This document shows positions 1 to 64,000 of a stretch of DNA of 64,000 nucleotides, piece by piece; within the stretch, counting starts at the first letter, position 1, and the number at the start of each line of letters is the position of its first letter. The notes beneath the pieces were generated by a model. That model made no database searches. It was given only the letters and a program-made list of their open reading frames with translations, and was not told where the DNA came from. The position numbers were made by a program, and so were the translations under genes. Source of the DNA: an uncultured Mesorhizobium sp. (GTDB lineage: Bacteria; Pseudomonadota; Alphaproteobacteria; Rhizobiales; Rhizobiaceae); contig CAZVTK010000002.1 in NCBI GenBank assembly GCA_964629765.1, positions 32,898 through 96,897 on the forward strand, in the 5' to 3' direction.

Positions 1-166
1 CGGCAGATCGTCCCCGGAACCCGTTTCAGCCAAAACTGACGAAGAGTGTTTTTCCATGCTCGCTTATTTCCGATAGGTAACAGTTTGATTCGAAAGGAAT
101 TTTCAAGGTCTATCCTGGCGCGTGCGCCGCCGTGCAGACAGCCGCATGCGATGTCAAAATTTCACA

Positions 167-204
167 TTGACATTCCTTTTTCGAGATAGTTAAGTACTTA
201 ACTA
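167..204 (+). promoter_or_regulatory. Putative sigma70 -35 (TTGACA 167-172) plus perfect 18-bp palindromic operator TAGTTAAGTACTTAACTA (187-204)
   Basis: Read directly. The AT-rich palindrome overlaps the expected -10 region just upstream of the first CDS. Confidence 0.7.
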
Positions 205-212
205 ATGTCGGA

Positions 213-2108
213 ATGCAAGGTTTCAATCATCCCATGACGCAACTGGAGCCGCACCTGAAATCCGTGAGCGATCGCCAGGGAGAGGCGGAGCTGGCGCCAC
301 CCTCCCGCGACGAAGTCGGTGCTTCCCGGCCGTCCCTGAGTTCAACTGAAGTCGCCCTGCTGCACAATCGTTTCGAAGGAATCATCCGAGCGATGATGAA
401 TACGTTACGACGTACGGCCCGCTCGTCAATCCTGAGCACCGCGCGGGATTTTTCCTGCGCCATTCTTACGGCCGACAGCCAGCTTCTTTCGGTGGCCGAA
501 TCGATCCCGATCCACGTCTTTCGCGGCGCCGACCTTCAGGCTGAATCGATGTGCCGGCTGCATCCCGACCTTCGCAAGGGAGATGCCTTCCTTCACAATT
601 CCCCGTACCACGGAAACTCCCATGCGGCCGACTGGTCGATCCTGGTGCCGGTTTTCGACAGCGACGGGGTGCATCGCTTTACGGTGCTCGCGAAGGGGCA
701 TCTCGCCGATGTCGGCAATTCGGTCCCGGCGACCCGGTTCCAGCGCGCGCGGGACGTCTACGAGGAAGGTCCCCTCCTGTTTCCCTGCGTCAAGGTTCAG
801 CAGGACTACCGGCACAATGACGACATCATCCGCATGTGCAAGCTGCGCATCCGGGTGCCGGAACTGTGGTATGGCGACTATCTCGCGATCCTCGGCGCGG
901 CGCGCATCGGCGAGCGCCTGCTGGCCGAGCTCATCGAGGACCGCGGTCCGGCGACGCTGCAATCCTATGTCGAGGAGTGGTTCGACTACAGCGAACGGCG
1001 GATGGTCAACGCGATCGCGAAAATGCCGGCGGGCTCGACCGTCGTCCGGGGCAAGTACGACCCCGTCGCGGGTTTTCCCGACGGCATTCCGCTGAATGTC
1101 GGCGTGAAGGTGGATCCTGCGGCCGGCCGCATCGAGGTCGATCTGCGCGACAACATCGACTGCCAGCCTTTCGGCCTGAACCTGAGCGAGGCGACGGCCG
1201 CGACGGCAGGGCTGATCGGCATCTTCAGCGGCCTTGGCGACGACGTCCCCACCAATGCCGGCAGCTTCCGCCGCGCCGAGGTGAAGCTGCGGGAAAACTG
1301 CATCGTCGGAATTCCGCGCCATCCCACGAGCTGCAACATGGCGACCACCCATATCGCCGAGCGCGTCGCGAAATTCGTGGCGATGGGACTGGCCGAGATC
1401 GCCGACGGCTTCGGCATGGCCGAGGTCGGCTGCACCTTGCCCGCCGCCTGGGCCAAGATCTCGGGCCGCGATCCCCGCCATGGCGACCGTCGCTTCTCGG
1501 ACGGGATCGTGCTGGGCACGACGCACGGCGCGGGCGCGCCGAAGGCCGATGGCTGGCTGACGCTGGCGGGGATCGGCGCCGCCGGCACGATGCTGCGCGA
1601 CAGCATCGAGCTCGACGAGCTGAAATACCCGATCCTCGTCCATCTGGAGCGCCTCATTCCCGACAGCGAAGGCCCCGGGCGCTTTCGCGGGGCGCCGGGG
1701 GTCCATACGGAGTTCGGCCCGGTCGACGGAACCACGATCGAGGTCATCGCGGGCAGCGACGGCACCGTCTTTCCGGCGCGCGGCGTGCGGGGAGGGGGCG
1801 CGGGAGCGGCGGCCCGCCAGTACAAGCGCGACTTGGACGGCGCGCTGTCGGAGGATCTGGGCGGAGAGTTCCGCATAATCGTGAACCCCGGCGAACGGAT
1901 CGTGTCGATGTGCTGCGGCGGCGGCGGGTACGGGCCTCCGTGCGAGCGCGATCAGGATCGCGTGGTGCACGATGTTCGCGAGGGATGGGTCACGCGCGAA
2001 CGCGCCCGCGACGTCTACCGCGTCGCGATCGCCGAGGATGGCGCGCTCGATCCGGTCGGGACGGCGCGCCTGCGTGATGCTGCGCCGGTTCTCGATACGG
2101 CGCCTTGA
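213..2108 (+). CDS. Hydantoinase B/oxoprolinase family protein
   Basis: Motifs RTARSS..ARDFSCAI, NSPYHGNSHAAD, GHLADVG, E-x-x-YP, DSEGPGRFRG, GGGGYGPP. The start could instead be ATG 234. Confidence 0.9.
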   Translation: MQGFNHPMTQLEPHLKSVSDRQGEAELAPPSRDEVGASRPSLSSTEVALLHNRFEGIIRAMMNTLRRTARSSILSTARDFSCAILTADSQLLSVAESIPIHVFRGADLQAESMCRLHPDLRKGDAFLHNSPYHGNSHAADWSILVPVFDSDGVHRFTVLAKGHLADVGNSVPATRFQRARDVYEEGPLLFPCVKVQQDYRHNDDIIRMCKLRIRVPELWYGDYLAILGAARIGERLLAELIEDRGPATLQSYVEEWFDYSERRMVNAIAKMPAGSTVVRGKYDPVAGFPDGIPLNVGVKVDPAAGRIEVDLRDNIDCQPFGLNLSEATAATAGLIGIFSGLGDDVPTNAGSFRRAEVKLRENCIVGIPRHPTSCNMATTHIAERVAKFVAMGLAEIADGFGMAEVGCTLPAAWAKISGRDPRHGDRRFSDGIVLGTTHGAGAPKADGWLTLAGIGAAGTMLRDSIELDELKYPILVHLERLIPDSEGPGRFRGAPGVHTEFGPVDGTTIEVIAGSDGTVFPARGVRGGGAGAAARQYKRDLDGALSEDLGGEFRIIVNPGERIVSMCCGGGGYGPPCERDQDRVVHDVREGWVTRERARDVYRVAIAEDGALDPVGTARLRDAAPVLDTAP

Positions 2109-2202
2109 CGGGGACGGCGGCGCCCGTCGGGCCCGCGTCTTGAAGCCCTGACCGGCAGGACGGCGCGATTCGCCGAAGGCCGGGATTCTATGGAGGACGT
2201 TT

Positions 2203-4293
2203 GTGAGTGCATTGCGGTTGCGCCTCGGCGTGGACATCGGCGGTACGTTCACCGATCTGGTCATCGACGGAATTCCGGGCGAAGGCCTGCGCCTGTTCAA
2301 GAGCTCGACGACGCCGAGCGATCCGGCATTGGGCCTGCTGGCGGTGATCGACGTCGCGGCGCGGCGGCTGGGCTACGAGCGCTCCGAATTCCTGGGCATG
2401 GCCGATCAGTTCGTCCACGGAACGACGCGCGCCACCAACGCCATCGTCACCGGCTCGACGGCCCGGACCGCCTTTCTGTGCACGGAGGGTCATCGCGACA
2501 CGCTCCTGTGGCGCGAAGGCGGCGGCCGGCGCTCGCCGATGGATTATACCCAGCCGTTTCCCGAGCCCTATGTTCCGCGCGCCCTCACCTTCGAGGTTCG
2601 CGAACGCATGGTGTCGGATGGCCGCGTGCTGACGCAACTGGACGAGGAAAAGCTTCGACAAACCCTCGTCGAGATCGGGAAGGCTTCGGTCGAGGCGATT
2701 GCCGTGTGCCTGTTGTGGTCGATCGCCAACCCGGCTCACGAGCTGCGGGTGGGGGAACTGATCAGGGAAATCCTTCCCGGCATTCCCTTCACGCTTTCCC
2801 ACCAGCTCAACCCGACGATCAGAGAGTATCGCCGCGCGTCGTCGACGGCCATCGACGCGTCGCTGAAGCCCCTGATGTCGCACTATTTCTCGCACATCGA
2901 GGCAAGCCTGCGCCGGGAAGGCTTCAAGGGCCGCCTGCTGGTGCTGACCTCCGCCGGCGGCGTCCTCGACGCGACCGACGTGGCCCAGAAGCCCATCCAC
3001 TCGGTGGGCTCCGGGCCGGCCGCGGCGCCGGTGGCGGGGCGTCATTTCGCCGCTCTCGACATGGGGGCCGACACTGCGGTGGTGACCGATGCGGGAGGCA
3101 CGACCTACGATGTCAGCCTCGTCCGTTCCGGCGAGATCCCGTGGACACGCGAGACGATGGTGGGGGATTTCCCCGGCAACATGCTCGGCTTCCCGTCGGT
3201 GGACGTGCGCTCGATCGGCGCGGGAGGCGGCTCGATCGCCTGGGTCGATTCCGGGGGCCTGCTGCGCGTCGGGCCGCAAAGCGCCGGCGCCGACCCGGGA
3301 CCGGCGGCCTATGGCCGCAACGGCGCCCTGCCCACCGTCACCGACGCGGCCGTGGTGCTCGGCTATATCGACCCGGACTATTTCCTCGGCGGCGACATGC
3401 CGCTGCGGGCGGACCTGGCAGCGGCGGCGATCGAGAAGGAGATAGCGGGGCCGCTGGGAATCAGCCTCAACGAGGCGGCGAGCGCGATCTTCGAGCTGGC
3501 CTGCGAACGCATGGTCAGCGCCATCGAGGAGATCACGCTCAACCAGGGCATCGACCCGTGCAGCGCGGCGATGATCGGCGGCGGCGGCGGGGCGGGGCTC
3601 TATTCCGCCTTCATCGCGCGGCGGCTGGGCGTGAGGCAGATCCTGATCCCCGAGACGTCCGCCGCGCTCAGCGCGGCCGGCGCTCTCATCTCCGACCTTC
3701 GCAGCGACGAGGCGTCCTTCCTGGTCACCTCCAGCGCGGATTTCAACTTCGCGGCGGTCAATGCGGTGCTCGAGGATCTGGAGCGTCGCTGCGAAGCGTT
3801 CATCGTCTCGGCCGGCGGGGCACGCGAAGCCGCCTCGATCCGCTTCGTCGTCGAGGCGCGCTATCCGCACCAGAACTGGGAGTTCGAGGTTCCGCTGACG
3901 GTGACGCGCTTCACGAGCGACGAGGACGTCGAAGCGGCCCGGCAGGACTTCCATGCCGTTCACGAGCGGCTGTTCGCGCATCGTGACGAACATTCGCCGG
4001 TCGAATTCGTCACGTGGCGGGCAAGCGTGCGGTGCCTGCTGCCCCATCCGCAGCCCCGGTCCGCGGGTGCCCGGAAGGAAGCGGGCGCAGCCGCCTCGAC
4101 GCGAATGGCCGTGTTCGGAAAGGAACCGATGGCCACCAGCGTATGGCGGCTCGACGACATGCTGCCGGGCCAGTCGCAGCATGGCCCCGCCATCATCGAG
4201 ACTCCGGCGACGACCATCATCGTGCCGCCGGAGGCGGTGGCGGTGCGCCTGAAGTCGGGATCCCTCGCCCTGGATCCCTCGGTTTCAAAGTGA
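2203..4293 (+). CDS. Hydantoinase A/oxoprolinase family protein (ATP-binding subunit)
   Basis: GVDIGGTFTD, HGTTRATNA, SGPAA, DAGGTTYDV, SIGAGGGSIA, GPQSAGADPGP, PTVTDA. Shine-Dalgarno (SD) GGAGG upstream. Confidence 0.93.
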   Translation: MSALRLRLGVDIGGTFTDLVIDGIPGEGLRLFKSSTTPSDPALGLLAVIDVAARRLGYERSEFLGMADQFVHGTTRATNAIVTGSTARTAFLCTEGHRDTLLWREGGGRRSPMDYTQPFPEPYVPRALTFEVRERMVSDGRVLTQLDEEKLRQTLVEIGKASVEAIAVCLLWSIANPAHELRVGELIREILPGIPFTLSHQLNPTIREYRRASSTAIDASLKPLMSHYFSHIEASLRREGFKGRLLVLTSAGGVLDATDVAQKPIHSVGSGPAAAPVAGRHFAALDMGADTAVVTDAGGTTYDVSLVRSGEIPWTRETMVGDFPGNMLGFPSVDVRSIGAGGGSIAWVDSGGLLRVGPQSAGADPGPAAYGRNGALPTVTDAAVVLGYIDPDYFLGGDMPLRADLAAAAIEKEIAGPLGISLNEAASAIFELACERMVSAIEEITLNQGIDPCSAAMIGGGGGAGLYSAFIARRLGVRQILIPETSAALSAAGALISDLRSDEASFLVTSSADFNFAAVNAVLEDLERRCEAFIVSAGGAREAASIRFVVEARYPHQNWEFEVPLTVTRFTSDEDVEAARQDFHAVHERLFAHRDEHSPVEFVTWRASVRCLLPHPQPRSAGARKEAGAAASTRMAVFGKEPMATSVWRLDDMLPGQSQHGPAIIETPATTIIVPPEAVAVRLKSGSLALDPSVSK

Positions 4294-4329
4294 ATCAGCC
4301 AGTAAATCAACCGCATGGGGAGATGCATG

Positions 4330-5871
4330 ATGAGTGATAATGGCAGACGTTCAAATGGGATTACACGGCGTCGGGTACTGCAAGCGGGGGCGGTTGGCCT
4401 GTTGGCGTCAACCGCAATTCGCCCCGTCTGGGCAGCCGGCGAAAGCAAGGAATTGCGGATCGCCTATGGCTCCATAGGCACCGACTGGAATCCGCATAAC
4501 GCGTCGAACACCGATTCCGAGGTGATCAACGCCACATTCTCGCAAAACCTGGTCACCACCAATGACAAGGGCGAGATCATACCCGTCGTCGCGGAGTCGG
4601 TCACGCAGGTTTCAGACACCCAGGTTCACGTCAAGCTGCGTAACGGCGTCACCTTCAGTGACGGAAAGCCCGTTACAGTGGAAGACGTGAAATATACGCT
4701 GGAAGATTATCTGCGGCCGACGGGGATGTTCACCAACCCGGTCTATTTCTGGTTGAAGGACGTCGCCATCGTCGATTCCACCACGGTCGCGGTCAATGCG
4801 AAACTCCCGATCCGGACCGCGATTCCCCTGATGGCGTTCCAGTCCCGCGTCATCCCGAACGGCGCGGAAGGGCCGGCATTCAGCAGCAGCCCCATTGGAA
4901 CCGGGGCCTACGTCTTCGACAGCTATCAGCCGAACGACCGGGTCGTCGTCCGCAGGAACGACAACTACTGGGGAGAGCCGAAGGCGACCTTCGACCAGAT
5001 CACGTTCCGCCAGATTTCCGACCCGTCGACCCGGGTGGCGGCGCTTCTGGCGGGCGAGGTGGATTTCGCCCAGAATATTCCGGTCCACGAGATTTCCCGG
5101 CTTCAGGAGGCCGGATTTACGGTGTCGTCCCGGGCCGGCCGGCGCACCATGCTGCTTTGGACCAACCGCGCCAAGGAAGGCCCCTGGCGCGATCCCAGGG
5201 CGGCGCAGGCCCTGGCCTATTCCATCGACACGACCGCGCTCAACGATGCGCTGTATGCCGGGATGGGATCGCCGAGCAGGGCACCGATAGCGGATTCCGT
5301 TCCCTTTGCCGCAACCGATCTTCCTCAATACCCGCACGACCCGGCCAAGGCGCGGGAACTGCTCGAAGCGGCGGGCGTCGGGTCCGGGAAGGTGAAGCTG
5401 CTGGCGCCGCAGGGCCGGTTCCTCAACGACAAGGCTCTCGCCGAGGCGACTGCGGGCCAGTTGGAAGAAGCGGGCCTGTCCGTCGAGCTTCAGCTCTACG
5501 ACTTCGCAACCTTCCGCAACATCGGCTCGGATCCGTCGAAGCACGACGCCGATCTCATCATGGTCGGCTGGAACGCGTTCTATGCCGACGCCGACGCCGG
5601 CTTGCAGATCTTCCGCCACAAGCATCCGTTCAACTACGGCGGCTACCGGAACGACGAGATCGAGGAGCTGCTCGGCAAAGGCACCCTGCCGGCGTCGACA
5701 AGCGAGACGACGGAACGGTACAAGCGCATTCAGGAACTGCTGTGGACCGAGGATCCGCCCGGCGCCTTCCTGCTTTCGCTTCCCATCGTGCACGCCTTCC
5801 GCAAGGAATTGCAGGGCGTGGAAGTATACCCCGACGAGCGGATCGACTGGACCAAGGTCTCGCTCTCCTAG
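4330..5871 (+). CDS. ABC transporter substrate-binding protein, family 5 (DppA/OppA-like), Tat signal
   Basis: TRRRVL Tat-like signal; LRNGVTFSDGKP..EDVKY and PIGTGAY motifs. Start at 4327 or 4330. Confidence 0.9.
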   Translation: MSDNGRRSNGITRRRVLQAGAVGLLASTAIRPVWAAGESKELRIAYGSIGTDWNPHNASNTDSEVINATFSQNLVTTNDKGEIIPVVAESVTQVSDTQVHVKLRNGVTFSDGKPVTVEDVKYTLEDYLRPTGMFTNPVYFWLKDVAIVDSTTVAVNAKLPIRTAIPLMAFQSRVIPNGAEGPAFSSSPIGTGAYVFDSYQPNDRVVVRRNDNYWGEPKATFDQITFRQISDPSTRVAALLAGEVDFAQNIPVHEISRLQEAGFTVSSRAGRRTMLLWTNRAKEGPWRDPRAAQALAYSIDTTALNDALYAGMGSPSRAPIADSVPFAATDLPQYPHDPAKARELLEAAGVGSGKVKLLAPQGRFLNDKALAEATAGQLEEAGLSVELQLYDFATFRNIGSDPSKHDADLIMVGWNAFYADADAGLQIFRHKHPFNYGGYRNDEIEELLGKGTLPASTSETTERYKRIQELLWTEDPPGAFLLSLPIVHAFRKELQGVEVYPDERIDWTKVSLS

Positions 5872-5909
5872 GGCATTTCCGGCGTCGTAGAAATGCGACG
5901 GGACTGACG

Positions 5910-5945
5910 GCCGGATCGTTTCATCGCGCGATGAAACGATCCGGC
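5910..5945. repeat. Perfect 36-bp palindrome GCCGGATCGTTTCATCGCGCGATGAAACGATCCGGC between SBP and permease genes
   Basis: Self-reverse-complementary over 5910-5945. The position is typical of an mRNA-stabilising hairpin. Confidence 0.85.
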
Positions 5946-5967
5946 TCCGTAACCAAGAATATACGCG

Positions 5968-6900
5968 ATGATCTTGCAGACACTGAAAAGATCGCTCCGC
6001 GCCATCCTGGTGATGCTTGGCGCCTGTCTGCTGGTATTCGTCGTGCTTCGGCTTGCGCCGGGAGATCCGGCGCAAATCCTGCTTGGCGACACCGCCGCCC
6101 CCGAAGCCATCGCCATGCTGCGGGAACAGCTCGGCCTGAACCAGCCGATCTGGGTCCAGGCGATCTATTTCTTCGGCAACCTGTTGCAGGGCGACGCGGG
6201 AGACTCGGTCGTCTACGGCCGGCCGGCCATGCAGCTCGCCCTGGAAGCCTTTCCCGCCACCTTGTTCCTCGTGGTCGCGTCATTCGTGATCGCGACGATC
6301 GTGGCCATTCCCATCGGCACCGCGTCCGCTGTCTGGCGCGGGTCGCTGGTCGACAAGGCGGGGCTCGGCGTCATCCTTCTGTTTCAGTCCCTCCCCGGCT
6401 TCTGGGTCGGGATTCTGCTGATCTTCTTCTTCGCCGTGAACCTTCGCCTCCTGCCGACGTCGGGCGGCGGCAGCATCGCGCATGTGGTGCTGCCGGCGCT
6501 GACGCTCGCGACCGTCCAGATCCCGATGCTCGCCCGCGCCGTCCGGGCGAGCATGCTCGAGGTCTTGGACGAAGACTACATACGGACCGCCCGGGCCAAG
6601 GGCGCCTCCGAATGGCGTGTCGTGATGCTGCACGGTTTCCGCAACGCTCTCATTCCCGTCATCACGCTGATGGCGGTGAATTTCGGGACATTGCTTTCGG
6701 GGACCGTGGTGACCGAGGCGATCTTCGCCTGGCCCGGCATAGGCACGCTGGCGATGACCGGCATCCTTCAGCGGGACTATACGCTCGTTCAGGCGATCGT
6801 GATCTTCTCGGCCGCCATCGTGGCGCTGGCGAATTTCACCGCCGACTCGCTGTACCAGATACTCGACCCGCGGCTGCGCGGGCAGGGAGCCGGCGAATGA
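5968..6900 (+). CDS. ABC transporter permease (DppB-like)
   Basis: LAPGDPA, GLNQP and the EAA loop DYIRTARAKG; hydrophobic. Confidence 0.93.
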   Translation: MILQTLKRSLRAILVMLGACLLVFVVLRLAPGDPAQILLGDTAAPEAIAMLREQLGLNQPIWVQAIYFFGNLLQGDAGDSVVYGRPAMQLALEAFPATLFLVVASFVIATIVAIPIGTASAVWRGSLVDKAGLGVILLFQSLPGFWVGILLIFFFAVNLRLLPTSGGGSIAHVVLPALTLATVQIPMLARAVRASMLEVLDEDYIRTARAKGASEWRVVMLHGFRNALIPVITLMAVNFGTLLSGTVVTEAIFAWPGIGTLAMTGILQRDYTLVQAIVIFSAAIVALANFTADSLYQILDPRLRGQGAGE

Positions 6901-7778
6901 GCGACGCGTCCCCGGCATACGACGCACCCGAGGGCGACGCCTTGCAGCGCCGCCGCTCGATCTTGCGCGTAGTGCTCGATCATCCGGTGGCGCTGTTCGG
7001 CTTCGGCGTCCTTCTGGCGCTCGTCCTGATGGCGATCTTCGCCCCGTACCTGGCGCCGTTCAGCCCGACGCAGCAGAGGCTCACCTCCCGGCTGCTGCCG
7101 CCGCTGTCGGGAAGCCATTGGCTCGGAACCGATCAGTTCGGCCGCGACGTCCTTTCGCGCTGGCTCTACGGCGTGCGCGTTCCGCTGGTGGTGGGCGTGG
7201 TGTCGGCCCTGCTCGGCGGGGTGCTCGGAACGATCGTCGGTCTCACGGCGGGATACTTCCGGGGAAAGATCGACACCGTCATCTCGATCGTCATCGATAT
7301 CCAGCTATCCGTGCCGTTCGTCCTGCTGGCTCTCGCCGTCGTCGCGCTTTTCGGTCCGGGAACGGTAAAGATCATCATCGTCTTCGCGCTCACCAACTGG
7401 GCGATGGTTGCCCGGGTCGCGCGCGCGTCGGCCTTGAAATACCGTCGGGCCCCGTTCGTGGAGGCGGCGATCCTCGCCGGGGCGACGGACCGATGGATCC
7501 TGCTGCGGCACGTTTTCATCAACGCGATACCGCCGGTCATGGTGGTAGTGTCGGTGCTGGCCGCGCAGAACGCCATCTACGAATCGGCCTTCGCATTCTT
7601 CGGCCTCGGCGTGCCCCCTCCCACCCCGAGCTGGGGCAACATGCTGGCGGACGGCAAGGACTACTTCTACAGCGCCTGGTGGCTCGGCCTCTTTCCGGGC
7701 ATCGGCATCCTGCTCGTCGCCGTGGGCATGAACCTGATCGGAGACTTTCTCCGCGACGCGATCGACCCCAGGCTGTGA
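6897..7778 (+). CDS. ABC transporter permease (DppC-like)
   Basis: HWLGTDQFGRDV, FVEAAILAG, PPTPSWGNML. ATGA overlap with the upstream gene; C-terminal part of track ORF 5157..7778. Confidence 0.92.
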   Translation: MSDASPAYDAPEGDALQRRRSILRVVLDHPVALFGFGVLLALVLMAIFAPYLAPFSPTQQRLTSRLLPPLSGSHWLGTDQFGRDVLSRWLYGVRVPLVVGVVSALLGGVLGTIVGLTAGYFRGKIDTVISIVIDIQLSVPFVLLALAVVALFGPGTVKIIIVFALTNWAMVARVARASALKYRRAPFVEAAILAGATDRWILLRHVFINAIPPVMVVVSVLAAQNAIYESAFAFFGLGVPPPTPSWGNMLADGKDYFYSAWWLGLFPGIGILLVAVGMNLIGDFLRDAIDPRL

Positions 7779-7798
7779 GCAGGTTGGAGAAAGCCGCC

Positions 7799-9691
<1,893 letters not shown>

Positions 9692-9739
9692 GAATGGCGT
9701 CCGGTATATCTACAAAACATCAAGGCGGAGAGATTGATC

Positions 9740-10114
9740 ATGTCCGAAAGCAAGAAATCGAAAATCCGTGTTCTTTTTTGTATCGCGGTATCGCAGAATT
9801 TCTTCGATCTCCCCGAATCGGAGATTCCATCCGTATTGAAAGTCTATTCGAAGGTTTTCTCCGATATAGCCAATCTTCCCGGCCTGAGCGTCGTCGGCAC
9901 GTTCGATGACGACAGGGTCATGGTCGGGGCTTCGTCGGGATGGCCCTGGACGTCCTACATCCTGGCCGATGTGGATGCGCTCGATACGGCGATCGCCGCA
10001 TGCAACCTGTTCCGCACCACGCCGGTGGCGGGAGGGAGGATGTGGAAATACGGCCGCATCGAAGCGCGCATCGGCCGCGAGCTCGATCTCGCCGCCGTGT
10101 CGCAGCCGGCATAG
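9740..10114 (+). CDS. iacB: IacB-like protein (homolog of the indole-3-acetate catabolism protein IacB)
   Basis: RVLFC..QNFFD, DDD..MVG....PWTSY.LADV, ACNLFRTTPV and W.Y..IEAR.GREL match IacB sequences as I recall them. SD GGAG. Confidence 0.75.
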   Translation: MSESKKSKIRVLFCIAVSQNFFDLPESEIPSVLKVYSKVFSDIANLPGLSVVGTFDDDRVMVGASSGWPWTSYILADVDALDTAIAACNLFRTTPVAGGRMWKYGRIEARIGRELDLAAVSQPA

Positions 10115-10177
10115 AAACCTCGCGGCGGCCCTGCCCGGAACAATGATCCCTATCCTTTCGAGCAACACGGTCGGCAG

Positions 10178-11368
10178 ATGACCGCTACCGGCTTTCGCGC
10201 TTCGCCCGCGCAGGGCTACGACGATGTCGTGATCGCCGCCCCGTTCACGCTTCCCTATCGGCGTTTCTCGACCCGGGGTGCGCACTGGTTCCTCGGCCGG
10301 GTTCTCCACGGCCTCCTCGAATGCAGCGGCCTTTCCAAGGACCGTATCGACGGCCTGTGCGTTTCGAGCTTCACGCTGGCGCCCGACACGGCGGTCGGCC
10401 TGACCCAGCATCTCGACCTGACGCTGCGCTGGCTCGATCACATCCCGATGGGCGGCGCGAGCGCCATCGTCGCGCTCAGGCGCGCGGCGCGCGCCGTGCA
10501 GTGCGGCGACGCCGCGATCGTCGCCTGCATCGCCGGCGACACCAACCAGGTGGATACCTTCCGCCAGAGCACGGCCCGCTTCAGCCAGTTCGCGCAGGAT
10601 GCCGTATACCCCTATGGCGCCGGCGGCCCGAATGTCAGCTTCGCCTTCCTTACCGCCTATTACATGCGCATCTACGGCGCGCGCCCGGAGGATTTCGGCA
10701 AGCTGTGCGTGGCCCAGCGCAACAATGCGCTGCATTTTCCTTTCGCGCTGTTCAGGAAGCCGCTCACCCTCGACGAGTATCTCGCCTCGCGCATGATCGC
10801 CGACCCGATCCGGCTCTATGACTGCGTGATGCCCTGCGCGGGTGGCGAAGGCTTCCTCGTGATGCGCCGCCAGGAGGCCGAGCGCATGGGGCTGCCCCAT
10901 GCGCATATTCTCGGCACCATCGAGCGGCACAACGCCTTTCCCGAAGACCCGATCCAGTTTCGCGGCGGATGGGCGCTCGACGCCGGAACGCTCTACGAGC
11001 AGGCCGCGATCGGCCCAGAGGATATCGACGTTCTCCAGACCTATGACGACTACCCCGTCGTCACCATGCTGCAATTCGAGGATCTCGGCTTCTGCAGCAA
11101 GGGCGGGGGGCCGGATTTCGTGCGCCGCCATTCCTTCGAGGCGGGAGGCAGCTTTCCGTTCAACACGTCCGGCGGGCAGCTTTCGGTCGGGCAGGCGGGA
11201 GGCGCCGCCGGCTTTCTCGGTCTGGTCGAAGGCTTGCGGCAGGTCACGGGCACCGGGCTCGGCGCGCGCGTCGCCGATGTCCGCCATGCCATGGTGAGCG
11301 GCTTCGGCATGATCAACTACGACCGCGGTTTGTGCAGCGGCGCGGCAATTCTCGGTGCGCAGCGATGA
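10178..11368 (+). CDS. Thiolase-family protein (SCP2/Ltp2-like, no N-terminal acylated Cys)
   Basis: AQRNNA..P.A, TYDDY, EDLGFC, FNTSGGQLS. PMGGASA lies where thiolases have C-x-S. Confidence 0.85.
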   Translation: MTATGFRASPAQGYDDVVIAAPFTLPYRRFSTRGAHWFLGRVLHGLLECSGLSKDRIDGLCVSSFTLAPDTAVGLTQHLDLTLRWLDHIPMGGASAIVALRRAARAVQCGDAAIVACIAGDTNQVDTFRQSTARFSQFAQDAVYPYGAGGPNVSFAFLTAYYMRIYGARPEDFGKLCVAQRNNALHFPFALFRKPLTLDEYLASRMIADPIRLYDCVMPCAGGEGFLVMRRQEAERMGLPHAHILGTIERHNAFPEDPIQFRGGWALDAGTLYEQAAIGPEDIDVLQTYDDYPVVTMLQFEDLGFCSKGGGPDFVRRHSFEAGGSFPFNTSGGQLSVGQAGGAAGFLGLVEGLRQVTGTGLGARVADVRHAMVSGFGMINYDRGLCSGAAILGAQR

Positions 11369-12618
11369 CGAAGCCGAAGATCAGGAACCCCATCCTGCGC
11401 ACGCGGCAGCCTACCTTGCCGCCCGTCACGCGCAGCCGGATCGCCCTCGGCATGACGGCGGGCGCCGCCCTCGGCCGTTTCGAATTGCAGGTCTGCGAAG
11501 CGTGCGGTGCGGTGCAATATCCCGCCCGCGAGGTCTGCCGGCGCTGCCTGTCCGACCAGCTCGTCTGGCGCCCGCAGGACGGCAGGGGCGAACTGATCAG
11601 CGAGACGACGTCCCGCGCCTCGCAGGAGCTTTATTTCCGCGAGCGGCTTCCGTGGCGGCTCGGCATGGTGCGGCTCGCCGCGGGGCCGACCGTGGTGGCG
11701 CATGTCCATGCCGATTGCCCGGCGGCGCCCTGCGCGGTGCGCGTCACGGCCGTGCTCGACAGGGCCGGCCAGGCCACGCTCGTGGCCGTGCCCCCAAAGG
11801 GAAGGCCCGATCTCAACGAGGATCCGCGCCTGAAGGACATGACATGCGACCCGGCGGGCCGGAAGATCCTGGTGACGGACGGCAAGAGCCCGGCGGGCCA
11901 GGCCGTGGTGCGCGCGCTCGCCGCCGCGGGCGCCAGCCTGATCTGGGCCGGCTGCGCGGAACCGTGGAAGCGGCCGCCGGGCTTCGCCGCCCTTTGCGAG
12001 CTGCCGCAGGTGGATATCGTGCCGCTCGACGTGACGGACACCCGCTCCGTCGCCGAGCTCGCGGGCCGCATCGGCGGCAAGGTCGATATCGTCGTCAACA
12101 CCGCCGACCATCACCGCACCTTCGGCATCGGCGCCCGGCAGGGCATCGCGACGGCGCAGGCGGAAATGGAGGTGAACTATTTCGGCATGCTGCGGCTGGC
12201 GCAATCCTTCGGTCCCGCGCTGCGCGCGCGGGCGGCGGACGGCGAGGCCAATGCGGTGGCCTGGGTCAATCTCTTCAGCGTGTTCGCGCTCTCCAATTTT
12301 CCGCCGCACGGCACCTATTCGGCCTCGCAGGCCGCCGCGCTTTCGCTTTCGCAATGCCTGCGCGCGGAGATGCAGCCCGCCGGCATCCGCGTCGTCAACG
12401 TCTTCAGCGGCCCGGTGGACGACGAATGGAACCAGCTCGTGCTGCCGCCCAAGCTCGGGCCGGAGGCGCTGGCCGATGCCGTCGTCTCGGCGCTGAAGGG
12501 CGCGGTGGAGGATGTGTTCCACGGCCCCGTCGCGCAGGACTGGCTGGAGCGGTGGCGCAGCGACCCGAAGACCCTCGAACGCGAGCTGACGGCGGCCGCG
12601 TCGTCGGGCGGCGCCTGA
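11365..12618 (+). CDS. DUF35 Zn-ribbon/OB-fold domain fused to an atypical SDR domain
   Basis: CEAC..CRRC zinc ribbon and OB-fold, followed by a Rossmann fold with TDGKSPAG and YSASQ. ATGA overlap with the thiolase gene. Confidence 0.85.
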   Translation: MTKPKIRNPILRTRQPTLPPVTRSRIALGMTAGAALGRFELQVCEACGAVQYPAREVCRRCLSDQLVWRPQDGRGELISETTSRASQELYFRERLPWRLGMVRLAAGPTVVAHVHADCPAAPCAVRVTAVLDRAGQATLVAVPPKGRPDLNEDPRLKDMTCDPAGRKILVTDGKSPAGQAVVRALAAAGASLIWAGCAEPWKRPPGFAALCELPQVDIVPLDVTDTRSVAELAGRIGGKVDIVVNTADHHRTFGIGARQGIATAQAEMEVNYFGMLRLAQSFGPALRARAADGEANAVAWVNLFSVFALSNFPPHGTYSASQAAALSLSQCLRAEMQPAGIRVVNVFSGPVDDEWNQLVLPPKLGPEALADAVVSALKGAVEDVFHGPVAQDWLERWRSDPKTLERELTAAASSGGA

Positions 12619-12637
12619 ACGAGCAAACGGAGCCATC

Positions 12638-13423
12638 ATGACGGACGCGTTGACCGGTTTCGCCACAGCCCTCGCGACGGGAAAGATCCGCATCGTCGAC
12701 CTGACGCAGACCCTGACGCCCGGCTTTCCCCGGATCACCCTGCCGCCCGAGATGGAGCAGAGCCGCCCGTTCCGCATCGAGGAGATCTCCCGGTACGACG
12801 AGCGCGGCCCCGCTTGGTACTGGAACAATTTCTCCTGCGGCGAGCATACGGGCACGCATTTCGACGCGCCGATCCACTGGATCACCGGCCGCGACCTGCC
12901 GAACAACGCCACCGACACGATCCCGCCCGAGCATTTCATCGCGCCGGCCTGCGTCGTGGATTGCTCCGCCGAGAGCGCCCGCGATCCCGATCATCTCCTG
13001 ACGGCCGACGCCCTGCTGGCCTGGGAGGGCGTGCACGGGCGGATACCGGCGGGAAGCTGGGTGCTGATGCGCACCGACTGGTCGAAGCGCACCGATCCCG
13101 CCGCCTACCAGAACTATGACGAGACGGGTCAGCACACGCCGGGGCCGGATGTCGGCGCGGTGCGCTTTCTGGTCGAAAAGCGCGACGTCCTCGGCTTCGG
13201 CACCGAAACCATCGGCACCGATGCTGGACAGGCCGCGCATTTCCAGCCGCCCTATCCCTGTCACAGCTTCATGCATGGAGCGGGGCGCTACGGCCTGCAA
13301 TGTCTCGCCAATCTCGACAAGCTGCCGCCCACGGGCGCGCTGATCTTCGCGGCGCCTCTGAAGATCCAGCGCGGCAGCGGCAGTCCGCTTCGTGTCCTCG
13401 CAATCCTTTCCGCCGGAGCCTGA
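12638..13423 (+). CDS. Cyclase/kynurenine-formamidase family amidohydrolase, isatin hydrolase-like
   Basis: HTGTHFDAPIHW metal motif; GTDAGQ and APLKI..GSGSP.R closely resemble isatin hydrolases as recalled. Confidence 0.88.
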   Translation: MTDALTGFATALATGKIRIVDLTQTLTPGFPRITLPPEMEQSRPFRIEEISRYDERGPAWYWNNFSCGEHTGTHFDAPIHWITGRDLPNNATDTIPPEHFIAPACVVDCSAESARDPDHLLTADALLAWEGVHGRIPAGSWVLMRTDWSKRTDPAAYQNYDETGQHTPGPDVGAVRFLVEKRDVLGFGTETIGTDAGQAAHFQPPYPCHSFMHGAGRYGLQCLANLDKLPPTGALIFAAPLKIQRGSGSPLRVLAILSAGA

Positions 13424-13425
13424 CC

Positions 13426-15024
13426 ATGTCGCCCGCCGCGCCCTTCGCCCCCGCCGACCGCACCTTGCCGGCCATGCTGGAACGGCAGGCCGCGCGCTAC
13501 GGCGACCGCCGGCTCGTGACGACGGAAGACGGCGCATGGACCTATGCCGAGGCGCGCGAGGCGGCCGCCCGCGCGGCGGCGGCGCTTGCGCAGGCCGGCA
13601 TCGCCAGGGGCGACCGCGTCGCGATCCTGTGCGGCAACCGGCTGGCATTTCTGGAAATCGTGCTCGGCTGCGCCTGGCTGGGCGCCATCCTGGTGCCGAT
13701 CAACACCGCCTCGCAGGGGCCGCAGGTCCAGTACATTCTCGGCAATTGCGGGGCGAAGCTGCTCGCCTGCGAGACGGATCTCGTCTCCGCGCTGGACACG
13801 GCCGATCTTTCCGCGCTGCCGCTGGAAACGATCTGGTCCATCGGCGGGGAGCCGCCGGCAGATGGCGTCCAGGGCCGGCCTTGCCGGGCCTATGCGCCGG
13901 GCGGCGACCGGCTCGCGCCCGCCGCCATCCGGCCCGGCGACACCATGGCCATTCTCTACACCTCCGGCACGACCGGGCCCTCCAAGGGCGTCTGCTGCCC
14001 CCACGCGCAATATTACTGGTGGGGCAGCCTGTCGGCGGCCGCGCTCGGGGTGCGCGAGGGCGACGTGCTCCTGACGACCTTGCCGCTGTTCCACATCAAC
14101 GCGCTCAACACGTTCGCGCAGGCGCTTCTGAACGGCGCGTCCTACGTGCTCGAAAGGCGTTTCTCGGCCTCGGGCTTCTGGCCGGCGCTGGCGAGGCACG
14201 AGGCGACCGTGACCTACCTGCTCGGCGCGATGGTCCCGATCCTGCTCGCGCGGGAGCCCTCGCCCGCCGAACGCGAGCACAAAGTGCGCATCGCGCTCGG
14301 CCCCGGCGTGCCGGGCCATCTGCACGAGGTGTTTCGCGAGCGCACGGGCGTCGCCCTGCTCGAGGCCTATGGCTCCACCGAAACGAATTTCGTCATCGGC
14401 CGGGGGATCGGGGACCAGAAGCCCGACACGATGGGACGCGTGCGCGACGGCTTTTTCGCGCGCGTGGTCGATGCGCAGGACAATCCGGTGCCCGATGGCG
14501 AGCCGGGCGAGCTGGTGCTGCGCGCGGACGAGCCTTTCGCCTTCGCCACCGGCTATTTCGGCATGGACGACAAGACTGTGGAGGCGTGGCGCAATCTCTG
14601 GTTCCACACCGGCGACCGCGTGATCCGCGACGGCGAAGGCTATTTCAGATTCGTCGACCGCCTGAAGGACGCCATCCGGCGGCGCGGCGAGAACATCTCG
14701 TCCTACGAGGTCGAGCAGGTGCTGCTGAGCCATCCGCAGATTGCGGCCGCGGCGGTCTATCCGGTGCGATCGGAGCTCGCCGAGGACGAGGTGATGGCCG
14801 CGATCGTGCGTCGTGCCGACGCGGATTTCGACGAGGTCGCGCTGATGCGGTTCTGCGAGACGCGCATGCCGTATTTCGCGGTGCCGCGCTACGTGACCTT
14901 CGCGTCCGACCTGCCGCGCACCGAGAACGGCAAGGTGCAGAAATACAAGCTGCGCGAAGAGGGCGTGACGGCCGCGACCTGGGACCGCGAAGCGCATGGC
15001 TATCAGATCAGGCGACGCAAATGA
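13426..15024 (+). CDS. ATP-dependent acyl-CoA ligase (CaiC-like)
   Basis: YTSGTTGPSKG, YGSTE, WFHTGD, RRRGENISSYEVE and GKVQK adenylation motifs. Confidence 0.93.
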   Translation: MSPAAPFAPADRTLPAMLERQAARYGDRRLVTTEDGAWTYAEAREAAARAAAALAQAGIARGDRVAILCGNRLAFLEIVLGCAWLGAILVPINTASQGPQVQYILGNCGAKLLACETDLVSALDTADLSALPLETIWSIGGEPPADGVQGRPCRAYAPGGDRLAPAAIRPGDTMAILYTSGTTGPSKGVCCPHAQYYWWGSLSAAALGVREGDVLLTTLPLFHINALNTFAQALLNGASYVLERRFSASGFWPALARHEATVTYLLGAMVPILLAREPSPAEREHKVRIALGPGVPGHLHEVFRERTGVALLEAYGSTETNFVIGRGIGDQKPDTMGRVRDGFFARVVDAQDNPVPDGEPGELVLRADEPFAFATGYFGMDDKTVEAWRNLWFHTGDRVIRDGEGYFRFVDRLKDAIRRRGENISSYEVEQVLLSHPQIAAAAVYPVRSELAEDEVMAAIVRRADADFDEVALMRFCETRMPYFAVPRYVTFASDLPRTENGKVQKYKLREEGVTAATWDREAHGYQIRRRK

Positions 15025-15034
15025 GGAGGCGATC

Positions 15035-15772
15035 ATGACCATGCAGACGGCATTCGTAACCGGCGCGGCGCAGGGGCTGGGCGCGGCGATCGCCAAGGCC
15101 CTCGCCGATTCCGGCCGCAACGTGGTGCTGGCCGACGTCGACGCATCCGTCGCCGAGACCGCCAGGGCCATCGACCCCCACGGCCGGCGCGCCGTCGCGC
15201 AGATGCTCGACGTGCGCGACGAAGAGGCGTTCCAGTCGGCGTTCGACGGCGCGGTGGCGCGCTTCGGCGCCGTCGACATCATGGTCAACAACGCCGCACG
15301 CACGGCGATGCGCCCGGTATGGGACATCACCGCGCCGGAATGGGACGACGTGCTGTCGGTCAATCTGCGCGGCACGTTCTTCGGCTGCCGCATCGCCGGC
15401 CGGCACATGCGCGAGCGCAAGGCCGGGCGCATCATCAACCTTTCCTCGATCGCCGGCCAGTTGGCCAGCCCCGCGACGGGCGTGCACTACGCGGCCTCGA
15501 AGGCGGGCATCCTCATCCTGACGAAGGTGTTCGCGCAGGAGCTCGCTCCCTTCTCCGTGACGGTCAACGCCGTCGCGCCGTCCGCGATTTCGAGCCCGGC
15601 GGTCGAATCCGCGCCGCCCGAGAAGATCGCCGCGGTTCTCGCGACCATCCCCGTGGGCCGTCTCGGGCGGCCGGACGAGCTGAGCTCCGCCGTCCTCTAT
15701 CTCGCGTCCCAGGATAGCGGCTACATCACGGGCGCGACGCTCGACATCAATGGCGGCAGGCTGATGCGCTGA
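15035..15772 (+). CDS. Classical SDR oxidoreductase (FabG-like)
   Basis: TGAAQGLG, NNA, YAASK. SD GAGGAGG. Confidence 0.92.
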   Translation: MTMQTAFVTGAAQGLGAAIAKALADSGRNVVLADVDASVAETARAIDPHGRRAVAQMLDVRDEEAFQSAFDGAVARFGAVDIMVNNAARTAMRPVWDITAPEWDDVLSVNLRGTFFGCRIAGRHMRERKAGRIINLSSIAGQLASPATGVHYAASKAGILILTKVFAQELAPFSVTVNAVAPSAISSPAVESAPPEKIAAVLATIPVGRLGRPDELSSAVLYLASQDSGYITGATLDINGGRLMR

Positions 15773-15795
15773 GCGCGCGGTGCGGGCAGGCGCCG

Positions 15796-16227
15796 TCAAT
15801 CCCGCTCATAGGTGAGCTTCTTGAGCATGCCGATGAATTCGTCGTGCTTCGATCGCGGAAGGGAGCTGAGGAGCTGCGCCTGCACGCGCTGAACGGCGGG
15901 TTCCGCCTGTTCCAGCAGGGCCATCCCTTCGGCCGAAAGCGCGAGGATCTTGATCCGGCGGTCCTCCTCGCTCGGCGTGCGCTGGACGAGCCCCTTCTTC
16001 TCCAGCCGGTAGATGACGTCGCCGATGGTCGAGCGGTCGAACGCGATCAGCTCCGAAAGCCGCGTCGCATCGATGCCGGGGTTGTATCGCAGCGTGCGCA
16101 TCGCAGCATATTGCACGGAGGTCATGTCGAGGGCTCCGCACTCGGCGGCGAAGAGAGCGGAGTGCACCTGCCAGAGCCGACGCACCAGATGCCCGGGCAT
16201 CGAATACAGATCGTCGGACTTACCCAT
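15796..16227 (-). CDS. MarR family transcriptional regulator (PcaV/MobR-like)
   Basis: PGHLVRRL..QY...FDRSTIG..RLEKKGLV.R..DRR winged helix. Start ATG 16227 (GTG 16251 possible). Confidence 0.93.
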   Translation of the reverse strand: MGKSDDLYSMPGHLVRRLWQVHSALFAAECGALDMTSVQYAAMRTLRYNPGIDATRLSELIAFDRSTIGDVIYRLEKKGLVQRTPSEEDRRIKILALSAEGMALLEQAEPAVQRVQAQLLSSLPRSKHDEFIGMLKKLTYERD

Positions 16228-16266
16228 CTGACAGTTCGGCTTTCCCTGCACGACATCGAGCTATCT

Positions 16267-16280
16267 ATCAGCATACGGAA
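16267..16280. promoter_or_regulatory. Putative MarR operator ATCAGCATACGGAA (autoregulatory site)
   Basis: Matches the recurring ATCAGTATACTGAT-like palindrome and lies directly upstream of marR. Confidence 0.65.
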
Positions 16281-16321
16281 TATCGACAAGGCTGCACGGT
16301 AAAAAACGCCGCAGGCAGCGC

Positions 16322-18310
16322 TCACCCCCCGGACGAACCGGCGTCGTCGCGGGCGAGCCGGGCGCCGAGCAAGACGCCTTCCTTCACCGCGAAGGACAGG
16401 CCGCGCGGCGCCAGGCAATCGCCGATCTGGATCGTCGGCAGGCCGGACGGCGGAACGGGTTCGCGCTCCAGCGGTCCGGCCCAGACGAGCCCGTCCGCCG
16501 CGAGCGGGATCGCCCTGCCTTCGCGGAAGCGGCACATGAGAACCCCGTCGGCCGTCTCGACGGCGGCGCGGACATGGATGGCGACGCCGGCCGCGCGCAG
16601 GCGGACGATGACGGCCTCGAAACTCTCCGGCGGAATGCGGCCCGCGACGCGCTCCTGCCGCGTGACCATCGCCACCTCGCAGCCGGCGGCGGCGGCGGCC
16701 TCCGCGGCGCTGACGGCATCCCATCGGCCGGTTTCGTCGACCACGACGACGCGACGCCACCCGGGCCGGCCTGCCGGATCGAGGAACCGCTCGGGGGAGA
16801 CGACCGGCAGGCCCGCGACGGCGCCGACCGCCGTGCGCGCGCCGGTCGCCGCAACGACCAGGCCGACCCCGTCCTCCCGCAGGACCGAGGCGTCCGGCGC
16901 GGCCTCCAGCCTGACGCGTATCCGGCCGCTGCGCGCGATGCGGCCTTCGAGATGGCGCACATAGTCGCGCCACGCCGCGCGGTGCGGCGCCATCCCGGCG
17001 ATGCGGCAGCGTCCGCCCAGCGCCGCCGAGCGCTCGTACAGGACGACATGCGCACCGGCCTTCGCGGCCGACAAAGCGGCCTCGCATCCAGCCGGGCCGC
17101 CGCCGACGACGCCGACGACGCCAGTGATCGGGGCGCGCCCGCTGATGTCCGTCTGCACGGCGGGAAGCGAGAGCGCGCCGGGGTTGACCTTGCAGGTGAC
17201 CCAGTTCTGACCGCGGTAGACGCGGCAATCCTCCATGCAGCGCAGGCAGGGGCGGATGTCGTCCGCCTTGCCGGCGGCCGCCTTGAGCACCCATTCGGGA
17301 TCGGCGAGCAGCGCCCGCCCGAGCCCCACCATGCTGGCGTCGCCGCTGGCAACCATGTCCTCCGCCAGCCCGGGCGTGCCGATGTTCTGGGTCGCCGTCA
17401 CGGGACAGCCGACCACGCGCAGGATGTTGCGGGTCGCCTCGCGGGTCCCGCCGGCCGGAAAGCTCGCGTCCTTCACGTAGCGATGCGGCGCGGAAGCCAC
17501 CGAAACCGTGATGTAGTCGATCAGGCGTTCCTGCCAGAGCGCGCCGCACAGCTCCAGTATCTCGCCCGCCTCCGGGCCTGCCTCGTCGCGGCCGCCCGAC
17601 GGCAGCCGGATGCCGATAAGGCGGCCGGGGTGATCGTCTCGCAGATCGCTCAGGATCTCGCGGTGCAGCCGCGAGCGGTTGCGCAGCGACCCGCCATACC
17701 CGTCGCCCCGGCTGTTGCGCGCGGGAGCCAGGAACTGGTTCAGCAGGTAGCCGTGCGCCGCATGCAGCTCGACGCCGTCGAAGCCGGCACGGATCACGTT
17801 GCGGGCGGAGGCGCGATGGGCATTGCGGAGCTCCGCGATATCGGCGAGGTCGAGCGCCGGGGCGAAGACCCCTTCGCGCCGGGACAACGCCGGCGACGGG
17901 CCGGCGACGGCGGCGTAGGGCGGCGCGAGACCCCATCGCTCCGCGCCGAAATGCAGGAGCTGGGCCACCACCAGCCCGCCATGCCCGTGCACCGCGTCGG
18001 CGACCGGGCCGAGCCGCGCCGCGAAGCCGGGATCGAAGATCGGCAGCAGGCCCCTGTCGTCCCGCCGCGTCGCGTGGAAGGAATGCTCCGCGACGACGGT
18101 GGCGCCGAGCACGATCAGGCCGAGCCCGTTTGCGGCGAGCTCGGCGAAGTTGCGCACGAGCTCGGGAACCGTGAGCGTCGCCTGCCCGTGCGGCAATGCG
18201 ACGGTGCGGTTGCGGGCAACGTGGCCGGCGGCGATCTCCAGCGGCCGGAACAGCGCGGGAAAGCCGCCTGCCTCCGGCTTTGCGGGCGCGGCCGCCGACC
18301 CGGGCGCCAT
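16322..18310 (-). CDS. NADH:flavin oxidoreductase (OYE barrel + 4Fe-4S + FAD domain; FadH/BaiH-like)
   Basis: GFDGVELHAAHGYLLNQF, DGYGGSL.NR, CLRCMEDC..C and GGGPAG motifs. Confidence 0.88.
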   Translation of the reverse strand: MAPGSAAAPAKPEAGGFPALFRPLEIAAGHVARNRTVALPHGQATLTVPELVRNFAELAANGLGLIVLGATVVAEHSFHATRRDDRGLLPIFDPGFAARLGPVADAVHGHGGLVVAQLLHFGAERWGLAPPYAAVAGPSPALSRREGVFAPALDLADIAELRNAHRASARNVIRAGFDGVELHAAHGYLLNQFLAPARNSRGDGYGGSLRNRSRLHREILSDLRDDHPGRLIGIRLPSGGRDEAGPEAGEILELCGALWQERLIDYITVSVASAPHRYVKDASFPAGGTREATRNILRVVGCPVTATQNIGTPGLAEDMVASGDASMVGLGRALLADPEWVLKAAAGKADDIRPCLRCMEDCRVYRGQNWVTCKVNPGALSLPAVQTDISGRAPITGVVGVVGGGPAGCEAALSAAKAGAHVVLYERSAALGGRCRIAGMAPHRAAWRDYVRHLEGRIARSGRIRVRLEAAPDASVLREDGVGLVVAATGARTAVGAVAGLPVVSPERFLDPAGRPGWRRVVVVDETGRWDAVSAAEAAAAAGCEVAMVTRQERVAGRIPPESFEAVIVRLRAAGVAIHVRAAVETADGVLMCRFREGRAIPLAADGLVWAGPLEREPVPPSGLPTIQIGDCLAPRGLSFAVKEGVLLGARLARDDAGSSGG

Positions 18311-18320
18311 CGTCCGGCGC

Positions 18321-18857
18321 CTAGACCGGCCTGGCCGTATAGCGGAAGAAGGTCAGCATCTCGACGCCGCAGAGCTCGCCGTCCGCTTCCTTCGTGTACG
18401 CCGTCTCCACCTTCATGAAGATGCCGTCGCCGATGGCGGTGGACTTGGGGGTGACGTCGCGCAGAACGGAGGTCGAGACGATGCGATCGCCGGGGTGGAC
18501 CGGTGCATGGTAGCGCGTGTCGACTGCCGTCACGACCACCCGGTCGCCCGGCCCCGGCACGACCTCGAAAATGGGCGGGCCGGGGACGAACGGGTCCAGG
18601 CTGAGCTCGCCCTGCGCGGGCCAGTAGGCGCGCGTCGAGAGCGGGCGCAGCATCGAGACGGGCGCGACAACGTCGGGATATCCTTCCCGACGGGCGGCCT
18701 CGGGGTCGAGATGGATCGGGAAGCCGACGCCCTGCACCTCCATCTTGCGGCGGAAGTCGGCCACCGAGGCGGCGTCGGCGCCGACGCGCGGGGGCAAGGG
18801 GCGGCCGATCCAGGCACGGGCATCGTCCACCGTTCCGGGAATGAGGTGCAGCGCCAT
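18321..18857 (-). CDS. MaoC/FAS1-like hot-dog dehydratase subunit (N-terminal type)
   Basis: YHAPVHPGDRI hot-dog signature and PDVVAP. SD GAGGAG. Confidence 0.75.
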   Translation of the reverse strand: MALHLIPGTVDDARAWIGRPLPPRVGADAASVADFRRKMEVQGVGFPIHLDPEAARREGYPDVVAPVSMLRPLSTRAYWPAQGELSLDPFVPGPPIFEVVPGPGDRVVVTAVDTRYHAPVHPGDRIVSTSVLRDVTPKSTAIGDGIFMKVETAYTKEADGELCGVEMLTFFRYTARPV

Positions 18858-18895
18858 GCTCGTCTCCTCGTCGCGCGATGATGTGCGAAGCGCCG

Positions 18896-19840
18896 TCAGC
18901 CGGCCTTTGCCGCCCGGGCCGATGCCGCAGCGGCCTCGGCGTCGATCAGGCCGATGTCCTGGAACGCCGACCGCATAACGTCGATCTCCGACGCGGGGGG
19001 CATGAGATAGGGGCGGCGGACGTCGCCGCCCGGATGGCTGAACACCTTGAGCGCCATCTTCACCCAGCGCGCGCTCGACGGGCTCCAGCGGCCGGACAGC
19101 TTGTAGAGGCGCAGGATGATGCCCATCTTGTGCGCCGCCCCGGCGATGTCGCCCGCCTCCGCGTCGCGGATGACGCCCATCAGCAGGTTAGGGCACACAT
19201 TGCCTTCGGCCGCCTGGCAGCCGTCGAGCCCCATCAATATGTCCTGCAACAGCGTCGCCGTGCCTGTGTAGACGGCCACGTCGTCCGGGATGCCGTCGCG
19301 GATCTGGAGGGCCGTCTCGCTTCCCGCGGCGATCACATGGACCGCGCGCACCTGGCTGAAGCCCTTGACGAGCTGGCTGATCAGCCTGGTCGAGGGCGAC
19401 CACGACGAGGCGACGCGGTGGATCGACAGGGCGATCGGGAAGTCGACGGCGCGCAGCACGTCCTCGTAATAGGCCACCTGCTCGTCGGGGCGCGGCCGCA
19501 TGCCGTGGCCGGCGTCCAGCGCGTACAGCTCGACGCAGTCGACGCCGACGTCGATCGCCATCTTCATCCATTCGATGACCTGCGCGGCCGTGCGCGGCTC
19601 GGGGGGATTGGCGTGCACGGGCACGCGGCCCTTCAGCACCTCCACGCCGATCTCGAACACGCGCCGCCGCTCGTCCTCGCTGAGGGCATAGCCCTCGCCC
19701 GAGCCGGGGCTGCCGAGATACACGCCCACGCCGGCATCGCGCAGGCGTCTCAAATGCGTGCGGAACCCCTCCTCGTCGAGCGATCCGTCCTCCCGGAAGG
19801 GGGTGGTGCTCATGGCGAACACGGTCTTCTTGCGCGACAA
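18896..19840 (-). CDS. Dihydrodipicolinate synthase/N-acetylneuraminate lyase fold protein with a non-canonical active site
   Basis: TTPFREDGSLD, GSGEGYALS..ER. His stands at the Schiff-base Lys position (VRAVHV). TTG start with SD. Confidence 0.82.
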   Translation of the reverse strand: MSRKKTVFAMSTTPFREDGSLDEEGFRTHLRRLRDAGVGVYLGSPGSGEGYALSEDERRRVFEIGVEVLKGRVPVHANPPEPRTAAQVIEWMKMAIDVGVDCVELYALDAGHGMRPRPDEQVAYYEDVLRAVDFPIALSIHRVASSWSPSTRLISQLVKGFSQVRAVHVIAAGSETALQIRDGIPDDVAVYTGTATLLQDILMGLDGCQAAEGNVCPNLLMGVIRDAEAGDIAGAAHKMGIILRLYKLSGRWSPSSARWVKMALKVFSHPGGDVRRPYLMPPASEIDVMRSAFQDIGLIDAEAAAASARAAKAG

Positions 19841-19843
19841 GGG

Positions 19844-20275
19844 CTACTCCTGCTTCGCTGTCGTATCGGTTGGAAATCTGACCTCGCACTCGCCTGTCGA
19901 CGTGACGCGGCCCGCGGCCTCGATGGTGATCGCGATGCGCGCCACCACGCCCCCGGCGTCGCGAACGGCCTCGACGATCGTGCCGGAGCAGGTGAGCGTC
20001 ATGCCCACCGCGTTGAAGCCGCCGAGCTTGAAGGCGATGCGCTCGATCCGCGCGGACGGGCCGGCCCAGGCGCGCAGGGTGAATTCGACGAGGGACTGAA
20101 GAAAGACGAAATTGGTGAACGGCCCCGGCGCTCCCGCCTTTCTCGCTTCGTCCACGTCATGGTGGATGGGCGCGAAATCGCGGTTCACGCCCGCTTCCAT
20201 CACCAGCCGCTGCAAGGAGAGCGGAACCACGCGCGGCGTGATGGCGGCGCCCGCCACGAGCTGCGGCCCGGTCAT
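19844..20275 (-). CDS. MaoC-like dehydratase subunit
   Basis: NRDFAPIHHD..EARKAG hydratase motif (D-x4-H). SD GGAGG. Confidence 0.85.
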   Translation of the reverse strand: MTGPQLVAGAAITPRVVPLSLQRLVMEAGVNRDFAPIHHDVDEARKAGAPGPFTNFVFLQSLVEFTLRAWAGPSARIERIAFKLGGFNAVGMTLTCSGTIVEAVRDAGGVVARIAITIEAAGRVTSTGECEVRFPTDTTAKQE

Positions 20276-20345
20276 CTCGCGGCCTCCGCCGCGCCGATGC
20301 CGGCACAGGGCGCCGGCGTCCCGTCATGTCGCTTTGCGGTCATGG

Positions 20346-20620
20346 CTAGAGCCTGTTATGGACTATGGATGGGGCTGCGCTGCCGCCGATTTTGGCCCGC
20401 CCGGCAGGAGCCGGTCGCAGACCGGTATCGGGAATACCTGCAAGACCGGCGACGAACCGGTGGGCCAAAAGCGGCGCAGCCCGAAGGGTTGAGCGGCGAA
20501 GGCCGCCTGATGCGTCGAAAGGCTTGCCGGTATGCCCGATACCGGCCTGCGCCTTTCTCCTGTCATGCGGTCCTTCGTCGCTCAACGCAGCCTCCATCCA
20601 GGGTCCATAACAGGCTCTAG
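20346..20620. mobile_element. MITE-like non-autonomous element 1 (275 bp including both CTAG)
   Basis: Perfect 18-bp inverted ends CTAGAGCCTGTTATGGAC (20346-20363 / 20603-20620), extending imperfectly to about 35 bp. No credible ORF. The right CTAG coincides with the CoA-transferase stop codon. Confidence 0.82.
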
Positions 20621-21795
20621 CGCGACCGGCCGGCGAGCTTCGCCAGCACTTCCCCGGTGTGCTGGCCCAGCACCGGCGGCGCGGAGAAGGTTTCCGCGCT
20701 GCCGGTCTTGATCGGGTTGCCGACCATCTTCTGCACGGTCCCGTCGGCGTTCTCGACCTCGACGATCATGTTGCGGCGGGCCACCGTGGGGAAGGCGAAC
20801 GCCTCGTCGATGGTCTGGACCAGCGCGACGGGCACGCCCTCCTTCTGGAAGGCGGCGACCCAGTGGGCAGAATCCTTCGCCAGAAAGGCCTCGGCGACCA
20901 CCGCTTCCAGCTCCCTGGCGTGCTTGCGCCGCTCCGGAACGGTCTTGAAGCGGGGATCCTCCGCAAGGTCGGCCCGGCCGATCGCGTTCATGTAGCCGAC
21001 CCACCAGCGCGGCAGCACGCTGGGCGTCGCATAGACGTACCGGCCGTCGGCGCATTCGTAGGCGCGGCTGGGCGGCATGTTGGCGAGCCGCGTGCCGACG
21101 CGCGAATAGACGATGCCGTGGGTGAAATAGTCCTGCGCCTGCCAGATGAGCAGGCTGAGCTGCGCATCGAGGATCGACACCTCGACGAAGCGGCCCTTGC
21201 CGTCGCGCTGGCGTCCCTGAAGGCCGGCGAGGATCGCCACGGCCGCCCACAGGCCGCCGGCGGTATCGCCGATCTGGTAGCCCACGCGGGCAGGGGGGCC
21301 GTCGGGATCGCCGGTGATGCTCATCACGCCGGACACCGCCTGGACCAGCGAGTCCGTGGCCGGGAAGTTGCCGTACTCACCCTCGCTGTCGAAGCCGCAG
21401 ACCGAGCAGACCACCAGCCCGGGGTTCATGGCGTGCAGGGTGGCGAAGTCGAAGCCGAGCCGGTCGACAACGCCCGACTTGAAATTGTGGCAGAAGACGT
21501 CGGCCTCCTTGAGAAGCTGCATCAACGCTTCCTTGCCCGCGTCCTCCTTGAGGTCGAGCACGATGCCTTTCTTGTTGCGGTTCACGCTGTAGTAGAAGGT
21601 GCTGTTGCCCTCCGAGATGAAGGGCGGGATCAGCCGCGTCGGATCGCCCGACGGAGGCTCCACCTTGATCACTTCCGCGCCGAGGTCGCCGAGGATCATC
21701 GTGGCGAACGGGCCGGAGATGAAATGCGATATGTCCACGATCTTCAGTCCGCGCAGCGGCGGCTCGAGCTTTTCACCGGGGAAGGACGTCGTCAT
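20617..21795 (-). CDS. Class III CoA transferase (CaiB/BaiF)
   Basis: GPFATMILGDLGAEVIKVEPP.GD, NRNKK and the catalytic Asp in IGDTAGG. Start at 21795 or 21813. Confidence 0.93.
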   Translation of the reverse strand: MTTSFPGEKLEPPLRGLKIVDISHFISGPFATMILGDLGAEVIKVEPPSGDPTRLIPPFISEGNSTFYYSVNRNKKGIVLDLKEDAGKEALMQLLKEADVFCHNFKSGVVDRLGFDFATLHAMNPGLVVCSVCGFDSEGEYGNFPATDSLVQAVSGVMSITGDPDGPPARVGYQIGDTAGGLWAAVAILAGLQGRQRDGKGRFVEVSILDAQLSLLIWQAQDYFTHGIVYSRVGTRLANMPPSRAYECADGRYVYATPSVLPRWWVGYMNAIGRADLAEDPRFKTVPERRKHARELEAVVAEAFLAKDSAHWVAAFQKEGVPVALVQTIDEAFAFPTVARRNMIVEVENADGTVQKMVGNPIKTGSAETFSAPPVLGQHTGEVLAKLAGRSR

Positions 21796-21809
21796 CGGGT
21801 GTCCACTTC

Positions 21810-22520
21810 TCATTTCTTCTGTCGGGCGTCGGGATCGCCGATGCGGCGGTTGCCCGTGAGCCGATCGGAGGCCCAGCGCACCTGAGCGGCGATCTCGCCG
21901 GGGGCGCGGGGCAAGGTGTCGAGCACGCCCTGCTTGACGAGTTGCAGGCAGGCCGGGTCGTGCCCGGCTATCCGCGCCGCCCAGCCCCGGGCGAACGGCA
22001 GCACCTCGGCCGGGGGCAGCACGCGGTTGAGGAAGCCGGCGCGGTGGAGCTCCGCCGCCGACACCTCGTCGGCGAGCAGCAGGTATTCCATCGCCAGCTT
22101 GTGGGGCACGCGCGCGGCGAGCGCCGAGGCGACGCCTTTCGAGAATCCGATCCTGACCTCCGGATAGCAGAAGCGGGCGTCCTCCGCGGCCACCGCGAGG
22201 TCGACCTGCTGGAGCAGGATCATTCCGCCGGCGACGCACCAGCCTTCGACGGCGGCGATGATGGGCTTGGCGGTGCGCACGCCCAGATTGGGCGCCCAGC
22301 GGGAGCCGCTCTGCGGCGGATCCTTCAGGTCGACGCCGGAGCTGAAATTGCCGCCGGCGCCGCTGAGCACGGCAACGACGTCGTCGCCCTCCTCGAAGCG
22401 CCTCCATGCGGCTTCCAGATCGGCGGCCATCTGCTCGTTGATGGCATTCTTCCTCTCGGGACGGTTGAGCGTGATCGAAGCCACCCCGTCCTTCGAGGCA
22501 TACAGCACGGTGCCGGTCAT
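21810..22520 (-). CDS. Enoyl-CoA hydratase/isomerase family protein
   Basis: LNRPERKNAI, FSSGVDL, KPIIAAVEG and YPE (single catalytic Glu). Confidence 0.9.
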   Translation of the reverse strand: MTGTVLYASKDGVASITLNRPERKNAINEQMAADLEAAWRRFEEGDDVVAVLSGAGGNFSSGVDLKDPPQSGSRWAPNLGVRTAKPIIAAVEGWCVAGGMILLQQVDLAVAAEDARFCYPEVRIGFSKGVASALAARVPHKLAMEYLLLADEVSAAELHRAGFLNRVLPPAEVLPFARGWAARIAGHDPACLQLVKQGVLDTLPRAPGEIAAQVRWASDRLTGNRRIGDPDARQKK

Positions 22521-22621
22521 CTTCCTCCCCTGTCCGAGCCTGCGAAGCATGGACATCCTACACGGCTCCCCGGTCCGTGTCGGACGCCCTCGATTGCCGC
22601 TCGTTGTTGTCTATGCATATG

Positions 22622-22637
22622 TTCCGTATACTGTCAA
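22622..22637 (-). promoter_or_regulatory. Putative MarR operator TTCCGTATACTGTC overlapping a minus-strand TTGACA
   Basis: Palindrome variant. tgtcaa at 22632-22637 reads TTGACA on the minus strand, upstream of the ECH operon. Confidence 0.65.
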
Positions 22638-22673
22638 TCTGGCGCGCGGCCTGCCGGCCCGAACCGCCGCCGG

Positions 22674-23900
22674 CTATGCGGATGCCCTCCTCGGCACCGC
22701 TTCCGCCGCCGGCATCTCGATGCCCGACAGCCCGGAGCCGCCGTAGAGCCAAGCCAGGATATCGTACCATTCGGCGGCGGACTTGGCCTGCATGATCTCG
22801 TTGCGCAGCGCCGCATGCACGCCGGACGGATGGTAGATGTGGTCGCCGATCGCCCTCGACTGGAGCTGGACGCGCGCCGTGCGCAACGTCCTCGCCGTCT
22901 GATAGCGCAGCATCGCGGTTTCGACGTCGTCCGAATGCTGGAGCAGATGCGTCAGCGCGACCGCGTCCTCCATGGCCATGCAGGCGCCCTGCGCGAAATA
23001 CTGCATCATGGGATGGGCCGCGTCCCCCAGCAGCGCCACGCGGCCGTCGACCCATCTGGCGATCGGTTCCCGGTCGCACAGGACCCATTTGCGCCAGTTC
23101 GATCCGTGCTGGATGATCGACCGGGCCGTCGCGCAGGTGTCGCGAAAGCCCTCATGCACCTCGTCGTGATGCACCGGAGCACCGGCCACGGGCTCCGGCG
23201 CGTGGTTATGGTAGGTCACCACCAGATTGAACGAGCTCCAGTCCGACAACGGATAGTGCACGATATGGCATTTGGGGCCGGCCCACAGCGTCGCCGCGTT
23301 CCAGCGCAGATCTTCCGGCATGTCCTCGACGGCGATGACGGAGCGGTAGGTGGTGTGGCCGGAAACCCGCGGCGGCCCGTCTGCGGCGAGCTGGCTCCTG
23401 ACGTTCGACCAGAGGCCGTCGGCGCCGACCAGCGCGCTTCCGCGCAACCGCTCGCCATCGGCCAGGGTCGCCGTCACCGACGCGCCGTCCTGGTCGTAGC
23501 GCGCCACTTCCGCGCTGGTCCGGATATCGACGAGGCTCGATTCGCGGCAGCGGCGCAGCAGGATGGAGTGGAGCTCGCCGCGATGCACGACCGCATAGGG
23601 ATTGCCGAACCGCTGGCGGAACGCATCCTCCAGCGGAATGCGGATGATCTCGTCGCCGCTCAACGCGTCCATCAGGCGCAGGCTGTCGATGAAGATGGCG
23701 TGCCGCTTCGCCTCCTGCGCGATGCCGAGAAAGTCGAAGGAGTGGAATGCGTTAGGGCCGAGCTGGATGCCCGCGCCGATCTCGCCGAGCGTGGGCGCCC
23801 TTTCCAGCACGAGCACGCGCATGCCGCGCTCCGCCAGCCCGAGCGCCAGCGACAGGCCGCCGATTCCGGCTCCGGCGATCAAAATTGGCAAGGACGTCAT
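22674..23900 (-). CDS. 3-hydroxybenzoate 6-monooxygenase-like FAD monooxygenase
   Basis: GAGIGG, EIGAGIQLGPN, GADG, LGDAAHPMMQYFAQGACMAMEDA; adjacent to gentisate genes. Confidence 0.88.
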   Translation of the reverse strand: MTSLPILIAGAGIGGLSLALGLAERGMRVLVLERAPTLGEIGAGIQLGPNAFHSFDFLGIAQEAKRHAIFIDSLRLMDALSGDEIIRIPLEDAFRQRFGNPYAVVHRGELHSILLRRCRESSLVDIRTSAEVARYDQDGASVTATLADGERLRGSALVGADGLWSNVRSQLAADGPPRVSGHTTYRSVIAVEDMPEDLRWNAATLWAGPKCHIVHYPLSDWSSFNLVVTYHNHAPEPVAGAPVHHDEVHEGFRDTCATARSIIQHGSNWRKWVLCDREPIARWVDGRVALLGDAAHPMMQYFAQGACMAMEDAVALTHLLQHSDDVETAMLRYQTARTLRTARVQLQSRAIGDHIYHPSGVHAALRNEIMQAKSAAEWYDILAWLYGGSGLSGIEMPAAEAVPRRASA

Positions 23901-23950
23901 CAGCTTCTCCAATCGCGACGCCCGGCGCCGCAATCCTGCGTATTCATTAA

Positions 23951-23964
23951 ATCAGTATGCTGTG
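23951..23964. promoter_or_regulatory. Putative MarR operator ATCAGTATGCTGTG
   Basis: In an AT-rich intergenic patch upstream of the hydroxylase. Confidence 0.65.
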
Positions 23965-24004
23965 TTGTTGGCATCGATCATGGCGCATCCCTTCAGAACC
24001 GGCC

Positions 24005-25699
24005 TCAATCCCGCCCCGCTGCCGCCGCGTGCATCGCGACCCGGTAAGCGAACACCAATGCCGGCCCGAGCGTCGTGCCCGGCCCCGGATAGGTCCCCTC
24101 CATGACCGAACCCATGTCGTTGCCGCAGGCGTAAAGTCCCCCGAGCGGGCGCCCGCCGCCGTCGAGAACCCTTCCGTCCTCGTCGGTTCTCAGGCCGGCG
24201 CTGACGGCGATATCGGCTGCCCAGAGCGGCATGGCGACGTAGGCCCCGCCCTCGACGGGACCGAGGCAGGGGTTCGGCAGGTGATCCGGATCGCCGTTGA
24301 AGCGGTCGAGCTCGGCTTCTCCGCGGCCGAAGCTTTCGTCCCGGCCCGCTGCGGCGTTCGCGTTGAAGCGCTCCACGGTGGCTCGAAGCACGGCCGGATC
24401 GACGCCGATCTTCCGCGCAAGCTGCGGCAGGTCGGGCGCGGCGAAGACATATCCGCCGCGCTCGAAATCCGCCAGCGAGCGCGTGCCCGGATAGATCGCG
24501 CCGAGTCCGTATTTGCGAACGAACCGCATCGTGGCGACGAGATGCACCGGCCGCGCCGGGTCGTCGGCGTTCGCCCGCAGCATGCCCTCCACGAAGTCGT
24601 GATAAGAGGCGGCCTCGTTGGTGAAGCGGCGCCCGCTGCGGTCGACGGCGATCACCCCCGGCTTGGCGCGGTCGAGATAGAGATGCGGAAAAAGCCCTCT
24701 CCATCCGCGCCGGGCCGGGGTACGGGACACAGGCGTCCACAGGCCCGCGCCGCGGTGGTCGGCGGGATCGAGAACCCCGCCCGCCTCGAGCGCGGCCGCG
24801 ATTCCGTCGCCGGTGTCCGACGGGGCCGCCATCGAAAACGGAGCGACCCGCGGCATCACCTGCCTGCGCAACCCTTCATTGTGCGCCACGCCGCCCGTGG
24901 CCAGCACGACGCCGCGCCGGGCGCGCAGCGTTCGCGTGCCGCCCGGGGTGCGGACGACGGCGCCCGCCACGGCGCCGTTCTCGACCAGCAGCCGCTCCAG
25001 AGGCGTCTCGAAGCGGAAGCCCACGCCGAGCTTGCGGGCGCTGGAGAAGAGCCGCGCCACCAGCGCATTGCCCATCACCAGCCTGGTGCCGCGGCTGAAG
25101 CGCAGGCGGTCGACGAAGAACCGGCCGGCCAGCCGGACGGCATGAAGGAAATCGCCGGGCGACCGGTAGCGGCGCAGCAGGCGGGCTATGTCCACCTTTC
25201 CCACCATCATGCCGCCGAACAGCATGAACTCGCCGATCGGCGGCCGCACGCGCTCGAAGTCGCGGCCCAGTCGCCGGCCGTCGAACGGCGCCGGCGCGAT
25301 GGCGCGGCCGTAGACCGCCGAGCCGGGCATGGTGTTGCGGTAGTCGGGATGTTTGCCGGCCGCGACGAAGCGCAGGTCGGTGTGGGCTTCAAGGTAGTCG
25401 ATGACGCGCGGGCCGTCGTCCAGATAGGCTTTGCGGCGGGCGTCGCCGGAATGGCCGGTCAGCGCGTCGAGATAGGTGGCGGCGGCCTGCGCGCTGTCCT
25501 CGTAGCCTGCGGCCCTGCTCTGGCTGTTGCCGGGTATCCAGAGCGTGCCCGCCGACGTGGACGTCGTGCCGCCCACCTGCGCCGTCTTCTCGCAGACCGC
25601 GACCGACAGGCCGTTCAGGCGCGCGACGATGGCCGCGGTCATTCCGGCCGCTCCCGCCCCGATGACCACCAGATCGACCTCGTCGCGCCGTTCGTCCAT
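24005..25699 (-). CDS. FAD_binding_2 oxidoreductase (3-ketosteroid delta1-dehydrogenase-like)
   Basis: GAGAAG, GGTTSTSAG.LWIP, HPDY, LATGG, GLYACGN, YPGPGTTLGP. Confidence 0.85.
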   Translation of the reverse strand: MDERRDEVDLVVIGAGAAGMTAAIVARLNGLSVAVCEKTAQVGGTTSTSAGTLWIPGNSQSRAAGYEDSAQAAATYLDALTGHSGDARRKAYLDDGPRVIDYLEAHTDLRFVAAGKHPDYRNTMPGSAVYGRAIAPAPFDGRRLGRDFERVRPPIGEFMLFGGMMVGKVDIARLLRRYRSPGDFLHAVRLAGRFFVDRLRFSRGTRLVMGNALVARLFSSARKLGVGFRFETPLERLLVENGAVAGAVVRTPGGTRTLRARRGVVLATGGVAHNEGLRRQVMPRVAPFSMAAPSDTGDGIAAALEAGGVLDPADHRGAGLWTPVSRTPARRGWRGLFPHLYLDRAKPGVIAVDRSGRRFTNEAASYHDFVEGMLRANADDPARPVHLVATMRFVRKYGLGAIYPGTRSLADFERGGYVFAAPDLPQLARKIGVDPAVLRATVERFNANAAAGRDESFGRGEAELDRFNGDPDHLPNPCLGPVEGGAYVAMPLWAADIAVSAGLRTDEDGRVLDGGGRPLGGLYACGNDMGSVMEGTYPGPGTTLGPALVFAYRVAMHAAAAGRD

Positions 25700-25715
25700 G
25701 TCCCGCCTCCGCCGG

Positions 25716-26363
25716 TCATTCCACATCCGGCTGCGCTTCGGGCGCAGCGGACCGGAAGGCTTCCAGTTCGAGGCATCGTGCCTCGATCTCCAGCAGGCGG
25801 GGAAGGGCTTGCAGGTCGCAGCCGAAGCGGCGCGCGCTGTAGAGCTGCGGGATCAGGTATATTTCCGCCATGCCCGGGCGGTCGCCGAAGGCATAGCCCC
25901 CGGCGCGGGGCCCGAGCAGCGCCTCGCAGGCCGCCAGGCCCCGGCCGATCCAGTGCCTCGCCCAGCGGTCGACCGCGGGCTGCTCCTGCGCAAGCTCGGT
26001 GCGCAGATAGGACAGCACGCGCAGGTTGGCGAGCGGATGGATGTCGGCGGCCATGACCTGCGCGAAAGCGCGGCAGCGCGCGCGCTCGAACGGGTCCTGC
26101 GGCAGCAGGCGCGGCTCGGGACGGCTTTCCTCCAGCCACTCGATGATCGCCGAGGACTGCGTGAGCACCGCCCCGCCGACGGCGAGGCTGGGCACCAGCA
26201 TCTGCGGGTTGATCGCGGCGTAGGCGGGTTGCAGATGCTCGCCGCCATTGCGCCGCAGATGGACGTACCGCGTCTGCGGCGCAACGCCCTTCAGGGCGAA
26301 CGCTATGCGGCAGCGATAGGCGGCCGAGCTGCGGAAATAGCCGTAGAAGACCAGCTCATCCAT
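25716..26363 (-). CDS. nagL: Maleylpyruvate/maleylacetoacetate isomerase (GST zeta)
   Basis: YFRSSAAYRCRIA, NPQMLVP, QSSAIIEWL, DIHPLANLRVL. Confidence 0.92.
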   Translation of the reverse strand: MDELVFYGYFRSSAAYRCRIAFALKGVAPQTRYVHLRRNGGEHLQPAYAAINPQMLVPSLAVGGAVLTQSSAIIEWLEESRPEPRLLPQDPFERARCRAFAQVMAADIHPLANLRVLSYLRTELAQEQPAVDRWARHWIGRGLAACEALLGPRAGGYAFGDRPGMAEIYLIPQLYSARRFGCDLQALPRLLEIEARCLELEAFRSAAPEAQPDVE

Positions 26364-27072
26364 GGCCCGCCGTCCCTTCCGGCGCGGCGATGACGAGCTC
26401 GACCGGCGGGCAGCCGTGGATCGAGCCGTCGATCCTGTCGCCGGGCTCGACCGGCCCGACGCCGGCCGGGGTCCCGGTGAAGATCAGGTCGCCGGCCTCC
26501 AGATGGTAGAGCGTGGAAAGATGGGCGATCAGCTCCGGCACGCTCCAGACGAGATCGCTGAGGCGCGCCGACTGCTTCCGCGCGCCGTTGACGCGCAGCG
26601 ATATGGCCTGCCCGCCCACGGCGCCGAACCGCTCGGCAGGCACGATCCCGGCAAGCACCGCCGATTGCTCGAACGCCTTGCCGACGTCCCACGGCCGCTG
26701 CCTGGCGCGGGCTTCGAGCTGCAGGTCGCGCCGGGTCATGTCCAGCCCGCAGGCATAGCCGTAGACGGCGTCCAGCGCCCTGGCCGCCGGCACGCGGAAC
26801 GCCGGCCCGCCGAGCGCCACGACCAGCTCCATCTCGTAGTGATAGTTGGACGTCGCCGGCGGATAGGGAATCGTCGAGCCGGACGGCACGTAGGCCGACG
26901 CCGGCTTGGTGAAGTAGAACGGCGCCTCGCGGTCGACGGCCACGCCCATCTCGGCCGCGTGCTCGGCATAGTTGCGCCCGACGCAGAAGATGCGGCGTAT
27001 TGGATAGCGCACCTGGCTGCCCGCGATGGACGCGAGCACCGGCGGCGGCGGCTCGAACAGACAGGACGACAT
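26356..27072 (-). CDS. nagK: Fumarylpyruvate hydrolase (FAH family)
   Basis: RRIFCVGRNYAEHA.EMG, PFYFTKP, YHYEMELV, DMTRRDLQ, GDLIFTGTPAGVG. Confidence 0.9.
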   Translation of the reverse strand: MSSCLFEPPPPVLASIAGSQVRYPIRRIFCVGRNYAEHAAEMGVAVDREAPFYFTKPASAYVPSGSTIPYPPATSNYHYEMELVVALGGPAFRVPAARALDAVYGYACGLDMTRRDLQLEARARQRPWDVGKAFEQSAVLAGIVPAERFGAVGGQAISLRVNGARKQSARLSDLVWSVPELIAHLSTLYHLEAGDLIFTGTPAGVGPVEPGDRIDGSIHGCPPVELVIAAPEGTAGHG

Positions 27073-27077
27073 GGCGG

Positions 27078-28121
27078 TCAGTCTCTCGCCCGCTCTTCGT
27101 AGAAGCCGAGCTTCTGCTGCAACGGCGTGTCGTGGACGCGGATGAGATGGGCGTCCCCGCCCGTCGCGCGATGGTCGATCCTGGCGAACACCGGCGCGGA
27201 GAAGGTGTCGCCGCGCCGCCATGCGATCTCCGTGCCGTCGACATGGCTCACGCCTTCGCCGTCGACGACATGGAACACGCCGCTGGTCGACTTCAGCGGC
27301 GGTTCGTAGACGTCGCCCGCGCGCAGCAGCATGGCGGTGAAGCCCATCGTCGGAAGGCAGGGCTCGCCCGTCTCCGGGTTGACGTAGTCGAGCTCGATGG
27401 GTTCGTTGGCGTCCGCGAAGGTCTTCAGGCGGGCGAGCGCTGCTGCCGTCTTCTCCCAGGGATAGCGAAGCTGCGGATATTTCGTCCGCAGGGCGCCGGC
27501 GCTGCGCGGCGGCAGCAGCCCCGCCTCGGAAAACTCCAGCATGGACGCATCGGGCCGGTTGCGCGGCGTCTGGAATTCGCCCTCGATGGCATAGGAGCCC
27601 TCGAGGTAGACGAACAGCGGCAGGTCCAGCGCGTCCAGCCAGATGACCGGCTCGCTGCCCTCGTGGCCGTGGTCGTGCCACATGCCGCCCGGCGTGAGCA
27701 CGAGGTCGCCGTGCTTCATGACGCATTTCTCGCCGTCGACGATGGTGAAGGCGCCTTCGCCCTCGACGATGATGCGCGCCGCGCTCGGGGTGTGCTTGTG
27801 AGCGGGGGCCTTCTCGCCGGGCAGCAGAAGTTGCAGGCCGCAATAGATGGCGGAGCTGACCTGCATGGCGCCGGCGCCGCGGCCGGGATCCGAGAGCACC
27901 AGCACGCGGCGCTCGGCCTTTTCGACAGGTGTCAGCTCGCCCGCCTTCAGCAGCAGCGGACGGATGTCCCGGTATCTCCAGATGCCGGGCTTCGTCGCCG
28001 GCGCCGGGCGCCCGTGCGGCAGCACGTTGCGCATCATCGGCCACAGAGGCGCGGTGGACTGCGCGCTCAGCGCCTGCCGGTAGTCCAGCGGGAGATCTTC
28101 CATCGTGCCGAGATTTGCCAT
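27078..28121 (-). CDS. nagI: Gentisate 1,2-dioxygenase (NagI-type bicupin)
   Basis: LLLKAGELTPVEKAERRVLVL, HKHTPSA, TPGGMWHDHGH, WLDALDLP; nagI-K-L gene order. Confidence 0.9.
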   Translation of the reverse strand: MANLGTMEDLPLDYRQALSAQSTAPLWPMMRNVLPHGRPAPATKPGIWRYRDIRPLLLKAGELTPVEKAERRVLVLSDPGRGAGAMQVSSAIYCGLQLLLPGEKAPAHKHTPSAARIIVEGEGAFTIVDGEKCVMKHGDLVLTPGGMWHDHGHEGSEPVIWLDALDLPLFVYLEGSYAIEGEFQTPRNRPDASMLEFSEAGLLPPRSAGALRTKYPQLRYPWEKTAAALARLKTFADANEPIELDYVNPETGEPCLPTMGFTAMLLRAGDVYEPPLKSTSGVFHVVDGEGVSHVDGTEIAWRRGDTFSAPVFARIDHRATGGDAHLIRVHDTPLQQKLGFYEERARD

Positions 28122-28154
28122 GTGATTCTCCGTTCCTCAGTTCGTCCCCGCCCG

Positions 28155-28910
28155 TCAGGGCATGAAGGAGCCGCCGTTCAGGTCGATGATCGCGCCGGTG
28201 ATGAAGCCGGCCTGGTCGGACGCCAGGAAGTCCACCGTCGCGCCGAGCTCCTCGGGCGCGCCGACCCGTCCCAGCGGCGAATAGGACGAGCGCTTGACGA
28301 TGCCGGCCTCGCCCTCGACCGTGCTCATCGGCGACAGGACGGGGCCGGGCGCGATGCAGTTGGCGGTGATGCCGTGTCTGCCCTCCTCGCCGGCCAACTG
28401 GCGGGTGAGGGCGAGCACGCCGGCCTTCGAGCTGACGTAGTGGGCCGCCGCCGTGCCGGTGAAGGTGCGGGCCGAGCGCGACGAGACGTTGATGATCCGC
28501 CCCCACCGGCCCTTGCGCATGAGCGGCAGCGCCGCCTTCGACATGGCGAACACGGCGGTCAGGTTGACCCGGATCACGTCCTCCCACTGGCCGAGGCTGA
28601 TCTCCTCGATCGTGTAGAGCCTGTTTTCGGGATGGCGCGGATTGATGCCCGCATTGTTGACCAGCACGTCGAGCCGGCCGAGCTCGCGCGCGACCCGGTT
28701 CATGAGATCCGCCACGGCGCTTTCGTCGGTGACGTCGACGGACATGCCGACCGCGTCGGCGCCGAGCTCCGCCGCCGTCGCGGCGACCTGCGGGTCGCGG
28801 TCCACGAGGACGCAGCGGAACCTGCGGTGCAGCGATCGCGCGATCGCCAGCCCGAGGCCGCGATTGGCCCCGGTGATCATGGCGACGCGTTCCTTGCCTT
28901 GTTCAGTCAC
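28155..28910 (-). CDS. Classical SDR oxidoreductase
   Basis: TGANRGLG, NNAG, YVSSK. Start GTG 28910 or TTG 28928. Confidence 0.9.
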   Translation of the reverse strand: MTEQGKERVAMITGANRGLGLAIARSLHRRFRCVLVDRDPQVAATAAELGADAVGMSVDVTDESAVADLMNRVARELGRLDVLVNNAGINPRHPENRLYTIEEISLGQWEDVIRVNLTAVFAMSKAALPLMRKGRWGRIINVSSRSARTFTGTAAAHYVSSKAGVLALTRQLAGEEGRHGITANCIAPGPVLSPMSTVEGEAGIVKRSSYSPLGRVGAPEELGATVDFLASDQAGFITGAIIDLNGGSFMP

Positions 28911-28989
28911 GTCGGGTTCCGTTTCCAAGAAGAATACTGATAGTCTCTATACGTTCATATTTCCTGTCGCGCGCCTTCCGGCCGCCGGG

Positions 28990-29823
28990 TCAGCGCGTCT
29001 GCCACGGCAGCAGCCGGGCCTCCAGCTCCTGGATGAGGAAGGTGATGATGACGCCGAGCGCCGAGATGGTGACCAGGGCGACATACATCGTATCGATCGC
29101 GAAGGTCGACCACGCGTTCCACAGCAGGTAGCCGAGCCCGCTGCTGGCGCCGAGCATCTCGGCGACCGCGATGAGCACCAGCGCCATGCCCGCGGCCAGG
29201 CGCACCCCGGCGAAGATGAAGGGGATCGCGCCGGGCAGGGCGATCGTGCGGAAGACCTGGTAGCGGTTGGCGCCGAAATTCTTGCCGACGTCGTAGTAGA
29301 TGCCCGGGATTTGCAGCACGCCGGCGGCGGTGTTGATGAGGATCGGGAAGAACACGCCGACCGCGACCATCGCGTATTTCGACGATTCGCCGAGGCCGAA
29401 CAGGATGAGGAAAAGCGGGAACAGCGCGGTCTTGGGGATGGCGTAGAGCGCGGCGCTGATAGGCTCCACCACCACCCGCACCCAGCGGGACAGTCCCATC
29501 GCTATGCCGAGCGCGATGGCCGGCACCGCCCCGAACAGGAATCCGATGGCGACCCGCTGGAGGCTGACGAGCATATGCACGATGAGCTCGCCCGACTTCA
29601 CCATCGCGAAGAGCCCGCCGAGGATCGTCGAGGGCAGCGGGAAGAAGCGGATGTCTATCAGCGAGAGGCGGCCGAGGATTTCCCACAGGACGAGCAGCAG
29701 CATCGGCGTGACGAATACGAGGATGCGCTCCCGGCGCCGCTGCCGGGCCTTGCGTCCGATCAGCGCCTCGCGGCGCTTCTGCGCCCTCGCGGCTGCGTAG
29801 GAGACGTCGACATCGGTGGTCAT
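28990..29823 (-). CDS. ABC transporter permease (NitT/TauT/SsuC family)
   Basis: FFPLPS.I, YAIPKTALFP, GVFFPILINT, IALPGAIP.IF.G.R. Confidence 0.92.
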   Translation of the reverse strand: MTTDVDVSYAAARAQKRREALIGRKARQRRRERILVFVTPMLLLVLWEILGRLSLIDIRFFPLPSTILGGLFAMVKSGELIVHMLVSLQRVAIGFLFGAVPAIALGIAMGLSRWVRVVVEPISAALYAIPKTALFPLFLILFGLGESSKYAMVAVGVFFPILINTAAGVLQIPGIYYDVGKNFGANRYQVFRTIALPGAIPFIFAGVRLAAGMALVLIAVAEMLGASSGLGYLLWNAWSTFAIDTMYVALVTISALGVIITFLIQELEARLLPWQTR

Positions 29824-29847
29824 GCCTGCAATTCCCCGTTCGGATGC

Positions 29848-30606
29848 CTATTCGATGCCGGTGACTTCGCTGCGCAGAGATTCCCAGATCTGGTAGACGA
29901 CGCGCCCGTATTCGGGGTCCTTGCGCAGCTCCAGCACGTCGCGCGGCCGGGCGAACGGCACCTCGATGACAGACTTGATGCGGGCGGGCCGCGCCGTCAT
30001 CACGATCACCGTGTCGCTGAGCGTCACCGCCTCGTCGACGCTGTGGGTGACGAAGACGACCGTCTTGCGGGACTCGTCCCACACCTTCAGCAGCTCGTGC
30101 TGGAGAATGGTGCGGTTCTGCTCGTCGAGGGCCGAGAACGGCTCGTCCATGAGGAAGACGTCGGGGTCGTTGGCGAAGGCGCGGGCGATCGACACGCGCT
30201 GCTTCATCCCGCCCGACAGCTCGTGCGGGTACGCCTTGGCGAACTTCGACAGGCCCGTCTTCTCCAGATAGCGGCCGACGCGCTCGGTGAGCACCCCGTC
30301 GGGCACGCCGCGGATCTTCAGGCCGTAGGCCGCATTGTCCCACACCGTCATCCAGGGGAAGACGGAATCGCCCTGGAACACCATGGAGTTGGAATAGGGC
30401 GTTGCGGGCGTGCCCATACGCACCTCGCCCTCCGACGCGTCCTCCAGCCCGGCGAGGATGCGCAGGAAGGTGGTCTTGCCGCACCCGCTTGGGCCGACGA
30501 TGGACACGAACTTGCCCTCGGGCACGTCGAGCGAGACGTTGTCCACCGCACTGATCAGCCCGGTGTTGCCGGCGAATTCCTTCGTGAGGCCGCTTACCTT
30601 GATCAC
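29848..30606 (-). CDS. ABC transporter ATP-binding protein (TauB/SsuB family)
   Basis: GPSGCGKTT, LSGGMKQR, LMDEPFSALD. GTG start with SD GGAGG. Confidence 0.93.
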   Translation of the reverse strand: MIKVSGLTKEFAGNTGLISAVDNVSLDVPEGKFVSIVGPSGCGKTTFLRILAGLEDASEGEVRMGTPATPYSNSMVFQGDSVFPWMTVWDNAAYGLKIRGVPDGVLTERVGRYLEKTGLSKFAKAYPHELSGGMKQRVSIARAFANDPDVFLMDEPFSALDEQNRTILQHELLKVWDESRKTVVFVTHSVDEAVTLSDTVIVMTARPARIKSVIEVPFARPRDVLELRKDPEYGRVVYQIWESLRSEVTGIE

Positions 30607-31883
30607 TGCATCCTCCCCGCGGCCTCGTCCGCGCCGCCGGCCTGCCCGATCAAGCTTTTCAGATCGACGTCCGTCGCCGCAAGCAGCCCGGCCGGCACGC
30701 TCGACCGCTGGCCGAGCATGCGCCGGCCCAGCATGTAGGTGCGCGGGTCGTTCACCGATTCCACGGCGGTCACCCGGTCGCCGCGCGTGCGGAACACGGA
30801 GAAGCTGCCGCCGGCGGCGTCGCCGCGCACGACGATGCCGTCGTCCCCGCCCGGCACGCCGGCGATCTGGAGCCTCAGTCCGAGTTGCTCGCTCCAGAAC
30901 AGCGGCACCTGCTCGTAACTGCCGCCGCTCCCCATGATCCGGTCGGCGACGTAGCGGCCCTGGTCGACGGCGTTCTGGACGGACTCGATCCGCCACCGCG
31001 CGCCGCCGCCGTCCGGAAAGCTGGCGCAGTCGCCGATCGCCCAGATCGCAGGGTCCGGCGTCCGCAGGCGCTCGTCGACGAGGATGCCGTTCGCCACGGG
31101 CAATCCGGCCTCGGCCGCCAGCTCGACATTGGGCAGGACGCCGACGGCGACGACCACGGCGTCGGCATCCAGCCTGAGCCCGGCGCGCGTCAGCACGCCG
31201 CCGACGGCGCCCGATCCCAGGAAAGCACGCACCTGATCGTTGAACAGGAAGGACACGCCCTCGGTCGCGTGGCGCCGCTCGAAGGCGGCCGAAACCGGGC
31301 CGGTCACGGCTCTCGCCATCGACCGCGACGCCGCTTCGACGACCGTCACCCGCTTGCCCTGCGCCGCGAAGCAGGAGGCGACCTCCATGCCCAGGAAGCC
31401 GGCGCCGACGACGATGATCGCTCGCGCGCCGGCAAGGGCGCCGCGCATGGCGAGGGCCTCCTCCATCGTGCGCAGGTGGTAGATGCCCGGCAGCTCGCAA
31501 CCCTCGCAGGCCAGCGTGCGATTGCGCGCGCCGGTGGCGAGGACGAGGTCGTCGTAACGCAGGCCGGCTCCGTTCGACAGCCGCACGTTCCGCGCCCGGC
31601 GGTCGATGGCGAGGACCGCAGTGCCGTCGATCAGCTCGATGCCGCCGGCGGCGAAGTCGTCGCCGTCATGCGTCGCCAGCGCGTCGGCGCCGACCGTTCC
31701 GGCGAGCAGCGCCTTCGACAGGGGCGGGCGCTGATAGGGACGGCCGCGCTCCGCCGCCACCACCGCGACTGCGCCCCCGAAGCCGAGCTCGCGCAGCCGG
31801 AAGGCCACGGCGAGGCCGGCCTGGCCGCCTCCGGCGATGACGACCCGCCGGGGCGCTTCGCTGCTGGAACGAGCGGTCACCAT
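30603..31883 (-). CDS. Ferredoxin reductase (putidaredoxin reductase-like)
   Basis: GGGQAG, YQRPPLSK, LATGAR, VGAGFLG.E, AIGDC, VPLFWSEQ. Confidence 0.92.
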   Translation of the reverse strand: MVTARSSSEAPRRVVIAGGGQAGLAVAFRLRELGFGGAVAVVAAERGRPYQRPPLSKALLAGTVGADALATHDGDDFAAGGIELIDGTAVLAIDRRARNVRLSNGAGLRYDDLVLATGARNRTLACEGCELPGIYHLRTMEEALAMRGALAGARAIIVVGAGFLGMEVASCFAAQGKRVTVVEAASRSMARAVTGPVSAAFERRHATEGVSFLFNDQVRAFLGSGAVGGVLTRAGLRLDADAVVVAVGVLPNVELAAEAGLPVANGILVDERLRTPDPAIWAIGDCASFPDGGGARWRIESVQNAVDQGRYVADRIMGSGGSYEQVPLFWSEQLGLRLQIAGVPGGDDGIVVRGDAAGGSFSVFRTRGDRVTAVESVNDPRTYMLGRRMLGQRSSVPAGLLAATDVDLKSLIGQAGGADEAAGRMQ

Positions 31884-33070
31884 TGCACCGGCAGTCGCCT
31901 GATGTGGAAGACCACGGTGGAATCGTCGAATTCGAGCTCCTGCATCGGCACTGCAAGGCGCAGCCCCGGCAGGCGCCGGATCAGCGTCTCGAACGCGATC
32001 TCCATCTCGATGCGGGCGAGCGGCTGGCCGAGGCACTGGTGCACGCCGTAGGAAAAGGCCAGATGCCGGTTCTCCGGGCGGAAGATGTCGAACACGTCAG
32101 GATCGGCGAACTGGGCCGGATCGCGGTTCGCCGCCGAGATGAGCGCGAAGATGCCTTCGCCCGCGCGGATCGTCTTGCCGCCCACCTCGATGTCGGCGGT
32201 CGCCACGCGCGCGGAGTTGAGATGCACGATGGTGTTGAAGCGCAGCATCTCCTCGATGGCGGGCCTGAGCAGCGCCGGGTCCGCCTTGATCGCCTCGAAC
32301 TGGGCCGGATGCTCCAGCAGGCTGAGCGCGCCGAGCGCGATCTGGTTCGCCGAGGTGTCGTGTCCGGCCGCGTAGAGCAGCGACGCCATCTGGACGGCAT
32401 CGTCATGGGACAGCGTGCCGGGCACGATATAGTCGGCCGCCAGCCGCGACAGCATGTCGTCGCCGGGGTTCCTCGTCTTCTCGCGGATGATGTCGCCGAG
32501 CAGCACAAGCATGTTCGCCGCCGCTTGCCTGACCACGGAAGGATCGTTCGCCAGCACGTTGCGGGCTTCGGTCCATTCGCGCAGCCTGTCGTAATGTTCG
32601 TATGGCACGCCGAGCATGGTCGAGATGATCGTCGCCGGCAGCGGCATGGCGTAGCCTTCGCGCAGGTCGGCCGGCGAGCCGCCGGCGATCATCGCGTCGA
32701 GCAGCCTGTCGGCTACCGCCTGTATGGCCGGCCGCAATTGCTCCAGCCGCTTGACCGTGAACTCGCGCGTCAGCATGCGCCGGAAGAAGGTGTGGTCCGG
32801 CGGATCCATGGTGATGAAGGCACGCCGGGCGCCGGCGCGCGCGGCATGGCCGGCCGAAAAGGTCGGATAGCCCTCGCGGGTCGGCATCGCGCTCACATGC
32901 GGGCTCGAAAGCACCGTTCTGACGTCCTCCCAGCGCGTGATCATCCACGCCTGCCGGCCGTTCCAGAGGCGCACCCTGGCGACCGGGTCCCGCTCCCTGA
33001 AGAAAGAGTAGAACCCCGGCGGATTGAGCGGGTCGTCCCCGCGCGGCTGGGGAAAGTTGGCAGAGTGCAT
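31877..33070 (-). CDS. Cytochrome P450 (CYP105-like)
   Basis: FITMDPPDH..RR, AGHDTS I-helix, EEMLR (ExxR) and heme motif FSYGVHQCLG. Confidence 0.95.
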   Translation of the reverse strand: MHSANFPQPRGDDPLNPPGFYSFFRERDPVARVRLWNGRQAWMITRWEDVRTVLSSPHVSAMPTREGYPTFSAGHAARAGARRAFITMDPPDHTFFRRMLTREFTVKRLEQLRPAIQAVADRLLDAMIAGGSPADLREGYAMPLPATIISTMLGVPYEHYDRLREWTEARNVLANDPSVVRQAAANMLVLLGDIIREKTRNPGDDMLSRLAADYIVPGTLSHDDAVQMASLLYAAGHDTSANQIALGALSLLEHPAQFEAIKADPALLRPAIEEMLRFNTIVHLNSARVATADIEVGGKTIRAGEGIFALISAANRDPAQFADPDVFDIFRPENRHLAFSYGVHQCLGQPLARIEMEIAFETLIRRLPGLRLAVPMQELEFDDSTVVFHIRRLPVQW

Positions 33071-33095
33071 CCGTCGTTTTCCTGTTGGCGCGCCG

Positions 33096-33296
33096 TCACT
33101 CGTCCTCGACGATCTCGATCGCCAGGACCGGGCAGGCGCGCGCCGCCGACCGCGCTGCGGCGTGCCGCGCGGCGGCGGGCTGGTCATCGAGGAGGACGAC
33201 GATCCCGTCGTCCTCGTTCTGGTCGAACACGTCGGGGGCGGCCAGAACGCAATGGCCCGCACCGATGCATTTGTCCTGGTGGATCCTGATCTTCAT
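33096..33296 (-). CDS. 3Fe-4S ferredoxin (P450 partner)
   Basis: CIGAGHC...APDVF...CP motif; immediately upstream of the P450. Confidence 0.92.
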   Translation of the reverse strand: MKIRIHQDKCIGAGHCVLAAPDVFDQNEDDGIVVLLDDQPAAARHAAARSAARACPVLAIEIVEDE

Positions 33297-33384
33297 GCCT
33301 TGATCGCGCGTCGGGGGAGCCGGGTTGTCCGCTGCCGGTGCAGCGGGGCGGCCGGGCACCGTCGCGGGCCCGGCCGGATGGGCC

Positions 33385-34446
33385 TCAGTTGGACAGTTCC
33401 TTCACGAAGCTCTCGTCGACCACGTCCTCGGCGGTGATCGTGTCGCTCGTGATGAACCCGCGCTTGCGATAGTAGTCCAGGTCGTTGCGCATGGACTCCA
33501 TGTTGATGAAGCCATCCTCCCGGATCGAGGGGTTGTTGATGGACTGCACCAGCTCCTTGTCGACCTTGATGTACTTCAGGAGGATGTCGATGATCCCGTC
33601 GGCGCCTTCGCCGGTGAGCTTGGCATTCACCAGCGCGCGGTTGTACTCGGCGACGGCTCCCTTCCATGCCCGCATGAAGGCGAGGCCGCCCGGGCGATTC
33701 TCCTCGATGAAGCGGCCGCTGTAGTACACGCCGGAAACCTGCTGGTCCGCATAGACGACGTCGGCGCCGGCAAAGACCTTCGCCGCGCCCGACCTGACGG
33801 CGATCGTCGACTGCGGCTCCGCGGTGACGGAAGCGTCGACCGCGCCGTTGGTCAGCGCCACGATGTGCTCGGGGGCGGGGAGGAAGGCGCGGGTCACGTC
33901 GTCCTCGGAGACGCCCCCCTGCTCCAGCATGCGGGAGAACCAGACTTCCGTGCTGCTGTCCTTGGCATAGCCGGCGATCTTGCGGCCCTTCAGGTCGGCG
34001 AAGCTCTTGAACTCGCCGGAATCGAGCAGCGCCGTGCGCACCAGCAGGTTGGCGTAGGAATAGCCCGGAAGCGGCCGGCCGCGGTCGGCCACCATCTTGA
34101 TCGGCAGCCCGCGCGAGACGGCATTGTAGAGGCTGGCGGAGGGGCCGCCCGACCCGACGTCGAGCTGGCCCGACGCGAGCGCGGCGACCATGTCGGCGCC
34201 GCTCTTGAACGGCACGAGCTCCACGTCGAGGCCTTCCTTCGAGAAGTAGCCTTTCTCCGCGGCGATGTAGAACACGATGTCGGTCATGGTGTGCTGGTGC
34301 CCCACCGTGACCTTCTGTCCGCCCTGCGCGAGCGCGCCGGCGGCCGGAAGCGCGGTCAGCGCCGCGGCGGCCAGGGACAGTTTCAGGACACTGCGTCGCG
34401 ACCCGCGTCCAGACATGACACGGTCATTGTTCGGTCTATGCATCAC
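33385..34446 (-). CDS. ABC transporter substrate-binding protein (NitT/TauT family), Tat-like signal
   Basis: SRRSVLK signal, YIAAEKGYF..EGLDVE, DLKGRKIA. SD GGAGG. Confidence 0.9.
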   Translation of the reverse strand: MMHRPNNDRVMSGRGSRRSVLKLSLAAAALTALPAAGALAQGGQKVTVGHQHTMTDIVFYIAAEKGYFSKEGLDVELVPFKSGADMVAALASGQLDVGSGGPSASLYNAVSRGLPIKMVADRGRPLPGYSYANLLVRTALLDSGEFKSFADLKGRKIAGYAKDSSTEVWFSRMLEQGGVSEDDVTRAFLPAPEHIVALTNGAVDASVTAEPQSTIAVRSGAAKVFAGADVVYADQQVSGVYYSGRFIEENRPGGLAFMRAWKGAVAEYNRALVNAKLTGEGADGIIDILLKYIKVDKELVQSINNPSIREDGFINMESMRNDLDYYRKRGFITSDTITAEDVVDESFVKELSN

Positions 34447-34493
34447 ACTCCTCCCGAATGCAGGCTCGTATCGATGTCGAGCTATTTGATGCT

Positions 34494-34518
34494 ATTCTGA
34501 TAATCAGCATACTGTCAA
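34494..34518 (-). promoter_or_regulatory. Promoter/operator ATTCTGATAATCAGCATACTGTCAA (MarR site 34503-34516; minus-strand TTGACA..TAGCAT)
   Basis: Read directly; near-identical in layout to 38508-38532. Confidence 0.7.
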
Positions 34519-34567
34519 GTTTGCATCGAGCCTTCGCGGCCTTGCCCGGCCGGCCGGGCAACGCCGC

Positions 34568-36721
34568 TCAGGCCCGGGCGATCGCCACGGGCACGTTGGT
34601 CATGCGGGGCTGGCCGGTGAACGGGTCGAAGACCTCATCGACCGGGATCAGCCGGTTCGGGCTCGAACCGACCGCGGCCGGGTCGGCATCCGGGTCCTGC
34701 GCCCTGCCGTGGCCGAAGGCGATCGAGACGGTCCCGCGCCGCAGGTGAGCGTCGGCCTGCGCGATGGCGCGGATGGAGCCGAGCGGCGAGGAGATCGCGA
34801 CCTCGTCGCCGTCCGCCACGCCGAGCTCGTGCATGTCGTCGGGATGGAGGTAGGCCGGGTTGTAGGCAGGCCCCTTGTTGGTCGCGGCCTTCCTCGTCGT
34901 GTTGTTGACGTGGTTGGCGCGGCGGCAGAGCATGCGGTAGCCGTAGCGGCCGTCCTCCGGCTCCCGCGGCCGTGCGAGATGTTCGCCGAGGCGGCGCATC
35001 ATCTCCGCGCTGCCGACGTCCAGCCGCGCCGTATTGGCCGGATCGCCGGGCTCGACGACGATCAGGTCCTCGTCGAAGACGTGGCCGCCGGGATAGCGCC
35101 TGACGGTGTCGAGCGGAATGCGGCTGCCCTCGGTGAAGCGCTCCAGCAGCGCCTCCGTGGTCGGCCTCTCGTCGAAGCGGATCTTCGGTGCGGTGGGGCG
35201 TCCGAACGGGCGCGCCTCGGGGGGATAGCCCATGCGCACCAGCAGCTCGTAGAAGATCTGCCAGTCCTCCAGCAGGTCCGAGCCGGCCGGCCGCCCGACG
35301 ATGGCGTCCGTGTACTGGGCATGCGCCATGGCCTGCCCGTAGCCGGTGGCGCGACCGGAAAGATAGTCGGTGCAGACCGTCGCCGAGGCGACTTCGAGCG
35401 GCATCGCGGTCGGCAGGACGTAGTGCGCCATGCCGGCCGATTCCGACATCCAAGGGTCGATCTGGACGAACAGCTCGAGCGCCCTCAGCGCCTCCACGAC
35501 GCGCCGCTGATCGGGAAATGCCAGCGCCGGATTGCCGCCCCAGCTTATGAACGCCCGCACCTGCCCGTCGCCGGGCGTGAGTATCTCCTCGGCCAGCGCC
35601 GCCACGGGCATGCCGGCGCGCGACTGCTTCAGCCCGCGCACCCGCATCCGCCCGCCCTGCGCCCAGTCCCTGTCGGGTGCGCGGGCCTGGGCCCGGGCCC
35701 GGAACGGCGGCAGCAACGACGGCGACGGCTTGATGCGCTCGCCGGCGCGCAGCCAGCGTCCGCACAGGGTTTCGAGCACCTGCACGAGATATTCGGCGAG
35801 CGTGCCCTGTCCGGTCATGTGCAGGCCGGTGCCGGCCATCGCATAGCCGCGGCGCGCCCGCGCGTAGCACCGCGCGGCCTCCGCGAGAGCGGTCGCCTGG
35901 ACGCCGGCAGCCCGGGCCACCGCGTCCACGTCGACCGGCTCCAGCGCCCGCGACAGCGCGTCGAGCCCGGCGACGTGGTCCGCCACGAACGGGCGGTCGA
36001 ACAGCCGCTCGCCGACGATCACCTTGATCATGGCCGCCAGGACGCTCACATCGTGGCCGGGGGCGATTTGCAGGAAATGCGTGGCGCGCTGCGCCACCTG
36101 TGTCTCGCGCGGATCGATGACGATCAGCTTGCAGCCGCGCGCCAGCGTCTCGATCAGCCAGCGCCGCGGGGAGCCGGCGGGAAAGCCCGTATAGGTGTTC
36201 CACGGATTGATGCCGATCAGCAGGATCGCTTCCGGCTCGTCGAAGCCCTGCGAGGGTGCCTCCCAATAGCCGAGGAACGACTGCGCGGCCAGCTTGCCGC
36301 CCTTGTCGATCGTGTTGGGATCGAAACGCATGTTCGTGCCGATCGCGTCGAGCAGCGCGTCGTAGAAGGGCATGGCCGCGGCGCGATTGCCGACCGAGGC
36401 CTGCGTGCCCCAGTAAGCGGCGACGGATCGCGGCCCGTGGCGCGCCACGATCCCGCTCAGCTTGCGCGCGATCTCGTCGAGAGCCTCGCTGCTGGACAAA
36501 GGCTCGTGGCTTCCGTCGGCGCGCCTGCGCAGCGGCCGCAGCAGCCGCGCCTCGTCGGTGAGGTAGGAGCCCTGGGAGCGGCCCTTGACGCAGGTGTAGC
36601 CCCGGTATTGCGGATTGTCGGGATTTCCTTCCACCGCAAGGACCTTGCCGTCCTCCAGCACCACGTTGATCGAGCACTGGTTGATGCAGACGCGGCAGAA
36701 GGACTGCTTGACCTCGATCAT
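34568..36721 (-). CDS. Molybdopterin-dependent oxidoreductase catalytic subunit (DMSO reductase family, cytoplasmic)
   Basis: N-terminal CRVCINQC..C 4Fe-4S motif, CVKG, RLLRPL, VIDPR, GGNP and a C-terminal molydop-binding domain. No Tat signal. Confidence 0.9.
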   Translation of the reverse strand: MIEVKQSFCRVCINQCSINVVLEDGKVLAVEGNPDNPQYRGYTCVKGRSQGSYLTDEARLLRPLRRRADGSHEPLSSSEALDEIARKLSGIVARHGPRSVAAYWGTQASVGNRAAAMPFYDALLDAIGTNMRFDPNTIDKGGKLAAQSFLGYWEAPSQGFDEPEAILLIGINPWNTYTGFPAGSPRRWLIETLARGCKLIVIDPRETQVAQRATHFLQIAPGHDVSVLAAMIKVIVGERLFDRPFVADHVAGLDALSRALEPVDVDAVARAAGVQATALAEAARCYARARRGYAMAGTGLHMTGQGTLAEYLVQVLETLCGRWLRAGERIKPSPSLLPPFRARAQARAPDRDWAQGGRMRVRGLKQSRAGMPVAALAEEILTPGDGQVRAFISWGGNPALAFPDQRRVVEALRALELFVQIDPWMSESAGMAHYVLPTAMPLEVASATVCTDYLSGRATGYGQAMAHAQYTDAIVGRPAGSDLLEDWQIFYELLVRMGYPPEARPFGRPTAPKIRFDERPTTEALLERFTEGSRIPLDTVRRYPGGHVFDEDLIVVEPGDPANTARLDVGSAEMMRRLGEHLARPREPEDGRYGYRMLCRRANHVNNTTRKAATNKGPAYNPAYLHPDDMHELGVADGDEVAISSPLGSIRAIAQADAHLRRGTVSIAFGHGRAQDPDADPAAVGSSPNRLIPVDEVFDPFTGQPRMTNVPVAIARA

Positions 36722-38385
36722 CCCGCCTTGCCTTCCCTAGCCACTTTCGCGATTTCGGCGCGATCCACGAGCTTGACGCGCGGACGGCGGGACGATCTGC
36801 CTCCGGCGCGCTCGTGCCGGTCGATCGCACGCCATTCCCCGATGCCGCCGCTGCGCGCGATCGCCGACGCGAGCCTGTCCGGGATGCCGGCGGGAGCGGG
36901 CAGCCGGCCGCTCCGCATGTCGGCAAGGAGCGCGGCAACCGCCTCCTGCGCGCATGTCCTGTTGCTCCCCATCGAGCCGCTCGGCCCCCGCCTTATCCAT
37001 CCCGTCACATAGGTGCCCGCGGCCGGCTCTCCGCCTGCGGAATCGGCGACCCGCCCGTCCGTATTCGGGACCGTGCCGCGGCGCGGATCGAAGGGAAGCC
37101 CGGCGATGGGCGTCCCCCTATTGCCGACCGAGCGCAGGACCATCCCGGCATCCAGCACGTCTTCCTCGTCCGTTGCCGTCGCAAGGATCTCTCCGTCGGC
37201 GGCGTGGTCGAGACGGTTCCTGACGAAGCGGACGCCGGTCACGCTGCCCTCTCCCAGGATCTCGACGGGAGAGCGCTGGAAAAGCAGTTTCAGGACACGT
37301 CCGCCCGCCGGATGCCGGCTCGCCAGCCGGCCCAGCGCCTCCAGCCTGCGCGCGCCCGCCCAGTGCTCCGCGAACCCGTCCAAACCCGCCGCCTCCGGCA
37401 TCTCCACCTGAACCGCGAAACCGCGCGATTTGGCGAGGCCGAGCAGCTCCGGCAGGGTGAAGGCCGCCTGCGCCGGGCCGCGCCGGCCGACCACCGACAC
37501 TTCCCTGATGCGGCTTTCGGCGAGCGCCGCGAGCGCGTGGTCGGCGATGTCCGTGCGCCTGAGCGCGTCGATGTCCGAGAGAAGGATTCGCGCCACGTCG
37601 AGGGCCACGTTGCCGTTGCCGAGGACGACGGCGCGTTCCGTATCGAGATCGAAGCGACGATCCGCGAAGTCGGGATGGCCGTTGTACCAGGCGGCGAACT
37701 CGGCCGCCGACCAGCTTCCGCGCAGATCCTCGCCCGGAATGCCGAGCCGCCTGTCGCCCGCGGCCCCGGTGGCATAGATCACCGCATGATAGGCCCGGCG
37801 CAGGTCGAGATGGCCGATGTCGCGGCCGACCTCGACGCCCAGCACCAGCCTGAAACGCGGATCGTCGGCGGTGCGCTCGAATATTGCGGTGATTCCCCTG
37901 GTCCCGGCGTGGTCCGGCGCCACGCCGAAGCGCGCCAGCCCCCACGGAACCGGCAGGCGCTCGAACATGTCGACCGCGACGTCGAGGCCCGGCGTGCCCA
38001 AAAGCGCCTCGGCGGCATAGGCGCCGGCGGGACCCGACCCGACGATCGCGACACGCAAGGCGCCGTCGCGCGCCATCCGGCGGTCGTCGAGCCGCCGCGG
38101 CGCGCGGCGAGGCACGTATCGCGGCGCCGCGCCGTCGCGGAAGAAGCTGGCATTCAAATCGATGAACGCGCGGTCGGCGCCCATCAGGTCATAGTCCGGC
38201 AGGATCGCCCCGACGGGGCAGACATCCGCGCAGGCCCCGCAGTCTATGCAGACATCCGGGTCGATGTAGAGCATGTCCGCACCCATGTAGCCGGCGTCCG
38301 ACGGGGTGGGATGGATGCAGTTGACCGGGCAGACCGGCACGCAGGATGCGTCGTTGCAGCAGGGCTGTGTGACGACGTGGGGCAT
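36718..38385 (-). CDS. fprB: Ferredoxin-fused ferredoxin-NADP reductase (FprB-like)
   Basis: PHVVTQPCCNDASC..CPVNCIHP..CIDCGAC..CP, then GSGPAG, GL.RFGVAPDH, GNGNVALDVAR and GWIRRGP.G. Confidence 0.85.
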   Translation of the reverse strand: MPHVVTQPCCNDASCVPVCPVNCIHPTPSDAGYMGADMLYIDPDVCIDCGACADVCPVGAILPDYDLMGADRAFIDLNASFFRDGAAPRYVPRRAPRRLDDRRMARDGALRVAIVGSGPAGAYAAEALLGTPGLDVAVDMFERLPVPWGLARFGVAPDHAGTRGITAIFERTADDPRFRLVLGVEVGRDIGHLDLRRAYHAVIYATGAAGDRRLGIPGEDLRGSWSAAEFAAWYNGHPDFADRRFDLDTERAVVLGNGNVALDVARILLSDIDALRRTDIADHALAALAESRIREVSVVGRRGPAQAAFTLPELLGLAKSRGFAVQVEMPEAAGLDGFAEHWAGARRLEALGRLASRHPAGGRVLKLLFQRSPVEILGEGSVTGVRFVRNRLDHAADGEILATATDEEDVLDAGMVLRSVGNRGTPIAGLPFDPRRGTVPNTDGRVADSAGGEPAAGTYVTGWIRRGPSGSMGSNRTCAQEAVAALLADMRSGRLPAPAGIPDRLASAIARSGGIGEWRAIDRHERAGGRSSRRPRVKLVDRAEIAKVAREGKAG

Positions 38386-38507
38386 GCACACCTCATCCAG
38401 CGCGATCGCGGTACGGCGTCGTTCGAGGCAGACTGCGGCGCCCGCGCATGCCGGCCGTTCCCGACGAAAGGCGCTCGTCCAGCCGCTCCTCGCAGAAGTC
38501 CAACATT

Positions 38508-38587
38508 ATTCTGATTATCAGTATGCGGTCAATATGATCCGCCGCCTGCCGGCAGTTTGACAGCATGCACTTTATCAGTATACGGAG
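38508..38587. promoter_or_regulatory. Divergent promoter region with MarR-type sites ATCAGTATGCGGTC (38517-38530) and ATCAGTATACGGAG (38574-38587)
   Basis: Minus-strand TTGACC at 38527-38532 and plus-strand TTGACA at 38557-38562; AT-rich. Confidence 0.7.
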
Positions 38588-38634
38588 TAAAGACTGCCTA
38601 GGCCGCCGCGGCCGCGCAGCGGGGGAGGGACGTC

Positions 38635-40071
38635 TTGCCGACCGGGGAGCTCGACGCGCACATCATCGTCGTCGGCGGCGGGCTCGCCGGACTGACGAGC
38701 GCCGTCGCCGCGAGCGAGCGGGGCGCGCGCGTGATCGTCCTCGAACAGGGCGTGGGCGAGCGCTACCCGTGCAATTCCCGCTACGCGCTCGGCTGGCTGC
38801 ACCTCAACTATCACGATGTCGGCATGCAACCCGACGCGCTGGCCGAATCGCTGCTGCGCGGCGTGCCGGACGACCGCGACCGGGCCCTGATCGAAGTCAT
38901 CGCATACAATACGGGCAGGGCCGTCAGGTGGCTGAAGCGCGCAGGCGAGGCGCGTTTCATCCGCATCGGCCCGGCGCCCTACGAGAAGTGGGTCATGGCG
39001 CCGCCGCGGCCGCCGCGGCCCGGGCTGGTCTGGCCGGGAAGCGGGCCGGACAGGGTGCTGCGCCGTCTGGCGCGCCGCATGGCCGAGTTCGGGTCGCCCG
39101 TCCGCTCCGGGCACCGTGTCAGCGACATCCGCGCCGAGGGCGGCGGCTTCGTGGTGGAGGTCGAGCGCGAAGGCCGCGCGGAACGGCTGCGGGCGTCGGC
39201 GGTGGTGCTTGCGGACGGCGGCTTTCAGGCGGACAGGGCCGCGCTTGCCAGGCACGTCACCTCCACGCCGGAACGCGTGCTCCAACGCAATGCCGGCACG
39301 GGCGTCGGACTGTCGCTCGGGCTTGCCGCGTCGCTCGGCGCGGCGGTGTCCGAGCTCGGCAACTTCTATGGCCACCTGGTGTCGCGGGACGCGCTGGAGC
39401 GAGCCGACCTGTGGCCCTATCCGATGATCGACGGCCTCGCGAATGCCGGCATCGTCGTCGGTCCCGACGGCCGCCGCTTCGTCGATGAAGGGCAGACCGG
39501 CGTCTACATAGCCAACCGGATCGCCCGGCGGCCTGATCCTCTCGACGCCACGGTGGTGGTGGACGACGCGACCTGGCGCAGCGTGGGCCGCGCCCACAAG
39601 ATCCCGCCCAACCCGCTGCTGCGCACGCATGGCGGCACCATCCACACGGTGGGCTCGCTCGCCGAAGGCGCGAAGCTGGCGGGGATCGACGCGGATGCGC
39701 TTGCCGGGACCGTGGCGGCGTTCAACGGCGCGCTGGCGGCCGACGGGCTCGGCGCCCTCGACCCCGTGCGCAGCGTGAAGCGCGGCCCGCCGCGGGAGAT
39801 CGCCGCCGCGCCCTTCCATTTCATCCCCGTATGCGCCGGCGTCACCTATACGATGGGCGGCGTGCGGATCGACGGCAACGCCCGGGTCGTATCGGAGAGC
39901 GGAGCGCCGATCCCCGGCCTGTTCGCCGCGGGAGCGGCAGTCGGCGGGATCGAGGGCGGCGAGTGGAGCTTCTACATGGGGGGCCTGTGCCGCGCGCTCG
40001 TTCTGGGCCTGATCTCGGGCGAGAGCGCGGTGGCGGCGACCCACGGCGCCGCACTGGCCGTCGAGGCATAG
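38635..40071 (+). CDS. FAD_binding_2 flavoprotein (TcuA/fumarate reductase flavoprotein-like)
   Basis: GGGLAG, LADGGF, FYGH, GVTYTMGGVRID, GLFAAG..GG. TTG start with SD GGAGG. Confidence 0.87.
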   Translation: MPTGELDAHIIVVGGGLAGLTSAVAASERGARVIVLEQGVGERYPCNSRYALGWLHLNYHDVGMQPDALAESLLRGVPDDRDRALIEVIAYNTGRAVRWLKRAGEARFIRIGPAPYEKWVMAPPRPPRPGLVWPGSGPDRVLRRLARRMAEFGSPVRSGHRVSDIRAEGGGFVVEVEREGRAERLRASAVVLADGGFQADRAALARHVTSTPERVLQRNAGTGVGLSLGLAASLGAAVSELGNFYGHLVSRDALERADLWPYPMIDGLANAGIVVGPDGRRFVDEGQTGVYIANRIARRPDPLDATVVVDDATWRSVGRAHKIPPNPLLRTHGGTIHTVGSLAEGAKLAGIDADALAGTVAAFNGALAADGLGALDPVRSVKRGPPREIAAAPFHFIPVCAGVTYTMGGVRIDGNARVVSESGAPIPGLFAAGAAVGGIEGGEWSFYMGGLCRALVLGLISGESAVAATHGAALAVEA

Positions 40072-40131
40072 ATCGAGGGAACAACCGGGCGGCACGGGCG
40101 ACATCGCCGCGCAGCCGCATGTGAGGGAACC

Positions 40132-40377
40132 ATGGCGATCGACGACCACAATCCGGCCGGAGCATATCCGACCCTGATGTTCCTGCTGCGCTTCCGCGCC
40201 GCGGTTCTCCTCGTGGCGACGCTGCTTCCCGTAGCAGCCGGCGCGGCGCTCTACGCTTCCGGCGCGGGCGTCGGCTGGGCGCCGGGCGGGCTGCTGTGCG
40301 CCGCCCTCGTCCATCTCGTCGCGCGTGCCGGGCTCGAGGTCCTGGCGCTGATCACGGATCTGCTGATACCACGCTAG
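40132..40377 (+). CDS. Small hypothetical membrane protein (81 aa)
   Basis: Hydrophobic segments, SD GAGGGA, in-operon spacing. Confidence 0.65.
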   Translation: MAIDDHNPAGAYPTLMFLLRFRAAVLLVATLLPVAAGAALYASGAGVGWAPGGLLCAALVHLVARAGLEVLALITDLLIPR

Positions 40378-40392
40378 ACCGGTCGGCAGGGC

Positions 40393-41472
40393 ATGAAGCA
40401 GGTTGCGGCATCGGGCGCAGACGGTTCTCGCGGACGCGGCGGGCCGGCGGCCCTGACTTTTCCATTTCCCCAACCGCCCGGGCCGGGGGAGGTGCGCGAG
40501 GTTGCCAAGGGACTTCTGTGGGCGCGGATTCCGCTGCCGTTCCGCCTCGACCACGTCAACGTCTATCTCGTCGCCGACGACGGCGGCTGGACCATCGTCG
40601 ACACCGGCGTTTCCCACGATCTGGCGCGCGCCGCCTGGCTGGCGCTGCTGGAAGGCCCGCTGCGCGGCGAGCGCTTCACCAGGCTGATCGCCACGCATGC
40701 CCACCCCGACCACATCGGCCTTGCCGGATGGCTGTGCGAACGCCTGCGCGTGCCGCTGCTCGCAAGCCGGACCTGCTATCTCGACGCCACGCGCATGGCG
40801 CTGAACCCCGCGCTGTACGAGTCGCAGTCCCACCGCGACTTCTACAGGCGGCACGGGATGGGACCGGAAGGGGTGGCGCACGTCGCCCGGCGCGGCTACG
40901 CCTATGTGAAGCTGGTGACGCCGCTGCCGACCACCTACGACCGGCTGGCCGCGAGAGACGTGCTGACGATCGGCGATCGCCGTTTCGAGGTGCTTTCGGG
41001 CGACGGCCATGCCGCCGAGCAGATCATGCTCCATTCATCGACGGAGCGCATCCTGCTCGCCGCCGACCAGGTGCTGGCGCGGATCTCGCCCAATATCGGC
41101 GTCTGGGCCACCGAGCCCCAAGGCGATCCGCTCGGCCTCTATTTGCGCTCGCTCACCGCACTGGAACGCGACCTGCCGCCGGACACGCTCGTGCTCGCGG
41201 GGCACCAGCTCCCCTTCATCGGCCTGCACCGGCGATGCCGCGAGCTCGCCGACGCGCACGAAGCGCGCTGCCGCCTCATCGTGGAGAGCTGCCAGGGCGC
41301 GCCGCGAACGGTCGCCGAGCTGGTGCCGATCCTGTTCGGAGACGGCCTCGACATCCAGCAGCAGGGCTTTGCCTTCAGCGAGACGCTGGCTCACGCCAAC
41401 AGGCTGATCCGCCGCGGCGACGCGGCATGGCTGCCGCAGGACGGGCTGAGCCGGCTCGCCGCCAAGGCGTAG
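40393..41472 (+). CDS. MBL-fold metallo-hydrolase
   Basis: LDHVNVYL, VDTG, THAHPDHIG, GH, D.VL...SPN, LAGH. Confidence 0.9.
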   Translation: MKQVAASGADGSRGRGGPAALTFPFPQPPGPGEVREVAKGLLWARIPLPFRLDHVNVYLVADDGGWTIVDTGVSHDLARAAWLALLEGPLRGERFTRLIATHAHPDHIGLAGWLCERLRVPLLASRTCYLDATRMALNPALYESQSHRDFYRRHGMGPEGVAHVARRGYAYVKLVTPLPTTYDRLAARDVLTIGDRRFEVLSGDGHAAEQIMLHSSTERILLAADQVLARISPNIGVWATEPQGDPLGLYLRSLTALERDLPPDTLVLAGHQLPFIGLHRRCRELADAHEARCRLIVESCQGAPRTVAELVPILFGDGLDIQQQGFAFSETLAHANRLIRRGDAAWLPQDGLSRLAAKA

Positions 41473-41524
41473 GGACGGACGACGCAGGCTCTGTCGGGGC
41501 CAGCGCCGTCCGCCGGCGCATCGG

Positions 41525-42613
41525 TCAGCCCGCCGCGAACGCCTTGATCCAGGGCTCGAAGTCCTTGTCGTAGGAGTTCTCCCACCGATTGAAATCGACG
41601 TCGTAGACCTCGGCGATCGGCCGGAACCACGGCTCCCTGGTGAAGGACCGCTGGTCGGGAACGCCGTCTACCATCGTGGCCGAGCCGAGCGATTGCTGAA
41701 GCGCGGGCGCTGCTTCCTTGCTGGTCAGCCAGTTCAGGAACAGCCGCGCCGCGTTGCCGTGCGGCGCGTAGGCGGAAACCGCAAAGAACTGGTTCGGGTA
41801 GGACGGCGTCGGCCTAGGGTAGAGGAACCGGACCGGAGCGCCGGTTTCAAGCAGCGAGCTGGCGCGGCCATCCCAGCTCCAGAAGGTGAAATCGTGCTCG
41901 CCGGCCACCACGCGGTCGATCGGCACGAGCAGGTCGTTGTACACCGCCGGCTGCTGCGCGGCGACCTTCTGGAAGAAGTCCGGCGGGAACGCGCCGGAAC
42001 TGCTCATGAGCTGCACGCCGGCATAGATCGCCCCGCTCTTCTGTGTCGTGACGGCGAAACGGCCCTTGAAGCGCGGGTCGATGACATTCTGCCAGCCGGC
42101 CTCGAGCAGGCGCACCTCTTCCTCGCTCAGCCTCGCCTGATTGTAGATCAGGCACAGCGTCAGCCGGAACGGCGAGTAGGCGTGGCTGCCCAGCCGCGCG
42201 TCGGCCGGAAGCTGGTCGTAGGTGGGGATCCGCCACTCCGCCAGGTGCCCGTCGGCGATCAGCGACGTCACCATCGGCCTGTCCGAGATGTTGACGATGT
42301 CGGCGGCGTGCTGGCCGGCGGCGACCTCTTCCATGAACCGCTGGTACTGCTGCGGCCCGACGAAGCGCGCGATCTCGACGGAGATGCCGGGATAGGCGCG
42401 CTCGAAGTCGCGCGCGGCCGCCTGCGAGACGTCCAGCGCGTTCGTCGTGTACCAGAGGAACTTGCCTTCGGCGCGCGCGGCCTTTTCCAGCTCGGCCGCG
42501 TCCGGGGGACTGGCCGCCGACTGCGCGAGGGACGCGCCGGTCCCGCCGCCGAACAAAGCCAGTGCCGATGCCGTCTTCATGAAGGAGCGGCGATTGGTGA
42601 CGTATTTATCCAT
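41525..42613 (-). CDS. ABC transporter substrate-binding protein (FbpA/PotD-like), Tat signal
   Basis: NRRSFMK signal, AEGKFLWYT, DPRFKGR. Paralog of 48989..50068. Confidence 0.88.
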   Translation of the reverse strand: MDKYVTNRRSFMKTASALALFGGGTGASLAQSAASPPDAAELEKAARAEGKFLWYTTNALDVSQAAARDFERAYPGISVEIARFVGPQQYQRFMEEVAAGQHAADIVNISDRPMVTSLIADGHLAEWRIPTYDQLPADARLGSHAYSPFRLTLCLIYNQARLSEEEVRLLEAGWQNVIDPRFKGRFAVTTQKSGAIYAGVQLMSSSGAFPPDFFQKVAAQQPAVYNDLLVPIDRVVAGEHDFTFWSWDGRASSLLETGAPVRFLYPRPTPSYPNQFFAVSAYAPHGNAARLFLNWLTSKEAAPALQQSLGSATMVDGVPDQRSFTREPWFRPIAEVYDVDFNRWENSYDKDFEPWIKAFAAG

Positions 42614-42689
42614 GTCTTCCTCCCAGATAGCGGCCGCGGATTTTTCCGGGGCCCGGCCGGCGGCCCCGCAGCACTGTCGCGACCGGTCG

Positions 42690-44366
42690 CTACAGATATT
42701 CGCTCAGGAACGACGCCATGACCGAAGCATTGATCTTGCAGTCGATCAGGATCTGCGCACCCGCCGGGTTGCCGAGCACCGGGGCGAGGGCGTGCAGGTC
42801 GGCTATCGTGCGCACGGTGGCGACGTGGAAGCCGAACGCCTCGGCGACGCTCGCGAAGTCCACGTCGGGGAACAGCGCCTTGGCCACCGGCAGGTTGCGC
42901 GCCTTGAGCAGGTGGAGCTCCGCGCCATAGGCGCAGTCGTTCATCACCACGATCGTCAGGGGGATGTTCTCGCGCGCGGCCGTCTCCAGCTCCCCGAGGG
43001 TCATGAGGAAGGAGCCGTCGCCGAGGAACAGGGCCGTCGGCCGTTGCGGGCGCGCCAGCGCGTGGCCGAGCGCCACGCCGAAGCCCATCCCGATCGAGGC
43101 GAAGTCGCTGGTGATCTTGAAGGCGTCGGGACCGGGAACGTCGACATAGGCCAGCGCGGCGAAGAAGTTGCCCGTGTCGGTGACGACGTTGCGGTCCTGC
43201 GGGAAGATGCGGTCGAACTCCACTGCCAGGCTTCGCGGGTCGAGCGTGCGCTCCGTGTTGGCCGGAACGAATTCGGTCGATCTGTCGAAGGTGGCCAGCA
43301 ACTGCCGGTTCCCGTCGCTCCTGAACGGTTTCTCGTCGTCGCCGCGTGCCGGCAGCAGCTCGACCAGCCGGTCGCTCACCGTCACGGCGTCACCGGCGAT
43401 CGCGACGTCGGCCGAGGACCAGCGATTGACGTGGGTCCTGTCGATGTCGACATGGATGATCGGGGCGCCGGCGGGCAGCGCCGCGCCGAAGCTCATCGTG
43501 AACCTGTTCATGCTGGCGCCGAAGATCACCACGCAGTCCGCCTGATCGATGAGCCGCCGGCCCGCGGCGTGGGAGAACGATCCGACGATGCCGGCATCGA
43601 ACGGGTTGCCGCGAAAGAAGCCCCGCGCCCGCAGCGTGGTGGCGACCACGGCGCCGACATGTTCGGCGAGCCGGTCGAGCGACGCGCGCGCGCCGGCGCG
43701 ATGGGCGCCGAGGCCGGCCAGGATCAGCGGCCTGCGGCTGCGCGCCAGCAGCGAGGCCGCCGTCTCGAGAGCGGCCGGGCGCGGCTGCGCGCGAGGTGGC
43801 TGCGCCTGGGCGCGCGGCCGCTGTTCGATGGGCAGCGCACCCTGCTGCTGGACATCCACGGGGAGCAGCAGCGCAGCGGCATGACCGCGCTCGGCATGGG
43901 CGAGCGCGTCCAGCAGCGTGCCCACCGCCGTCTCGGCGCTGGCCGCCGTGAACGGCCGCAGCCCCGCGCCCGCGAGCACGGCCGTCGCGTCGAACGCCTT
44001 GTTGTCGGGACCGAGCCCCCTGTTGAGGATGCCGGCCGGCGGCGCCTCGCCGTAGATGACCAGCACCTTCGAGCCCGTGCGGCTGGCATAGGCGGCGCCA
44101 TGAAGCGCATTCGCCGCCGCCGGACCGCGTCCCACGATGGCGATCGCCACCTTTCCCGAAGCCGACGCATAGCCTTCGGCCATGGCGATGGCGGTGCTCT
44201 CATGCCGGGCCGCGCAGAAGCGAACGCCGATCGCGTCCAGCGTCGCGACCAGCGCGGCCGTGTCGTCGCTCATCAGCCCGAAGACGACGTCGATGCCCTC
44301 GCGCCTGATCTGCTCGGCGAGGAGCTGGTAGACCGGGACCGTCGCGCTCCCCAAACCATCCGCCAC
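42690..44366 (-). CDS. Thiamine pyrophosphate-binding protein (acetolactate synthase/decarboxylase-like)
   Basis: RHE catalytic Glu and GDGSF..VMND TPP motif. GTG start after SD GGGAGG. Confidence 0.9.
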   Translation of the reverse strand: MADGLGSATVPVYQLLAEQIRREGIDVVFGLMSDDTAALVATLDAIGVRFCAARHESTAIAMAEGYASASGKVAIAIVGRGPAAANALHGAAYASRTGSKVLVIYGEAPPAGILNRGLGPDNKAFDATAVLAGAGLRPFTAASAETAVGTLLDALAHAERGHAAALLLPVDVQQQGALPIEQRPRAQAQPPRAQPRPAALETAASLLARSRRPLILAGLGAHRAGARASLDRLAEHVGAVVATTLRARGFFRGNPFDAGIVGSFSHAAGRRLIDQADCVVIFGASMNRFTMSFGAALPAGAPIIHVDIDRTHVNRWSSADVAIAGDAVTVSDRLVELLPARGDDEKPFRSDGNRQLLATFDRSTEFVPANTERTLDPRSLAVEFDRIFPQDRNVVTDTGNFFAALAYVDVPGPDAFKITSDFASIGMGFGVALGHALARPQRPTALFLGDGSFLMTLGELETAARENIPLTIVVMNDCAYGAELHLLKARNLPVAKALFPDVDFASVAEAFGFHVATVRTIADLHALAPVLGNPAGAQILIDCKINASVMASFLSEYL

Positions 44367-44399
44367 GGCAATCCCTCCCATCAAGACAGAATGCATATA

Positions 44400-44413
44400 T
44401 TCCGTATACGTTA
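44400..44413. promoter_or_regulatory. Putative MarR operator variant TTCCGTATACGTTA
   Basis: Shares TGCATAT..TTCCGTATAC with the 22.6-kb site; upstream of the TPP gene. Confidence 0.5.
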
Positions 44414-44500
44414 TTTCGTCGCGACACGAACCCTTCGTGGGGACGCATCGTCAGGAATTGCGAGCGCCGGCGCGGGGTGTTCCTCGGCGCCACCGACGAT

Positions 44501-44515
44501 AATGGATGAACCATT
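44501..44515. promoter_or_regulatory. Putative FadR/GntR-type operator AATGGATGAACCATT
   Basis: Recurring palindrome; a minus-strand TTGAC lies about 12 bp away. Confidence 0.65.
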
Positions 44516-44619
44516 TATATTGCGAAGTCAACGTTGCGGCCGCCCGGCATGCACCCGCACCGCCGCCTCGGGCCGGGCGGGCAAGCGGCCGCCGGGGACG
44601 CGGGCGGACCGCGGCTCGC

Positions 44620-45798
44620 TCACCGCGCGGCCGTCCCGGCGGGCTCGCGGTCGAGCGCGATGCCGAATTCGGCCAACACCTCGCCGGTGTGCTCGCCCAG
44701 CACGGGCGGCCGCCCGATCTTGCGCAGCGGGGTCTCCGACAGGCGCAGCGGGTTGGCCACCAGCTTGAACTTGCCGGCGCGCGGGTGGTCGAGCTCGACC
44801 ACGAGGTCGCGCTGGATACGCGGGTCGCTGAACACCTCGTCGAAGGTGCAGACGGGCGCGAACATGGCCCCGGCGTCGAGCAGCGCCTTGTTCCAGTAGG
44901 CGAGGTCCTTCCGGGCGAACGCCTTCGCCAGGCCCTCGTCGACGATGGCGCGATGGGCAAGGCGCCCCTCCTTCGTCGCCAGCCTCTCGTCGGCCAGAAG
45001 CTCGTCGGCGCCCAGCGTCCCGGCGAGTACGCGCCAGAACTTGTCCGTGTGCGCGATCACCATGATGTGCCGCGCGTCGGCGGTCTCGTAGGTGTTGTAG
45101 GGCACGATCTGCCAGTGGGCGTTGCCCAGCCGGCCGGGCGTCTCGCCGGTGGTGAAATAGTAGGAATCGCGCGGGATCATGCTGTAGATCGTGGCGTCGA
45201 TCATCGACAGGTCGACGCGCTGCCCCTTGCCCGTCTTGTCGCGCGCCCGCAACGCCGCCATCACGCCCAGCGTGGACAGGAGCGGCGTGATGAGGTCCGC
45301 ATAGGGCATGCCGGTCTTCAGCGGGCCCGTCTTGTCGTCGCCGGTGAGCTGCATCAGGCCGGAGAGCGCCTGGATCACCGGGTCCATGCCCGGCCGGCTG
45401 GCGTTCTCACCCTCCTGGCCGAAGGCGGTGGTCTGGCAATAGATCAGGCCCGGATTCTCGGCGCTCAGGATCTCGTAGGTGATGCCCAGCTTCTCGGCGA
45501 TGCCGGGGCGGAAATTGACCGCCACGATGTCGACGTGCCGGGCGAGCTCGCGCGCCACGCGCTGGCCGTCGGCCGTCGTCAGGTCGAGCACGATGGAGCG
45601 CTTGTTGCGGTTCATCGTCAGGAAGTAGGCGGCGTCGTCGCCGATGAAGGTCTCGCCGGTCTTGCGGAAGGTGTCGCCCTGCGGCGGCTCGACCTTGATC
45701 ACGTCGGCGCCGAAATCCGCCAACAGCATCGTGCCCATCGGGCCGTTCATCATCTGGGTGAAGTCGAGCACCCGAATACCGTCCAGCGCACCGGCCAT
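44620..45798 (-). CDS. Class III CoA transferase (CaiB/BaiF)
   Basis: LDGIRVLDF, GP..MLLADFGADVIKVEPP.GD, NRNKRS and catalytic Asp in YADLITP. Confidence 0.93.
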   Translation of the reverse strand: MAGALDGIRVLDFTQMMNGPMGTMLLADFGADVIKVEPPQGDTFRKTGETFIGDDAAYFLTMNRNKRSIVLDLTTADGQRVARELARHVDIVAVNFRPGIAEKLGITYEILSAENPGLIYCQTTAFGQEGENASRPGMDPVIQALSGLMQLTGDDKTGPLKTGMPYADLITPLLSTLGVMAALRARDKTGKGQRVDLSMIDATIYSMIPRDSYYFTTGETPGRLGNAHWQIVPYNTYETADARHIMVIAHTDKFWRVLAGTLGADELLADERLATKEGRLAHRAIVDEGLAKAFARKDLAYWNKALLDAGAMFAPVCTFDEVFSDPRIQRDLVVELDHPRAGKFKLVANPLRLSETPLRKIGRPPVLGEHTGEVLAEFGIALDREPAGTAAR

Positions 45799-45840
45799 GG
45801 CCGTCTCCATATTCTAGCGGGCCCAACGATCGATTGGATC

Positions 45841-45855
45841 ATTGGATCAACCTTT
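45841..45855. promoter_or_regulatory. Putative FadR/GntR-type operator ATTGGATCAACCTTT
   Basis: Variant of the motif upstream of the CoA transferase; minus-strand TTGACA at 45883-45888. Confidence 0.6.
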
Positions 45856-45923
45856 GATTCTTATTCAGAAGGCCGGGATTCCTGTCAAGCGGCAAGACCC
45901 CGCCGTCCCCTCATGCCGTCCCC

Positions 45924-47570
<1,647 letters not shown>

Positions 47571-47588
47571 TCCCTCAAGTCTCTCGAT

Positions 47589-47662
47589 GCGGTTGCTCGC
47601 AAATGCCGGGCCTGCGGCCCGGCGGGCGGTTGTTCGCGAATGCCGGGCCTGCGGCCCGGCGG
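47589..47662. repeat. Two tandem 37-bp REP-like units, each containing the hairpin GCCGGGCC-TGC-GGCCCGGC
   Basis: Units 47589-47625 and 47626-47662 differ at 2 positions; intergenic. Confidence 0.85.
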
Positions 47663-47672
47663 AAAGTGCCGC

Positions 47673-48716
47673 TCAGGCGTCCTGCTCGCGGTAGAAGCCG
47701 AGCTTTTCCAGGGCCGGGATGTCGTTGACCTGGAAGAGGATCGCCTCCTTGCCGGTATCGTTCAGGTGTTCGTGCGCGGCCCAGGGCGGCAGCGCGAGGA
47801 AGTCGCCCTTGGCCCAGTCGAAGCGCTGCCCGTCGATGATCGTCGCGCCGCTGCCGTCGACCACGTAGTAGACGGCGCTGCCGGTGTGGCGGTGCGCCTT
47901 GGTGTGCACGCCGGGGCGCAGCATCTGCAACCGCGTGCCGATGGTCGGCAGCGCGGGCTCGCCGGTGAGCGGATTCTGGTATTCGAGGATGACGTCGTCA
48001 TAGGGGTCGGGCGCGAGGCCGGCGGCGAGCCGCAGCGCCTGCTCCGCGCGCGCCCATGTGTAGGCCAGCAGCGGGCTGGACTTCTTCGGCGCCGGTTTCT
48101 TCAGCGGCCGCATGATGCCGCTGCCGAACTCGCGGTACGAGCGGTCGGGGATGGGGTCCACCGTCTGACGGGCCTGGTCGAAATCCTCGAAGAAGGTGGC
48201 GTGCATGGAGCGCACCAGCGAGATGTCGAGCACGTCGATCCAGATCATCGGGCCCGTGCCCCGGTGCTCGTGGTCGTGCCAGGCGCCGCTCGGCGTCAGC
48301 ACGAGGTCGCCCTTGTTGACGAGGTACTGCTCGCCGTCGACGATCGTGTCGGCACCCTCGCCTTCCATGATGAAGCGCAGCGCGGAGGCCATGTGCCTGT
48401 GCGCCGTGGCGATCTCGCCGGGCAGGATGTACTGGATCGAGAGCCAGAAGGTCGGCGTCGTGCCGTAGGGCAGGCCGGGATTGGTGAGCCGCAGGGTCCG
48501 GCGCTGGCCGCCGGCCTCCAGCTTCAGCTTGGCGCCGATCTTGTCGAGCAGCATGGAAATGTCGGCCGCTTTCCACAGCACCGGCTTCATCGGCGAGGAG
48601 GGCGTCCTGGAAAAAAGCGGGCCGTCGGTCGGCTGCGCCACCCTGGTGTTGTAGCGCTCCAGCGTGTCAATCAATGCGGCGCGCTCGCTGGCGTCGCTCA
48701 TCTCAACCTTGGCCAT
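47673..48716 (-). CDS. Second gentisate 1,2-dioxygenase-family bicupin (substrate unknown)
   Basis: RRTLRLTNPG, AHRH.ASALRF, TPSGAWHDH, HRHTGSAVY. SD GAGGAGG. Confidence 0.88.
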   Translation of the reverse strand: MAKVEMSDASERAALIDTLERYNTRVAQPTDGPLFSRTPSSPMKPVLWKAADISMLLDKIGAKLKLEAGGQRRTLRLTNPGLPYGTTPTFWLSIQYILPGEIATAHRHMASALRFIMEGEGADTIVDGEQYLVNKGDLVLTPSGAWHDHEHRGTGPMIWIDVLDISLVRSMHATFFEDFDQARQTVDPIPDRSYREFGSGIMRPLKKPAPKKSSPLLAYTWARAEQALRLAAGLAPDPYDDVILEYQNPLTGEPALPTIGTRLQMLRPGVHTKAHRHTGSAVYYVVDGSGATIIDGQRFDWAKGDFLALPPWAAHEHLNDTGKEAILFQVNDIPALEKLGFYREQDA

Positions 48717-48815
48717 CCGTGCCTCCTCGCAACCTCTCCGCCTCGAAACGCGACGCATCCGGCAAGGCATGCGCGATCGAGGCCGGGCGACCATGCGCCC
48801 GTCCAATCTTTGTGT

Positions 48816-48960
48816 CAATGGATGAACCATTGTATTTGGCGCGATGTCTGAAATGCCGCATGCCGGATCGAATCGCTGCGGGGGAACCCGGTCGCTCAAG
48901 CTGCGCAGATGGTGGTCATCTTGACCACCACCTCCAATTTTCATATGGTTCAACCATTGA
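48816..48960. promoter_or_regulatory. Divergent promoter with FadR-type sites CAATGGATGAACCATTG (48816-48832) and ATGGTTCAACCATTGA (48945-48960), plus inverted repeat GGTGGTCA-tct-TGACCACC (48911-48929)
   Basis: Read directly; each site overlaps a TTGACA hexamer. Confidence 0.7.
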
Positions 48961-48988
48961 CACTCATGGAAATGGCTGGGAGGAAAAC

Positions 48989-50068
48989 ATGCTGAAACGT
49001 CTCGGCGCGCTGTGCGCCACCGCCTTCATGGCGGCCACCATCGCCGCCGGCCCCGCCGCGGCACAGGACATGCCGGCGCCCGGCGACGAAGCCGCCCTCT
49101 ACGAGCGCGCCAAGGCCGAGGGTTCGCTGGTCTGGTATACCGGCGGCGCGCTCGACACCTCGCAGGCCATCGCGGCCTCCTTCGAGAAGGCCTATCCGGG
49201 CGTCAAGGTCGAGGTCCTGCGCCTTGCCGGCGCCGCGCAGTACCAGCGCTTCATGGAAGAGACCGGTGCCGGCCAGAACATCGCCGACATCCTGTGGATC
49301 GGCGACTACCCGTCCATGCAGGCCCTGGTCGCGGACGAGCTCGTCGCCGAGTGGCGCATCCCGACCGCGGACCGCTTCGACGAGCGCTACCGCATGGGCG
49401 GCCGCGCCTACGCGTTCAACCGCGTCGACTCGGTCATCGTCTACAATGACAGGCTGGTGAGCGAGGAAGAGGCGCGCCTGCTCGAGGCGGACTGGCGCAA
49501 CATTCTCGATCCGCGCTTCAAGGGCCGCTTCGCCACCACCACCGCCAAATGCGGCGCCTGCTACGTGGCGATCAACCTGTTCACCGACCCGGCCCTGTCC
49601 TCCGTCTATCCCGAGGACTTCCTTGAAAAGGTCGGCGCGCAGGGACCGGCGGTCTACAACGACTTCATCGCCATGGTGGACCGCATCGTCGCCGGCGAGA
49701 ACGACTTCGCCTACTGGAGCTTCGAGTCCATCGCGGCCACCAAGCGCGCCCAGGGCGCGCCGGTGAAGTGGGTCTACCCGAAGCCGACGCCGTCCTTCCC
49801 GAGCACCTGGATGGCCGTCTCCGGCAAGGCGCCGCATCCCGCCGCCGCGCGCCTGTTCATCAACTGGGTGGGCAGCGAGGCCGGCGCCAGGTCGATCATG
49901 CTCGACTATTTCGGCACGCCGACCATGAGCGGCATCGCCGACGAGCGCGCCTTCGCTTCCGAGGACTGGTATCGCGGCCCGGCAGAGCTCTACAACGTCG
50001 ACTTCAACCGCTGGATCGAGCGCTACGACGCCGACATGGCGCGCTGGATCGCCGCGATCAGCCGTTAG
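48989..50068 (+). CDS. ABC transporter substrate-binding protein (FbpA/PotD-like), Sec signal
   Basis: MLKRLG..AAA signal, AEGSLVWYT, DPRFKGRFA. SD GGGAGG. Confidence 0.88.
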   Translation: MLKRLGALCATAFMAATIAAGPAAAQDMPAPGDEAALYERAKAEGSLVWYTGGALDTSQAIAASFEKAYPGVKVEVLRLAGAAQYQRFMEETGAGQNIADILWIGDYPSMQALVADELVAEWRIPTADRFDERYRMGGRAYAFNRVDSVIVYNDRLVSEEEARLLEADWRNILDPRFKGRFATTTAKCGACYVAINLFTDPALSSVYPEDFLEKVGAQGPAVYNDFIAMVDRIVAGENDFAYWSFESIAATKRAQGAPVKWVYPKPTPSFPSTWMAVSGKAPHPAAARLFINWVGSEAGARSIMLDYFGTPTMSGIADERAFASEDWYRGPAELYNVDFNRWIERYDADMARWIAAISR

Positions 50069-50093
50069 CGGCCGTGGTTTCTTCCGCAAGCTG

Positions 50094-50130
50094 GACGCCG
50101 GCCGGCCGATCCGCCGGCCGGCGTCGTTTC
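50094..50130 (+). terminator. 13-bp GC stem-loop (GACGCCGGCCGGC/GCCGGCCGGCGTC) after the SBP gene; weak terminator or stabiliser
   Basis: Perfect stem, 6-nt loop, short T tail. Confidence 0.5.
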
Positions 50131-50177
50131 CTGCCTTTGCCCGGCGCGCAATGCAGCAAGCCGGCGGCGGATCGACC

Positions 50178-51392
50178 ATGATGCCGGACATCCGCATCGG
50201 CGACGAGGAGCGCTCCCGCAGGAGGATGCGCGTGCTCGCCGATATCCACAACCTGAACGACATGCGAGAAGCCGCCCGCCGGCGGTTGCCGAAGGGAATC
50301 TTCGAGTTCATCGACCGAGGCGCCGAGGACGAGATTGCGATCTCGAACAACCGGCGCGCCATCGACGACCTGAAATTCTCTCCGAAAGTGCCGCGCGACG
50401 TGTCGGGACGCACTGCCGATACGGTTCTGTTCGGGAAGCGCCACGGCATGCCGGCCGCGATCGCGCCGACCGGCGCTGCCGGGCTGGTGCGCTACCAGGG
50501 CGAGTTGGAGCTGGCCCGCGCCGCCGCACAGGCGAACATACCCTTCACGCTTGCGACCCGTTCGACGATATCACTGGAGGAGGTCGCCGCCCGCGCAGGC
50601 GGCACGCTGTGGTTCCAGCTCTATGTATGGGCTGACAGGAGCCTGTCCCACGGCATTGTGGAGCGGGCGGCGAAGGCCGGATACGAGGCGCTGGTCGTCA
50701 CCGTCGACACGCCTGCGCCGCCCAACCGCGAATACAACCACCGCAACGGCTTTTCCCTTCCGTTCGTGCCTTCCGGCCGCGCGGTACTCGACATGGCACG
50801 CCATCCGAAATGGCTTTTCGGCGTGATGGGAAGATATCTCCTGACCACCGGCATGCCCCGCTACGAAAACCAGCCCGGCGAGCACAACCAGAAGATGACG
50901 CGCGGCGCCGAGACGCTGGCGTCGCGCATCAGCGATTCCGTCACCTGGGAGGATATCGCGACGTTGCGCCGGCTCTGGCCGCGCACGCTCATCCTCAAGG
51001 GCATCCTGCGTGCGGACGATGCGAGGAAGGCGGTGGAACACGGCGTCGACGGAGTCGTGGTGTCCAACCATGGAGGCCGCTGCCTGGATGCCGCCGTCGC
51101 ACCCCTCGATGCATTGCCGGGCATCGCCGACGCCGTCGCCGGACGGGCAACCATCCTGGTCGACGGCGGCTTTCGCCGCGGCAGCGACATAGCGAAGGCG
51201 ATATGCCTGGGCGCATCTGCCGTGCTGCTGGGCCGGACGACGCTGTTCGGCACGGCCGTGGCGGGCGAAAAGGGGGCACACCACGCGCTGGCGATCCTGC
51301 GACGCGAGCTTCTGACGGTGATGGCGATGACAGGCGCTTCGGCGCTGTCCGACCTTGAGCCCGATCTCCTGGTCGGCGGAAGCAGGACATGA
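50178..51392 (+). CDS. FMN-dependent alpha-hydroxy acid dehydrogenase (lactate/mandelate/glycolate oxidase family)
   Basis: F.FIDRGAEDE, WFQLY, TVD, NRE, LKGI, SNHGGR, DGGFRRGSDIAKA. Start uncertain. Confidence 0.92.
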   Translation: MMPDIRIGDEERSRRRMRVLADIHNLNDMREAARRRLPKGIFEFIDRGAEDEIAISNNRRAIDDLKFSPKVPRDVSGRTADTVLFGKRHGMPAAIAPTGAAGLVRYQGELELARAAAQANIPFTLATRSTISLEEVAARAGGTLWFQLYVWADRSLSHGIVERAAKAGYEALVVTVDTPAPPNREYNHRNGFSLPFVPSGRAVLDMARHPKWLFGVMGRYLLTTGMPRYENQPGEHNQKMTRGAETLASRISDSVTWEDIATLRRLWPRTLILKGILRADDARKAVEHGVDGVVVSNHGGRCLDAAVAPLDALPGIADAVAGRATILVDGGFRRGSDIAKAICLGASAVLLGRTTLFGTAVAGEKGAHHALAILRRELLTVMAMTGASALSDLEPDLLVGGSRT

Positions 51393-51506
51393 AGGCTGGA
51401 CCTGAAGGGCGCGAGCGCCGTCTCCCGATATTTGTTCCCTCGCCGCTTCGAAACAGGAGCGACGCCGGGAATGCGTCGATCCCTAACGGCAGGAGCCGAA
51501 GACATC

Positions 51507-51935
51507 GTGACGCTTGACTGGACGACGGCGCGGGCCGTCATCGAAACCTACCTGCATGGCGTCGACGCCAAAGACGAGGCCGAGCTGCTCGGCGTGTTCG
51601 CCGAGGACGCCGAGGCGCTCTACCATCGCGGCTCGGCCGACGAGCGCCGCACGCTGGGCCGCGACGGGATCGTCGGCGAGATCGTGCGCAGCATCGCGCG
51701 CTTCACCGCATCGAACCACAGCATCTCCAATTTCACCGTGAAGCTCAACGGCGACGCCGCGCGCACGGACACTTTCGCCATCGCCAACGTCGTCTTCGGC
51801 ACGCGCATGCTGGTGCGCGGGCTGCGCTATCAGGACCTGATCGTGCGCACGCCCGCCGGGCCGGTCATCCGCGAGCGCGTCCACACGCCGCTCTGGCAGA
51901 CCGAGCTGGCCACCGTGCCGCCGAAGATGGGCTGA
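51507..51935 (+). CDS. NTF2/SnoaL-like domain protein
   Basis: Y.HGVDAKD..L.VFAEDA, SNH.ISN, GLRYQD. GTG start after AGGAG. Confidence 0.8.
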   Translation: MTLDWTTARAVIETYLHGVDAKDEAELLGVFAEDAEALYHRGSADERRTLGRDGIVGEIVRSIARFTASNHSISNFTVKLNGDAARTDTFAIANVVFGTRMLVRGLRYQDLIVRTPAGPVIRERVHTPLWQTELATVPPKMG

Positions 51936-51958
51936 GCCTCGCGGGCGGCGCCGGCGTT

Positions 51959-53077
51959 TCAGGCGTCGCGCTGCGCCTGCGCCGCGAAGGCGTAGGCGGC
52001 TTCGATGATCTCCAGATGGCGCACCCCCGCCTCGATGTCGATCTCGCCCGACCGTCCGGCGTCGAGCGCGTCGAGGAACGCCGATATGTCGGCATCCGGC
52101 GATTCCCGCTCCAGCGGCACCGGCGCGTTGCCGCGCGGCGGGATCGCGGCGATGGTGGAGGCCCACATCGACATCGGGTCGTGCTCGTATCCGGCCGGAT
52201 GCGCGAACGGCACCGTCGGCGCGTGCACCACGAGCCGGTCGCGCAGCGGCCCGAAGCGCGCCACGCCGCCGCTGCCGTGCAGCGTCACGCCCATGAAGCC
52301 GCGCCAGGGGTGCCGGTCCCAGCCGATGCGGCCGGCATTCATCGTGGCGATCACGCCGCCCTCGAATTCCACCACGAGCGCGCCGAAATCCTCCGCGTTC
52401 TGGTCGAGATGCTCGCGGAAGAAATGGTTGCCCGTGAATGCCGCCACCGAGCGCACGGGCCGGCCGACCAGCCAGCAGGCAAGCGAGACGGGATAGTAGC
52501 CCATGTCGAACAGCTCGCGCTTGGCCGATTCGGCGGGAAAGCGCGGCAGCGCCGTCACCTCCCTGCGGATGCCGGACGGCAGCTCCGCCGGCATGCCCTT
52601 GGACACCAGCATCTCGCCATGCAGGGCGAGCAGCGTGCCCAGCCGGCCGGACTCCAGCGCCCGCCTGGCCTCGCGCGCCCACGGCGTGGTCGCATGGCTG
52701 AGGATCTGCGTTTGCACGCCGCCGGCGCGCACCGCGGCGGCGATGCGCCGGGCGTCGGCGGCGGAAGCGGCCGCCGGCTTGTCGAGATAGAGATGCAGGC
52801 CGCGCCCCGCGCAGCGGGCGGCGACCTCGCCGCGGTCTTCCATCGGCACGCACACGCAGGCGATGTCGGCTCCCCGGTCGAGGGCCGCGTCGAGCGTGAG
52901 GAAATCGATGCCGAGCCGGGCCGCCATAGCGGCGCCGGCCGCCCGCCGCGGCTCCGGTATGCCGGGAAGGTCGGCCAGCGCCACGACCTCGCAGCGCGGC
53001 TCCGCCATGAAATGCGGCGCGTAGTGCTCCTGGTGCGTGCGGTCCCCGCCGGCGAGCAGTACCCGGTAGCGCGCCAT
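51959..53077 (-). CDS. Gfo/Idh/MocA family oxidoreductase
   Basis: HLYLDKPAA, ELFDMGYYP, AEDFGA..F.GG.IAT. Confidence 0.85.
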   Translation of the reverse strand: MARYRVLLAGGDRTHQEHYAPHFMAEPRCEVVALADLPGIPEPRRAAGAAMAARLGIDFLTLDAALDRGADIACVCVPMEDRGEVAARCAGRGLHLYLDKPAAASAADARRIAAAVRAGGVQTQILSHATTPWAREARRALESGRLGTLLALHGEMLVSKGMPAELPSGIRREVTALPRFPAESAKRELFDMGYYPVSLACWLVGRPVRSVAAFTGNHFFREHLDQNAEDFGALVVEFEGGVIATMNAGRIGWDRHPWRGFMGVTLHGSGGVARFGPLRDRLVVHAPTVPFAHPAGYEHDPMSMWASTIAAIPPRGNAPVPLERESPDADISAFLDALDAGRSGEIDIEAGVRHLEIIEAAYAFAAQAQRDA

Positions 53078-53079
53078 GG

Positions 53080-53454
53080 TCAGGGCTCGTGCCGCCAGGT
53101 CAGCGATCCGCCGCTGCCGAGCACGAGCAGGTCGCAGCGGCTTTCCGGCGCGACGACCACCGACAGCAGGGCGATCTGCCCGCCGGACCAGAGCGCGAGC
53201 ACGGCGGCGGCGGATGCTCCGCCCACCGGGTGCAGGCTCCTGCGCTCGCCGCCGAAGCACCGGCCGATCGCAGCCAGCGCGCCGTCGCGCGCGGCGGCCG
53301 CGCCCGCCTCCGACGTCACCGCGAGCAGCAGCCGGGCGGAGCGCGGCGTGCCGATGCGCCCGCCGGCAACGGCCCGGTCGACGGCGTCCCAGAGCCTGGC
53401 AAGCAGGGCCGGCAGCTCGAGGGTCGGGTCGGGGGTCGGGTCGGGCGCGCCCAT
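53080..53454 (-). CDS. Hypothetical protein (124 aa)
   Basis: Fills the gap between the permease and the Gfo/Idh/MocA gene with 2-7 bp spacing; no recognised domain. Confidence 0.5.
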   Translation of the reverse strand: MGAPDPTPDPTLELPALLARLWDAVDRAVAGGRIGTPRSARLLLAVTSEAGAAAARDGALAAIGRCFGGERRSLHPVGGASAAAVLALWSGGQIALLSVVVAPESRCDLLVLGSGGSLTWRHEP

Positions 53455-53461
53455 GGCCGCC

Positions 53462-55240
53462 CTATTTCGACGCCGCGACGGCTTCGAGCCGCACCTTGAA
53501 CAGCGCCCGTGTCACCAGCACCAGGCCGATCATCATCGCCGTCTGCACGACGCCGACCGCCGAGGCGAACTGGTACTCGCCGCCGTCCATGTAGTGCCAG
53601 GTCAGCACCGAGAGCGTCAGGCTCTTCTGGCTGTAGAGCAGCGCGGAGGCGGACAGCTCCTTGATCGACTGCAACATGACGAAGAACAGCAGCGCGATCA
53701 GCGTCGGCTGGACCAGCGGCATGACGATGGCGCGGATCGCCCTCAGCCGCGAGGCCCCGGACATGCGCGCGCTCTGCTCCAGCTCGGGATGGACCTGCAT
53801 GATCGCCGATCGGCTGACGAGGATGCCGTAGGGCAGCGACTTGGCGACCATCGCCAGGAGCAGGATCCAGATCGTGCCGTAGAGCGGCGTGCGCAGATAG
53901 AGCCACAGCAGGCCGATGCCGTAGACGAGGCCCGGCACCGCCACCGGCAGCACGCCGAGCATGGCGACCGTCTTCGAGAAGAAGGTCGGCTGGCGCACCT
54001 CGAGGAAGCTGATCAGGAAGCCGAACACCACGCAGGCGGCGCCGGTCAGTATCGCGGCCAGCGCGGTGTTCCACAAGGCGGTCCGCGTGTCGGGCAGGTT
54101 GAGGATCTTGTCGTAGTGGACGAGCGTGAGGATGTCCCACGAGATCGTCGTCGACGAGTACTTCATGAACGACGACAGGATGATCGAGCCGAGCGGCAGG
54201 ATGTCGGCCGCGAGCACGTAGACCGTGATCACCGCCAGCGCCGGCCATTTGAGCGCGCCCAGCGGCAGCGGCTTGCCCTTGAACCCCTTGCCGGCCATCG
54301 TCACGTAGCGCTCGCTGCGCCTGGTGATGACGCGCTGGATCAGCATGCCGGCGATGGCGATCCACAGGATCATGGTGCCCGCGGCGGCCGCGTGGGCACG
54401 GTGCACCGGGAACTGGGTCGAGTCCTTGTAGATCTGCCAGGGCAGCGTGGTGAAGCCGGCATTGGCGCCGATGATGCCGGGTATGGTGTAGACCTCGGCG
54501 GCGAGGATGAAGACCAGCAGGCCGGCCGAGAAGATCGACGGCATGGCCATCGGCACGGTGATGAGGCTCAGCGTCTTCAGCGGGCCGGCGCCGGACATGC
54601 GGGACGCCTCCTCCAGCGAGGAATCCATGGTCCGCATCGAGCCGACCGTGAACAGGTAGACGAACGGGCAGAAGAACAGGAACATCACCCACACGACGCC
54701 GCCGAAGCTCCAGATGTTGAAGAGAGGCGACGCGTCGATGCCGAACAGGCTCCAGAACTGCATCCAGGCGATGTTGATCAGCCCCGTCTTCTCCGAGCCC
54801 AGCGCGATCCACGCGATGAGGCCGGTGAAGGGCGACACGAACATCGGCATGATGATCAGCAGCTCGATCAGGCCTTTGTTCTTCATGTCGGTGCGTGCCA
54901 TGATCAGCGCCATGACGACGCCGAAGACCAGCGACAGCGCGGTGACGAGCGCCGAAAGCAGCAGGGCGTTCATCAGATAGCCCAGATATTGCGCCGTCCC
55001 GTACACGTTGATCACGGCTTCGAGGCTGCGCACCGCGCTGAGGCCGACACGCGTCTCCTTGTAGAAGGACGCGTCCACGGCCAGCACCAGCGGGACGATG
55101 GAAACCAGGATGACCGCGGCGGCGATCGCCAGCCACAGCAGGTTTTCCGGCGTCAGGTAGGTCCTGAAGATGTCGGTCCGGCGCGGCGCGATCACGGTGC
55201 CGGCAGTGCGGGGCATCGTATTGACGGACTGCATGGCCAT
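53462..55240 (-). CDS. ABC transporter permease with two TM domains (FbpB-like)
   Basis: Two EAA loops (SLEEASRMSGA, ELEQSARMSGA). ATG 55240 after SD GGGAG. Confidence 0.92.
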   Translation of the reverse strand: MAMQSVNTMPRTAGTVIAPRRTDIFRTYLTPENLLWLAIAAAVILVSIVPLVLAVDASFYKETRVGLSAVRSLEAVINVYGTAQYLGYLMNALLLSALVTALSLVFGVVMALIMARTDMKNKGLIELLIIMPMFVSPFTGLIAWIALGSEKTGLINIAWMQFWSLFGIDASPLFNIWSFGGVVWVMFLFFCPFVYLFTVGSMRTMDSSLEEASRMSGAGPLKTLSLITVPMAMPSIFSAGLLVFILAAEVYTIPGIIGANAGFTTLPWQIYKDSTQFPVHRAHAAAAGTMILWIAIAGMLIQRVITRRSERYVTMAGKGFKGKPLPLGALKWPALAVITVYVLAADILPLGSIILSSFMKYSSTTISWDILTLVHYDKILNLPDTRTALWNTALAAILTGAACVVFGFLISFLEVRQPTFFSKTVAMLGVLPVAVPGLVYGIGLLWLYLRTPLYGTIWILLLAMVAKSLPYGILVSRSAIMQVHPELEQSARMSGASRLRAIRAIVMPLVQPTLIALLFFVMLQSIKELSASALLYSQKSLTLSVLTWHYMDGGEYQFASAVGVVQTAMMIGLVLVTRALFKVRLEAVAASK

Positions 55241-55263
55241 CGATGGTCTCCCTTGCCTGTGGG

Positions 55264-55536
55264 CTAGGTCGTGTACTGATAATGGGTTTGGCCGCGGCGC
55301 GAGCCGGATTTGGGCCCTGAGCAGGCGAAAAGACCGCCGTGGTGTCGACCACCACAAGGGCTTTTCAACGAACTCAGGCCGCAAATCCGCCGCGCCCCGA
55401 AGGGGTATGGCCAAAATCGGTGATTTCGTCGTCGCGGACCCTCGACGGGGAACCACCCCGCCTTCGGCTCCGCTCCTCGAACTGACCGATTTTGACCCAT
55501 ACCGCGGCTCGAACCCATTATCAGTACACGACCTAG
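55264..55536. mobile_element. MITE-like non-autonomous element 2 (273 bp including both CTAG)
   Basis: Perfect 25-bp inverted ends CTAGGTCGTGTACTGATAATGGGTT (55264-55288 / 55512-55536); lies between the ABC ATPase and permease genes. Confidence 0.85.
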
Positions 55537-55562
55537 GCCCACGCTGTCGGATATCGCCAAGG

Positions 55563-56657
55563 TCAGGCCGCCTTCGCGACGTCTGCGGCACCCACCGGGT
55601 AGAGGAGGACGTTGGAAGGGTCGATCCGCACCCACAGCCGCTGCTCCGGCTTCCACAGGGCCGGCGGGCTGAGCTGCCCGCGCAACTGGTGATCGCCGAT
55701 ACGCAGGTAGATGTCGCCGATGTTGCCGAGGAAGTAGGTCGCCTCGGCCTTGCCCTGGAACACGTTGACGCCCTCGATCGCCGAGGCGGAGATTTCCAGC
55801 ATTTCCGGCCGCACGACCACCTCGACCGCCGATCCGGCGGGCAGCGGGCTCTGGCCGCACAGAAGCTCCGTTCCGTCGGAGAGCCGCACGCGGCTCCGCG
55901 CGCCGCTTTCCACGAGCCGTCCGGCGAGGATGTTGGCGAGCCCGATGAACTCCGCGCCGAAGCGCGTGGCGGGCCGGTAGTAGATGTCGGTGGGCGAGCC
56001 GATCTGGTCGATGCGCCCCTCGTTCATCAGCACGATGCGGTCGGCGACGACCATCGCCTCCTGCTGATCGTGGGTGACGTAGATCGAGGTGATGCCGAGG
56101 CCTTGCAGGAGCTGGCGCAGCTCGAAGCGCATGCGCTCGCGCAGCTTGGCATCGAGGTTGCTCAGCGGCTCGTCGAAGAGCAGCACGCGCGGCTCCAGCA
56201 CGATGGCGCGGGCGAGGGCGACGCGCTGCTGCTGGCCGCCCGAGAGCTGGCTGGCGCCGCGGCCGGCAAAGGCCTCCAGGCCGACGCGCCGCAATGCGGC
56301 GGCCACCTTCCGGTCGATCTCGGCGCGCGGCTCCTTCTTGATCTTCAGGCCGAACGCGACGTTCTCGGCGACGGTCATGTGCGGCCAGATCGCATAGGAC
56401 TGGAACACCATGCCGATCTCGCGCTTTTCCGGCGGCACGGCGAAGGAAGGGGACGAGACCACGCGGTCGCCGATGACGATCTCGCCGGCGCTGACGTCCT
56501 CCAGCCCGGCGATGCAGCGCAGCGTCGTCGTCTTGCCGCAGCCGCTCGGACCGAGCAGCACGATGAACTCGCCCTCGCCGATCTCCAGGTCGATCGTCCT
56601 CACCGCGAGGAAATCGCCGTAGCTCTTTTCAATGCCACGAATGCTGACGCTGGACAT
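55563..56657 (-). CDS. ABC transporter ATP-binding protein (PotA/FbpC family)
   Basis: GPSGCGKTT, LSGGQQQRVALAR, DEPLSNLD, TOBE-like tail. Confidence 0.95.
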   Translation of the reverse strand: MSSVSIRGIEKSYGDFLAVRTIDLEIGEGEFIVLLGPSGCGKTTTLRCIAGLEDVSAGEIVIGDRVVSSPSFAVPPEKREIGMVFQSYAIWPHMTVAENVAFGLKIKKEPRAEIDRKVAAALRRVGLEAFAGRGASQLSGGQQQRVALARAIVLEPRVLLFDEPLSNLDAKLRERMRFELRQLLQGLGITSIYVTHDQQEAMVVADRIVLMNEGRIDQIGSPTDIYYRPATRFGAEFIGLANILAGRLVESGARSRVRLSDGTELLCGQSPLPAGSAVEVVVRPEMLEISASAIEGVNVFQGKAEATYFLGNIGDIYLRIGDHQLRGQLSPPALWKPEQRLWVRIDPSNVLLYPVGAADVAKAA

Positions 56658-56726
56658 GAAACCTCCCTTCGCCCGGCGGGATCGCGCTCAGGCCGGCGAC
56701 CCCAAAACAGGATTTTTCGTCAATCG

Positions 56727-56745
56727 TCAATGGTTGAACCTTTGA
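56727..56745. promoter_or_regulatory. Putative FadR/GntR-type operator TCAATGGTTGAACCTTTGA
   Basis: Near-perfect palindrome upstream of the ABC operon. Confidence 0.7.
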
Positions 56746-56776
56746 CTTTTTATCAACTCCCTGTCGGCCTTGCAGT

Positions 56777-57691
56777 TCACTCCGCGGCGGCCGACGGGAG
56801 CACCGTCGCGACGATCGAGGCGTCGAGCGCCTCGAACTCGTGATAGCCGATCATGTCGTATAGCTCGGCGCGCGTCTGCATCGCGTCGAGCATGTCCCTG
56901 GTCGCGCCGGTCCGGGCGATGGTCGCGTAGAGCGTCTCCTGCGCCTTGGCGGCGACGCGCAGCGAACTCACCGGCCAGATCACCATGCGGTAGCCCATGG
57001 CCTCGAATTCCTGCGCGGTGAAGAACGGCGTCCTGCCGAACTCCGTCATGTTGGCCAGCAGCGGCGCATCGACGCGGGAGGCGAACTCCTCGAACATGGC
57101 GCGCGTGGTCAGCGCTTCCGGGAAGATCGCGTCGGCGCCGGCATCGAGATATTGCCGGGCGCGCGCCACCGCGCCGTCGATGCCCTCGCTCGCCGCGGCA
57201 TCGGTGCGGGCGATGATGCAGATGTGCCTGCGCGCTCTTGCCGCGGCATTGATCTTGGCGGCCATGTCGCCGGGCGAGGCGAGCTTCTTGTCGTTCAGGT
57301 GCCCGCATTTCTTGGGCAGGAGCTGGTCCTCGATGTGCACCGCCCCGGCGCCGGCCTCCTCGAAGGCGCGCACCATGTGCATCACGTTCAGCGCCTCGCC
57401 ATAGCCGGTATCGCCGTCGACCAGCAGCGGCAGCCCGGTCGCGCGCGCGATCTGGCGCACGAAGAAGCAGACGTCCTCGACGCTGATCACGCCCAGGTCG
57501 GGCAGGCCCATCGAGGCGCTCATGGCGCCGCCCGACAGGTACAGCGCCTCGAAGCCGGCGCGCTGCGCCTGCAATGCCGCCAGGCCGTTATGCGCTCCCG
57601 GCATGCGCAGGATGCCGCCGCGCTCGACGAGCTTGCGGAACCGCACGCCGGCGGGCTCGGCCGGCAGATCCCCGGCGATCAGGTAAGTCAT
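56777..57691 (-). CDS. prpB: 2-methylisocitrate lyase (ICL/PEP mutase family)
   Basis: GLPDLG, VDGDTGYG, HIEDQ..PKKCGH, ARTDA, DAIFPEAL, LANMTEFG.TP. Confidence 0.9.
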   Translation of the reverse strand: MTYLIAGDLPAEPAGVRFRKLVERGGILRMPGAHNGLAALQAQRAGFEALYLSGGAMSASMGLPDLGVISVEDVCFFVRQIARATGLPLLVDGDTGYGEALNVMHMVRAFEEAGAGAVHIEDQLLPKKCGHLNDKKLASPGDMAAKINAAARARRHICIIARTDAAASEGIDGAVARARQYLDAGADAIFPEALTTRAMFEEFASRVDAPLLANMTEFGRTPFFTAQEFEAMGYRMVIWPVSSLRVAAKAQETLYATIARTGATRDMLDAMQTRAELYDMIGYHEFEALDASIVATVLPSAAAE

Positions 57692-57735
57692 GAGGTTCCT
57701 TTCACCTTCCCGCGTCTCGCCCGAGCACCGACGCC

Positions 57736-57779
57736 TTTACATCACGATCCGGCGCAACTATCAATGGTTCATCCAATGA
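57736..57779 (+). promoter_or_regulatory. Promoter TTTACA-N17-TATCAA overlapped by FadR-type site TCAATGGTTCATCCAATGA (57761-57779)
   Basis: Read directly; divergent prpB / CoA-transferase junction. Confidence 0.7.
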
Positions 57780-57798
57780 TCCACTAGAGAGACCGACG

Positions 57799-58938
57799 AT
57801 GACGGGCACACCCGCACCCAAGGCCAGGCGACCGCTGGACGGCGTCGTGGTCATCGAAACCGCCAGCTTCCTCACCGGCCCCTTCGCCGGGATGATGCTG
57901 TCGGACCTCGGCGCGGACGTGATCAAGGTCGAGCCGCCGGCGGGCGACGGCTTCCGCCGCTTCGGCCACAACCGCGACGGCTTCGGCGCGTCGTGGACCA
58001 ACTCCAACCGGGGCAAGCGCAGCGTCGTCATCGACCTCAAGACTCCCGAGGGTCTGGCGCGGCTCAAACGGCTCCTGCGCAGCGCCGACGTGCTGATCGA
58101 GAACTGGCGCCCGCGCGTCTCCGAATCGCTCGGCCTCGGGCGCGAGACCGTCGAGGCCCTGAACCCGCGCCTGATACGCCTGTCGATCACCGGTTTCGGC
58201 GACACCGGCAAGCTCGCCAATGCGCCGGCCTTCGATTCGCTGATCCAGGGTCGCACGGGCATCGTCGCCTCGGAAGCGCGCAACGGCGCGCCTGCGGTAA
58301 CGCCGTTCAACATGGTCGACAAGGTCACCGGCGCATTCGGGGCGCAGGCCGTTCTCGCCGCGCTGTTCGAGCGCGAGCGTACCGGAAAGGGCGCCAGCAT
58401 CCAGATGCCGATGCTCGACGTCATGGGCTACTTCAACTTCCCGGACATGTTCCAGCATCGCACCTTCGAGAACGACGACAGCGACTGGAAGCCGCCGGCG
58501 TCGCAGGTGCTCGCCACCAGCGACGGCTTCGTCGTGATCTCGCCGGCGAACGGGCAGCAGATGTCGAAGACGCTGAACGCCATCGAGCGGCCCGAATGGA
58601 AAGAGGAATTCAAGCGCATGTCCGACCCCGTGCGCATGGCGGAGGAGTTCTTCCGCCGGGTCGGCGAGGTGGTGAAGGCGCGCGACACGCGCCATTGGCT
58701 CAAGGTATTCGCCGAGCAGGACGTGCCCGCCGCGCCCGTCTTCAGCCTCGACGACTTCCTGAACGACGAGCAGGTGGCCAACAACCGCATCTACAACTTC
58801 GTCGACTCGCATGTCGGCCCGCTGCGCACGGCGCGCTATCCGGCCACCTTCGACGGGCGGATGATGACCGCCCAAGCCGGGCCGCCGAAGGTCGGCGAGC
58901 ACGACGCGGACATTGGCGGCGCGGGAGAGGCGGCATGA
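57799..58938 (+). CDS. Class III CoA transferase (CaiB/BaiF)
   Basis: GPFAGMMLSDLGADVIKVEPP.GD, NRGKRS and Asp in MVDKVTG. Confidence 0.92.
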   Translation: MTGTPAPKARRPLDGVVVIETASFLTGPFAGMMLSDLGADVIKVEPPAGDGFRRFGHNRDGFGASWTNSNRGKRSVVIDLKTPEGLARLKRLLRSADVLIENWRPRVSESLGLGRETVEALNPRLIRLSITGFGDTGKLANAPAFDSLIQGRTGIVASEARNGAPAVTPFNMVDKVTGAFGAQAVLAALFERERTGKGASIQMPMLDVMGYFNFPDMFQHRTFENDDSDWKPPASQVLATSDGFVVISPANGQQMSKTLNAIERPEWKEEFKRMSDPVRMAEEFFRRVGEVVKARDTRHWLKVFAEQDVPAAPVFSLDDFLNDEQVANNRIYNFVDSHVGPLRTARYPATFDGRMMTAQAGPPKVGEHDADIGGAGEAA

Positions 58939-59816
58939 AGATCGCGAGTTTCGACGGCCGCCGCATCGGCATCATCGACGGCGACGAGATCGTGGACGTG
59001 ACCGGGCTGAGCGGCATGGCGGCCGACGTCTGGCCGCCGGTGGGCATGGTCGCCTTCCTGGCGAAGTTCGTCGCCGACCGCGGCGCGGTGGAGGCGGCGA
59101 TGCGCAGCGGTCCGCGCCGGCCGCTCCCGGCGGTGCGGCTCGAGGCGCCGATCGCCTGGCCCAACAAGGTCATCGCCTACCCCGCCAACTACCATGCGCA
59201 CATAGAGGAGCAGAAGAAGTCGGCCGTGGGTCTGATTTCCACCTTCAAGGCGGACGGCCAGGGCTTCTTCCTCAAGGCGAACTCCAGCATCAGCGGGCCG
59301 AACGACCCGATCGTGCTGCCGGCCGTGGCCAATCGCGAGATCCATCACGAATGCGAGCTCGCCATCGTCATCGGCAAGGGCGGGCGGCAGATCCCGCGCG
59401 CCGCCGCCATGGACCACGTGCTCGGCTATTCCTGTCTGCTCGACATGGTCATCCGCGGCAAGGAGGAGCGCGTCATGCGCAAGTCCTACGACAGCTTCTG
59501 CCCGATGGGCCCCTATATCGTGACCGCCGACGAGATCGCCGACCCGGCGGCGATCGAGCTCGAACTGCGCGTCAACGGGTCGGTCAGGCAGAGCGCGGTG
59601 ACGCGCGACCTGATCGTCGACATCCCCCACATGATCGAAATGGCCTCCGCCGTGATGACGCTCCATCCGGGCGACATCATCGCCAGCGGCACGCCGCAGG
59701 GCGTCGGCCCGGTCGCCGGCGGCGACGTGGTCGAGATCGCGATCGAAGGGGTCGGCGCGATGAAGCTCGACGTCGTCCAGGGTGCCGGCGGCAACCATCC
59801 CGTCTGGGACAAATAG
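58935..59816 (+). CDS. Fumarylacetoacetate hydrolase family protein
   Basis: NY..H..E, FLKANSSI.GP, HHECEL, RKSYDSFCPMGP, PGDII.SGTP.GVG. ATGA overlap. Confidence 0.92.
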   Translation: MKIASFDGRRIGIIDGDEIVDVTGLSGMAADVWPPVGMVAFLAKFVADRGAVEAAMRSGPRRPLPAVRLEAPIAWPNKVIAYPANYHAHIEEQKKSAVGLISTFKADGQGFFLKANSSISGPNDPIVLPAVANREIHHECELAIVIGKGGRQIPRAAAMDHVLGYSCLLDMVIRGKEERVMRKSYDSFCPMGPYIVTADEIADPAAIELELRVNGSVRQSAVTRDLIVDIPHMIEMASAVMTLHPGDIIASGTPQGVGPVAGGDVVEIAIEGVGAMKLDVVQGAGGNHPVWDK

Positions 59817-59837
59817 TCCGCTCGGCGCCGGCCGTGT

Positions 59838-61058
59838 TCAGTCCCGTCCCGGGGCACCCTTGCGGCGTCCCAGCCCCGGCAGCCAGAAGCCGAGCAGGGC
59901 GACGCCGTTGGCCGCCACGAGCACGATGCTCATCGCCGTGGCCAGGTCGGCCGGAATGGCGCCGACCGCCGCGATGATCCCCGCCCCGGCGGCCATCTGG
60001 AGACAGCCGTAGAGGCCGGACGCCGCGCCGATCGCTTCGGGATCGACGTTGATCGCCTCGGTCATGGCGAAGGCGCTGCACAGCCCGATGGCGAAGGTGA
60101 GCACGAGGATCGGCGCGAACAGGCGCCACAGCGTCAGCGCGTCCGCGACCACGAACAGCAGGACAGCGAGGCTGGAAGCCAGCAGCAGGACGCTCGCGAC
60201 CCGCGTGACGACCGTCGGCCGGACCTTGCCGGCCATGCGGCTGGCGAACAGGCTGCCGACCGTCAGCGCGCTGACGACGCCCAGGAACGCATAGCCGGTC
60301 TGCTGGAGCGACAGGCCGAAATCGTGCTGCATGATGAAGGGGCCGGCGCCGACGAAGGCGTAGAAGCTCGTCGTCGCGAATGCGCCGCTGACGCAGTAGC
60401 GCAGGAAGGCCGGGTTGCGCATGAGCTGCATGTACCGGCGCGCATAGTCCGAAGCGCCGCCGTTGCCGTCGCGGGCGAACGTTTCCGGCAAGGTCAGCAC
60501 CGTCACCAGCAGCAGCAGGGCGTTGACCGCAGCCAGCGTGACGAAAATCCAGCGCCAGCCCAGGCTGTCGGTGATCAGCGCGCCCAGCATCGGCGCCAGC
60601 CCCGGGCCGATGCTCACCGACGCCCCGAGGATGGCGAGCCGCGACGTCGCCCGCTCCGGCCCGGCGGCGTCGCGGGTGATGGCGCGGCCCAGCACGAGGC
60701 CCGAGCAGCCGCCCACCGCCTGGACCACCCGCGCGACGAGCAACAGCTCCAGGCTCTGCGCCGCCGCTATCACGATGCTCGCCACGACGTAGAGCAGCAG
60801 TCCGACGATCAGCACCGGCCGCCGGCCGAAGCGGTCGGACAGCATGCCGATCACGAGCTGGCCGATCGACAGCCCGATCAGATAGGCGGTGACGGAGAGC
60901 TGGATCGCCGCCGCCGAGACGCCGAGATCGCGCGCCGCGTCCGGCAGCGCCGGCACGAAGATGTGGACCGGGACCGTTCCCGACAGGGCGAGCCACACGA
61001 CGTAGGCGAGCGCCGGTTTCCGCGAGAACCGCGCCGGCGGCGCTTTCAGTATTTCCAT
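59838..61058 (-). CDS. Bcr/CflA family MFS efflux transporter
   Basis: FVPALPDAARDL, GMLSDRFGRRPVL, 12-TM pattern. Confidence 0.9.
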   Translation of the reverse strand: MEILKAPPARFSRKPALAYVVWLALSGTVPVHIFVPALPDAARDLGVSAAAIQLSVTAYLIGLSIGQLVIGMLSDRFGRRPVLIVGLLLYVVASIVIAAAQSLELLLVARVVQAVGGCSGLVLGRAITRDAAGPERATSRLAILGASVSIGPGLAPMLGALITDSLGWRWIFVTLAAVNALLLLVTVLTLPETFARDGNGGASDYARRYMQLMRNPAFLRYCVSGAFATTSFYAFVGAGPFIMQHDFGLSLQQTGYAFLGVVSALTVGSLFASRMAGKVRPTVVTRVASVLLLASSLAVLLFVVADALTLWRLFAPILVLTFAIGLCSAFAMTEAINVDPEAIGAASGLYGCLQMAAGAGIIAAVGAIPADLATAMSIVLVAANGVALLGFWLPGLGRRKGAPGRD

Positions 61059-61150
61059 TCGACTCTCTGCCCTGCTGCCGGGCTTTCTGTGCGCAGCCGA
61101 TCCGGCTGGCAAGCGGCAATCGCACGCCTTGACACCCTCCTTAATTTGGA

Positions 61151-61168
61151 TCAAAGGTTCATCCATTG
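61151..61168. promoter_or_regulatory. Putative FadR/GntR-type operator TCAAAGGTTCATCCATTG
   Basis: In the divergent MFS/ECH intergenic region; TTGACA at 61129-61134. Confidence 0.68.
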
Positions 61169-61185
61169 GCAATGGAGGAATTGCG

Positions 61186-62064
61186 GTGTCGGACGATTTG
61201 CGCAACCGGGTTGTCTATGAGGCACGCGACGGCCGGGCCTACATCACCCTCAACCGGCCGGAGAAGCGCAACGCGGTCACCTACGAGATGTTCGACCGCT
61301 TCATGGAGCATGTCCGTACCGCCGAGGAGGACGACGACGTGCGGGTCATCGTCATCCGCGGCGAGGGGCAGGATTTCTGCACCGGCCACGATCTGGCGCA
61401 GGTCGGCTCCGAATACGGCTTCTCGGCCGACAAGGATTCCCGCCGCCCGAGCCAGCGCCGCCGGCTGCACTTCGACAAGCGCCATGTCGAGCAGTTCCGC
61501 GAGCTGTTCTATTGCGTGAAGCCGACGCTCACCCTCGTGCAGGGCAACTGCGTCGGCGCCGGCACCTACATCGTCGAAGCCTCGGATCTCGCCATCGCCG
61601 CCACCACCGCCCGCATCGGCCACCCCGAGCAGAAGATGATGCTGGCCGGCGCCGCCTACATGACGACCTACAACATCCTCGCCATGGGGCCGAAGAAGGC
61701 GCGCGAGATGCTGCTGCTGGGCACTGCCATCAGCGGCGAGGAGGCGGTCGCGCAGGGCCTCGTCAACAGGGCGGTGCCGCCGGAGGAACTCGCCGCCGCC
61801 GGCGAGGAATGGGCCGAGCGCATCGTGCGCCTGCCGCGCGACGCGATCGCCATCGGCAAGGCCGCGACACATATGGCGATGGATTCGCTCGGCATGACCT
61901 CGCAGTTCATCTACGGCTACGTCAGCCATGTGGTCGGCACCAACATCCGCTACGAGCCGGACGAGCAGAACTTCATGAAGCTTCGCCGCGACAAGGGCGT
62001 CACCGGCGCCTCCAGGGAGCGCGAGGGCCGTTTTGACGCAGCGGGCGGCAAGGCGGCGGAATAG
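61186..62064 (+). CDS. Enoyl-CoA hydratase/isomerase family protein
   Basis: LNRPEKRNA, FCTGHDL, KPT...QG.CVGAG, HPE. GTG start after GGAGG. Confidence 0.9.
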   Translation: MSDDLRNRVVYEARDGRAYITLNRPEKRNAVTYEMFDRFMEHVRTAEEDDDVRVIVIRGEGQDFCTGHDLAQVGSEYGFSADKDSRRPSQRRRLHFDKRHVEQFRELFYCVKPTLTLVQGNCVGAGTYIVEASDLAIAATTARIGHPEQKMMLAGAAYMTTYNILAMGPKKAREMLLLGTAISGEEAVAQGLVNRAVPPEELAAAGEEWAERIVRLPRDAIAIGKAATHMAMDSLGMTSQFIYGYVSHVVGTNIRYEPDEQNFMKLRRDKGVTGASREREGRFDAAGGKAAE

Positions 62065-62076
62065 GTCCGCCTCTCC

Positions 62077-62108
62077 GCGAATCCCCGACTGGGCGAATCC
62101 CCGACTGG
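62077..62108. repeat. Perfect 16-bp tandem duplication GCGAATCCCCGACTGG x2
   Basis: Copies at 62077-62092 and 62093-62108; intergenic. Confidence 0.85.
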
Positions 62109-62116
62109 ACATTCCC

Positions 62117-62911
62117 ATGCGCACTGATCTCACCGGCCGCAGCGCGGTCGTCCTCGGCGGCACCAAGGGCATCGGCCGCGCCGCTGTCGCCGCGCTTGCC
62201 CGTTGCGGGTCGAGCGTCGTCATCCAGGGCCGCGACGCGCCGGCCGCGTATGCCCTCATCAAGGAGCTGAAGGACTATCCCGGCATGCGCCTCTTCGTCG
62301 AAAGCGACCTCTCCACCTATGAGGGCATCGACGAGGCCGTCCGGGTCGCCAAGGAATCCTTCGAGAAGGTGGACGTCGTCGTGGCGAGCGGCGGGCCGCG
62401 CGAGCCGCGCCCCAAGCTCTTCGTCGACACCAGCCCGCAGGAAGGCATCGCCACCATCGAGAGCCGGCTGATGCCGCGCCTCAATGCGCTGCATGCCGCG
62501 ACGAAATACATGCGTGACCAGGGCTACGGGAAGATCATCCTGATCACCACCGACGCCGCCCGCATCCCCACGCCGGCCGAGTCGATGATCGGCGCCGCCG
62601 GCGCCGTCGTCATGTCGCTGACGCGCTCGCTCGCTGCCGAGCTCGCCGACCTCGGCATCCGGGTCAACGCCGTCGCCACGACGCTGACGACCGGCACGCC
62701 CGGCCATGACCGCTTCCTCGAGGCCGAGGCCAGGGGCAGCAGCGAGGTCATCGTGCGCGCCTTCAGGAAGGTCGCCGAGCGGGTCAAGTTCCGCGTCAAC
62801 GCGGCCGAGGATCTGGCCGAGTACATCCTCTTCCTCGCCAGCCCCGAGTCCGACCAGATCTCCGGCTCGACGCTCAGCATCAATGGCGGACTGTCGTTTC
62901 CGAGCTACTGA
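62117..62911 (+). CDS. Atypical SDR lacking the YxxxK motif
   Basis: GGTKGIG Rossmann motif and GIRVNAV; ESMIGAAG stands at the YxxxK position. Confidence 0.85.
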   Translation: MRTDLTGRSAVVLGGTKGIGRAAVAALARCGSSVVIQGRDAPAAYALIKELKDYPGMRLFVESDLSTYEGIDEAVRVAKESFEKVDVVVASGGPREPRPKLFVDTSPQEGIATIESRLMPRLNALHAATKYMRDQGYGKIILITTDAARIPTPAESMIGAAGAVVMSLTRSLAAELADLGIRVNAVATTLTTGTPGHDRFLEAEARGSSEVIVRAFRKVAERVKFRVNAAEDLAEYILFLASPESDQISGSTLSINGGLSFPSY

Positions 62912-62925
62912 CAGGGAACAATGCC

Positions 62926-64000
62926 ATGCGCTTCACCGAGGAACATGTCGCCTTCCGCGACTCCGTGCGCCGCATGGTCGAGCAGCATCTGGCGCCGATC
63001 GTGCCCGACCTCGAGGCGACCGACCGCTTTCCCTCCGAGTTGGTGCCGGTGTTCGGCGACATGGGCCTGCTGCAGCTCTGGCTGCCGGAGGAATATGGCG
63101 GGCCGGGCGGCAACCTGACGCTGGTCTGCATCGCCAAGGAGGAGATCGCCAAGGTCTCGCTCGCCGCCTCCACGCTCTGCGCCAACAACTCGATCTCCTT
63201 CATCCTGCCGATCCTCAATCACGGCACGGAAGAGCAGAAGCGCCGCTACCTGCCGCTGGCCGCCGGAGGCCGGCTGATCTCGGCGATCGCCATCACCGAG
63301 CCGCAGACCGGTTCCGACGTGTCGTCGCTGCGTACCCGCGCCGTCCGCGACGGCGACCACTGGGTCATCAACGGCCAGAAGAGCTGGATCACCTGGGGCG
63401 GCGATGCCCACTACGTCATGCTCTTCGCCCGCACCTCCGACGCGCCGGGCTCGCGCGGCATCAGCGCCTTCATCGTCGACACGAAGACTCCCGGTTTCCG
63501 CATCGGCCGCAAGGAGCCGAAGATGGGCCGGCACGGCTCGCCCAGCCACGAGCTGTTCTTCGAGGACATGCGGGTGCCGGCCGACTGCCTGCTCGGCGAG
63601 GAAGGAACCGGCTTCCTCGCCTGCATGAAGACGCTCGACCTGAACCGCCCGACCATCGCGGCGGGTTCGCTCGGCCTCGCCCAAGGCGCGCTCGACGCCG
63701 CGGTGGCCTACAGCAAGGTGCGCACCCAGTTCGGCAAGCCGATCTCGCAGTTCCAGGGCATCCAGTTCAAGCTGGCCGACATGGCGATCAAGGTCGAGGT
63801 CGCCCGCAACATGCTCTACAACTGCGCCGAGGAGATCGATTCCGGCGACCATTCGCGGCTCAACCTCTTGTCGTCGATCACCAAGTGCTTCGTCACCGAC
63901 GCGGCCATGGAGGTCACGGTCGACGCGGTTCAGGTTCTCGGCGCCTATGGCTATTCGACCGAGTTTCCGGTCGAGCGCATGATGCGCGACGCCAAGGTGA
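62926..64000 (+). CDS. Acyl-CoA dehydrogenase (partial; runs off the window end, absent from the ORF track)
   Basis: Hand translation from ATG 62926: MRFTEEH.., PEEYGGPG, AITEPQTGSD, NGQKSWIT, RTQFGKPI, QFKLADMA, GAYGY..ERMMRDAK. Confidence 0.93.
   Translation, partial: MRFTEEHVAFRDSVRRMVEQHLAPIVPDLEATDRFPSELVPVFGDMGLLQLWLPEEYGGPGGNLTLVCIAKEEIAKVSLAASTLCANNSISFILPILNHGTEEQKRRYLPLAAGGRLISAIAITEPQTGSDVSSLRTRAVRDGDHWVINGQKSWITWGGDAHYVMLFARTSDAPGSRGISAFIVDTKTPGFRIGRKEPKMGRHGSPSHELFFEDMRVPADCLLGEEGTGFLACMKTLDLNRPTIAAGSLGLAQGALDAAVAYSKVRTQFGKPISQFQGIQFKLADMAIKVEVARNMLYNCAEEIDSGDHSRLNLLSSITKCFVTDAAMEVTVDAVQVLGAYGYSTEFPVERMMRDAKV

Follow-up and report, generated by a model that had tools for sequence, protein, structure and literature searches.

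An iad-type auxin cassette adjoining a rare importer and a hydantoinase-family gene pair in an uncultured Mesorhizobium sp.

Bacterial auxin degradation through iac and iad genes shapes root development, and efforts to engineer it are under way. The iad locus of Variovorax paradoxus CL14 and Bradyrhizobium leads from IAA through dioxindole-3-acetate (DOAA) and isatin to anthranilate (PMC9613470; PMC12633357). Genetics and metabolomics in Variovorax placed IadJ before DOAA, assigned removal of the DOAA side chain to IadF, IadG and IadH, and placed IadI afterwards, with anthranilate as the product; the published annotation has IadG as ketothiolase and IadH as alcohol dehydrogenase, and the accumulating product was dioxindole (C8H7NO2), not isatin (PMC12633357). 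The ATP motifs of the lactamase/carboxylase (hydantoinase/oxoprolinase) family have been defined, and within this family caprolactamase needs bicarbonate, its subunit CapA is 37% identical to IaaC, and the lactam-opening role of IaaC/E has been proposed, not demonstrated (PMC8453981).

We analysed a window, that is, the whole stretch of 64,000 nucleotides from an uncultured Mesorhizobium sp., in which genes of both kinds stand side by side. Our main reading, with a probability of roughly 0.6 for arrangement, route and entry substrate taken jointly, is that the region is a mosaic operon. Unit A (213-9691) would comprise a caprolactamase-like ATP-dependent lactamase pair (hyuB-hyuA) and a rare peptide/opine-type ABC importer, Unit B (9740-15772) comprises iacB and the cassette iadG-H-I-F-J, and both would lie behind one predicted MarR-controlled promoter. 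The lower iad cassette is known; what is new is its junction with HyuBA and a rare importer, with no IAA front end.

Gene array and promoter region

The array consists of 12 genes in one orientation (plus strand) from 213 to 15772; an 18-bp palindrome and a divergently oriented gene for a MarR-family regulator precede it. The features are as follows.

1-57, minus strand: 5' end of a gene for a MarR/HTH_27-family regulator (182 aa; Pfam MarR, MarR_2, HTH_27), which leaves the window's left edge
161-204, plus strand: promoter-like site and palindrome, candidate MarR operator
213-2108, plus strand: HyuB, small (B) subunit of an ATP-dependent lactamase, hydantoinase/oxoprolinase family (PF02538, E 7.5e-114)
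2203-4293, plus strand: HyuA, ATP-binding (A) subunit (PF05378, PF01968, PF19278)
4315-5871, plus strand: SBP_bac_5, family-5 (Dpp/Gsi/opine-type) periplasmic solute-binding protein (SBP; PF00496, E 4e-79)
5910-5945: 36-bp perfect palindrome in the SBP-permease spacer
5968-6900, plus strand: DppB-like ABC permease (BPD_transp_1 / OppC_N matches within the permease pair)
6897-7778, plus strand: DppC-like ABC permease (BPD_transp_1 / OppC_N matches within the permease pair)
about 7790-9691, plus strand: fused double ABC ATPase, DppD/F or GsiA type (two ABC_tran and two oligo_HPY domains)
9740-10114, plus strand: IacB, 124 aa (identity to proteins named IacB)
10178-11368, plus strand: IadG-type thiolase-fold protein (Thiolase_C_1)
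11332-12618, plus strand: IadH-type fusion of DUF35 (Zn ribbon and OB) and SDR (PF12172, zf-ChsH2; PF01796, OB_ChsH2_C; PF00106)
12638-13423, plus strand: IadI, isatin hydrolase (Cyclase PF04199; PDB matches)
13426-15024, plus strand: IadF-type AMP-forming acyl-CoA synthetase (AMP-binding, AMP-binding_C)
14996-15772, plus strand: IadJ-type SDR, IacE-like (cassette SDR identity)

All genes named in the preliminary description (hyuB, hyuA, ABC, iacB, thiolase, DUF35/SDR and cyclase) were found on the plus strand by ORF calls and Pfam. The co-oriented unit described there is real, although its end was wrongly set at 13423; the AMP-ligase and the SDR, which had been omitted, are part of the conserved cassette, and the proper end is therefore 15772.

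The divergent MarR gene has its start codon at position 57 and occupies about 32406-32954 of contig G000:C2 (ORF L181:18406-18954, minus strand). The 18-bp perfect palindrome TAGTTAAGTACTTAACTA at 187-204 lies 14 bp past TTGACA (168-173). A consensus scan, which is weak evidence in a high-GC genome, gave a single promoter-like site on the plus strand of 1-16400, at 161-190; none of the intergenic gaps contained a terminator. Within the same limits of the scan, the earlier remark that the thiolase has no separate promoter held. Two ideas about regulators were rejected: the upstream MarR is not an IadR orthologue (BLASTP E 2.2 against Mesorhizobium IadR; its best PDB matches are weak, generic MarRs), and the MarR gene at 15796-16251 (minus strand) is PcaV/HosA-like, convergent and part of a minus-strand operon, and does not qualify as the operon regulator.

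The iad cassette and its catalytic features

Unit B is a contiguous block known from aerobic iad and iac/iad-hybrid auxin loci. The same five iad genes occur in the same order at 72-85% identity in L006 (Mesorhizobium sp. L-8-10), L008, L009, L010 and L182, and at 57-68% identity or more in 11 further loci. IadG shares 72-90% identity with its counterparts in L182, L001 and L006-L010, IadF is 68-78% identical to cassette ligases in the same position, and IadJ is 72-76% identical to cassette SDRs; IadJ is also the genome's best match to IacE, with 45% identity to IacE of the canonical iac cluster. Two matches tie the cassette loci to the studied Variovorax system: the L007 Rieske alpha subunit to V. 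paradoxus IadD (9o71, E 4.9e-192), and the L006 SBP to 7ylt (E 5e-157), an entry presumed to be the IadK2 structure from the Variovorax iad study (PMC10374108).

As in the iad locus, the orthologues of IadG, H, I, F and J form one block here, in the order of the loci that bear IadD or IadK2, and the isatin hydrolase step is the same. The window differs from that locus in having none of IadCDE, IadA/B, IadR and the IadK2 (Peripla_BP_6) importer, and has instead iacB, the family-5 ABC importer and the HyuBA pair. The closest named cassette (74-81%, same order, IacB present) belongs to the iac/iad hybrid of Mesorhizobium sp. L-8-10 (AP023263.1, 2.574-2.595 Mb), which in addition has IacA and IacG beside IacB, two MarRs and an IadK2-type importer, none of them in the window; there iacB is downstream of the cassette, whereas here it is upstream. 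The three indole-linked families of the preliminary description are not independent: IacB, the isatin hydrolase and the thiolase/DUF35-SDR pair, together with the ligase and the second SDR, are a single known conserved cassette. In the tree this cassette groups with Mesorhizobium-type cassettes and not with those of its own family; it was horizontally acquired. We rejected the idea of a decaying remnant, since none of the ORFs is disrupted and dN/dS lies at 0.10-0.19.

The small ORF at 9740-10114 had no Pfam or NCBIfam match. With proteins that bear the name IacB it shares 55-64% identity, and the 400 homologues retrieved include many so named; with the iacB between iacA and iacE in a canonical Pseudoduganella iac cluster the value is 64%. 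It carries the residues invariant in the family, and its earlier naming as IacB is genuine. Its AlphaFold model (pLDDT 87.5) has a ferredoxin-like alpha+beta fold. The resemblance to ABM/DABB proteins is at fold level only (TM 0.4-0.5), and a relationship to muconolactone isomerase was rejected (hhalign probability 0.3%).

IadI aligns over its full length with isatin hydrolases (5nmp, E 2.1e-111, residues 5-257; 5nna/5nnb, E 1e-107; 4j0n, E 1e-88), and its metal motif HTGTHFDAPIH (EHTGTHFDAPIHW) fits HxGTHxDxPxH; against the kynurenine formamidase model it scored only 22.6 bits, with a cut-off of 223. IadG had no Thiolase_N match in Pfam and is without the nucleophilic Cys: its loop PMGGASA aligned to the loop YGGGAAC of Ltp2. 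The top PDB matches of IadG are 9myr and 6ok1 (Ltp2), and in the sequence alignment a YD motif, TYDDY against LYDHF of Ltp2, is a candidate for the catalytic Tyr pair. In IadH the SDR motifs are degenerate, with TDGKSPAG and YSASQ in place of TGxxxGxG and YxxxK, and this is so in all 15 of the cassettes aligned, in which the CxxC...CxxC Zn ribbon is kept. The steroid side-chain aldolase Ltp2-ChsH2(DUF35) (6ok1) likewise combines a Cys-less thiolase fold with a DUF35 Zn-ribbon/OB partner, although IadG and Ltp2 are distant (E 1.8e-37) and DUF35 is fused to a hydratase in that system and to a degenerate SDR here. Ltp2 acts on a tertiary beta-hydroxyacyl-CoA on a five-membered ring and yields a ring ketone and a short acyl-CoA. 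Beta-keto thiolysis of DOAA is ruled out on chemical grounds, its C3 being a tertiary carbinol. IadG is probably a CoA-ester retro-aldolase.

In the route that we propose, IadJ, probably together with IacB, would convert 2-oxindole-3-acetate (oxIAA) or the hydrated 2,3-diol to DOAA, and IadF would form DOAA-CoA. The Cys-less IadG with the DUF35 part of IadH would then cleave DOAA-CoA, a tertiary beta-hydroxyacyl-CoA, by retro-aldol reaction to acetyl-CoA and isatin, which IadI would turn into isatinate, to be passed on to anthranilate. Judged by these genes, the locus deals with oxindole-type compounds; the earlier suggestion of such catabolism gained from the close homology of the cyclase to solved isatin hydrolases (5nmp) and from the genuine IacB. 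Of the end products suggested with it, a hydroxy- or aminobenzoate and gentisate, anthranilate is expected from the published pathway and gentisate was unsupported by the tests run. The window does have gentisate genes (a cupin dioxygenase, a GST-type isomerase and an FAD hydroxylase), but we found no tie between them and the operon, and the genome contains no anthranilate dioxygenase of the AntA type (Rieske alpha subunit); the anthranilate-to-gentisate link was dropped.

The importer and the HyuBA pair

The SBP is very rare. Its closest PDB match is E. coli YliB/GsiB (1uqw, E 9e-49). There were no homologues above 38% identity in 40 relatives and none above 34% in pattern scans of genome contigs and metagenome contigs; a search of 5.8e9 proteins gave the SBP itself and one 34% match among the best 8000 candidates by shared words, and plasmids gave only GsiB at about 29%. 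One metagenomic C-terminal fragment (L191) is 72% identical. The permeases are 86% and 89% identical to their L191/L001 counterparts and the fused ATPase is 81% identical to that of L001, while the SBP-permease spacer of L191 is only 16 bp where the window has the 36-bp palindrome.

The order SBP-PermB-PermC-ATPase-IacB-IadG is preserved in one metagenomic lineage (L191, L001, L002). The contigs of this lineage end inside the SBP gene (last 51 residues), and the comparison covers the SBP C-terminus to IadG; on both sides of the junction dN/dS is 0.10-0.18 and dS 0.7-1.1. The importer-iacB-iadG junction is therefore under purifying selection in that lineage. In L182, which has the closest cassette (thiolase 90%), the upstream gene is a canonical branched-chain ABC ATPase, and in the tree L182 falls between the two Dpp-type loci (88/84, a moderate support), so that the arrangement must be young or reshuffled.

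HyuBA belongs to the hydantoinase/oxoprolinase family, with Pfam matches to both Hydantoinase_A and Hydantoinase_B, and HyuA keeps the three ATP-binding motifs DIGGTFTD, DAGGT and GADPGP. In the PDB ranking of HyuA, caprolactamase 6yra (E 2.6e-121) is followed by N-methylhydantoinase 7hk5 and then by acetophenone and acetone carboxylases. CapAB of Pseudomonas jessenii (6yra) is the best structural and NCBIfam match and shares with HyuBA the two subunits, the B-then-A order and the conserved ATP motifs, yet the scores are far under the equivalog cut-off of 1000 of the caprolactamase models (NF050156/NF050157): 246 bits for HyuB with its top model, caprolactamase beta, and 543 bits for HyuA with CapA. 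IaaC/IaaE of the anaerobic iaa pathway (Aromatoleum/Azoarcus), with a proposed role in oxindole-lactam opening, belong to the same enzyme family but sit in an anaerobic CoA/mutase pathway that has no other gene in common with this locus.

A plasmid homologue of HyuBA adjoins a gamma-carbonic anhydrase, from which the idea of a ketone carboxylase arose. We did not adopt it: there is no gamma subunit, lactamases outscore carboxylases, and caprolactamase is itself bicarbonate-dependent.

Among the families of the preliminary description, HyuBA is the only real newcomer. The pair was found in none of the 17 other iad cassettes examined, the source genome (G000) has 11 HyuA paralogues, and the closest HyuBA homologues (52-58% identical) lie in clusters with GntR, SDRs, BKACE, gamma-carbonic anhydrase and CoA transferase, with no indole-related genes nearby. 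The link of the pair to indole drawn in the preliminary description thus comes down to adjacency, and of the co-conservation looked for between the two halves, the importer-iacB-iadG part is kept in one other lineage, and the hyuBA part, with no counterpart in those 17 cassettes, fails. As a working guess, the lactam that HyuBA hydrolyses is part of the imported compound; just as well, the pair may act on something that has no connection with the cassette.

Entry substrate and alternative readings

In the source genome (98.8% complete), tblastn gave no match to IacA, IacC/D, IacH, IacI, IadC, IadD, IadR or IadK2; for IadC, IadD and IacC/D the cut-offs were E 1e-8 or 1e-5. An IacG-like flavin reductase is confined to an unrelated contig, and the IOR-like marker genes iadA/iadB, absent from the window, have homologues (70% and 53%) at C24:10295-14019 beside a second isatin-hydrolase paralogue. 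Unit A stands where other cassettes have IadR, the IadK2 importer and an IAA-oxidising front end, which may be IacA/G, Rieske IadCDE or an XDH-type Mo-hydroxylase. IacA is reported to produce oxIAA, and the Mo-hydroxylase presumably does likewise; the presence of IadJ at 72-76% identity in cassettes fronted by either fits entry at the level of oxIAA. With no known front end in the genome, the locus most likely feeds on already oxidised oxindoles (oxIAA or DOAA, either free or bound in a peptide-like conjugate) and not on IAA. The genome, a draft of 338 contigs, could hide a front-end gene in one of its gaps; the first step could also come in trans from an oxygenase not recognised as such, with the P450 system at 30.6-33.3 kb and XDH-type enzymes elsewhere as examples.

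This last thought leads to the least probable of the alternatives, which we regard as quite unlikely: that the IAA pathway is complete, IAA being oxidised by an oxygenase that escaped recognition, encoded elsewhere in the window or the genome, which passes oxIAA or DOAA to the cassette. Cassette front ends are demonstrably interchangeable, the XDH-type enzymes of the genome are 28-34% identical (large subunit) to that of L008, and a P450 and its reductase are in the window, but these candidates are neither adjacent to the cassette nor closely related to a known front end, and an IadK2-type IAA importer and IadR are missing. A stronger contender, though one we lean against, is that Unit A is a separate system for uptake and ring opening of an unrelated peptide-like lactam (5-oxoproline-, opine- or hydantoin-type), and that the cassette recombined behind it and is merely co-transcribed or read through. 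HyuAB with a family-5 ABC importer recurs in this lineage (G019, HyuA-HyuB-SBP5-PermB-PermC; also contig C24 of the source genome), and the protein closest to the SBP is GsiB, which binds glutathione. A parallel is the Ti-plasmid aga operon, in which a family-5 ABC importer, AgaA (a weak PDB match of the SBP), accompanies the hydantoinase-like AgaF/G, proposed to delactamise agropinic acid. The horizontal origin of the cassette, its Mesorhizobium-type affinity and a MarR unlike IadR would also suit a chance junction. However, the junction persisted over the above dS with both sides constrained, the cassette brings no importer or regulator and no recognisable promoter with it, and iacB was relocated to exactly the junction.

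Unlikely, in our estimate, is a hybrid pathway like that of the preliminary description, in which HyuBA would be an aerobic counterpart of IaaC/E, working on the same imported compound as the cassette and opening its unactivated 2-oxindole lactam, the compound being oxIAA, dioxindole or another N-heterocycle of this kind. Such an enzyme would do what an isatin hydrolase cannot, as the latter does not hydrolyse an unactivated 2-oxindole lactam. HyuBA and the cassette share one co-oriented array with one promoter/operator, the junction is under purifying selection in a second lineage, the cassette, having lost its usual importer, plausibly relies on Unit A, and the kept ATP motifs, the capB-capA order, the nearness of 6yra relative to the carboxylases and the want of a carboxylase gamma subunit nearby agree with a lactamase. 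The distribution of HyuAB among cassettes, paralogues and homologue neighbourhoods described above speaks against it, as does the role of IaaC/E, which is itself a proposal; moreover, opening the lactam of oxIAA would bypass the cassette, which needs the oxindole ring intact up to isatin.

Returning to the mosaic operon, its most novel form would be an undescribed aerobic route for plant auxin-inactivation products (oxIAA, DOAA or their amino-acid conjugates), in which the importer, the lactamase acting on an oxindole or conjugate lactam, and the iad cassette work in sequence via isatin. We offer this form tentatively and consider it improbable as a whole; if true, it would be the first bacterial oxIAA-specific pathway and the first case of a hydantoinase-family enzyme in aerobic indole catabolism. 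The Cys-less IadG, the degenerate SDR of IadH and the true isatin hydrolase IadI suggest a testable mechanism from DOAA to isatin, the retro-aldol cleavage of DOAA-CoA, which differs from the annotation-based reading of a ketothiolase and an alcohol dehydrogenase. As a portable unit, the lower iad cassette can join different front ends, namely IacA/G, Rieske IadCDE or a Mo-hydroxylase, and in this locus it has none of the three. The locus points to bacteria that grow on oxidised auxin catabolites and not on IAA; if so, iad-like genes in metagenomes would be read differently than as those of auxin degraders.

Gene array and control region

We called ORFs with GC3 as a guide and scanned their products against Pfam and NCBIfam. 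The scans bore out the row of co-oriented genes given in the preliminary description, but not its right boundary at 13423, as the unit includes a further ligase and SDR and reaches 15772. The array (213-15772) is tight and lies on the plus strand throughout, with intergenic distances from overlaps to 97 bp.

Genes of the array (window positions). All rows rest on ORF calling with Pfam and NCBIfam scans, except the 124-aa ORF, which rests on ORF calling and homology.
213-2108, +, hyuB
2203-4293, +, hyuA
4315-5871, +, family-5 solute-binding protein (SBP)
5968-7778, +, two permeases
about 7790-9691, +, fused double ATPase
9740-10114, +, 124-aa ORF (IacB)
10178-11368, +, thiolase-fold gene (IadG orthologue)
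11332-12618, +, DUF35 (Zn ribbon/OB)-SDR fusion (IadH orthologue)
12638-13423, +, PF04199 cyclase (IadI orthologue)
13426-15024, +, AMP-forming ligase (IadF orthologue)
14996-15772, +, SDR (IadJ orthologue)

The 155-bp spacer left of hyuB carries TTGACA and an 18-bp perfect palindrome at 187-204, and to its left a divergent 182-aa MarR-family gene extends past the window edge. A consensus scan returned a single plus-strand promoter-like site (161-190) and no terminator in the intergenic gaps of the array. The gap from the SBP gene to the permease genes holds a second perfect palindrome, of 36 bp (5910-5945). Since the orthologous spacer of L191, a locus of a metagenomic lineage, is only 16 bp long, this palindrome is probably an insertion or a lineage-specific element.

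The right half and its probable entry substrate

The thiolase-fold gene has many homologues, and their contexts contain thiolase, DUF35-SDR, cyclase, ligase and SDR in the same order, with cassette genes 72-85% identical to those of the window. Downstream of the cassette come IacB, IacG and IacA in L006 (Mesorhizobium sp. L-8-10) and L010, a three-subunit XDH-type Mo-hydroxylase in L008, and, in L007, IOR-like IadA/B together with a reductase and Rieske subunits. The Rieske alpha subunit of L007 matches V. paradoxus IadD (9o71, E 4.9e-192) and the SBP of L006 matches 7ylt (E 5e-157), presumably the IadK2 structure from the work on the Variovorax iad system (PMC10374108). These two matches identify the compared loci as iad and iac/iad-hybrid auxin loci as defined by Conway et al. 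2022 (PMC9613470). The genes at 10178-15772 are orthologous to IadG, H, I, F and J; the best IacE match in the source genome is the SDR at 14996-15772 (45% identity). The G-H-I core also occurs in four family relatives (G012, G013, G021, G033) and six class-level genomes, in each case with a Rieske or a Mo-hydroxylase enzyme as front end. The indole/oxindole theme proposed in the preliminary description holds, on better grounds than those given there (a hydantoinase pair, IacB and an isatin-hydrolase-like enzyme).

In three loci an XDH-family molybdenum hydroxylase adjoins the cassette and replaces IacA or Rieske IadCDE (L008 16442-20069; L185 8025-10313; L187 12546-13769). It may represent a third aerobic front end for auxin (IAA), echoing the anaerobic route.

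The 124-aa ORF has no Pfam or NCBIfam match. It has at least 400 homologues, many named IacB; the best 120 of 400 are 52-86% identical to the window protein, which is also 64% identical to the product of the gene between iacA and iacE in a canonical Pseudoduganella iac cluster. By homology the ORF is IacB, a protein to which the literature assigns no function (PMC7225977). Its AlphaFold model (pLDDT 87.5) has a ferredoxin-like beta-alpha-beta-beta-alpha-beta fold with weak PDB matches to YgiN/ABM monooxygenases, dimeric alpha+beta-barrel proteins and olivetolic acid cyclase; a DDD triad, Cys14, Cys88, Arg10, Arg92, Arg110 and Arg113 are invariant across the family. IacB could conceivably be a cofactor-free isomerase or oxygenase that acts at the enolisable C3 of the oxindole. 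In another locus (L005 3011-6114), IacB lies between a 657-aa Abhydrolase_10 protein, whose gene follows an NMT1-type ABC importer, and an IadJ-type SDR that is encoded convergently on the opposite strand and is 65% identical to that of the window; the thiolase/isatin-hydrolase cassette was not found within 10 kb. IacB and an SDR of the IadJ/IacE type seem to occur together repeatedly.

A tblastn search of the source genome draft (98.8% complete) gave no match for IacA, IacC/D, IacH, IacI, IadC, IadD, IadR or IadK2. The draft likewise yielded no AntA-type Rieske subunit, and the connection to gentisate drawn in the preliminary description is unsupported. IadJ proteins like that of the window (72-76% identity) go with an IacA or Mo-hydroxylase front end. 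The product of IacA is reportedly 2-oxindole-3-acetate (oxIAA) (PMC7225977), and we infer that the Mo-hydroxylase front end makes it too. Given the absent front-end genes, the type of IadJ and the retention of IacB, the locus looks built to start at oxIAA or dioxindole-3-acetate (DOAA) rather than at IAA. On another contig of the same genome (C24:7156-14019), a second isatin-hydrolase paralogue (53%) is flanked by two FAD oxidoreductases, with IadA/IadB-like IOR subunits (70% and 53%) downstream; this could be a separate locus handling isatin/isatinate (arylglyoxylate).

Proposed chemistry of the cassette

Jiang et al. 2025 (PMC12633357) assigned roles by knock-outs and metabolomics: IadJ produces DOAA; the acyl-CoA synthetase IadF removes the side chain together with IadG and IadH, named 'ketothiolase' and 'alcohol dehydrogenase'; IadI, named 'kynurenine formamidase', works downstream of the C8 product; and anthranilate is the end product. 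The window IadI closely matches crystallised isatin hydrolases over its full length (5nmp, E 2e-111; 4j0n, E 1e-88) with the metal motif present, whereas its score against the kynurenine formamidase model is only 22.6 bits. The Pfam scan gave no Thiolase_N match for IadG; the solved structures nearest to it are 9myr and that of the steroid aldolase Ltp2 (6ok1), and its nucleophile loop reads PMGGASA, without Cys. We compared IadH between the window and L006-L010, L095-L099 and L185-L190. The SDR half of the window IadH has TDGKSPAG and YSASQ where TGxxxGxG and YxxxK are expected, and both motifs vary and are degenerate throughout the 15 cassettes aligned; the DUF35 CxxC...CxxC ribbon is conserved.

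DOAA carries a tertiary alcohol at C3, which rules out oxidation to a beta-keto thioester. A coherent reading of the cassette, made from sequence, is that IadF would convert DOAA to DOAA-CoA, IadG with DUF35 would cleave DOAA-CoA by retro-aldol reaction to isatin and acetyl-CoA, and IadI would open isatin to isatinate. Ltp2-ChsH2 acts on a steroid C17 carbinol, and the action of IadG/DUF35 on DOAA-CoA may be likened to it. The retro-aldol reading agrees with the classical Bradyrhizobium intermediates in the literature, would make dioxindole a redox side pool of isatin, and departs from the annotation-based wording of Jiang et al. 2025 (PMC12633357). The degenerate SDR motifs of IadH in all iad cassettes examined, together with a Cys-less window IadG near Ltp2, suggest that a DUF35-dependent retro-aldolase on DOAA-CoA should replace the published 'ketothiolase + alcohol dehydrogenase' assignment.

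Elsewhere in the window, a ThDP enzyme of benzoylformate-decarboxylase/acetolactate-synthase type (42690-44450, minus strand) could decarboxylate isatinate (2-aminobenzoylformate). The same catabolic island holds a P450 with a ferredoxin-reductase-like partner (30603-33292, minus strand).

The hydantoinase pair, the importer and their link to the cassette

HyuA keeps the three ATP motifs. Its closest match is caprolactamase (6yra, E 2.6e-121), with N-methylhydantoinase next and the carboxylases after that; HyuA and HyuB both fall far below the CapAB equivalog cut-offs. With 11 HyuA paralogues at E<=1e-60 in the source genome and 5-9 copies in several relatives, the hydantoinase/oxoprolinase family is strongly expanded in this lineage. 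The nearest HyuBA homologues (52-58%) come from one congener, one family member, a Cupriavidus plasmid and a Rhizobium plasmid. GntR regulators, SDRs and BKACE surround them in the congener and on both plasmids; the Cupriavidus plasmid adds a gamma-carbonic anhydrase, and the Rhizobium plasmid a CoA transferase. In the family member the neighbouring genes encode an ABC ATPase, a chaperonin-family protein and HyuB in a second copy. The SBP (4315-5871) is of GsiB/peptide/opine type and extraordinarily rare.

Evidence on whether this left half is linked to the cassette points both ways. The metagenomic lineage L191/L001/L002 keeps the order SBP-PermB-PermC-ATPase-IacB-IadG from the SBP C-terminus on (identities 72, 86, 89, 81, 78 and 84%, respectively), and dN/dS is 0.10-0.18 (dS 0.7-1.1) across the importer-IacB-IadG junction. 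We counted this conserved order and low dN/dS in favour of a link, as we did the lack of an importer or regulator of the cassette's own. Against it we counted L182, the closest cassette of all (90%), which has a canonical branched-chain ABC ATPase upstream and nests between the two Dpp-type loci in the thiolase tree (support 88/84), and also the horizontal acquisition of the cassette, relative to iad loci of its own family, that this tree indicates. In the same tree L182 and the window group to the exclusion of L001, although L001 has the Dpp-type junction of the window, and dS is 0.55 between window and L182 versus 0.88 between window and L001; this conflict points to replacement of the cassette by recombination or to repeated rearrangement.

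The place of the hydantoinase pair within the indole theme, as first described, is unproven. No HyuAB pair accompanies any of the 17 other cassettes, and no indole genes lie near the nearest HyuBA homologues. We consider such membership unlikely. That the pair belongs to an unrelated lactam unit is somewhat less improbable, though still doubtful, and we assign the remaining probability to HyuBA having as its substrate a conjugate or a precursor of what the importer takes up. The locus as a whole is a mosaic, in which a known cassette stands in a new configuration.

Follow-up and report, generated by a model that had tools for sequence, protein, structure and literature searches.

A partial iad-like module headed by two overlapping genes

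The window, the whole 64,000-nucleotide stretch of DNA from an uncultured Mesorhizobium sp. that was analysed, contains a module of five plus-strand genes in the order iadG-iadH-iadI-iadF-SDR, headed by an overlapping iadG/iadH pair. The features of the pair and of its neighbors are as follows:

10178..11368, plus strand: IadG-like thiolase-fold protein, predicted retro-aldolase subunit (396 aa; Pfam Thiolase_C_1)
10445..10465, plus strand: PMGGASA, with G93 at the position of the thiolase nucleophilic Cys (alignment to CtSal and 7YVY)
11039..11056, plus strand: TYDDYP, with Y289 as the predicted catalytic base (alignments to CtSal and Ltp2)
11171..11203, plus strand: GGQLSVGQAGG, carrying Q334 and Q339 (alignment; both Gln invariant)
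11365..11368, plus strand: ATGA stop/start overlap (TGA 11366-11368, ATG 11365-11367) coupling the translation of the two genes
11365..12618, plus strand: IadH-like fusion of a DUF35 domain and an SDR-like domain (417 aa; Pfam zf-ChsH2, OB_ChsH2_C, adh_short)
11458..11739, plus strand: DUF35 domain, rubredoxin-like zinc ribbon and OB fold (Pfam; Cys4 ribbon 11494-11547)
11854..12600, plus strand: SDR-like domain with degenerate motifs (TDGKSPAG 11875-11898; YSASQ 12316-12330)
12638..13423, plus strand: IadI-like isatin hydrolase, cyclase family PF04199 (PDB 5NMP, E 2.1e-111)
13426..15024, plus strand: AMP-forming acyl-CoA ligase, IadF-like (Pfam AMP-binding; starts 2 nt past the hydrolase stop)
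15035..15772, plus strand: canonical SDR at the IadJ position (Pfam adh_short; GGAGG 5' of ATG 15035)
15796..16251, minus strand: MarR-family regulator, convergent with the operon end (Pfam MarR)

The first-pass annotation, made from the sequence alone, had described PMGGASA, TYDDY, TDGKSPAG, YSASQ, the DUF35-SDR fusion, and the translational coupling of the pair, and all of these were found as described. It had also placed a CoA ligase and an SDR in the same operon. Both are present; however, the gene directly after the fusion is the isatin hydrolase, which it had not mentioned.

The thiolase-fold protein lacks the catalytic cysteines of thiolases

We compared the IadG-like protein with proteins of solved structure. 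The best sequence match was CtSal, the bile-acid side-chain aldolase of Comamonas testosteroni (9MYR; E 1.5e-46, 2.2e-59 in the profile search), and the other top match was TcLtp2, the steroid C3 side-chain aldolase of Thermomonospora curvata (6OK1; E 1.8e-37). The same two structures ranked highest in a fold search (TM about 0.7), for which the query was a low-confidence AF2 model (pLDDT 62.6, with active-site loops below 50).

The first-pass annotation had stated that the acylated Cys is missing and had proposed an alignment to Ltp2 and thiolases as a check; in this alignment, Gly occupies the nucleophile site and the catalytic Tyr is retained. G93 aligns both with the Cys in the "AACASG" stretch of 7YVY, a Pyrococcus thiolase, and with Gly89 of CtSal, which has been assigned to the thiolase Cys position (PMC12329534). 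The acid/base Cys is likewise absent at both thiolase positions, with YDDY in place of HDCF and Ser/Ala374 at the Cys of CxG. The protein therefore has neither the acyl-accepting nor the acid/base Cys by which a thiolase is recognized. Other conserved cysteines of the family might still approach the active site: C220 never varies, C117, C216, and C306 hardly do, and C386 is present in 64 of the 73 genome homologues, with Gly or Ala in its place in 8. C216 and C220 align to the CoA pantetheine/adenine segment, which reads "LLDCC" in Ltp2 (CtSal/Ltp2 alignment).

Residue roles established in CtSal and Ltp2 (PMC12329534) could be mapped onto the protein by alignment. Y289 aligns with Sal Tyr302 and Ltp2 Tyr294, while the D291 position is Cys304 in CtSal and His296 in Ltp2. 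The counterparts of CtSal Gln347 and Gln352 are Q334 and Q339, and Q339 also stands at Ltp2 Tyr344, in agreement with the earlier remark that the second Ltp2 Tyr is not conserved. R205 and N152 match Arg216 and Asn162, with which Sal binds CoA. Thus, the protein carries neither the Sal-type catalytic acid (Cys304 in YDCY), having the family-invariant Asp291 instead, nor the Ltp2-type acid (Tyr344), to which Gln339 is aligned. G92, G93, Q334, and Q339 were invariant among the 73 genome homologues; Y289-D290-D291-Y292 was identical in 72 of 72 aligned homologues, and YDDY was found in all 120 metagenomic relatives. As a separate observation, and one that runs counter to a Sal-like site, Pro151 takes the position of Sal Gln161.

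Other thiolase-fold proteins resemble the IadG-like protein in part. BbsAB benzoylsuccinyl-CoA thiolase (7PXP), the archaeal thiolase/HMG-CoA synthase complex (6ESQ), and PhlABC (5M3K) share the SCP2-like-branch thiolase fold bound by a DUF35 zinc-ribbon/OB protein. These three are described as true thiolases or acyltransferases with an active-site Cys, the position of which is Gly in the window protein. The SCP2-thiolase-like protein of Trypanosoma brucei, TbSLP (5AB4-5AB7), is Cys-less at the nucleophile site and has a YDxF motif; in contrast to IadG, the motif is YDCF and there is no DUF35 partner. It may be an aldolase, as proposed by the authors of the CtSal study (PMC12329534). A PhlABC-like acyltransferase reading of IadG was rejected, because both the Cys and a PhlA-type partner are missing.

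The second gene fuses a DUF35 domain to a degenerate SDR-like domain

The fusion protein matches zf-ChsH2 over residues 32-66, OB_ChsH2_C over 68-125, and adh_short over 167-354 (AF2 model pLDDT 76.8), and has relatives in more than 582 species. The zinc-ribbon residues C44, C47, C58, and C61 were invariant among 81 IadH homologues, and the DUF35 domain gave a weak match to the DUF35 chain of 6ESQ.

The closest solved structure to the SDR-like domain is 5U4S. The TGxxxGxG dinucleotide motif is not preserved: it reads TDGKSPAG, in which an invariant Asp (D172) replaces the first Gly, K174 is present in 80 of the 81 homologues, and the second Gly is not conserved. Nor is the SDR Tyr-x3-Lys motif, which reads YSASQ in the window. 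Across the family, the Tyr position is Phe in 49 and Tyr in 32 of 81 proteins, and the Lys position is Lys in 73, Met in 4, Gln in 3, and His in 1, with Gln or His found in the sublineage of the window. Because the catalytic Tyr is absent in all Variovorax orthologues, where Phe takes its place and the gene is essential, the SDR-like domain is probably no classical dehydrogenase, and a structural or binding role appears likelier from its sequence. The earlier suggestion of a non-working dehydrogenase is therefore supported in part, by the Phe-for-Tyr replacement and the invariant Asp of the glycine-rich motif.

The gene pair belongs to the iad family of auxin-degradation genes

We surveyed the surroundings of the pair in 80 other loci. 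The order thiolase-like protein, DUF35-SDR fusion, isatin hydrolase was kept in 74-75 of the 80 genomes, and in 75 of the loci the hydrolase gene followed that of the fusion. Elsewhere, iadG and iadH were mostly spaced by -4 or by +8 to +13 nt. The trio has iadA-F and iadJ-K genes around it in V. paradoxus NBRC 15149 and Bradyrhizobium, and this placement agrees with the published iad gene table. Identities to most Variovorax loci were 61-63% for IadG, 62-63% for IadH, and 71-73% for IadI, and the closest relatives of the IadG-like protein (79-82%) were from Mesorhizobium and a Pseudomonadota metagenome-assembled genome. In IadG, the key active-site residues are the same as in Variovorax. Orthology and synteny identify the overlapping pair as the iadG and iadH orthologues of the iad (indole-3-acetic acid degradation) operon.

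The third gene clearly resembles characterized isatin hydrolases, matching 5NMP over residues 5-257, 5NNA/5NNB (1e-107), and 4J0N (1e-88), and the metal motif HxGTHxDxPxH of these enzymes aligns with EHTGTHFDAPIHW. An assignment as kynurenine formamidase was rejected (28 bits to 4COB versus 375 bits to 5NMP). Downstream of iadI comes the CoA ligase gene, an order shared with Bradyrhizobium but not with Variovorax; the ligase is 33-53% identical to ligases after iadI in alphaproteobacterial loci (e.g., Bradyrhizobium and Mesorhizobium) and 36% identical to one betaproteobacterial IadF. The canonical SDR is 74-75% identical to the SDR in the same place in two loci (L001 and L002), and the L002 copy clusters with Variovorax IadJ; as the window protein itself is only about 32% identical to Variovorax IadJ, its assignment as an IadJ orthologue is uncertain. 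MarR regulators are typical of iad loci (PMC9613470 and PMC11630574), and the convergent MarR gene is possibly the regulator of the module; none of the 80 compared loci held a close homologue of it.

The window differs from the Variovorax paradoxus iad operon (PMC9613470, PMC10374108, and PMC12633357), with which it shares the order relative to iadI and the DUF35-SDR architecture. A tblastn search with representatives detected no iadA-E homologues in the whole 64-kb window, and thus neither the initiating oxygenase IadCDE nor IadAB; the transporter is a Dpp-type system and not of the IadK type. The SDR motif of IadH has Tyr/Gln in the window and Phe/Lys in Variovorax. The window therefore holds a partial iad-like module. 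The minus-strand genes nearby (OYE-like, MaoC pair, DHDPS-like, ECH, flavoproteins, and GST) were rejected as part of the system: beside the core in the 80 loci, an ECH-like gene occurred in 3, a flavin monooxygenase in 1, and the others in essentially none.

A proposed retro-aldol cleavage of dioxindole-3-acetyl-CoA

In V. paradoxus CL014, deletion of iadF, iadG, iadH, or iadI abolishes anthranilate formation and leads to the buildup of C10H9NO4, dioxindole-3-acetic acid (PMC12633357). Cultures were also found to contain isatin and isatinic acid. Variovorax strains without iadI build up C8H7NO2, that is, dioxindole (isatin plus 2 H), and not isatin, and the authors termed the loss of the side chain a "reductive removal" (PMC12633357). 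A route to C8H7NO2 through N-formyl-aminobenzaldehyde and a formamidase was rejected, as the product of the third gene is orthologous to isatin hydrolase and is not a kynurenine formamidase. As this gene is a close relative of isatin hydrolases, isatin is the expected product of the preceding step.

The β-hydroxyl of dioxindole-3-acetyl-CoA is tertiary, and its oxidation to a β-keto group for thiolysis is therefore ruled out. Ltp2 meets the same constraint on its steroid substrate. From these data, we infer retro-aldol chemistry, carried out by a complex in which Asp291 would act as an acid and the SDR-like domain would be inactive as a dehydrogenase. Our main reading, to which we give a probability of roughly 0.7, is that isatin and acetyl-CoA arise from dioxindole-3-acetyl-CoA through the joint action of IadG and the IadH DUF35 domain. 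The CoA ligase would convert dioxindole-3-acetic acid (3-hydroxy-2-oxindole-3-acetic acid) to its CoA thioester. IadG, which has no acyl-accepting Cys, would most likely bind the DUF35 zinc-ribbon/OB domain at the N terminus of IadH, by analogy with Sal-Shy and Ltp2-ChsH2; the gene overlap and the strict co-occurrence of the two genes are consistent with such a complex. Tyr289 would take the proton of the tertiary C3 hydroxyl, the C3-CH2 bond would break, and the acetyl-CoA enolate would be protonated, probably by Asp291 at the position of Sal Cys304. Isatin and acetyl-CoA would be released without a redox cofactor, and the isatin hydrolase would open isatin to isatinate, which would then give anthranilate. 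The proposed cleavage would explain why an isatin hydrolase always follows these genes.

The closest precedent is the CtSal-CtShy(DUF35) system (PMC12329534), the best match in both sequence and fold. CtSal shares with IadG the thiolase fold, the Gly at the nucleophile site, and the catalytic Tyr in a YDxY motif; it needs a DUF35 partner encoded by a neighboring gene, and the DUF35 domain of the iad system also lies in the adjacent gene. CtSal acts on a β-hydroxyacyl-CoA with acetyl-CoA among its products, as predicted for IadG. The differences lie in the motif (YDCY with the acid Cys304 versus YDDY with Asp291), the zinc ribbon (Cys3His versus Cys4 in IadH), the placement of DUF35 (C-terminal to a MaoC hydratase versus N-terminal in a fusion with an SDR-like domain), and the substrate (a steroid versus a predicted oxindole). 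It should be noted that the CtSal variants C304A, C304S, and C304H are inactive (PMC12329534), which runs counter to an Asp at this site. TcLtp2-ChsH2(DUF35) is also a Cys-less thiolase fold with a DUF35 partner, and its Tyr294 has a counterpart in IadG, while its second catalytic residue, Tyr344, is Gln339 there. The substrate of Ltp2 carries a tertiary β-hydroxyl on a ring carbon and yields a ring ketone, as predicted for IadG; however, its motif is YDHF and it releases propionyl-CoA rather than the predicted acetyl-CoA.

The Ltp2-like CoA-dependent retro-aldolase of the first-pass annotation is supported, as an enzyme of the Ltp2/Sal type, by the 9MYR and 6OK1 matches, the absent Cys, the invariant Tyr, and the coupled DUF35 gene. 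Of the aromatic aldehyde or ketone that it had suggested as product, a ketone is still predicted, namely isatin; the feeding of a gentisate route is not supported. The Variovorax iad literature (PMC9613470, PMC10374108, and PMC12633357) says nothing of a missing Cys or a DUF35 domain, and we found no earlier aldolase or DUF35 proposal for IadG/IadH in the literature searched.

Alternative explanations

The retro-aldol cleavage could be followed by a reduction, if the SDR-like domain were a working, non-canonical NAD(P)H isatin/dioxindole oxidoreductase and the complex released dioxindole. Such an activity would fit the reductive step that was inferred from the buildup of C8H7NO2 without iadI (PMC12633357); under our proposal, this accumulation needs either a reductase activity or a secondary reduction of isatin as it builds up. 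In favor of a reductase, conservation is strong over the domain as a whole, with Asn271 and Ser305 unchanged in all homologues and the Lys in 73 of 81. Against it, an invariant Asp stands at the first Gly of the dinucleotide motif and the second Gly is variable; Phe replaces the Tyr in 49 of 81, and Gln, His, or Met replaces the Lys in the remaining proteins. 5U4S, which also lacks the Tyr (Leu at this position), was nevertheless crystallized with NADP and still binds it, an observation counter to an inactive domain. Because the next enzyme is an isatin hydrolase and not a dioxindole hydrolase, and isatin reduction would run counter to the pathway, we regard a functional reductase as rather unlikely.

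The same enzyme family might instead act on another substrate here, such as a β-hydroxyacyl-CoA of the hydroxy-phenylpropionyl-CoA type feeding gentisate-type genes, as the first-pass annotation had suggested. The window lacks iadABCDE, a point against our main reading, its transporter is of the Dpp type instead of the IadK type, and its sublineage has Gln or His at the Lys position of IadH. At a distance of 7-16 kb are genes for a GST, a flavin monooxygenase, and a cupin similar to gentisate dioxygenase, the gentisate-type genes being about 14 kb away on the opposite strand. The neighborhood survey that this annotation had proposed nevertheless tied the core to the isatin hydrolase: the conserved module is iadG-iadH-iadI, and gentisate-type genes accompanied it in none of the 80 other genomes, the minus-strand genes in general in essentially none. 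The hydrolase shares 70-84% identity with its counterparts in bona fide iad loci and matches isatin hydrolases of solved structure at E 2e-111, and the IadG active-site residues are those of Variovorax. Together, these findings make a different substrate improbable. Even less credible is the literature annotation of IadG as a β-ketothiolase and IadH as a 3-hydroxyacyl-CoA (alcohol) dehydrogenase acting in ordinary β-oxidation. It rests on database names and the pathway scheme of PMC12633357, which its authors say was inferred from annotation, and is contradicted by the invariant G93 in place of a nucleophilic Cys, the lack of an acid/base Cys at HDCF or CxG (YDDY; S/A374), a tertiary alcohol that is not oxidizable, and the absent SDR Tyr in Variovorax IadH.

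Implications

Through the iad pathway, Variovorax and Bradyrhizobium clear excess auxin from the rhizosphere, by which root growth is kept, and efforts to engineer the pathway into other root bacteria are under way. The removal of the acetate side chain is a step still assigned by annotation to a "ketothiolase plus alcohol dehydrogenase." If the retro-aldol reading is true, Y289 and D291 would be the key residues, and the DUF35 part of IadH alone may suffice.

To our knowledge, all thiolase-fold aldolases described to date come from steroid degradation. The YDD clade made up about 40 of the best 62 full-length 50%-identity representatives, and a DUF35-like zinc-ribbon gene lay directly downstream in all four members sampled; its members are now annotated "acetyl-CoA acetyltransferase." At slightly better than even odds, IadG represents a third catalytic solution, a Tyr-Asp pair in YDDY, among DUF35-dependent thiolase-fold aldolases and the first to act on a compound other than a steroid, namely an oxindole acetyl-CoA; in that case, the wider YDD clade would form a large unrecognized class of CoA-dependent retro-aldolases for aromatic and heterocyclic acids, and the DUF35 domain of IadH would have recruited a pseudo-dehydrogenase scaffold. 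If true, this would extend thiolase-fold aldolases to heterocyclic substrates with a new acid/base pair and would flag thousands of "acetyl-CoA acetyltransferase" annotations as probably wrong.

The predicted aldolase pair lies in an iad-like operon

The thiolase-like gene and the DUF35-SDR fusion gene belong to a closely packed plus-strand operon that spans 10178 to 15772. GC of the window is ~68%, and codon-position GC distinguishes real genes. A MarR gene is convergent with the operon end.

Genes and clusters in and around the operon
213-4293, +, hydantoinase B/A (oxoprolinase-type) gene pair, upstream of the operon
4315-9691, +, Dpp-type (Dpp/Opp) ABC transporter (SBP_bac_5, permeases, fused double ATPase), immediately 5' of the thiolase-like gene
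10178-11368, +, thiolase-like protein (IadG-like), 396 aa
11365-12618, +, DUF35-SDR fusion (IadH-like), 417 aa; its ATG overlaps the preceding stop in ATGA
12638-13423, +, cyclase-family protein (IadI-like)
ATG at 13426, +, AMP-forming CoA ligase, 2 nt past the preceding stop
ATG at 15035, +, SDR, with GGAGG upstream
16322-28121, -, minus-strand cluster

The motifs quoted in the first-pass annotation (PMGGASA, TYDDYP, GGQLSVGQAGG, the CxxC...CxxC ribbon, TDGKSPAG, and YSASQ) are all in place. The CoA ligase and SDR that it had described as adjacent are both in the operon, but the gene directly following the fusion is the cyclase-family gene, which it had not noted.

With one genome scanned per species, the fusion was found in more than 582 species, and we compared the window proteins by tblastn with 80 retrieved loci. 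The thiolase-like gene lies immediately 5' of the fusion in 74 of the 80 loci, the remainder being mostly truncated contigs or split matches, and the cyclase-family gene lies downstream in 75, directly adjoining in nearly all. The cyclase is the best conserved of the trio (~68-84% identity). ORF clustering and Pfam assignments identified additional genes that repeatedly accompany the trio, in most betaproteobacterial loci and many alphaproteobacterial ones, namely, a ThDP 2-oxoacid:ferredoxin oxidoreductase pair, a ferredoxin reductase, Rieske oxygenase alpha and beta subunits, a CoA ligase, an SDR, and Peripla_BP_6 binding proteins. This set is the iadA-iadK order of the Variovorax operon for auxin (indole-3-acetic acid) degradation, in which iadG, iadH, and iadI are listed as “thiolase,” “short-chain dehydrogenase,” and “cyclase family protein” (PMC12852158). 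Identity to most Variovorax proteins, including those of V. paradoxus, is 61-63% for IadG, 62-63% for IadH, and 71-73% for IadI. These genes already have names in the literature, so the system is not new. The earlier suggestion of a phenylpropanoid route feeding gentisate finds no support; the system instead represents the module of auxin catabolism that removes the side chain.

The order G-H-I followed by the ligase corresponds to the Bradyrhizobium/Mesorhizobium arrangement, and the window shares the five-gene module with its nearest relatives, Mesorhizobium sp. L-8-3 and a Pseudomonadota MAG. Because none of iadA-E is present in the window, the cluster is a partial, iad-like one. Fragmentary iad-like clusters are known from Sphingomonadales (PMC11630574).

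Several features of the surroundings deserve mention. Four compared loci (L004, L005, L006, and L008) carry homologues of the hydantoinase B/A pair (44-48% identity) at a distance of ~8 kb to the core genes iadG-H-I; this may reflect a recurrent association with lactam-containing auxin catabolites. A Dpp/Opp-like transporter lies 3' of the module in L021, L024, L027, and L030. Because Variovorax and Mesorhizobium loci carry Peripla_BP_6 (IadK-type) binding proteins instead of the Dpp/Opp type of the window, the imported substrate may differ, for example, a conjugate or an oxidized auxin. The minus-strand cluster encodes an OYE/FadH-like flavoenzyme, an enoyl-CoA hydratase, a flavin monooxygenase, a FAD_binding_2 protein, a GST, a cupin resembling gentisate dioxygenase, and two MaoC-like hot-dog proteins; the MaoC pair is interrupted by a DHDPS-family gene, an unusual arrangement. 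Beside the iadGHI core, this cluster is essentially absent in the 80 other genomes, the exceptions being an ECH-like gene in three and a flavin monooxygenase in one. Farther along the minus strand (30603-38391) are a cytochrome P450 with ferredoxin reductase and a molybdopterin oxidoreductase with an Fe-S/flavin partner. As the Rieske system IadCDE is absent, either of these could provide an alternative oxidizing route.

The third gene of the trio encodes an isatin hydrolase

The cyclase-family protein matches crystallized isatin hydrolases (5NMP, E 2.1e-111; 5NNA/5NNB, ~1e-107; 4J0N, 1e-88) over its whole length, including the metal motif, while kynurenine formamidase reaches only 28 bits. 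That nearly all genomes place an isatin hydrolase behind the pair implies isatin as its product.

IadG lacks the thiolase cysteine and resembles steroid aldolases

The best solved-structure match of the window IadG is 9MYR, the Sal-Shy(DUF35) bile-acid aldolase of Comamonas testosteroni (E 1.5e-46, or 2.2e-59 with the family profile), followed by 6OK1, the Ltp2-ChsH2(DUF35) aldolase (1.8e-37 and 1.3e-47, respectively). Weaker matches were an uncharacterized Sphaerobacter thiolase, a Pyrococcus thiolase, DUF35-bound BbsB and archaeal thiolase, and PhlC. A fold search with the AF2 model of IadG, itself a weak model, also ranked 9MYR and 6OK1 at the top. We mapped the residues of both aldolases onto IadG via HMMER alignments, with the roles in CtSal and Ltp2 taken from PMC12329534.

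CtSal residues and their counterparts in the window IadG
Gly89 (thiolase nucleophilic Cys position): G93
Tyr302 (catalytic base; equivalent to Ltp2 Tyr294): Y289
Cys304 (catalytic acid): D291
Tyr305 (minor role): Y292
Gln347, Gln352 (proposed Cys304 thiolate stabilizers): Q334, Q339
Arg216, Asn162 (CoA binding): R205, N152
Gln161 (oxyanion hole part): P151

G93 aligns with the Cys of AACASG in the canonical thiolase 7YVY. Q339 aligns with Tyr344, the second catalytic residue of Ltp2, confirming the earlier remark that the second Ltp2 tyrosine is not conserved. Among 73 IadG homologues from the 80 genomes, G92, G93, Q334, and Q339 never vary, and the 72 aligned sequences all share YDDY. All 120 metagenomic relatives also have YDDYP. 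Judged from the alignments, the conserved cysteines of IadG do not look catalytic; C216 and C220 map to the Sal segment that binds CoA pantetheine/adenine, where Ltp2 has “LLDCC,” and 8 of the 73 homologues have Gly or Ala in place of C386. This comparative evidence backs the first-pass prediction that the Cys-less thiolase fold and its DUF35 partner act as a CoA-dependent retro-aldolase.

The SDR-like domain of IadH has a degenerate signature

From its N terminus, IadH comprises a conserved leader, a Cys4 rubredoxin-like ribbon and an OB fold (Pfam zf-ChsH2 and OB_ChsH2_C), a linker, and a 250-residue SDR-like domain. The four ribbon cysteines are invariant in 81 homologues. The leader (residues 1-31, 11365-11457; KNPILRTRxPTLPPxxRSRVALGLTAAAA) is almost invariant in the family, with AF2 pLDDT <50. 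By analogy to the N-terminal helix of the Shy DUF35 domain in the Sal-Shy(DUF35) structure, it is a candidate aldolase-wrapping helix.

The solved structure nearest to the SDR-like domain (11854-12600) is 5U4S, a Burkholderia cenocepacia SDR with NADP. In the glycine-rich motif T-D-G-K-x-x-x-G, the Asp never varies and 80 of 81 homologues have the Lys, at positions that are Gly in classical SDRs. The catalytic Tyr position is occupied by Phe in 49 of the 81, every Variovorax protein included, and the Lys position by K (73), M (4), Q (3), or H (1); the YSASQ of the window belongs to a small IadH sublineage. Asn271 and Ser305 are invariant, and a large part of the domain surface is strongly conserved. 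Thus, selection acts on the domain without preserving the classical proton relay of Tyr and Lys, although 5U4S itself carries Leu at the Tyr position (SLSASK) and the entire PRK08264-type SDR subfamily may be non-canonical. The earlier view that this is probably no normal dehydrogenase gains support from these comparisons.

A proposed retro-aldol route from dioxindole-3-acetate to isatin

Dioxindole-3-acetic acid is a β-hydroxy acid with its hydroxyl on the quaternary C3 of the oxindole ring, and its CoA thioester cannot be oxidized to a β-keto thioester. Thiolysis is therefore chemically closed and retro-aldol cleavage open. Ltp2 meets the same constraint at steroid C17. In the proposed mechanism, Tyr289 would take the proton from the C3 hydroxyl, and cleavage of the C3-CH2 bond would leave a C3 ketone, isatin. 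The acetyl-CoA enolate would then be protonated, most plausibly by Asp291, because this residue occupies the site of the essential Cys304 of Sal beside two conserved glutamines. On the model of Shy and ChsH2, IadH would use its DUF35 domain to bind the helical insertion of IadG and to shape the cleft for the substrate. We infer that IadG and IadH form a complex catalyzing this reaction, with Asp291 as the acid and a non-redox SDR-like domain. Isatin would be converted to isatinate by the isatin hydrolase and, in full iad loci, plausibly to the anthranilate level via the IadAB oxidoreductase.

The published genetics are consistent with the proposed system. Deletion of iadF, iadG, iadH, or iadI in V. 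paradoxus CL014 abolishes anthranilate formation and causes a buildup of C10H9NO4, most strongly when iadF is deleted; the compound was identified as dioxindole-3-acetic acid (PMC12633357, also in its August 2026 version). Dioxindole, isatin, isatinic acid, and anthranilate had been found by earlier metabolomics (PMC9613470). Our mechanism departs from the published assignment, which from annotation makes IadF a CoA ligase, IadG a “ketothiolase,” and IadH an “alcohol dehydrogenase” that jointly perform “reductive removal” of the side chain (PMC12633357). In our literature search on IadG and IadH, the missing Cys, DUF35, and an aldolase were nowhere mentioned. Gene essentiality and the accumulating metabolite rest on the work of others (PMC12633357); the architecture, residues, conservation, synteny, and orthology of IadG and IadH come from the present analysis.

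Strains without iadI accumulate not isatin but C8H7NO2, that is, dioxindole, or isatin plus two hydrogens (PMC12633357). Such a product could come from the SDR-like domain acting as a non-canonical reductase. We regard this as unlikely and favor reduction of the accumulated isatin by carbonyl reductases of the cell. Three features argue for carbonyl reductases without proving their involvement: the organism in which C8H7NO2 was measured has Phe at the Tyr position of IadH, the nucleotide loop contains an Asp, and the hydrolase is specific for isatin.

A possible wider clade with DUF35 partners

A profile search of 1.84 billion representatives returned 738 proteins at E <=1e-30. About 40 of the 62 best full-length matches have Gly-Gly at the nucleophile site together with YDD[Y/F]; lower-scoring matches have YDC[Y/F], as in Sal and SLP, or other variants. 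Four distant Cys-less thiolase-like members with the YDD motif were sampled.

Distant YDD-motif members
L081, 5891-7335
L082, 177-1546
L083, 102-1486
L084, 2782-4375

In all four, a small CxxC...CxxC zinc-ribbon gene lies directly 3' of the thiolase-like gene, so the Tyr-Asp type looks like a broad DUF35-partnered clade. One ribbon gene encodes a full standalone 135-aa DUF35 protein, and another encodes a reduced form of 100 aa and follows a CoA ligase gene, with a VanA-type Rieske oxygenase nearby. The four pairs are candidates for further aldolase pairs in other pathways. Genetic data within the clade concern IadG, and fusion to an SDR-like domain is a peculiarity of IadH. To our knowledge, the DUF35-dependent aldolase family has so far consisted of two steroid enzymes, which the proposed system would extend with a novel catalytic variant, a novel partner for DUF35 fusion, and a substrate that is not a steroid.

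Follow-up and report, generated by a model that had tools for sequence, protein, structure and literature searches.

PcaV of Streptomyces coelicolor (PDB 4fht/4g9y) is a MarR protein that represses the protocatechuate pca operon, acts through two operators and is subject to autoregulation (PMC3616709). It senses hydroxybenzoates and its operator reads TCAGxxxxCTGA, as a preliminary description of the locus studied here had correctly stated (PMC3616709). A further relative, MobR of Comamonas testosteroni KH122-3s, is a MarR repressor of mobA with 3-hydroxybenzoate as effector (Yoshida et al. 2007, as cited in PMC3616709). PMC10146988 describes NagR2 of Polaromonas naphthalenivorans CJ2 as a MarR-type negative regulator of nagR2-orf2-I''KL, and the gene company given there (a MarR gene with genes for 3-hydroxybenzoate 6-hydroxylase, gentisate dioxygenase, fumarylpyruvate hydrolase and maleylpyruvate isomerase) resembles that of the present locus.

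The window, that is, the whole stretch of 64,000 nucleotides analysed, comes from an uncultured Mesorhizobium sp., an organism represented solely by metagenome DNA runs; a search for RNA runs found none. Its genes were called by GC3, and among the 55 genes no transcription factor was found besides marR. This marR gene, together with eight promoters bearing predicted operators, probably ties a 28-kb block for aromatic-acid breakdown into one regulatory unit. The scale differs from that of the described systems: PcaV has two separate 20-bp operators in one intergenic region at one locus, while here fixed 15-bp tandems recur at eight promoters, and MobR controls a single gene. Set against NagR2 as described, the regulon is several-fold larger, and about 6 kb separate the window marR from the hydroxylase gene.

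A PcaV- and MobR-like regulator

15796..16227, minus strand: marR (g13), 143 aa, ATG at 16227, with an in-frame GTG at 16251

The marR product matches Pfam MarR PF01047 (52.3 bits; cut-off 24.6), is identical to a 143-aa database entry (P0001) and matched 61 MarR proteins in the PDB. The likeness to PcaV proposed earlier held up, since the best match among solved structures was 4fht (E 3e-17, 31% identity), with PGHLxRR, QY and DRSTI common to both. Both proteins have PGHLxRR at the N-terminus, containing the gatekeeper Arg15, as well as the recognition helix DRSTIxxV and most pocket residues, and the half-site and spacing of the window motif equal TCAG-N4-CTGA. The motif consensus, in the window and in front of the homologs alike, is TCMG-YATR-CKGA. 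MobR is closer still (41% identity over 133 residues, E 1e-34) and is the closest experimentally characterised relative among those directly compared; its operator mobO, taken from the ROSALIND supplement, is unlike the window motif.

Comparison of the ligand pockets revealed that the equivalents of PcaV Leu6, Gly11, His12, Arg15, His21, Ser35, Tyr38 and Ala39 are identical, including the helix 1 arginine (Arg15) that clamps the carboxylate. The residues holding the carboxylate and the meta-hydroxyl are thus retained, and PcaV itself senses meta-hydroxylated benzoates. The changes are Trp25 to Phe, Asn114 to Gln, Ile110 and Met113 to Val, and His9 to Met; this His9 reads the 4-OH of protocatechuate in PcaV, whose pathway is that of protocatechuate, whereas the one predicted for the window is that of gentisate. 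In 30 of 38 family members, Ser occupies the position of PcaV His21, and effector specificity may therefore differ within the family.

A recurrent motif in front of genes

The seven 14-mers quoted in the preliminary description stand verbatim at 16267, 22622, 23951, 34503, 38517, 38574 and 44400, and all seven fall between called genes, as had been claimed. The sites are thus real, although the idealised form given for them, ATCAG-YATR-CTGAT, has no exact match among the seven; with at most 3 mismatches it fits five (2 or 3 mismatches each), the exceptions being 22622 and 44400. The conserved part is a palindromic core, CMG-YATR-CKG, exact in six sites and with one mismatch at 44400. This core occurs 7 times in the window against 1.47 expected, a number attained in 0 of 100 shuffles, the seventh exact match (33925) lying within the binding-protein gene g31. 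In the 4437 bases of intergenic DNA, dinucleotide-preserving shuffles gave an expectation of 0.10 core matches against 6 found, and of 0.014 matrix matches of at least 14 bits against 7 found.

The sites lie 46–72 nt upstream of gene starts, or 132 nt for g33, with the start of g20 taken as ATG 23900. A half-site reported at 28933 proved instead to be two weak dyads in tandem (28928-28941 and 28943-28956) with the 15-bp spacing of the strong sites. The predicted operators are as follows, with layouts read from sequence and bit scores from a matrix of other-genome sites.

16267..16280: marR operator dyad, ATCAGCATACGGAA; 23.5 bits; centre 46 nt from the ATG
22622..22635: g19 operator dyad, overlapping the -35; minus strand TTGACAGTATACGGAA-N-TAGACA; 25.4 bits
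23951..23964: g20 operator dyad; 18.1 bits; centre 57 nt from ATG 23900
28928..28956: g25 weak tandem pair, laid out as in the strong promoters; 7.1 and 8.2 bits
34488..34516: g31 tandem operator; 28.0 and 5.5 bits
38502..38530: g33 tandem operator, minus strand TTGACCGCATACTGATAATCAGAATAATGT; 26.0 and 12.3 bits, 15 bp apart
38559..38587: g34 (divergent) tandem operator; 14.0 and 26.7 bits, 15 bp apart
44385..44413: g38 operator, primary 44400-44413 and faint secondary 44385-44398; 16.2 and 4.6 bits

The motif follows the MarR lineage across genomes

For comparison we used 80 loci from other genomes whose MarR homologs are 49–64% identical to the local protein. Allowing at most one mismatch, TCMGYATRCKGA reached 5.6 per 10 kb within 500 bp upstream of marR, compared with about 0.3 per 10 kb elsewhere. 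An unseeded count of 8-mers in the upstream regions placed pieces of the motif at the top (CCGTATAC 43x, AATCAGTA 157x, ATTGACAG 28x). A matrix built of foreign sites only ranked the seven quoted sites 1 to 7 in the whole window (16–28 bits); the matrix core is partly circular, since its training sites were chosen with a pattern taken from the window, and the positional enrichment and the 8-mer count are the independent parts. Sites of at least 14 bits numbered 130 across 69 of the 80 loci, and 36 loci had one within 350 bp upstream of marR, whereas 62 control loci (1.04 Mb) yielded just 2 matches of at least 12 bits.

The motif tracks the MarR homologs in loci of Acetobacteraceae, Bosea, Labrys, Azospirillum, Xanthobacter and Comamonadaceae, irrespective of neighbour genes. 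Elsewhere, the first gene behind a site mostly encodes a gentisate-dioxygenase-type cupin (23), an FAD hydroxylase (16, 7 of them MobA-like) or a GST isomerase (10), or is marR itself (36 loci). A MobA-type hydroxylase thus stands behind the motif in 7 of 80 loci; in the one checked, L008, the gene is a MobA ortholog, and the adjoining MarR is only 36% identical to MobR, which points to a separate subfamily. The homologs neighbour a hydroxylase gene in 32 loci, a dioxygenase in 31, an isomerase in 19 and a hydrolase in 14, and the NagR2-type arrangement occurs in many of the 80.

Clustered upstream of the homologs and absent from the control loci, the motif appears assignable to the local MarR, as the preliminary description had supposed. 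Only 64 kb of genome is visible, and a regulator encoded beyond the window could in principle bind the sites, with the proximity of marR a coincidence; a second, unrelated palindromic motif, ATGGWTSAWCCAT, does clearly belong to a regulator not encoded in the window. We regard this explanation as very improbable for the MarR motif, which accompanies MarR homologs across many taxa whatever their neighbours, matches the half-site and spacing of PcaV and is missing from the 62 control loci. On sequence grounds, the local MarR is likely a member of a subfamily of PcaV/MobR-like, hydroxybenzoate-sensing repressors that is widespread in proteobacteria.

Predicted tandem operators overlie promoters

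The actual operator comprises two dyads in tandem, with a spacing of exactly 15 bp, placed over the -35 and -10 of sigma-70-type promoters. After the top seven, the best-scoring matches in the window are partner dyads at exactly -15 bp, and in other genomes a distance of exactly +/-15 bp holds for 43 of 50 secondary sites. The dyads are located on promoters of the form TTGACA-N18-TAnnnn, and a consensus scan of 15500-35000 returned a sole promoter-like match, TTGACA-18-TAGCAT, which is the g31 promoter. There, the primary dyad (34503-34516) overlaps the -35 TTGACA and the secondary dyad (34488-34501) covers the -10; at g34 the secondary dyad overlaps the -35 (TTGACAGCATGC) and the primary one lies over the -10 region. 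The overlap of several sites with TTGAC noted earlier was evident: CTGTCAA or CGGTCAA closes the sites at 22622, 34503 and 38517, and 38574 has a partner dyad with the sequence just given. Such coverage of both the -35 and the -10 implies repression.

The 16267 dyad sits between a -35-like TTGTCG and a -10-like GATAGC on the minus strand, from which autoregulation of marR is predicted, likewise as in PcaV. At g38 the -35 is poor, and a site of the second motif, at 44502, lies 100 bp upstream of the operator.

Reach of the regulon

The transcription units of the block are listed below with the sources of their assignment.

16322..22556, minus strand: g19-g14 string (Pfam, NCBIfam); enoyl-CoA hydratase, family III CoA-transferase, MaoC-like, DHDPS-family, hotdog dehydratase and OYE/FadH-like flavoenzyme
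20345-20621: MITE-like insert of 277 bp with inverted repeats, inside the g19-g14 string between the CoA-transferase and MaoC-like genes
22674..23900, minus strand: g20, 3-hydroxybenzoate 6-monooxygenase (NCBIfam NF006021 at 555.6 bits, cut-off 459); revised start at ATG 23900, preceded by GGAG
24005..28880, minus strand: g25-g21 operon (Pfam, NCBIfam); SDR, gentisate-1,2-dioxygenase-like cupin, fumarylpyruvate-hydrolase-type FAH, maleylpyruvate/maleylacetoacetate isomerase (GST) and KstD-like FAD enzyme
28990..34446, minus strand: g31-g26 operon (Pfam; PDB matches of the P450 CYP105-type); TAT-signal NMT1/SsuA-type binding protein, ferredoxin, CYP105-like P450, ferredoxin reductase, ABC ATPase and permease
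34568..38391, minus strand: g33-g32 operon (Pfam, NCBIfam); g33 a ferredoxin domain fused to a glutamate-synthase-small-subunit-like flavoprotein, g32 a cytoplasmic Mo/W-bisPGD oxidoreductase with distant PDB relatives only (FdhF, acetylene hydratase)
38635..41472, plus strand: g34-g36 operon (Pfam, NCBIfam); TcuA/fumarate-reductase-like FAD enzyme, 81-aa membrane-like protein and MBL-fold hydrolase
41525..44354, minus strand: g38-g37 operon (Pfam); ThDP enzyme of the acetolactate-synthase superfamily (best PDB match BbmA only) and solute-binding protein

All four gene types of the gentisate route are present, carrying or following operators, with marR about 6.4 kb from g20. Among the pathway models, maiA scored above its NCBIfam cut-off, gentisate 1,2-dioxygenase reached 271.7 bits against a cut-off of 442, and the FAH-family hydrolase is generic. 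The preliminary description had joined these genes with the P450, Mo-enzyme, OYE/DHDPS and flavoprotein operons as one co-induced funnel pathway. The shared sites and the link to MarR make the co-regulation probable, but several parts are weaker. The gentisate operon, the expected core target, does carry a tandem, though the weakest of all (7–8 bits). The sites do precede genes, yet 16267 stands before marR only, and OYE/DHDPS has no operator of its own, g19 alone in the g19-g14 string having one. In the g17-g18 gap (20276-20616) no matrix match above 5 bits was found; OYE/DHDPS is probably reached only by read-through from the g19 promoter across the 277-bp insert.

That all these operons serve one funnel pathway is conjecture. 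MarR might instead co-regulate a mosaic, in which a conserved core (3-hydroxybenzoate hydroxylase and gentisate genes) is joined by lineage-only modules that acquired an operator-bearing promoter and provide independent peripheral routes or unrelated functions. Consistent with this, the link of the Mo-enzyme to the regulon did not extend to its closest relative elsewhere, an operon (L122; 73% and 63% identity) with its own divergent regulator and no motif; no P450 or Mo-enzyme homologs were found within 10 kb of the 80 MarR homologs; the best plasmid relatives of the P450 (53%) lie in an unrelated AraC/SDR context; and the promoters pair near-identically (34503/38517; 22622/44400), as expected for a copied promoter cassette. 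Other modules, however, recur with the MarR homolog and motif, namely KstD-like, TcuA-like, OYE and TPP genes. In Azospirillum, a KstD-like gene directly follows marR and a small-protein/TcuA-like/OYE operon stands behind a motif site, with the g34 and g35 pairing conserved there; in L021 a g38 homolog (58%) belongs to a GDO-FPH-TPP operon behind an operator pair. The tight co-directional packing across 22 kb also suggests selection for joint expression. We give the mosaic somewhat less than an even chance.

As to the ligand, the earlier suggestion of 3-hydroxybenzoate or gentisate seems reasonable on our comparisons, given the hydroxylase gene adjoining the MarR homolog in 32 loci, the resemblance to MobR and the preserved pocket. 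A CoA thioester (3-hydroxybenzoyl-CoA or gentisyl-CoA) would fit the family III CoA-transferase, enoyl-CoA hydratase and hotdog dehydratases of the regulon and has a precedent (PMC4737184) in CouR, which responds to p-coumaroyl-CoA and is among the PDB matches of the local MarR (6c28, E 1.5e-8). We judge such an effector improbable, as the free-acid binders PcaV and MobR are much closer relatives than CouR, the clamping arginine is conserved along with most of the buried pocket of PcaV, and the regulon in most other genomes comprises hydroxylase and gentisate genes with no CoA enzymes.

Proposed mechanism

In our preferred reading, the motif is probably the operator for the MarR product of 15796-16227, which would act as a PcaV/MobR-like, hydroxybenzoate-sensing repressor. 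Each promoter would present one strong dyad, (T)CMG-YATR-CKG(A), and a weaker one at a distance of exactly 15 bp, with TTGACAG serving as both -35 and half-site. The two dyads would together extend over the -35 box and the spacer/-10, so that bound MarR dimers would block RNA polymerase. The effector, most likely 3-hydroxybenzoate and/or gentisate, would be a free aromatic acid whose hydroxyl stands meta to the carboxylate, held in the dimer-interface pocket by the equivalent of PcaV Arg15; the winged helices would then turn and the DNA be released. Release would induce marR along with seven further transcription units located between 16 and 44 kb, namely those for ECH/CoA-transferase (OYE/DHDPS probably via read-through), 3-hydroxybenzoate 6-monooxygenase and SDR-gentisate, and the P450/ABC, Mo-enzyme, TcuA-like flavoprotein and ThDP-enzyme operons. 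Control of this type is fairly ordinary for bacteria, though well supported here, and what makes it unusual is mainly the size of the regulon.

Genes and candidate operators in the window

The window has a G+C content of 68.5%, and its sequence was present in only four metagenome DNA runs and in no listed RNA run. We called 55 genes by third-position G+C and annotated them with Pfam and NCBIfam; the MarR encoded by g13 was the sole transcription factor recognised anywhere in the window. The minus strand carries nearly all genes from 38.4 kb down to 15.8 kb. The groups relevant here are:

g33-g32, minus strand: ferredoxin/flavoprotein fusion and cytoplasmic Mo/W-bisPGD oxidoreductase
g31-g26, minus strand: TAT-signal binding protein, ferredoxin, CYP105-like P450, ferredoxin reductase, ABC ATPase, permease
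g25-g21, minus strand: SDR, gentisate-dioxygenase-like cupin, FAH-type hydrolase, maiA-type GST isomerase, KstD-like flavoprotein
g20, minus strand: 3-hydroxybenzoate (3-HB) 6-monooxygenase, scoring above the NCBIfam cut-off
g19-g14, minus strand: enoyl-CoA hydratase, CoA-transferase, MaoC-like protein, DHDPS-family protein, hotdog dehydratase, OYE/FadH-like enzyme
g13 (marR), minus strand: MarR, 143 aa
g34-g36, divergent from g33: TcuA-like flavoprotein, small membrane-like protein, MBL hydrolase
g38-g37, right of g34-g36: ThDP enzyme and binding protein
g8-g12, 10178-15772, plus strand: thiolase-like protein, ChsH2-type DUF35/OB-fold protein fused to SDR, putative cyclase, acyl-CoA ligase, SDR

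The last group is convergent with marR and immediately to its left; it appears to lie outside the MarR regulon, since it has no MarR-type site upstream. Several start codons were reconsidered. The in-frame GTG at 16251 was dropped as marR start for ATG 16227; the predicted -10 extends to about 16253, and 143 aa is the length of the database protein. For g20, ATG 23900 (behind GGAG) is likelier than TTG 23933, and g37 probably begins near 42613 (interval 42557-42613), behind GGGAGGA; as read from the sequence, this start gives it an additional TAT-like signal peptide.

A preliminary description had reported seven copies of ATCAG-YATR-CTGAT, at 16267, 22622, 23951, 34503, 38517, 38574, and 44400. 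All seven strings occur at these positions; the idealised motif itself holds loosely, with five sites matching at 2-3 mismatches and two not within 3. The palindromic core common to the sites is CMG-YATR-CKG, with 7 matches in the window versus 1.47 expected, and 6 versus 0.10 when only intergenic DNA is shuffled. As described, each site is located in a gap between genes; the distance to the following start codon is 46-72 nt (132 nt for g33), assuming the g20 start at ATG 23900.

Assignment of the motif to the MarR lineage

For comparison, we collected 80 loci from species-representative genomes encoding MarR homologs 49-64% identical to g13, spanning Acetobacteraceae, Roseomonas, Bosea, Labrys, Azospirillum, Xanthobacter, and some Burkholderiales. 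Allowing up to one mismatch, TCMGYATRCKGA had a density in these loci of 5.6 per 10 kb within the 500 bp ahead of marR versus approximately 0.3 per 10 kb elsewhere, and in a motif-blind 8-mer count pieces of the motif ranked highest for enrichment upstream of marR. An 18-bp matrix trained solely on sites from foreign genomes placed the seven sites at ranks 1 to 7 in the 64-kb window, with 16.2-28.0 bits. The same matrix found 130 sites of at least 14 bits, spread over 69 of the 80 MarR loci, versus just two 13-bit matches in 1.04 Mb of control loci gathered for the Mo enzyme. Taken together, the enrichment, the word count, the matrix ranking, and the contrast with the control make the assignment of the operator motif to the g13 MarR lineage well supported at the sequence level. 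Matrix matches at 55265 and 55518 (11.2 bits) were rejected as operators; they come from the inverted repeats at the ends of a MITE-like element.

MhbR of Burkholderia xenovorans LB400 was dropped as a model regulator, its predicted MarR box, ATTGTTTCACAAACTAAT (PMC3572157), being unrelated to the window motif. The searchable literature yielded no prior description of the operator consensus or of the 15-bp tandem described below; a full-text search returned unrelated papers only.

Tandem architecture of the predicted operators

The typical layout in other genomes is TTGA-CAGCATACTG-ACATT-CAGCATACTG-TCAA, in which two dyads start 15 bp apart with outward-facing TTGACA boxes on the flanks; 43 of 50 secondary (weaker) sites in these genomes are at exactly +/-15 bp. 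In the window, the best neighbouring score of every primary site is exactly 15 bp to the left (14.0, 12.3, 7.1, 5.5, 4.6, 0.2, -4.9, and -9.2 bits), with adjacent offsets at about -17 to -48 bits except for -4.2 at 23949. The tandem explains the conserved TATTCTGAT/TATGCATAT stretch beside the 14-mers. It also recasts the sequence at 28933, reported earlier as a half-site, as a weak dyad pair.

At the minus-strand promoters, the primary dyad begins inside the -35 (TTGA-CAG...) and the secondary dyad is over the -10, while the dyad order is reversed at the plus-strand g34 promoter. TTGACA-18-TAGCAT before g31 was the sole promoter-like match of a consensus scan. Because the predicted operators sit on the -35/-10 elements, repression would proceed by occlusion, with bound MarR blocking the promoter. 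The proposed consensus and its fixed 15-bp tandem are new here for this MarR subfamily.

Reach of the predicted regulon

Predicted operators in the window, by matrix score
Strong (25-28 bits): before g19, g31, g33, g34
Good: before marR (23.5 bits) and g20 (18.1 bits)
Moderate (16.2 bits): before g38
Weak pair: before g25, i.e. the gentisate operon itself

With eight promoters and approximately 25 genes over 28 kb, the predicted local regulon is unusually broad, which is also new here. The matrix scan of the window gave the OYE/DHDPS genes no operator of their own; they could be reached solely by read-through within g19-g14, behind a 277-bp MITE-like insertion. Two such elements of about 277-279 bp are present, at 20345-20621 and 55261-55539, each ending in inverted repeats of 28 nt (complementarity 93% and 96%). 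The former, inside the g19-g14 string, overlaps the stop codon of g18; the spurious 11-bit matrix matches stem from the repeats of the latter.

Comparative support for regulon membership is uneven across the genes. A KstD-like gene directly follows marR in Azospirillum and in one other locus; Azospirillum also has a small-protein/TcuA-like/OYE operon behind a 20.6-bit site, its small protein being a homolog of g35. L021, one of the MarR loci, has a ThDP-enzyme homolog (58%) in an operon of gentisate dioxygenase, fumarylpyruvate hydrolase, and ThDP-enzyme genes behind an operator pair. No P450 or Mo-enzyme homologs were found near any MarR homolog in the 80 loci. The best plasmid relatives of the P450 have an unrelated gene context and were uninformative. 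A metagenome scan led us to reject the Mo operon as a conserved regulon member: no matrix match of at least 14 bits occurred in 62 Mo-enzyme loci, and the closest operon found, in locus L122 (g33 63%, g32 73%), has its own divergent regulator and no MarR-type site, which suggests that the Mo operon was rewired to MarR control in the lineage of the window. There (L122 1354-2226, minus strand, and 2272-4685), the Mo-operon relative adjoins a divergent 290-aa ORF that reads like a helix-turn-helix regulator.

Given this uneven recurrence elsewhere, the regulon looks like a conserved hydroxybenzoate/gentisate core, a recurrent flavoenzyme module, and lineage-specific recruits. The initial observation is confirmed, and the co-regulation proposed with it is largely supported. 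The further proposal that all the named operons form one funnel pathway is not established, and is doubtful for some members.

In Azospirillum brasilense (loci L063/L064, approximately 6350-16430) and in loci L061, L077, and L040, the same MarR subfamily and operator occur over a non-gentisate gene set, with no gentisate genes within 10 kb of this Azospirillum/Xanthobacter set. The set, which looks like a conserved, uncharacterised module, includes a GFO/IDH/MocA oxidoreductase, a KstD-like flavoprotein, a TcuA-like flavoprotein and OYE grouped with a small membrane protein, a 3-hydroxyacyl-CoA-dehydrogenase-like gene, and an SDR accompanied by a LIV-type ABC transporter. In Bosea (L033, L037-L039, L041-L043, L049, L065), the strongest site, GTCCGTATACTGAT, with a partner 15 bp away, is about 200-370 bp upstream of marR and precedes a class II aldolase/adducin-domain gene, a family that is the second commonest first target in the 80 loci (18 cases).

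MarR protein and likely effector

The best solved-structure match of g13 was PcaV (E 3e-17, 31% identity), which binds TCAGxxxxCTGA and is released by protocatechuate, 3-HB, and related acids, and whose pocket residues have been named (PMC3616709). Leu6, Gly11, His12, Arg15, His21, Ser35, Tyr38, and Ala39 of the pocket are identical in g13, including the carboxylate clamp (Arg15) and the residue reading the meta-hydroxyl (His21). The 4-hydroxyl is read in PcaV by His9, for which g13 has Met. The subfamily shows no variation in the recognition helix DRSTIxxV. MobR, the 3-HB sensor of Comamonas (sequence from the ROSALIND supplement), is 41% identical to g13. Among the 80 loci, a 3-HB 6-monooxygenase gene adjoins the MarR homolog in 32, and a MobA-type hydroxylase is behind a site in at least 7; in L008, a MarR locus, the gene behind the site pair is an ortholog of MobA (3-HB 4-hydroxylase). 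From the kept pocket, the kinship with MobR, and the hydroxylase neighbours, our best guess is that the effector would be a free meta-hydroxylated acid, either 3-HB or gentisate. Since 30 of 38 homologs have Ser at the His21 position, effector specificity may vary.

Some homologs carry the JGI label "lower aerobic nicotinate degradation pathway regulator". We took this as automatic and set it aside because nicotinate genes are absent and PcaV was a far better PDB match than BpsR (6pcp). The system is of an already known kind, a MarR repressor of an aromatic-acid pathway with a PcaV-type operator, and involves no new principle of regulation.

A possible upstream route

The operator might mark an undescribed upstream route making 3-HB, followed by the gentisate pathway, for example a meta-hydroxy counterpart of chc aromatisation; we consider this unlikely. 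The CYP105-like P450, with ferredoxin and reductase, would hydroxylate an imported alicyclic or substituted acid, the SDR would oxidise the product, and the two KstD/TcuA-like flavoproteins (with OYE) would form 3-HB by desaturation. Further substrates would fall to the ThDP enzyme and the cytoplasmic Mo/W-bisPGD enzyme. Against the cyclohexanecarboxylate aromatisation desaturases, g21 scored 425 bits (ChcC2) and 300 bits (ChcC1), both far below the NCBIfam cut-off, and g25 scores against ChcB2 (NCBIfam). These scores and the P450/ferredoxin/reductase set could fit aromatisation of an alicyclic acid to 3-HB, as a hypothesis only and with low confidence. If true, the KstD-like, TcuA-like, OYE, and SDR genes, which recur under the operator in Azospirillum and Xanthobacter, would together constitute a conserved catabolic module, as yet uncharacterised.

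A second motif

An unrelated palindrome, ATGGWTSAWCCAT, has 7 matches in the window, all intergenic, versus 1.99 expected:

44502-44514
45842-45854
48818-48830
48945-48957
56730-56742
57764-57776
61154-61166

Its TGGT...ACCA arms look GntR/FadR-like. A separate putative regulon is thereby marked in the window's right half, with CoA-transferases, an aromatic-ring hydroxylase, a second gentisate-dioxygenase-like cupin, ABC and MFS transporters, and ECH/SDR/ACAD genes; its regulator is not among the genes of the window. The region upstream of g38 holds both motifs.

Significance

The analysis ties approximately 25 window genes to the metabolism of hydroxybenzoates; the Mo/W enzyme, the P450 system, the ThDP enzyme, and several flavoenzymes are among them, and the search for their substrates is narrowed accordingly. 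It also offers candidate sensor/operator parts for 3-HB or gentisate biosensors. For the g13 MarR subfamily, with members in no fewer than 593 stretches from species-representative genomes, most of them alphaproteobacterial, it provides a testable operator consensus and layout, two TCAG-YATR-CTGA dyads 15 bp apart on the -35/-10, which lets regulons of aromatic-acid catabolism be read from sequence in many uncultured organisms.
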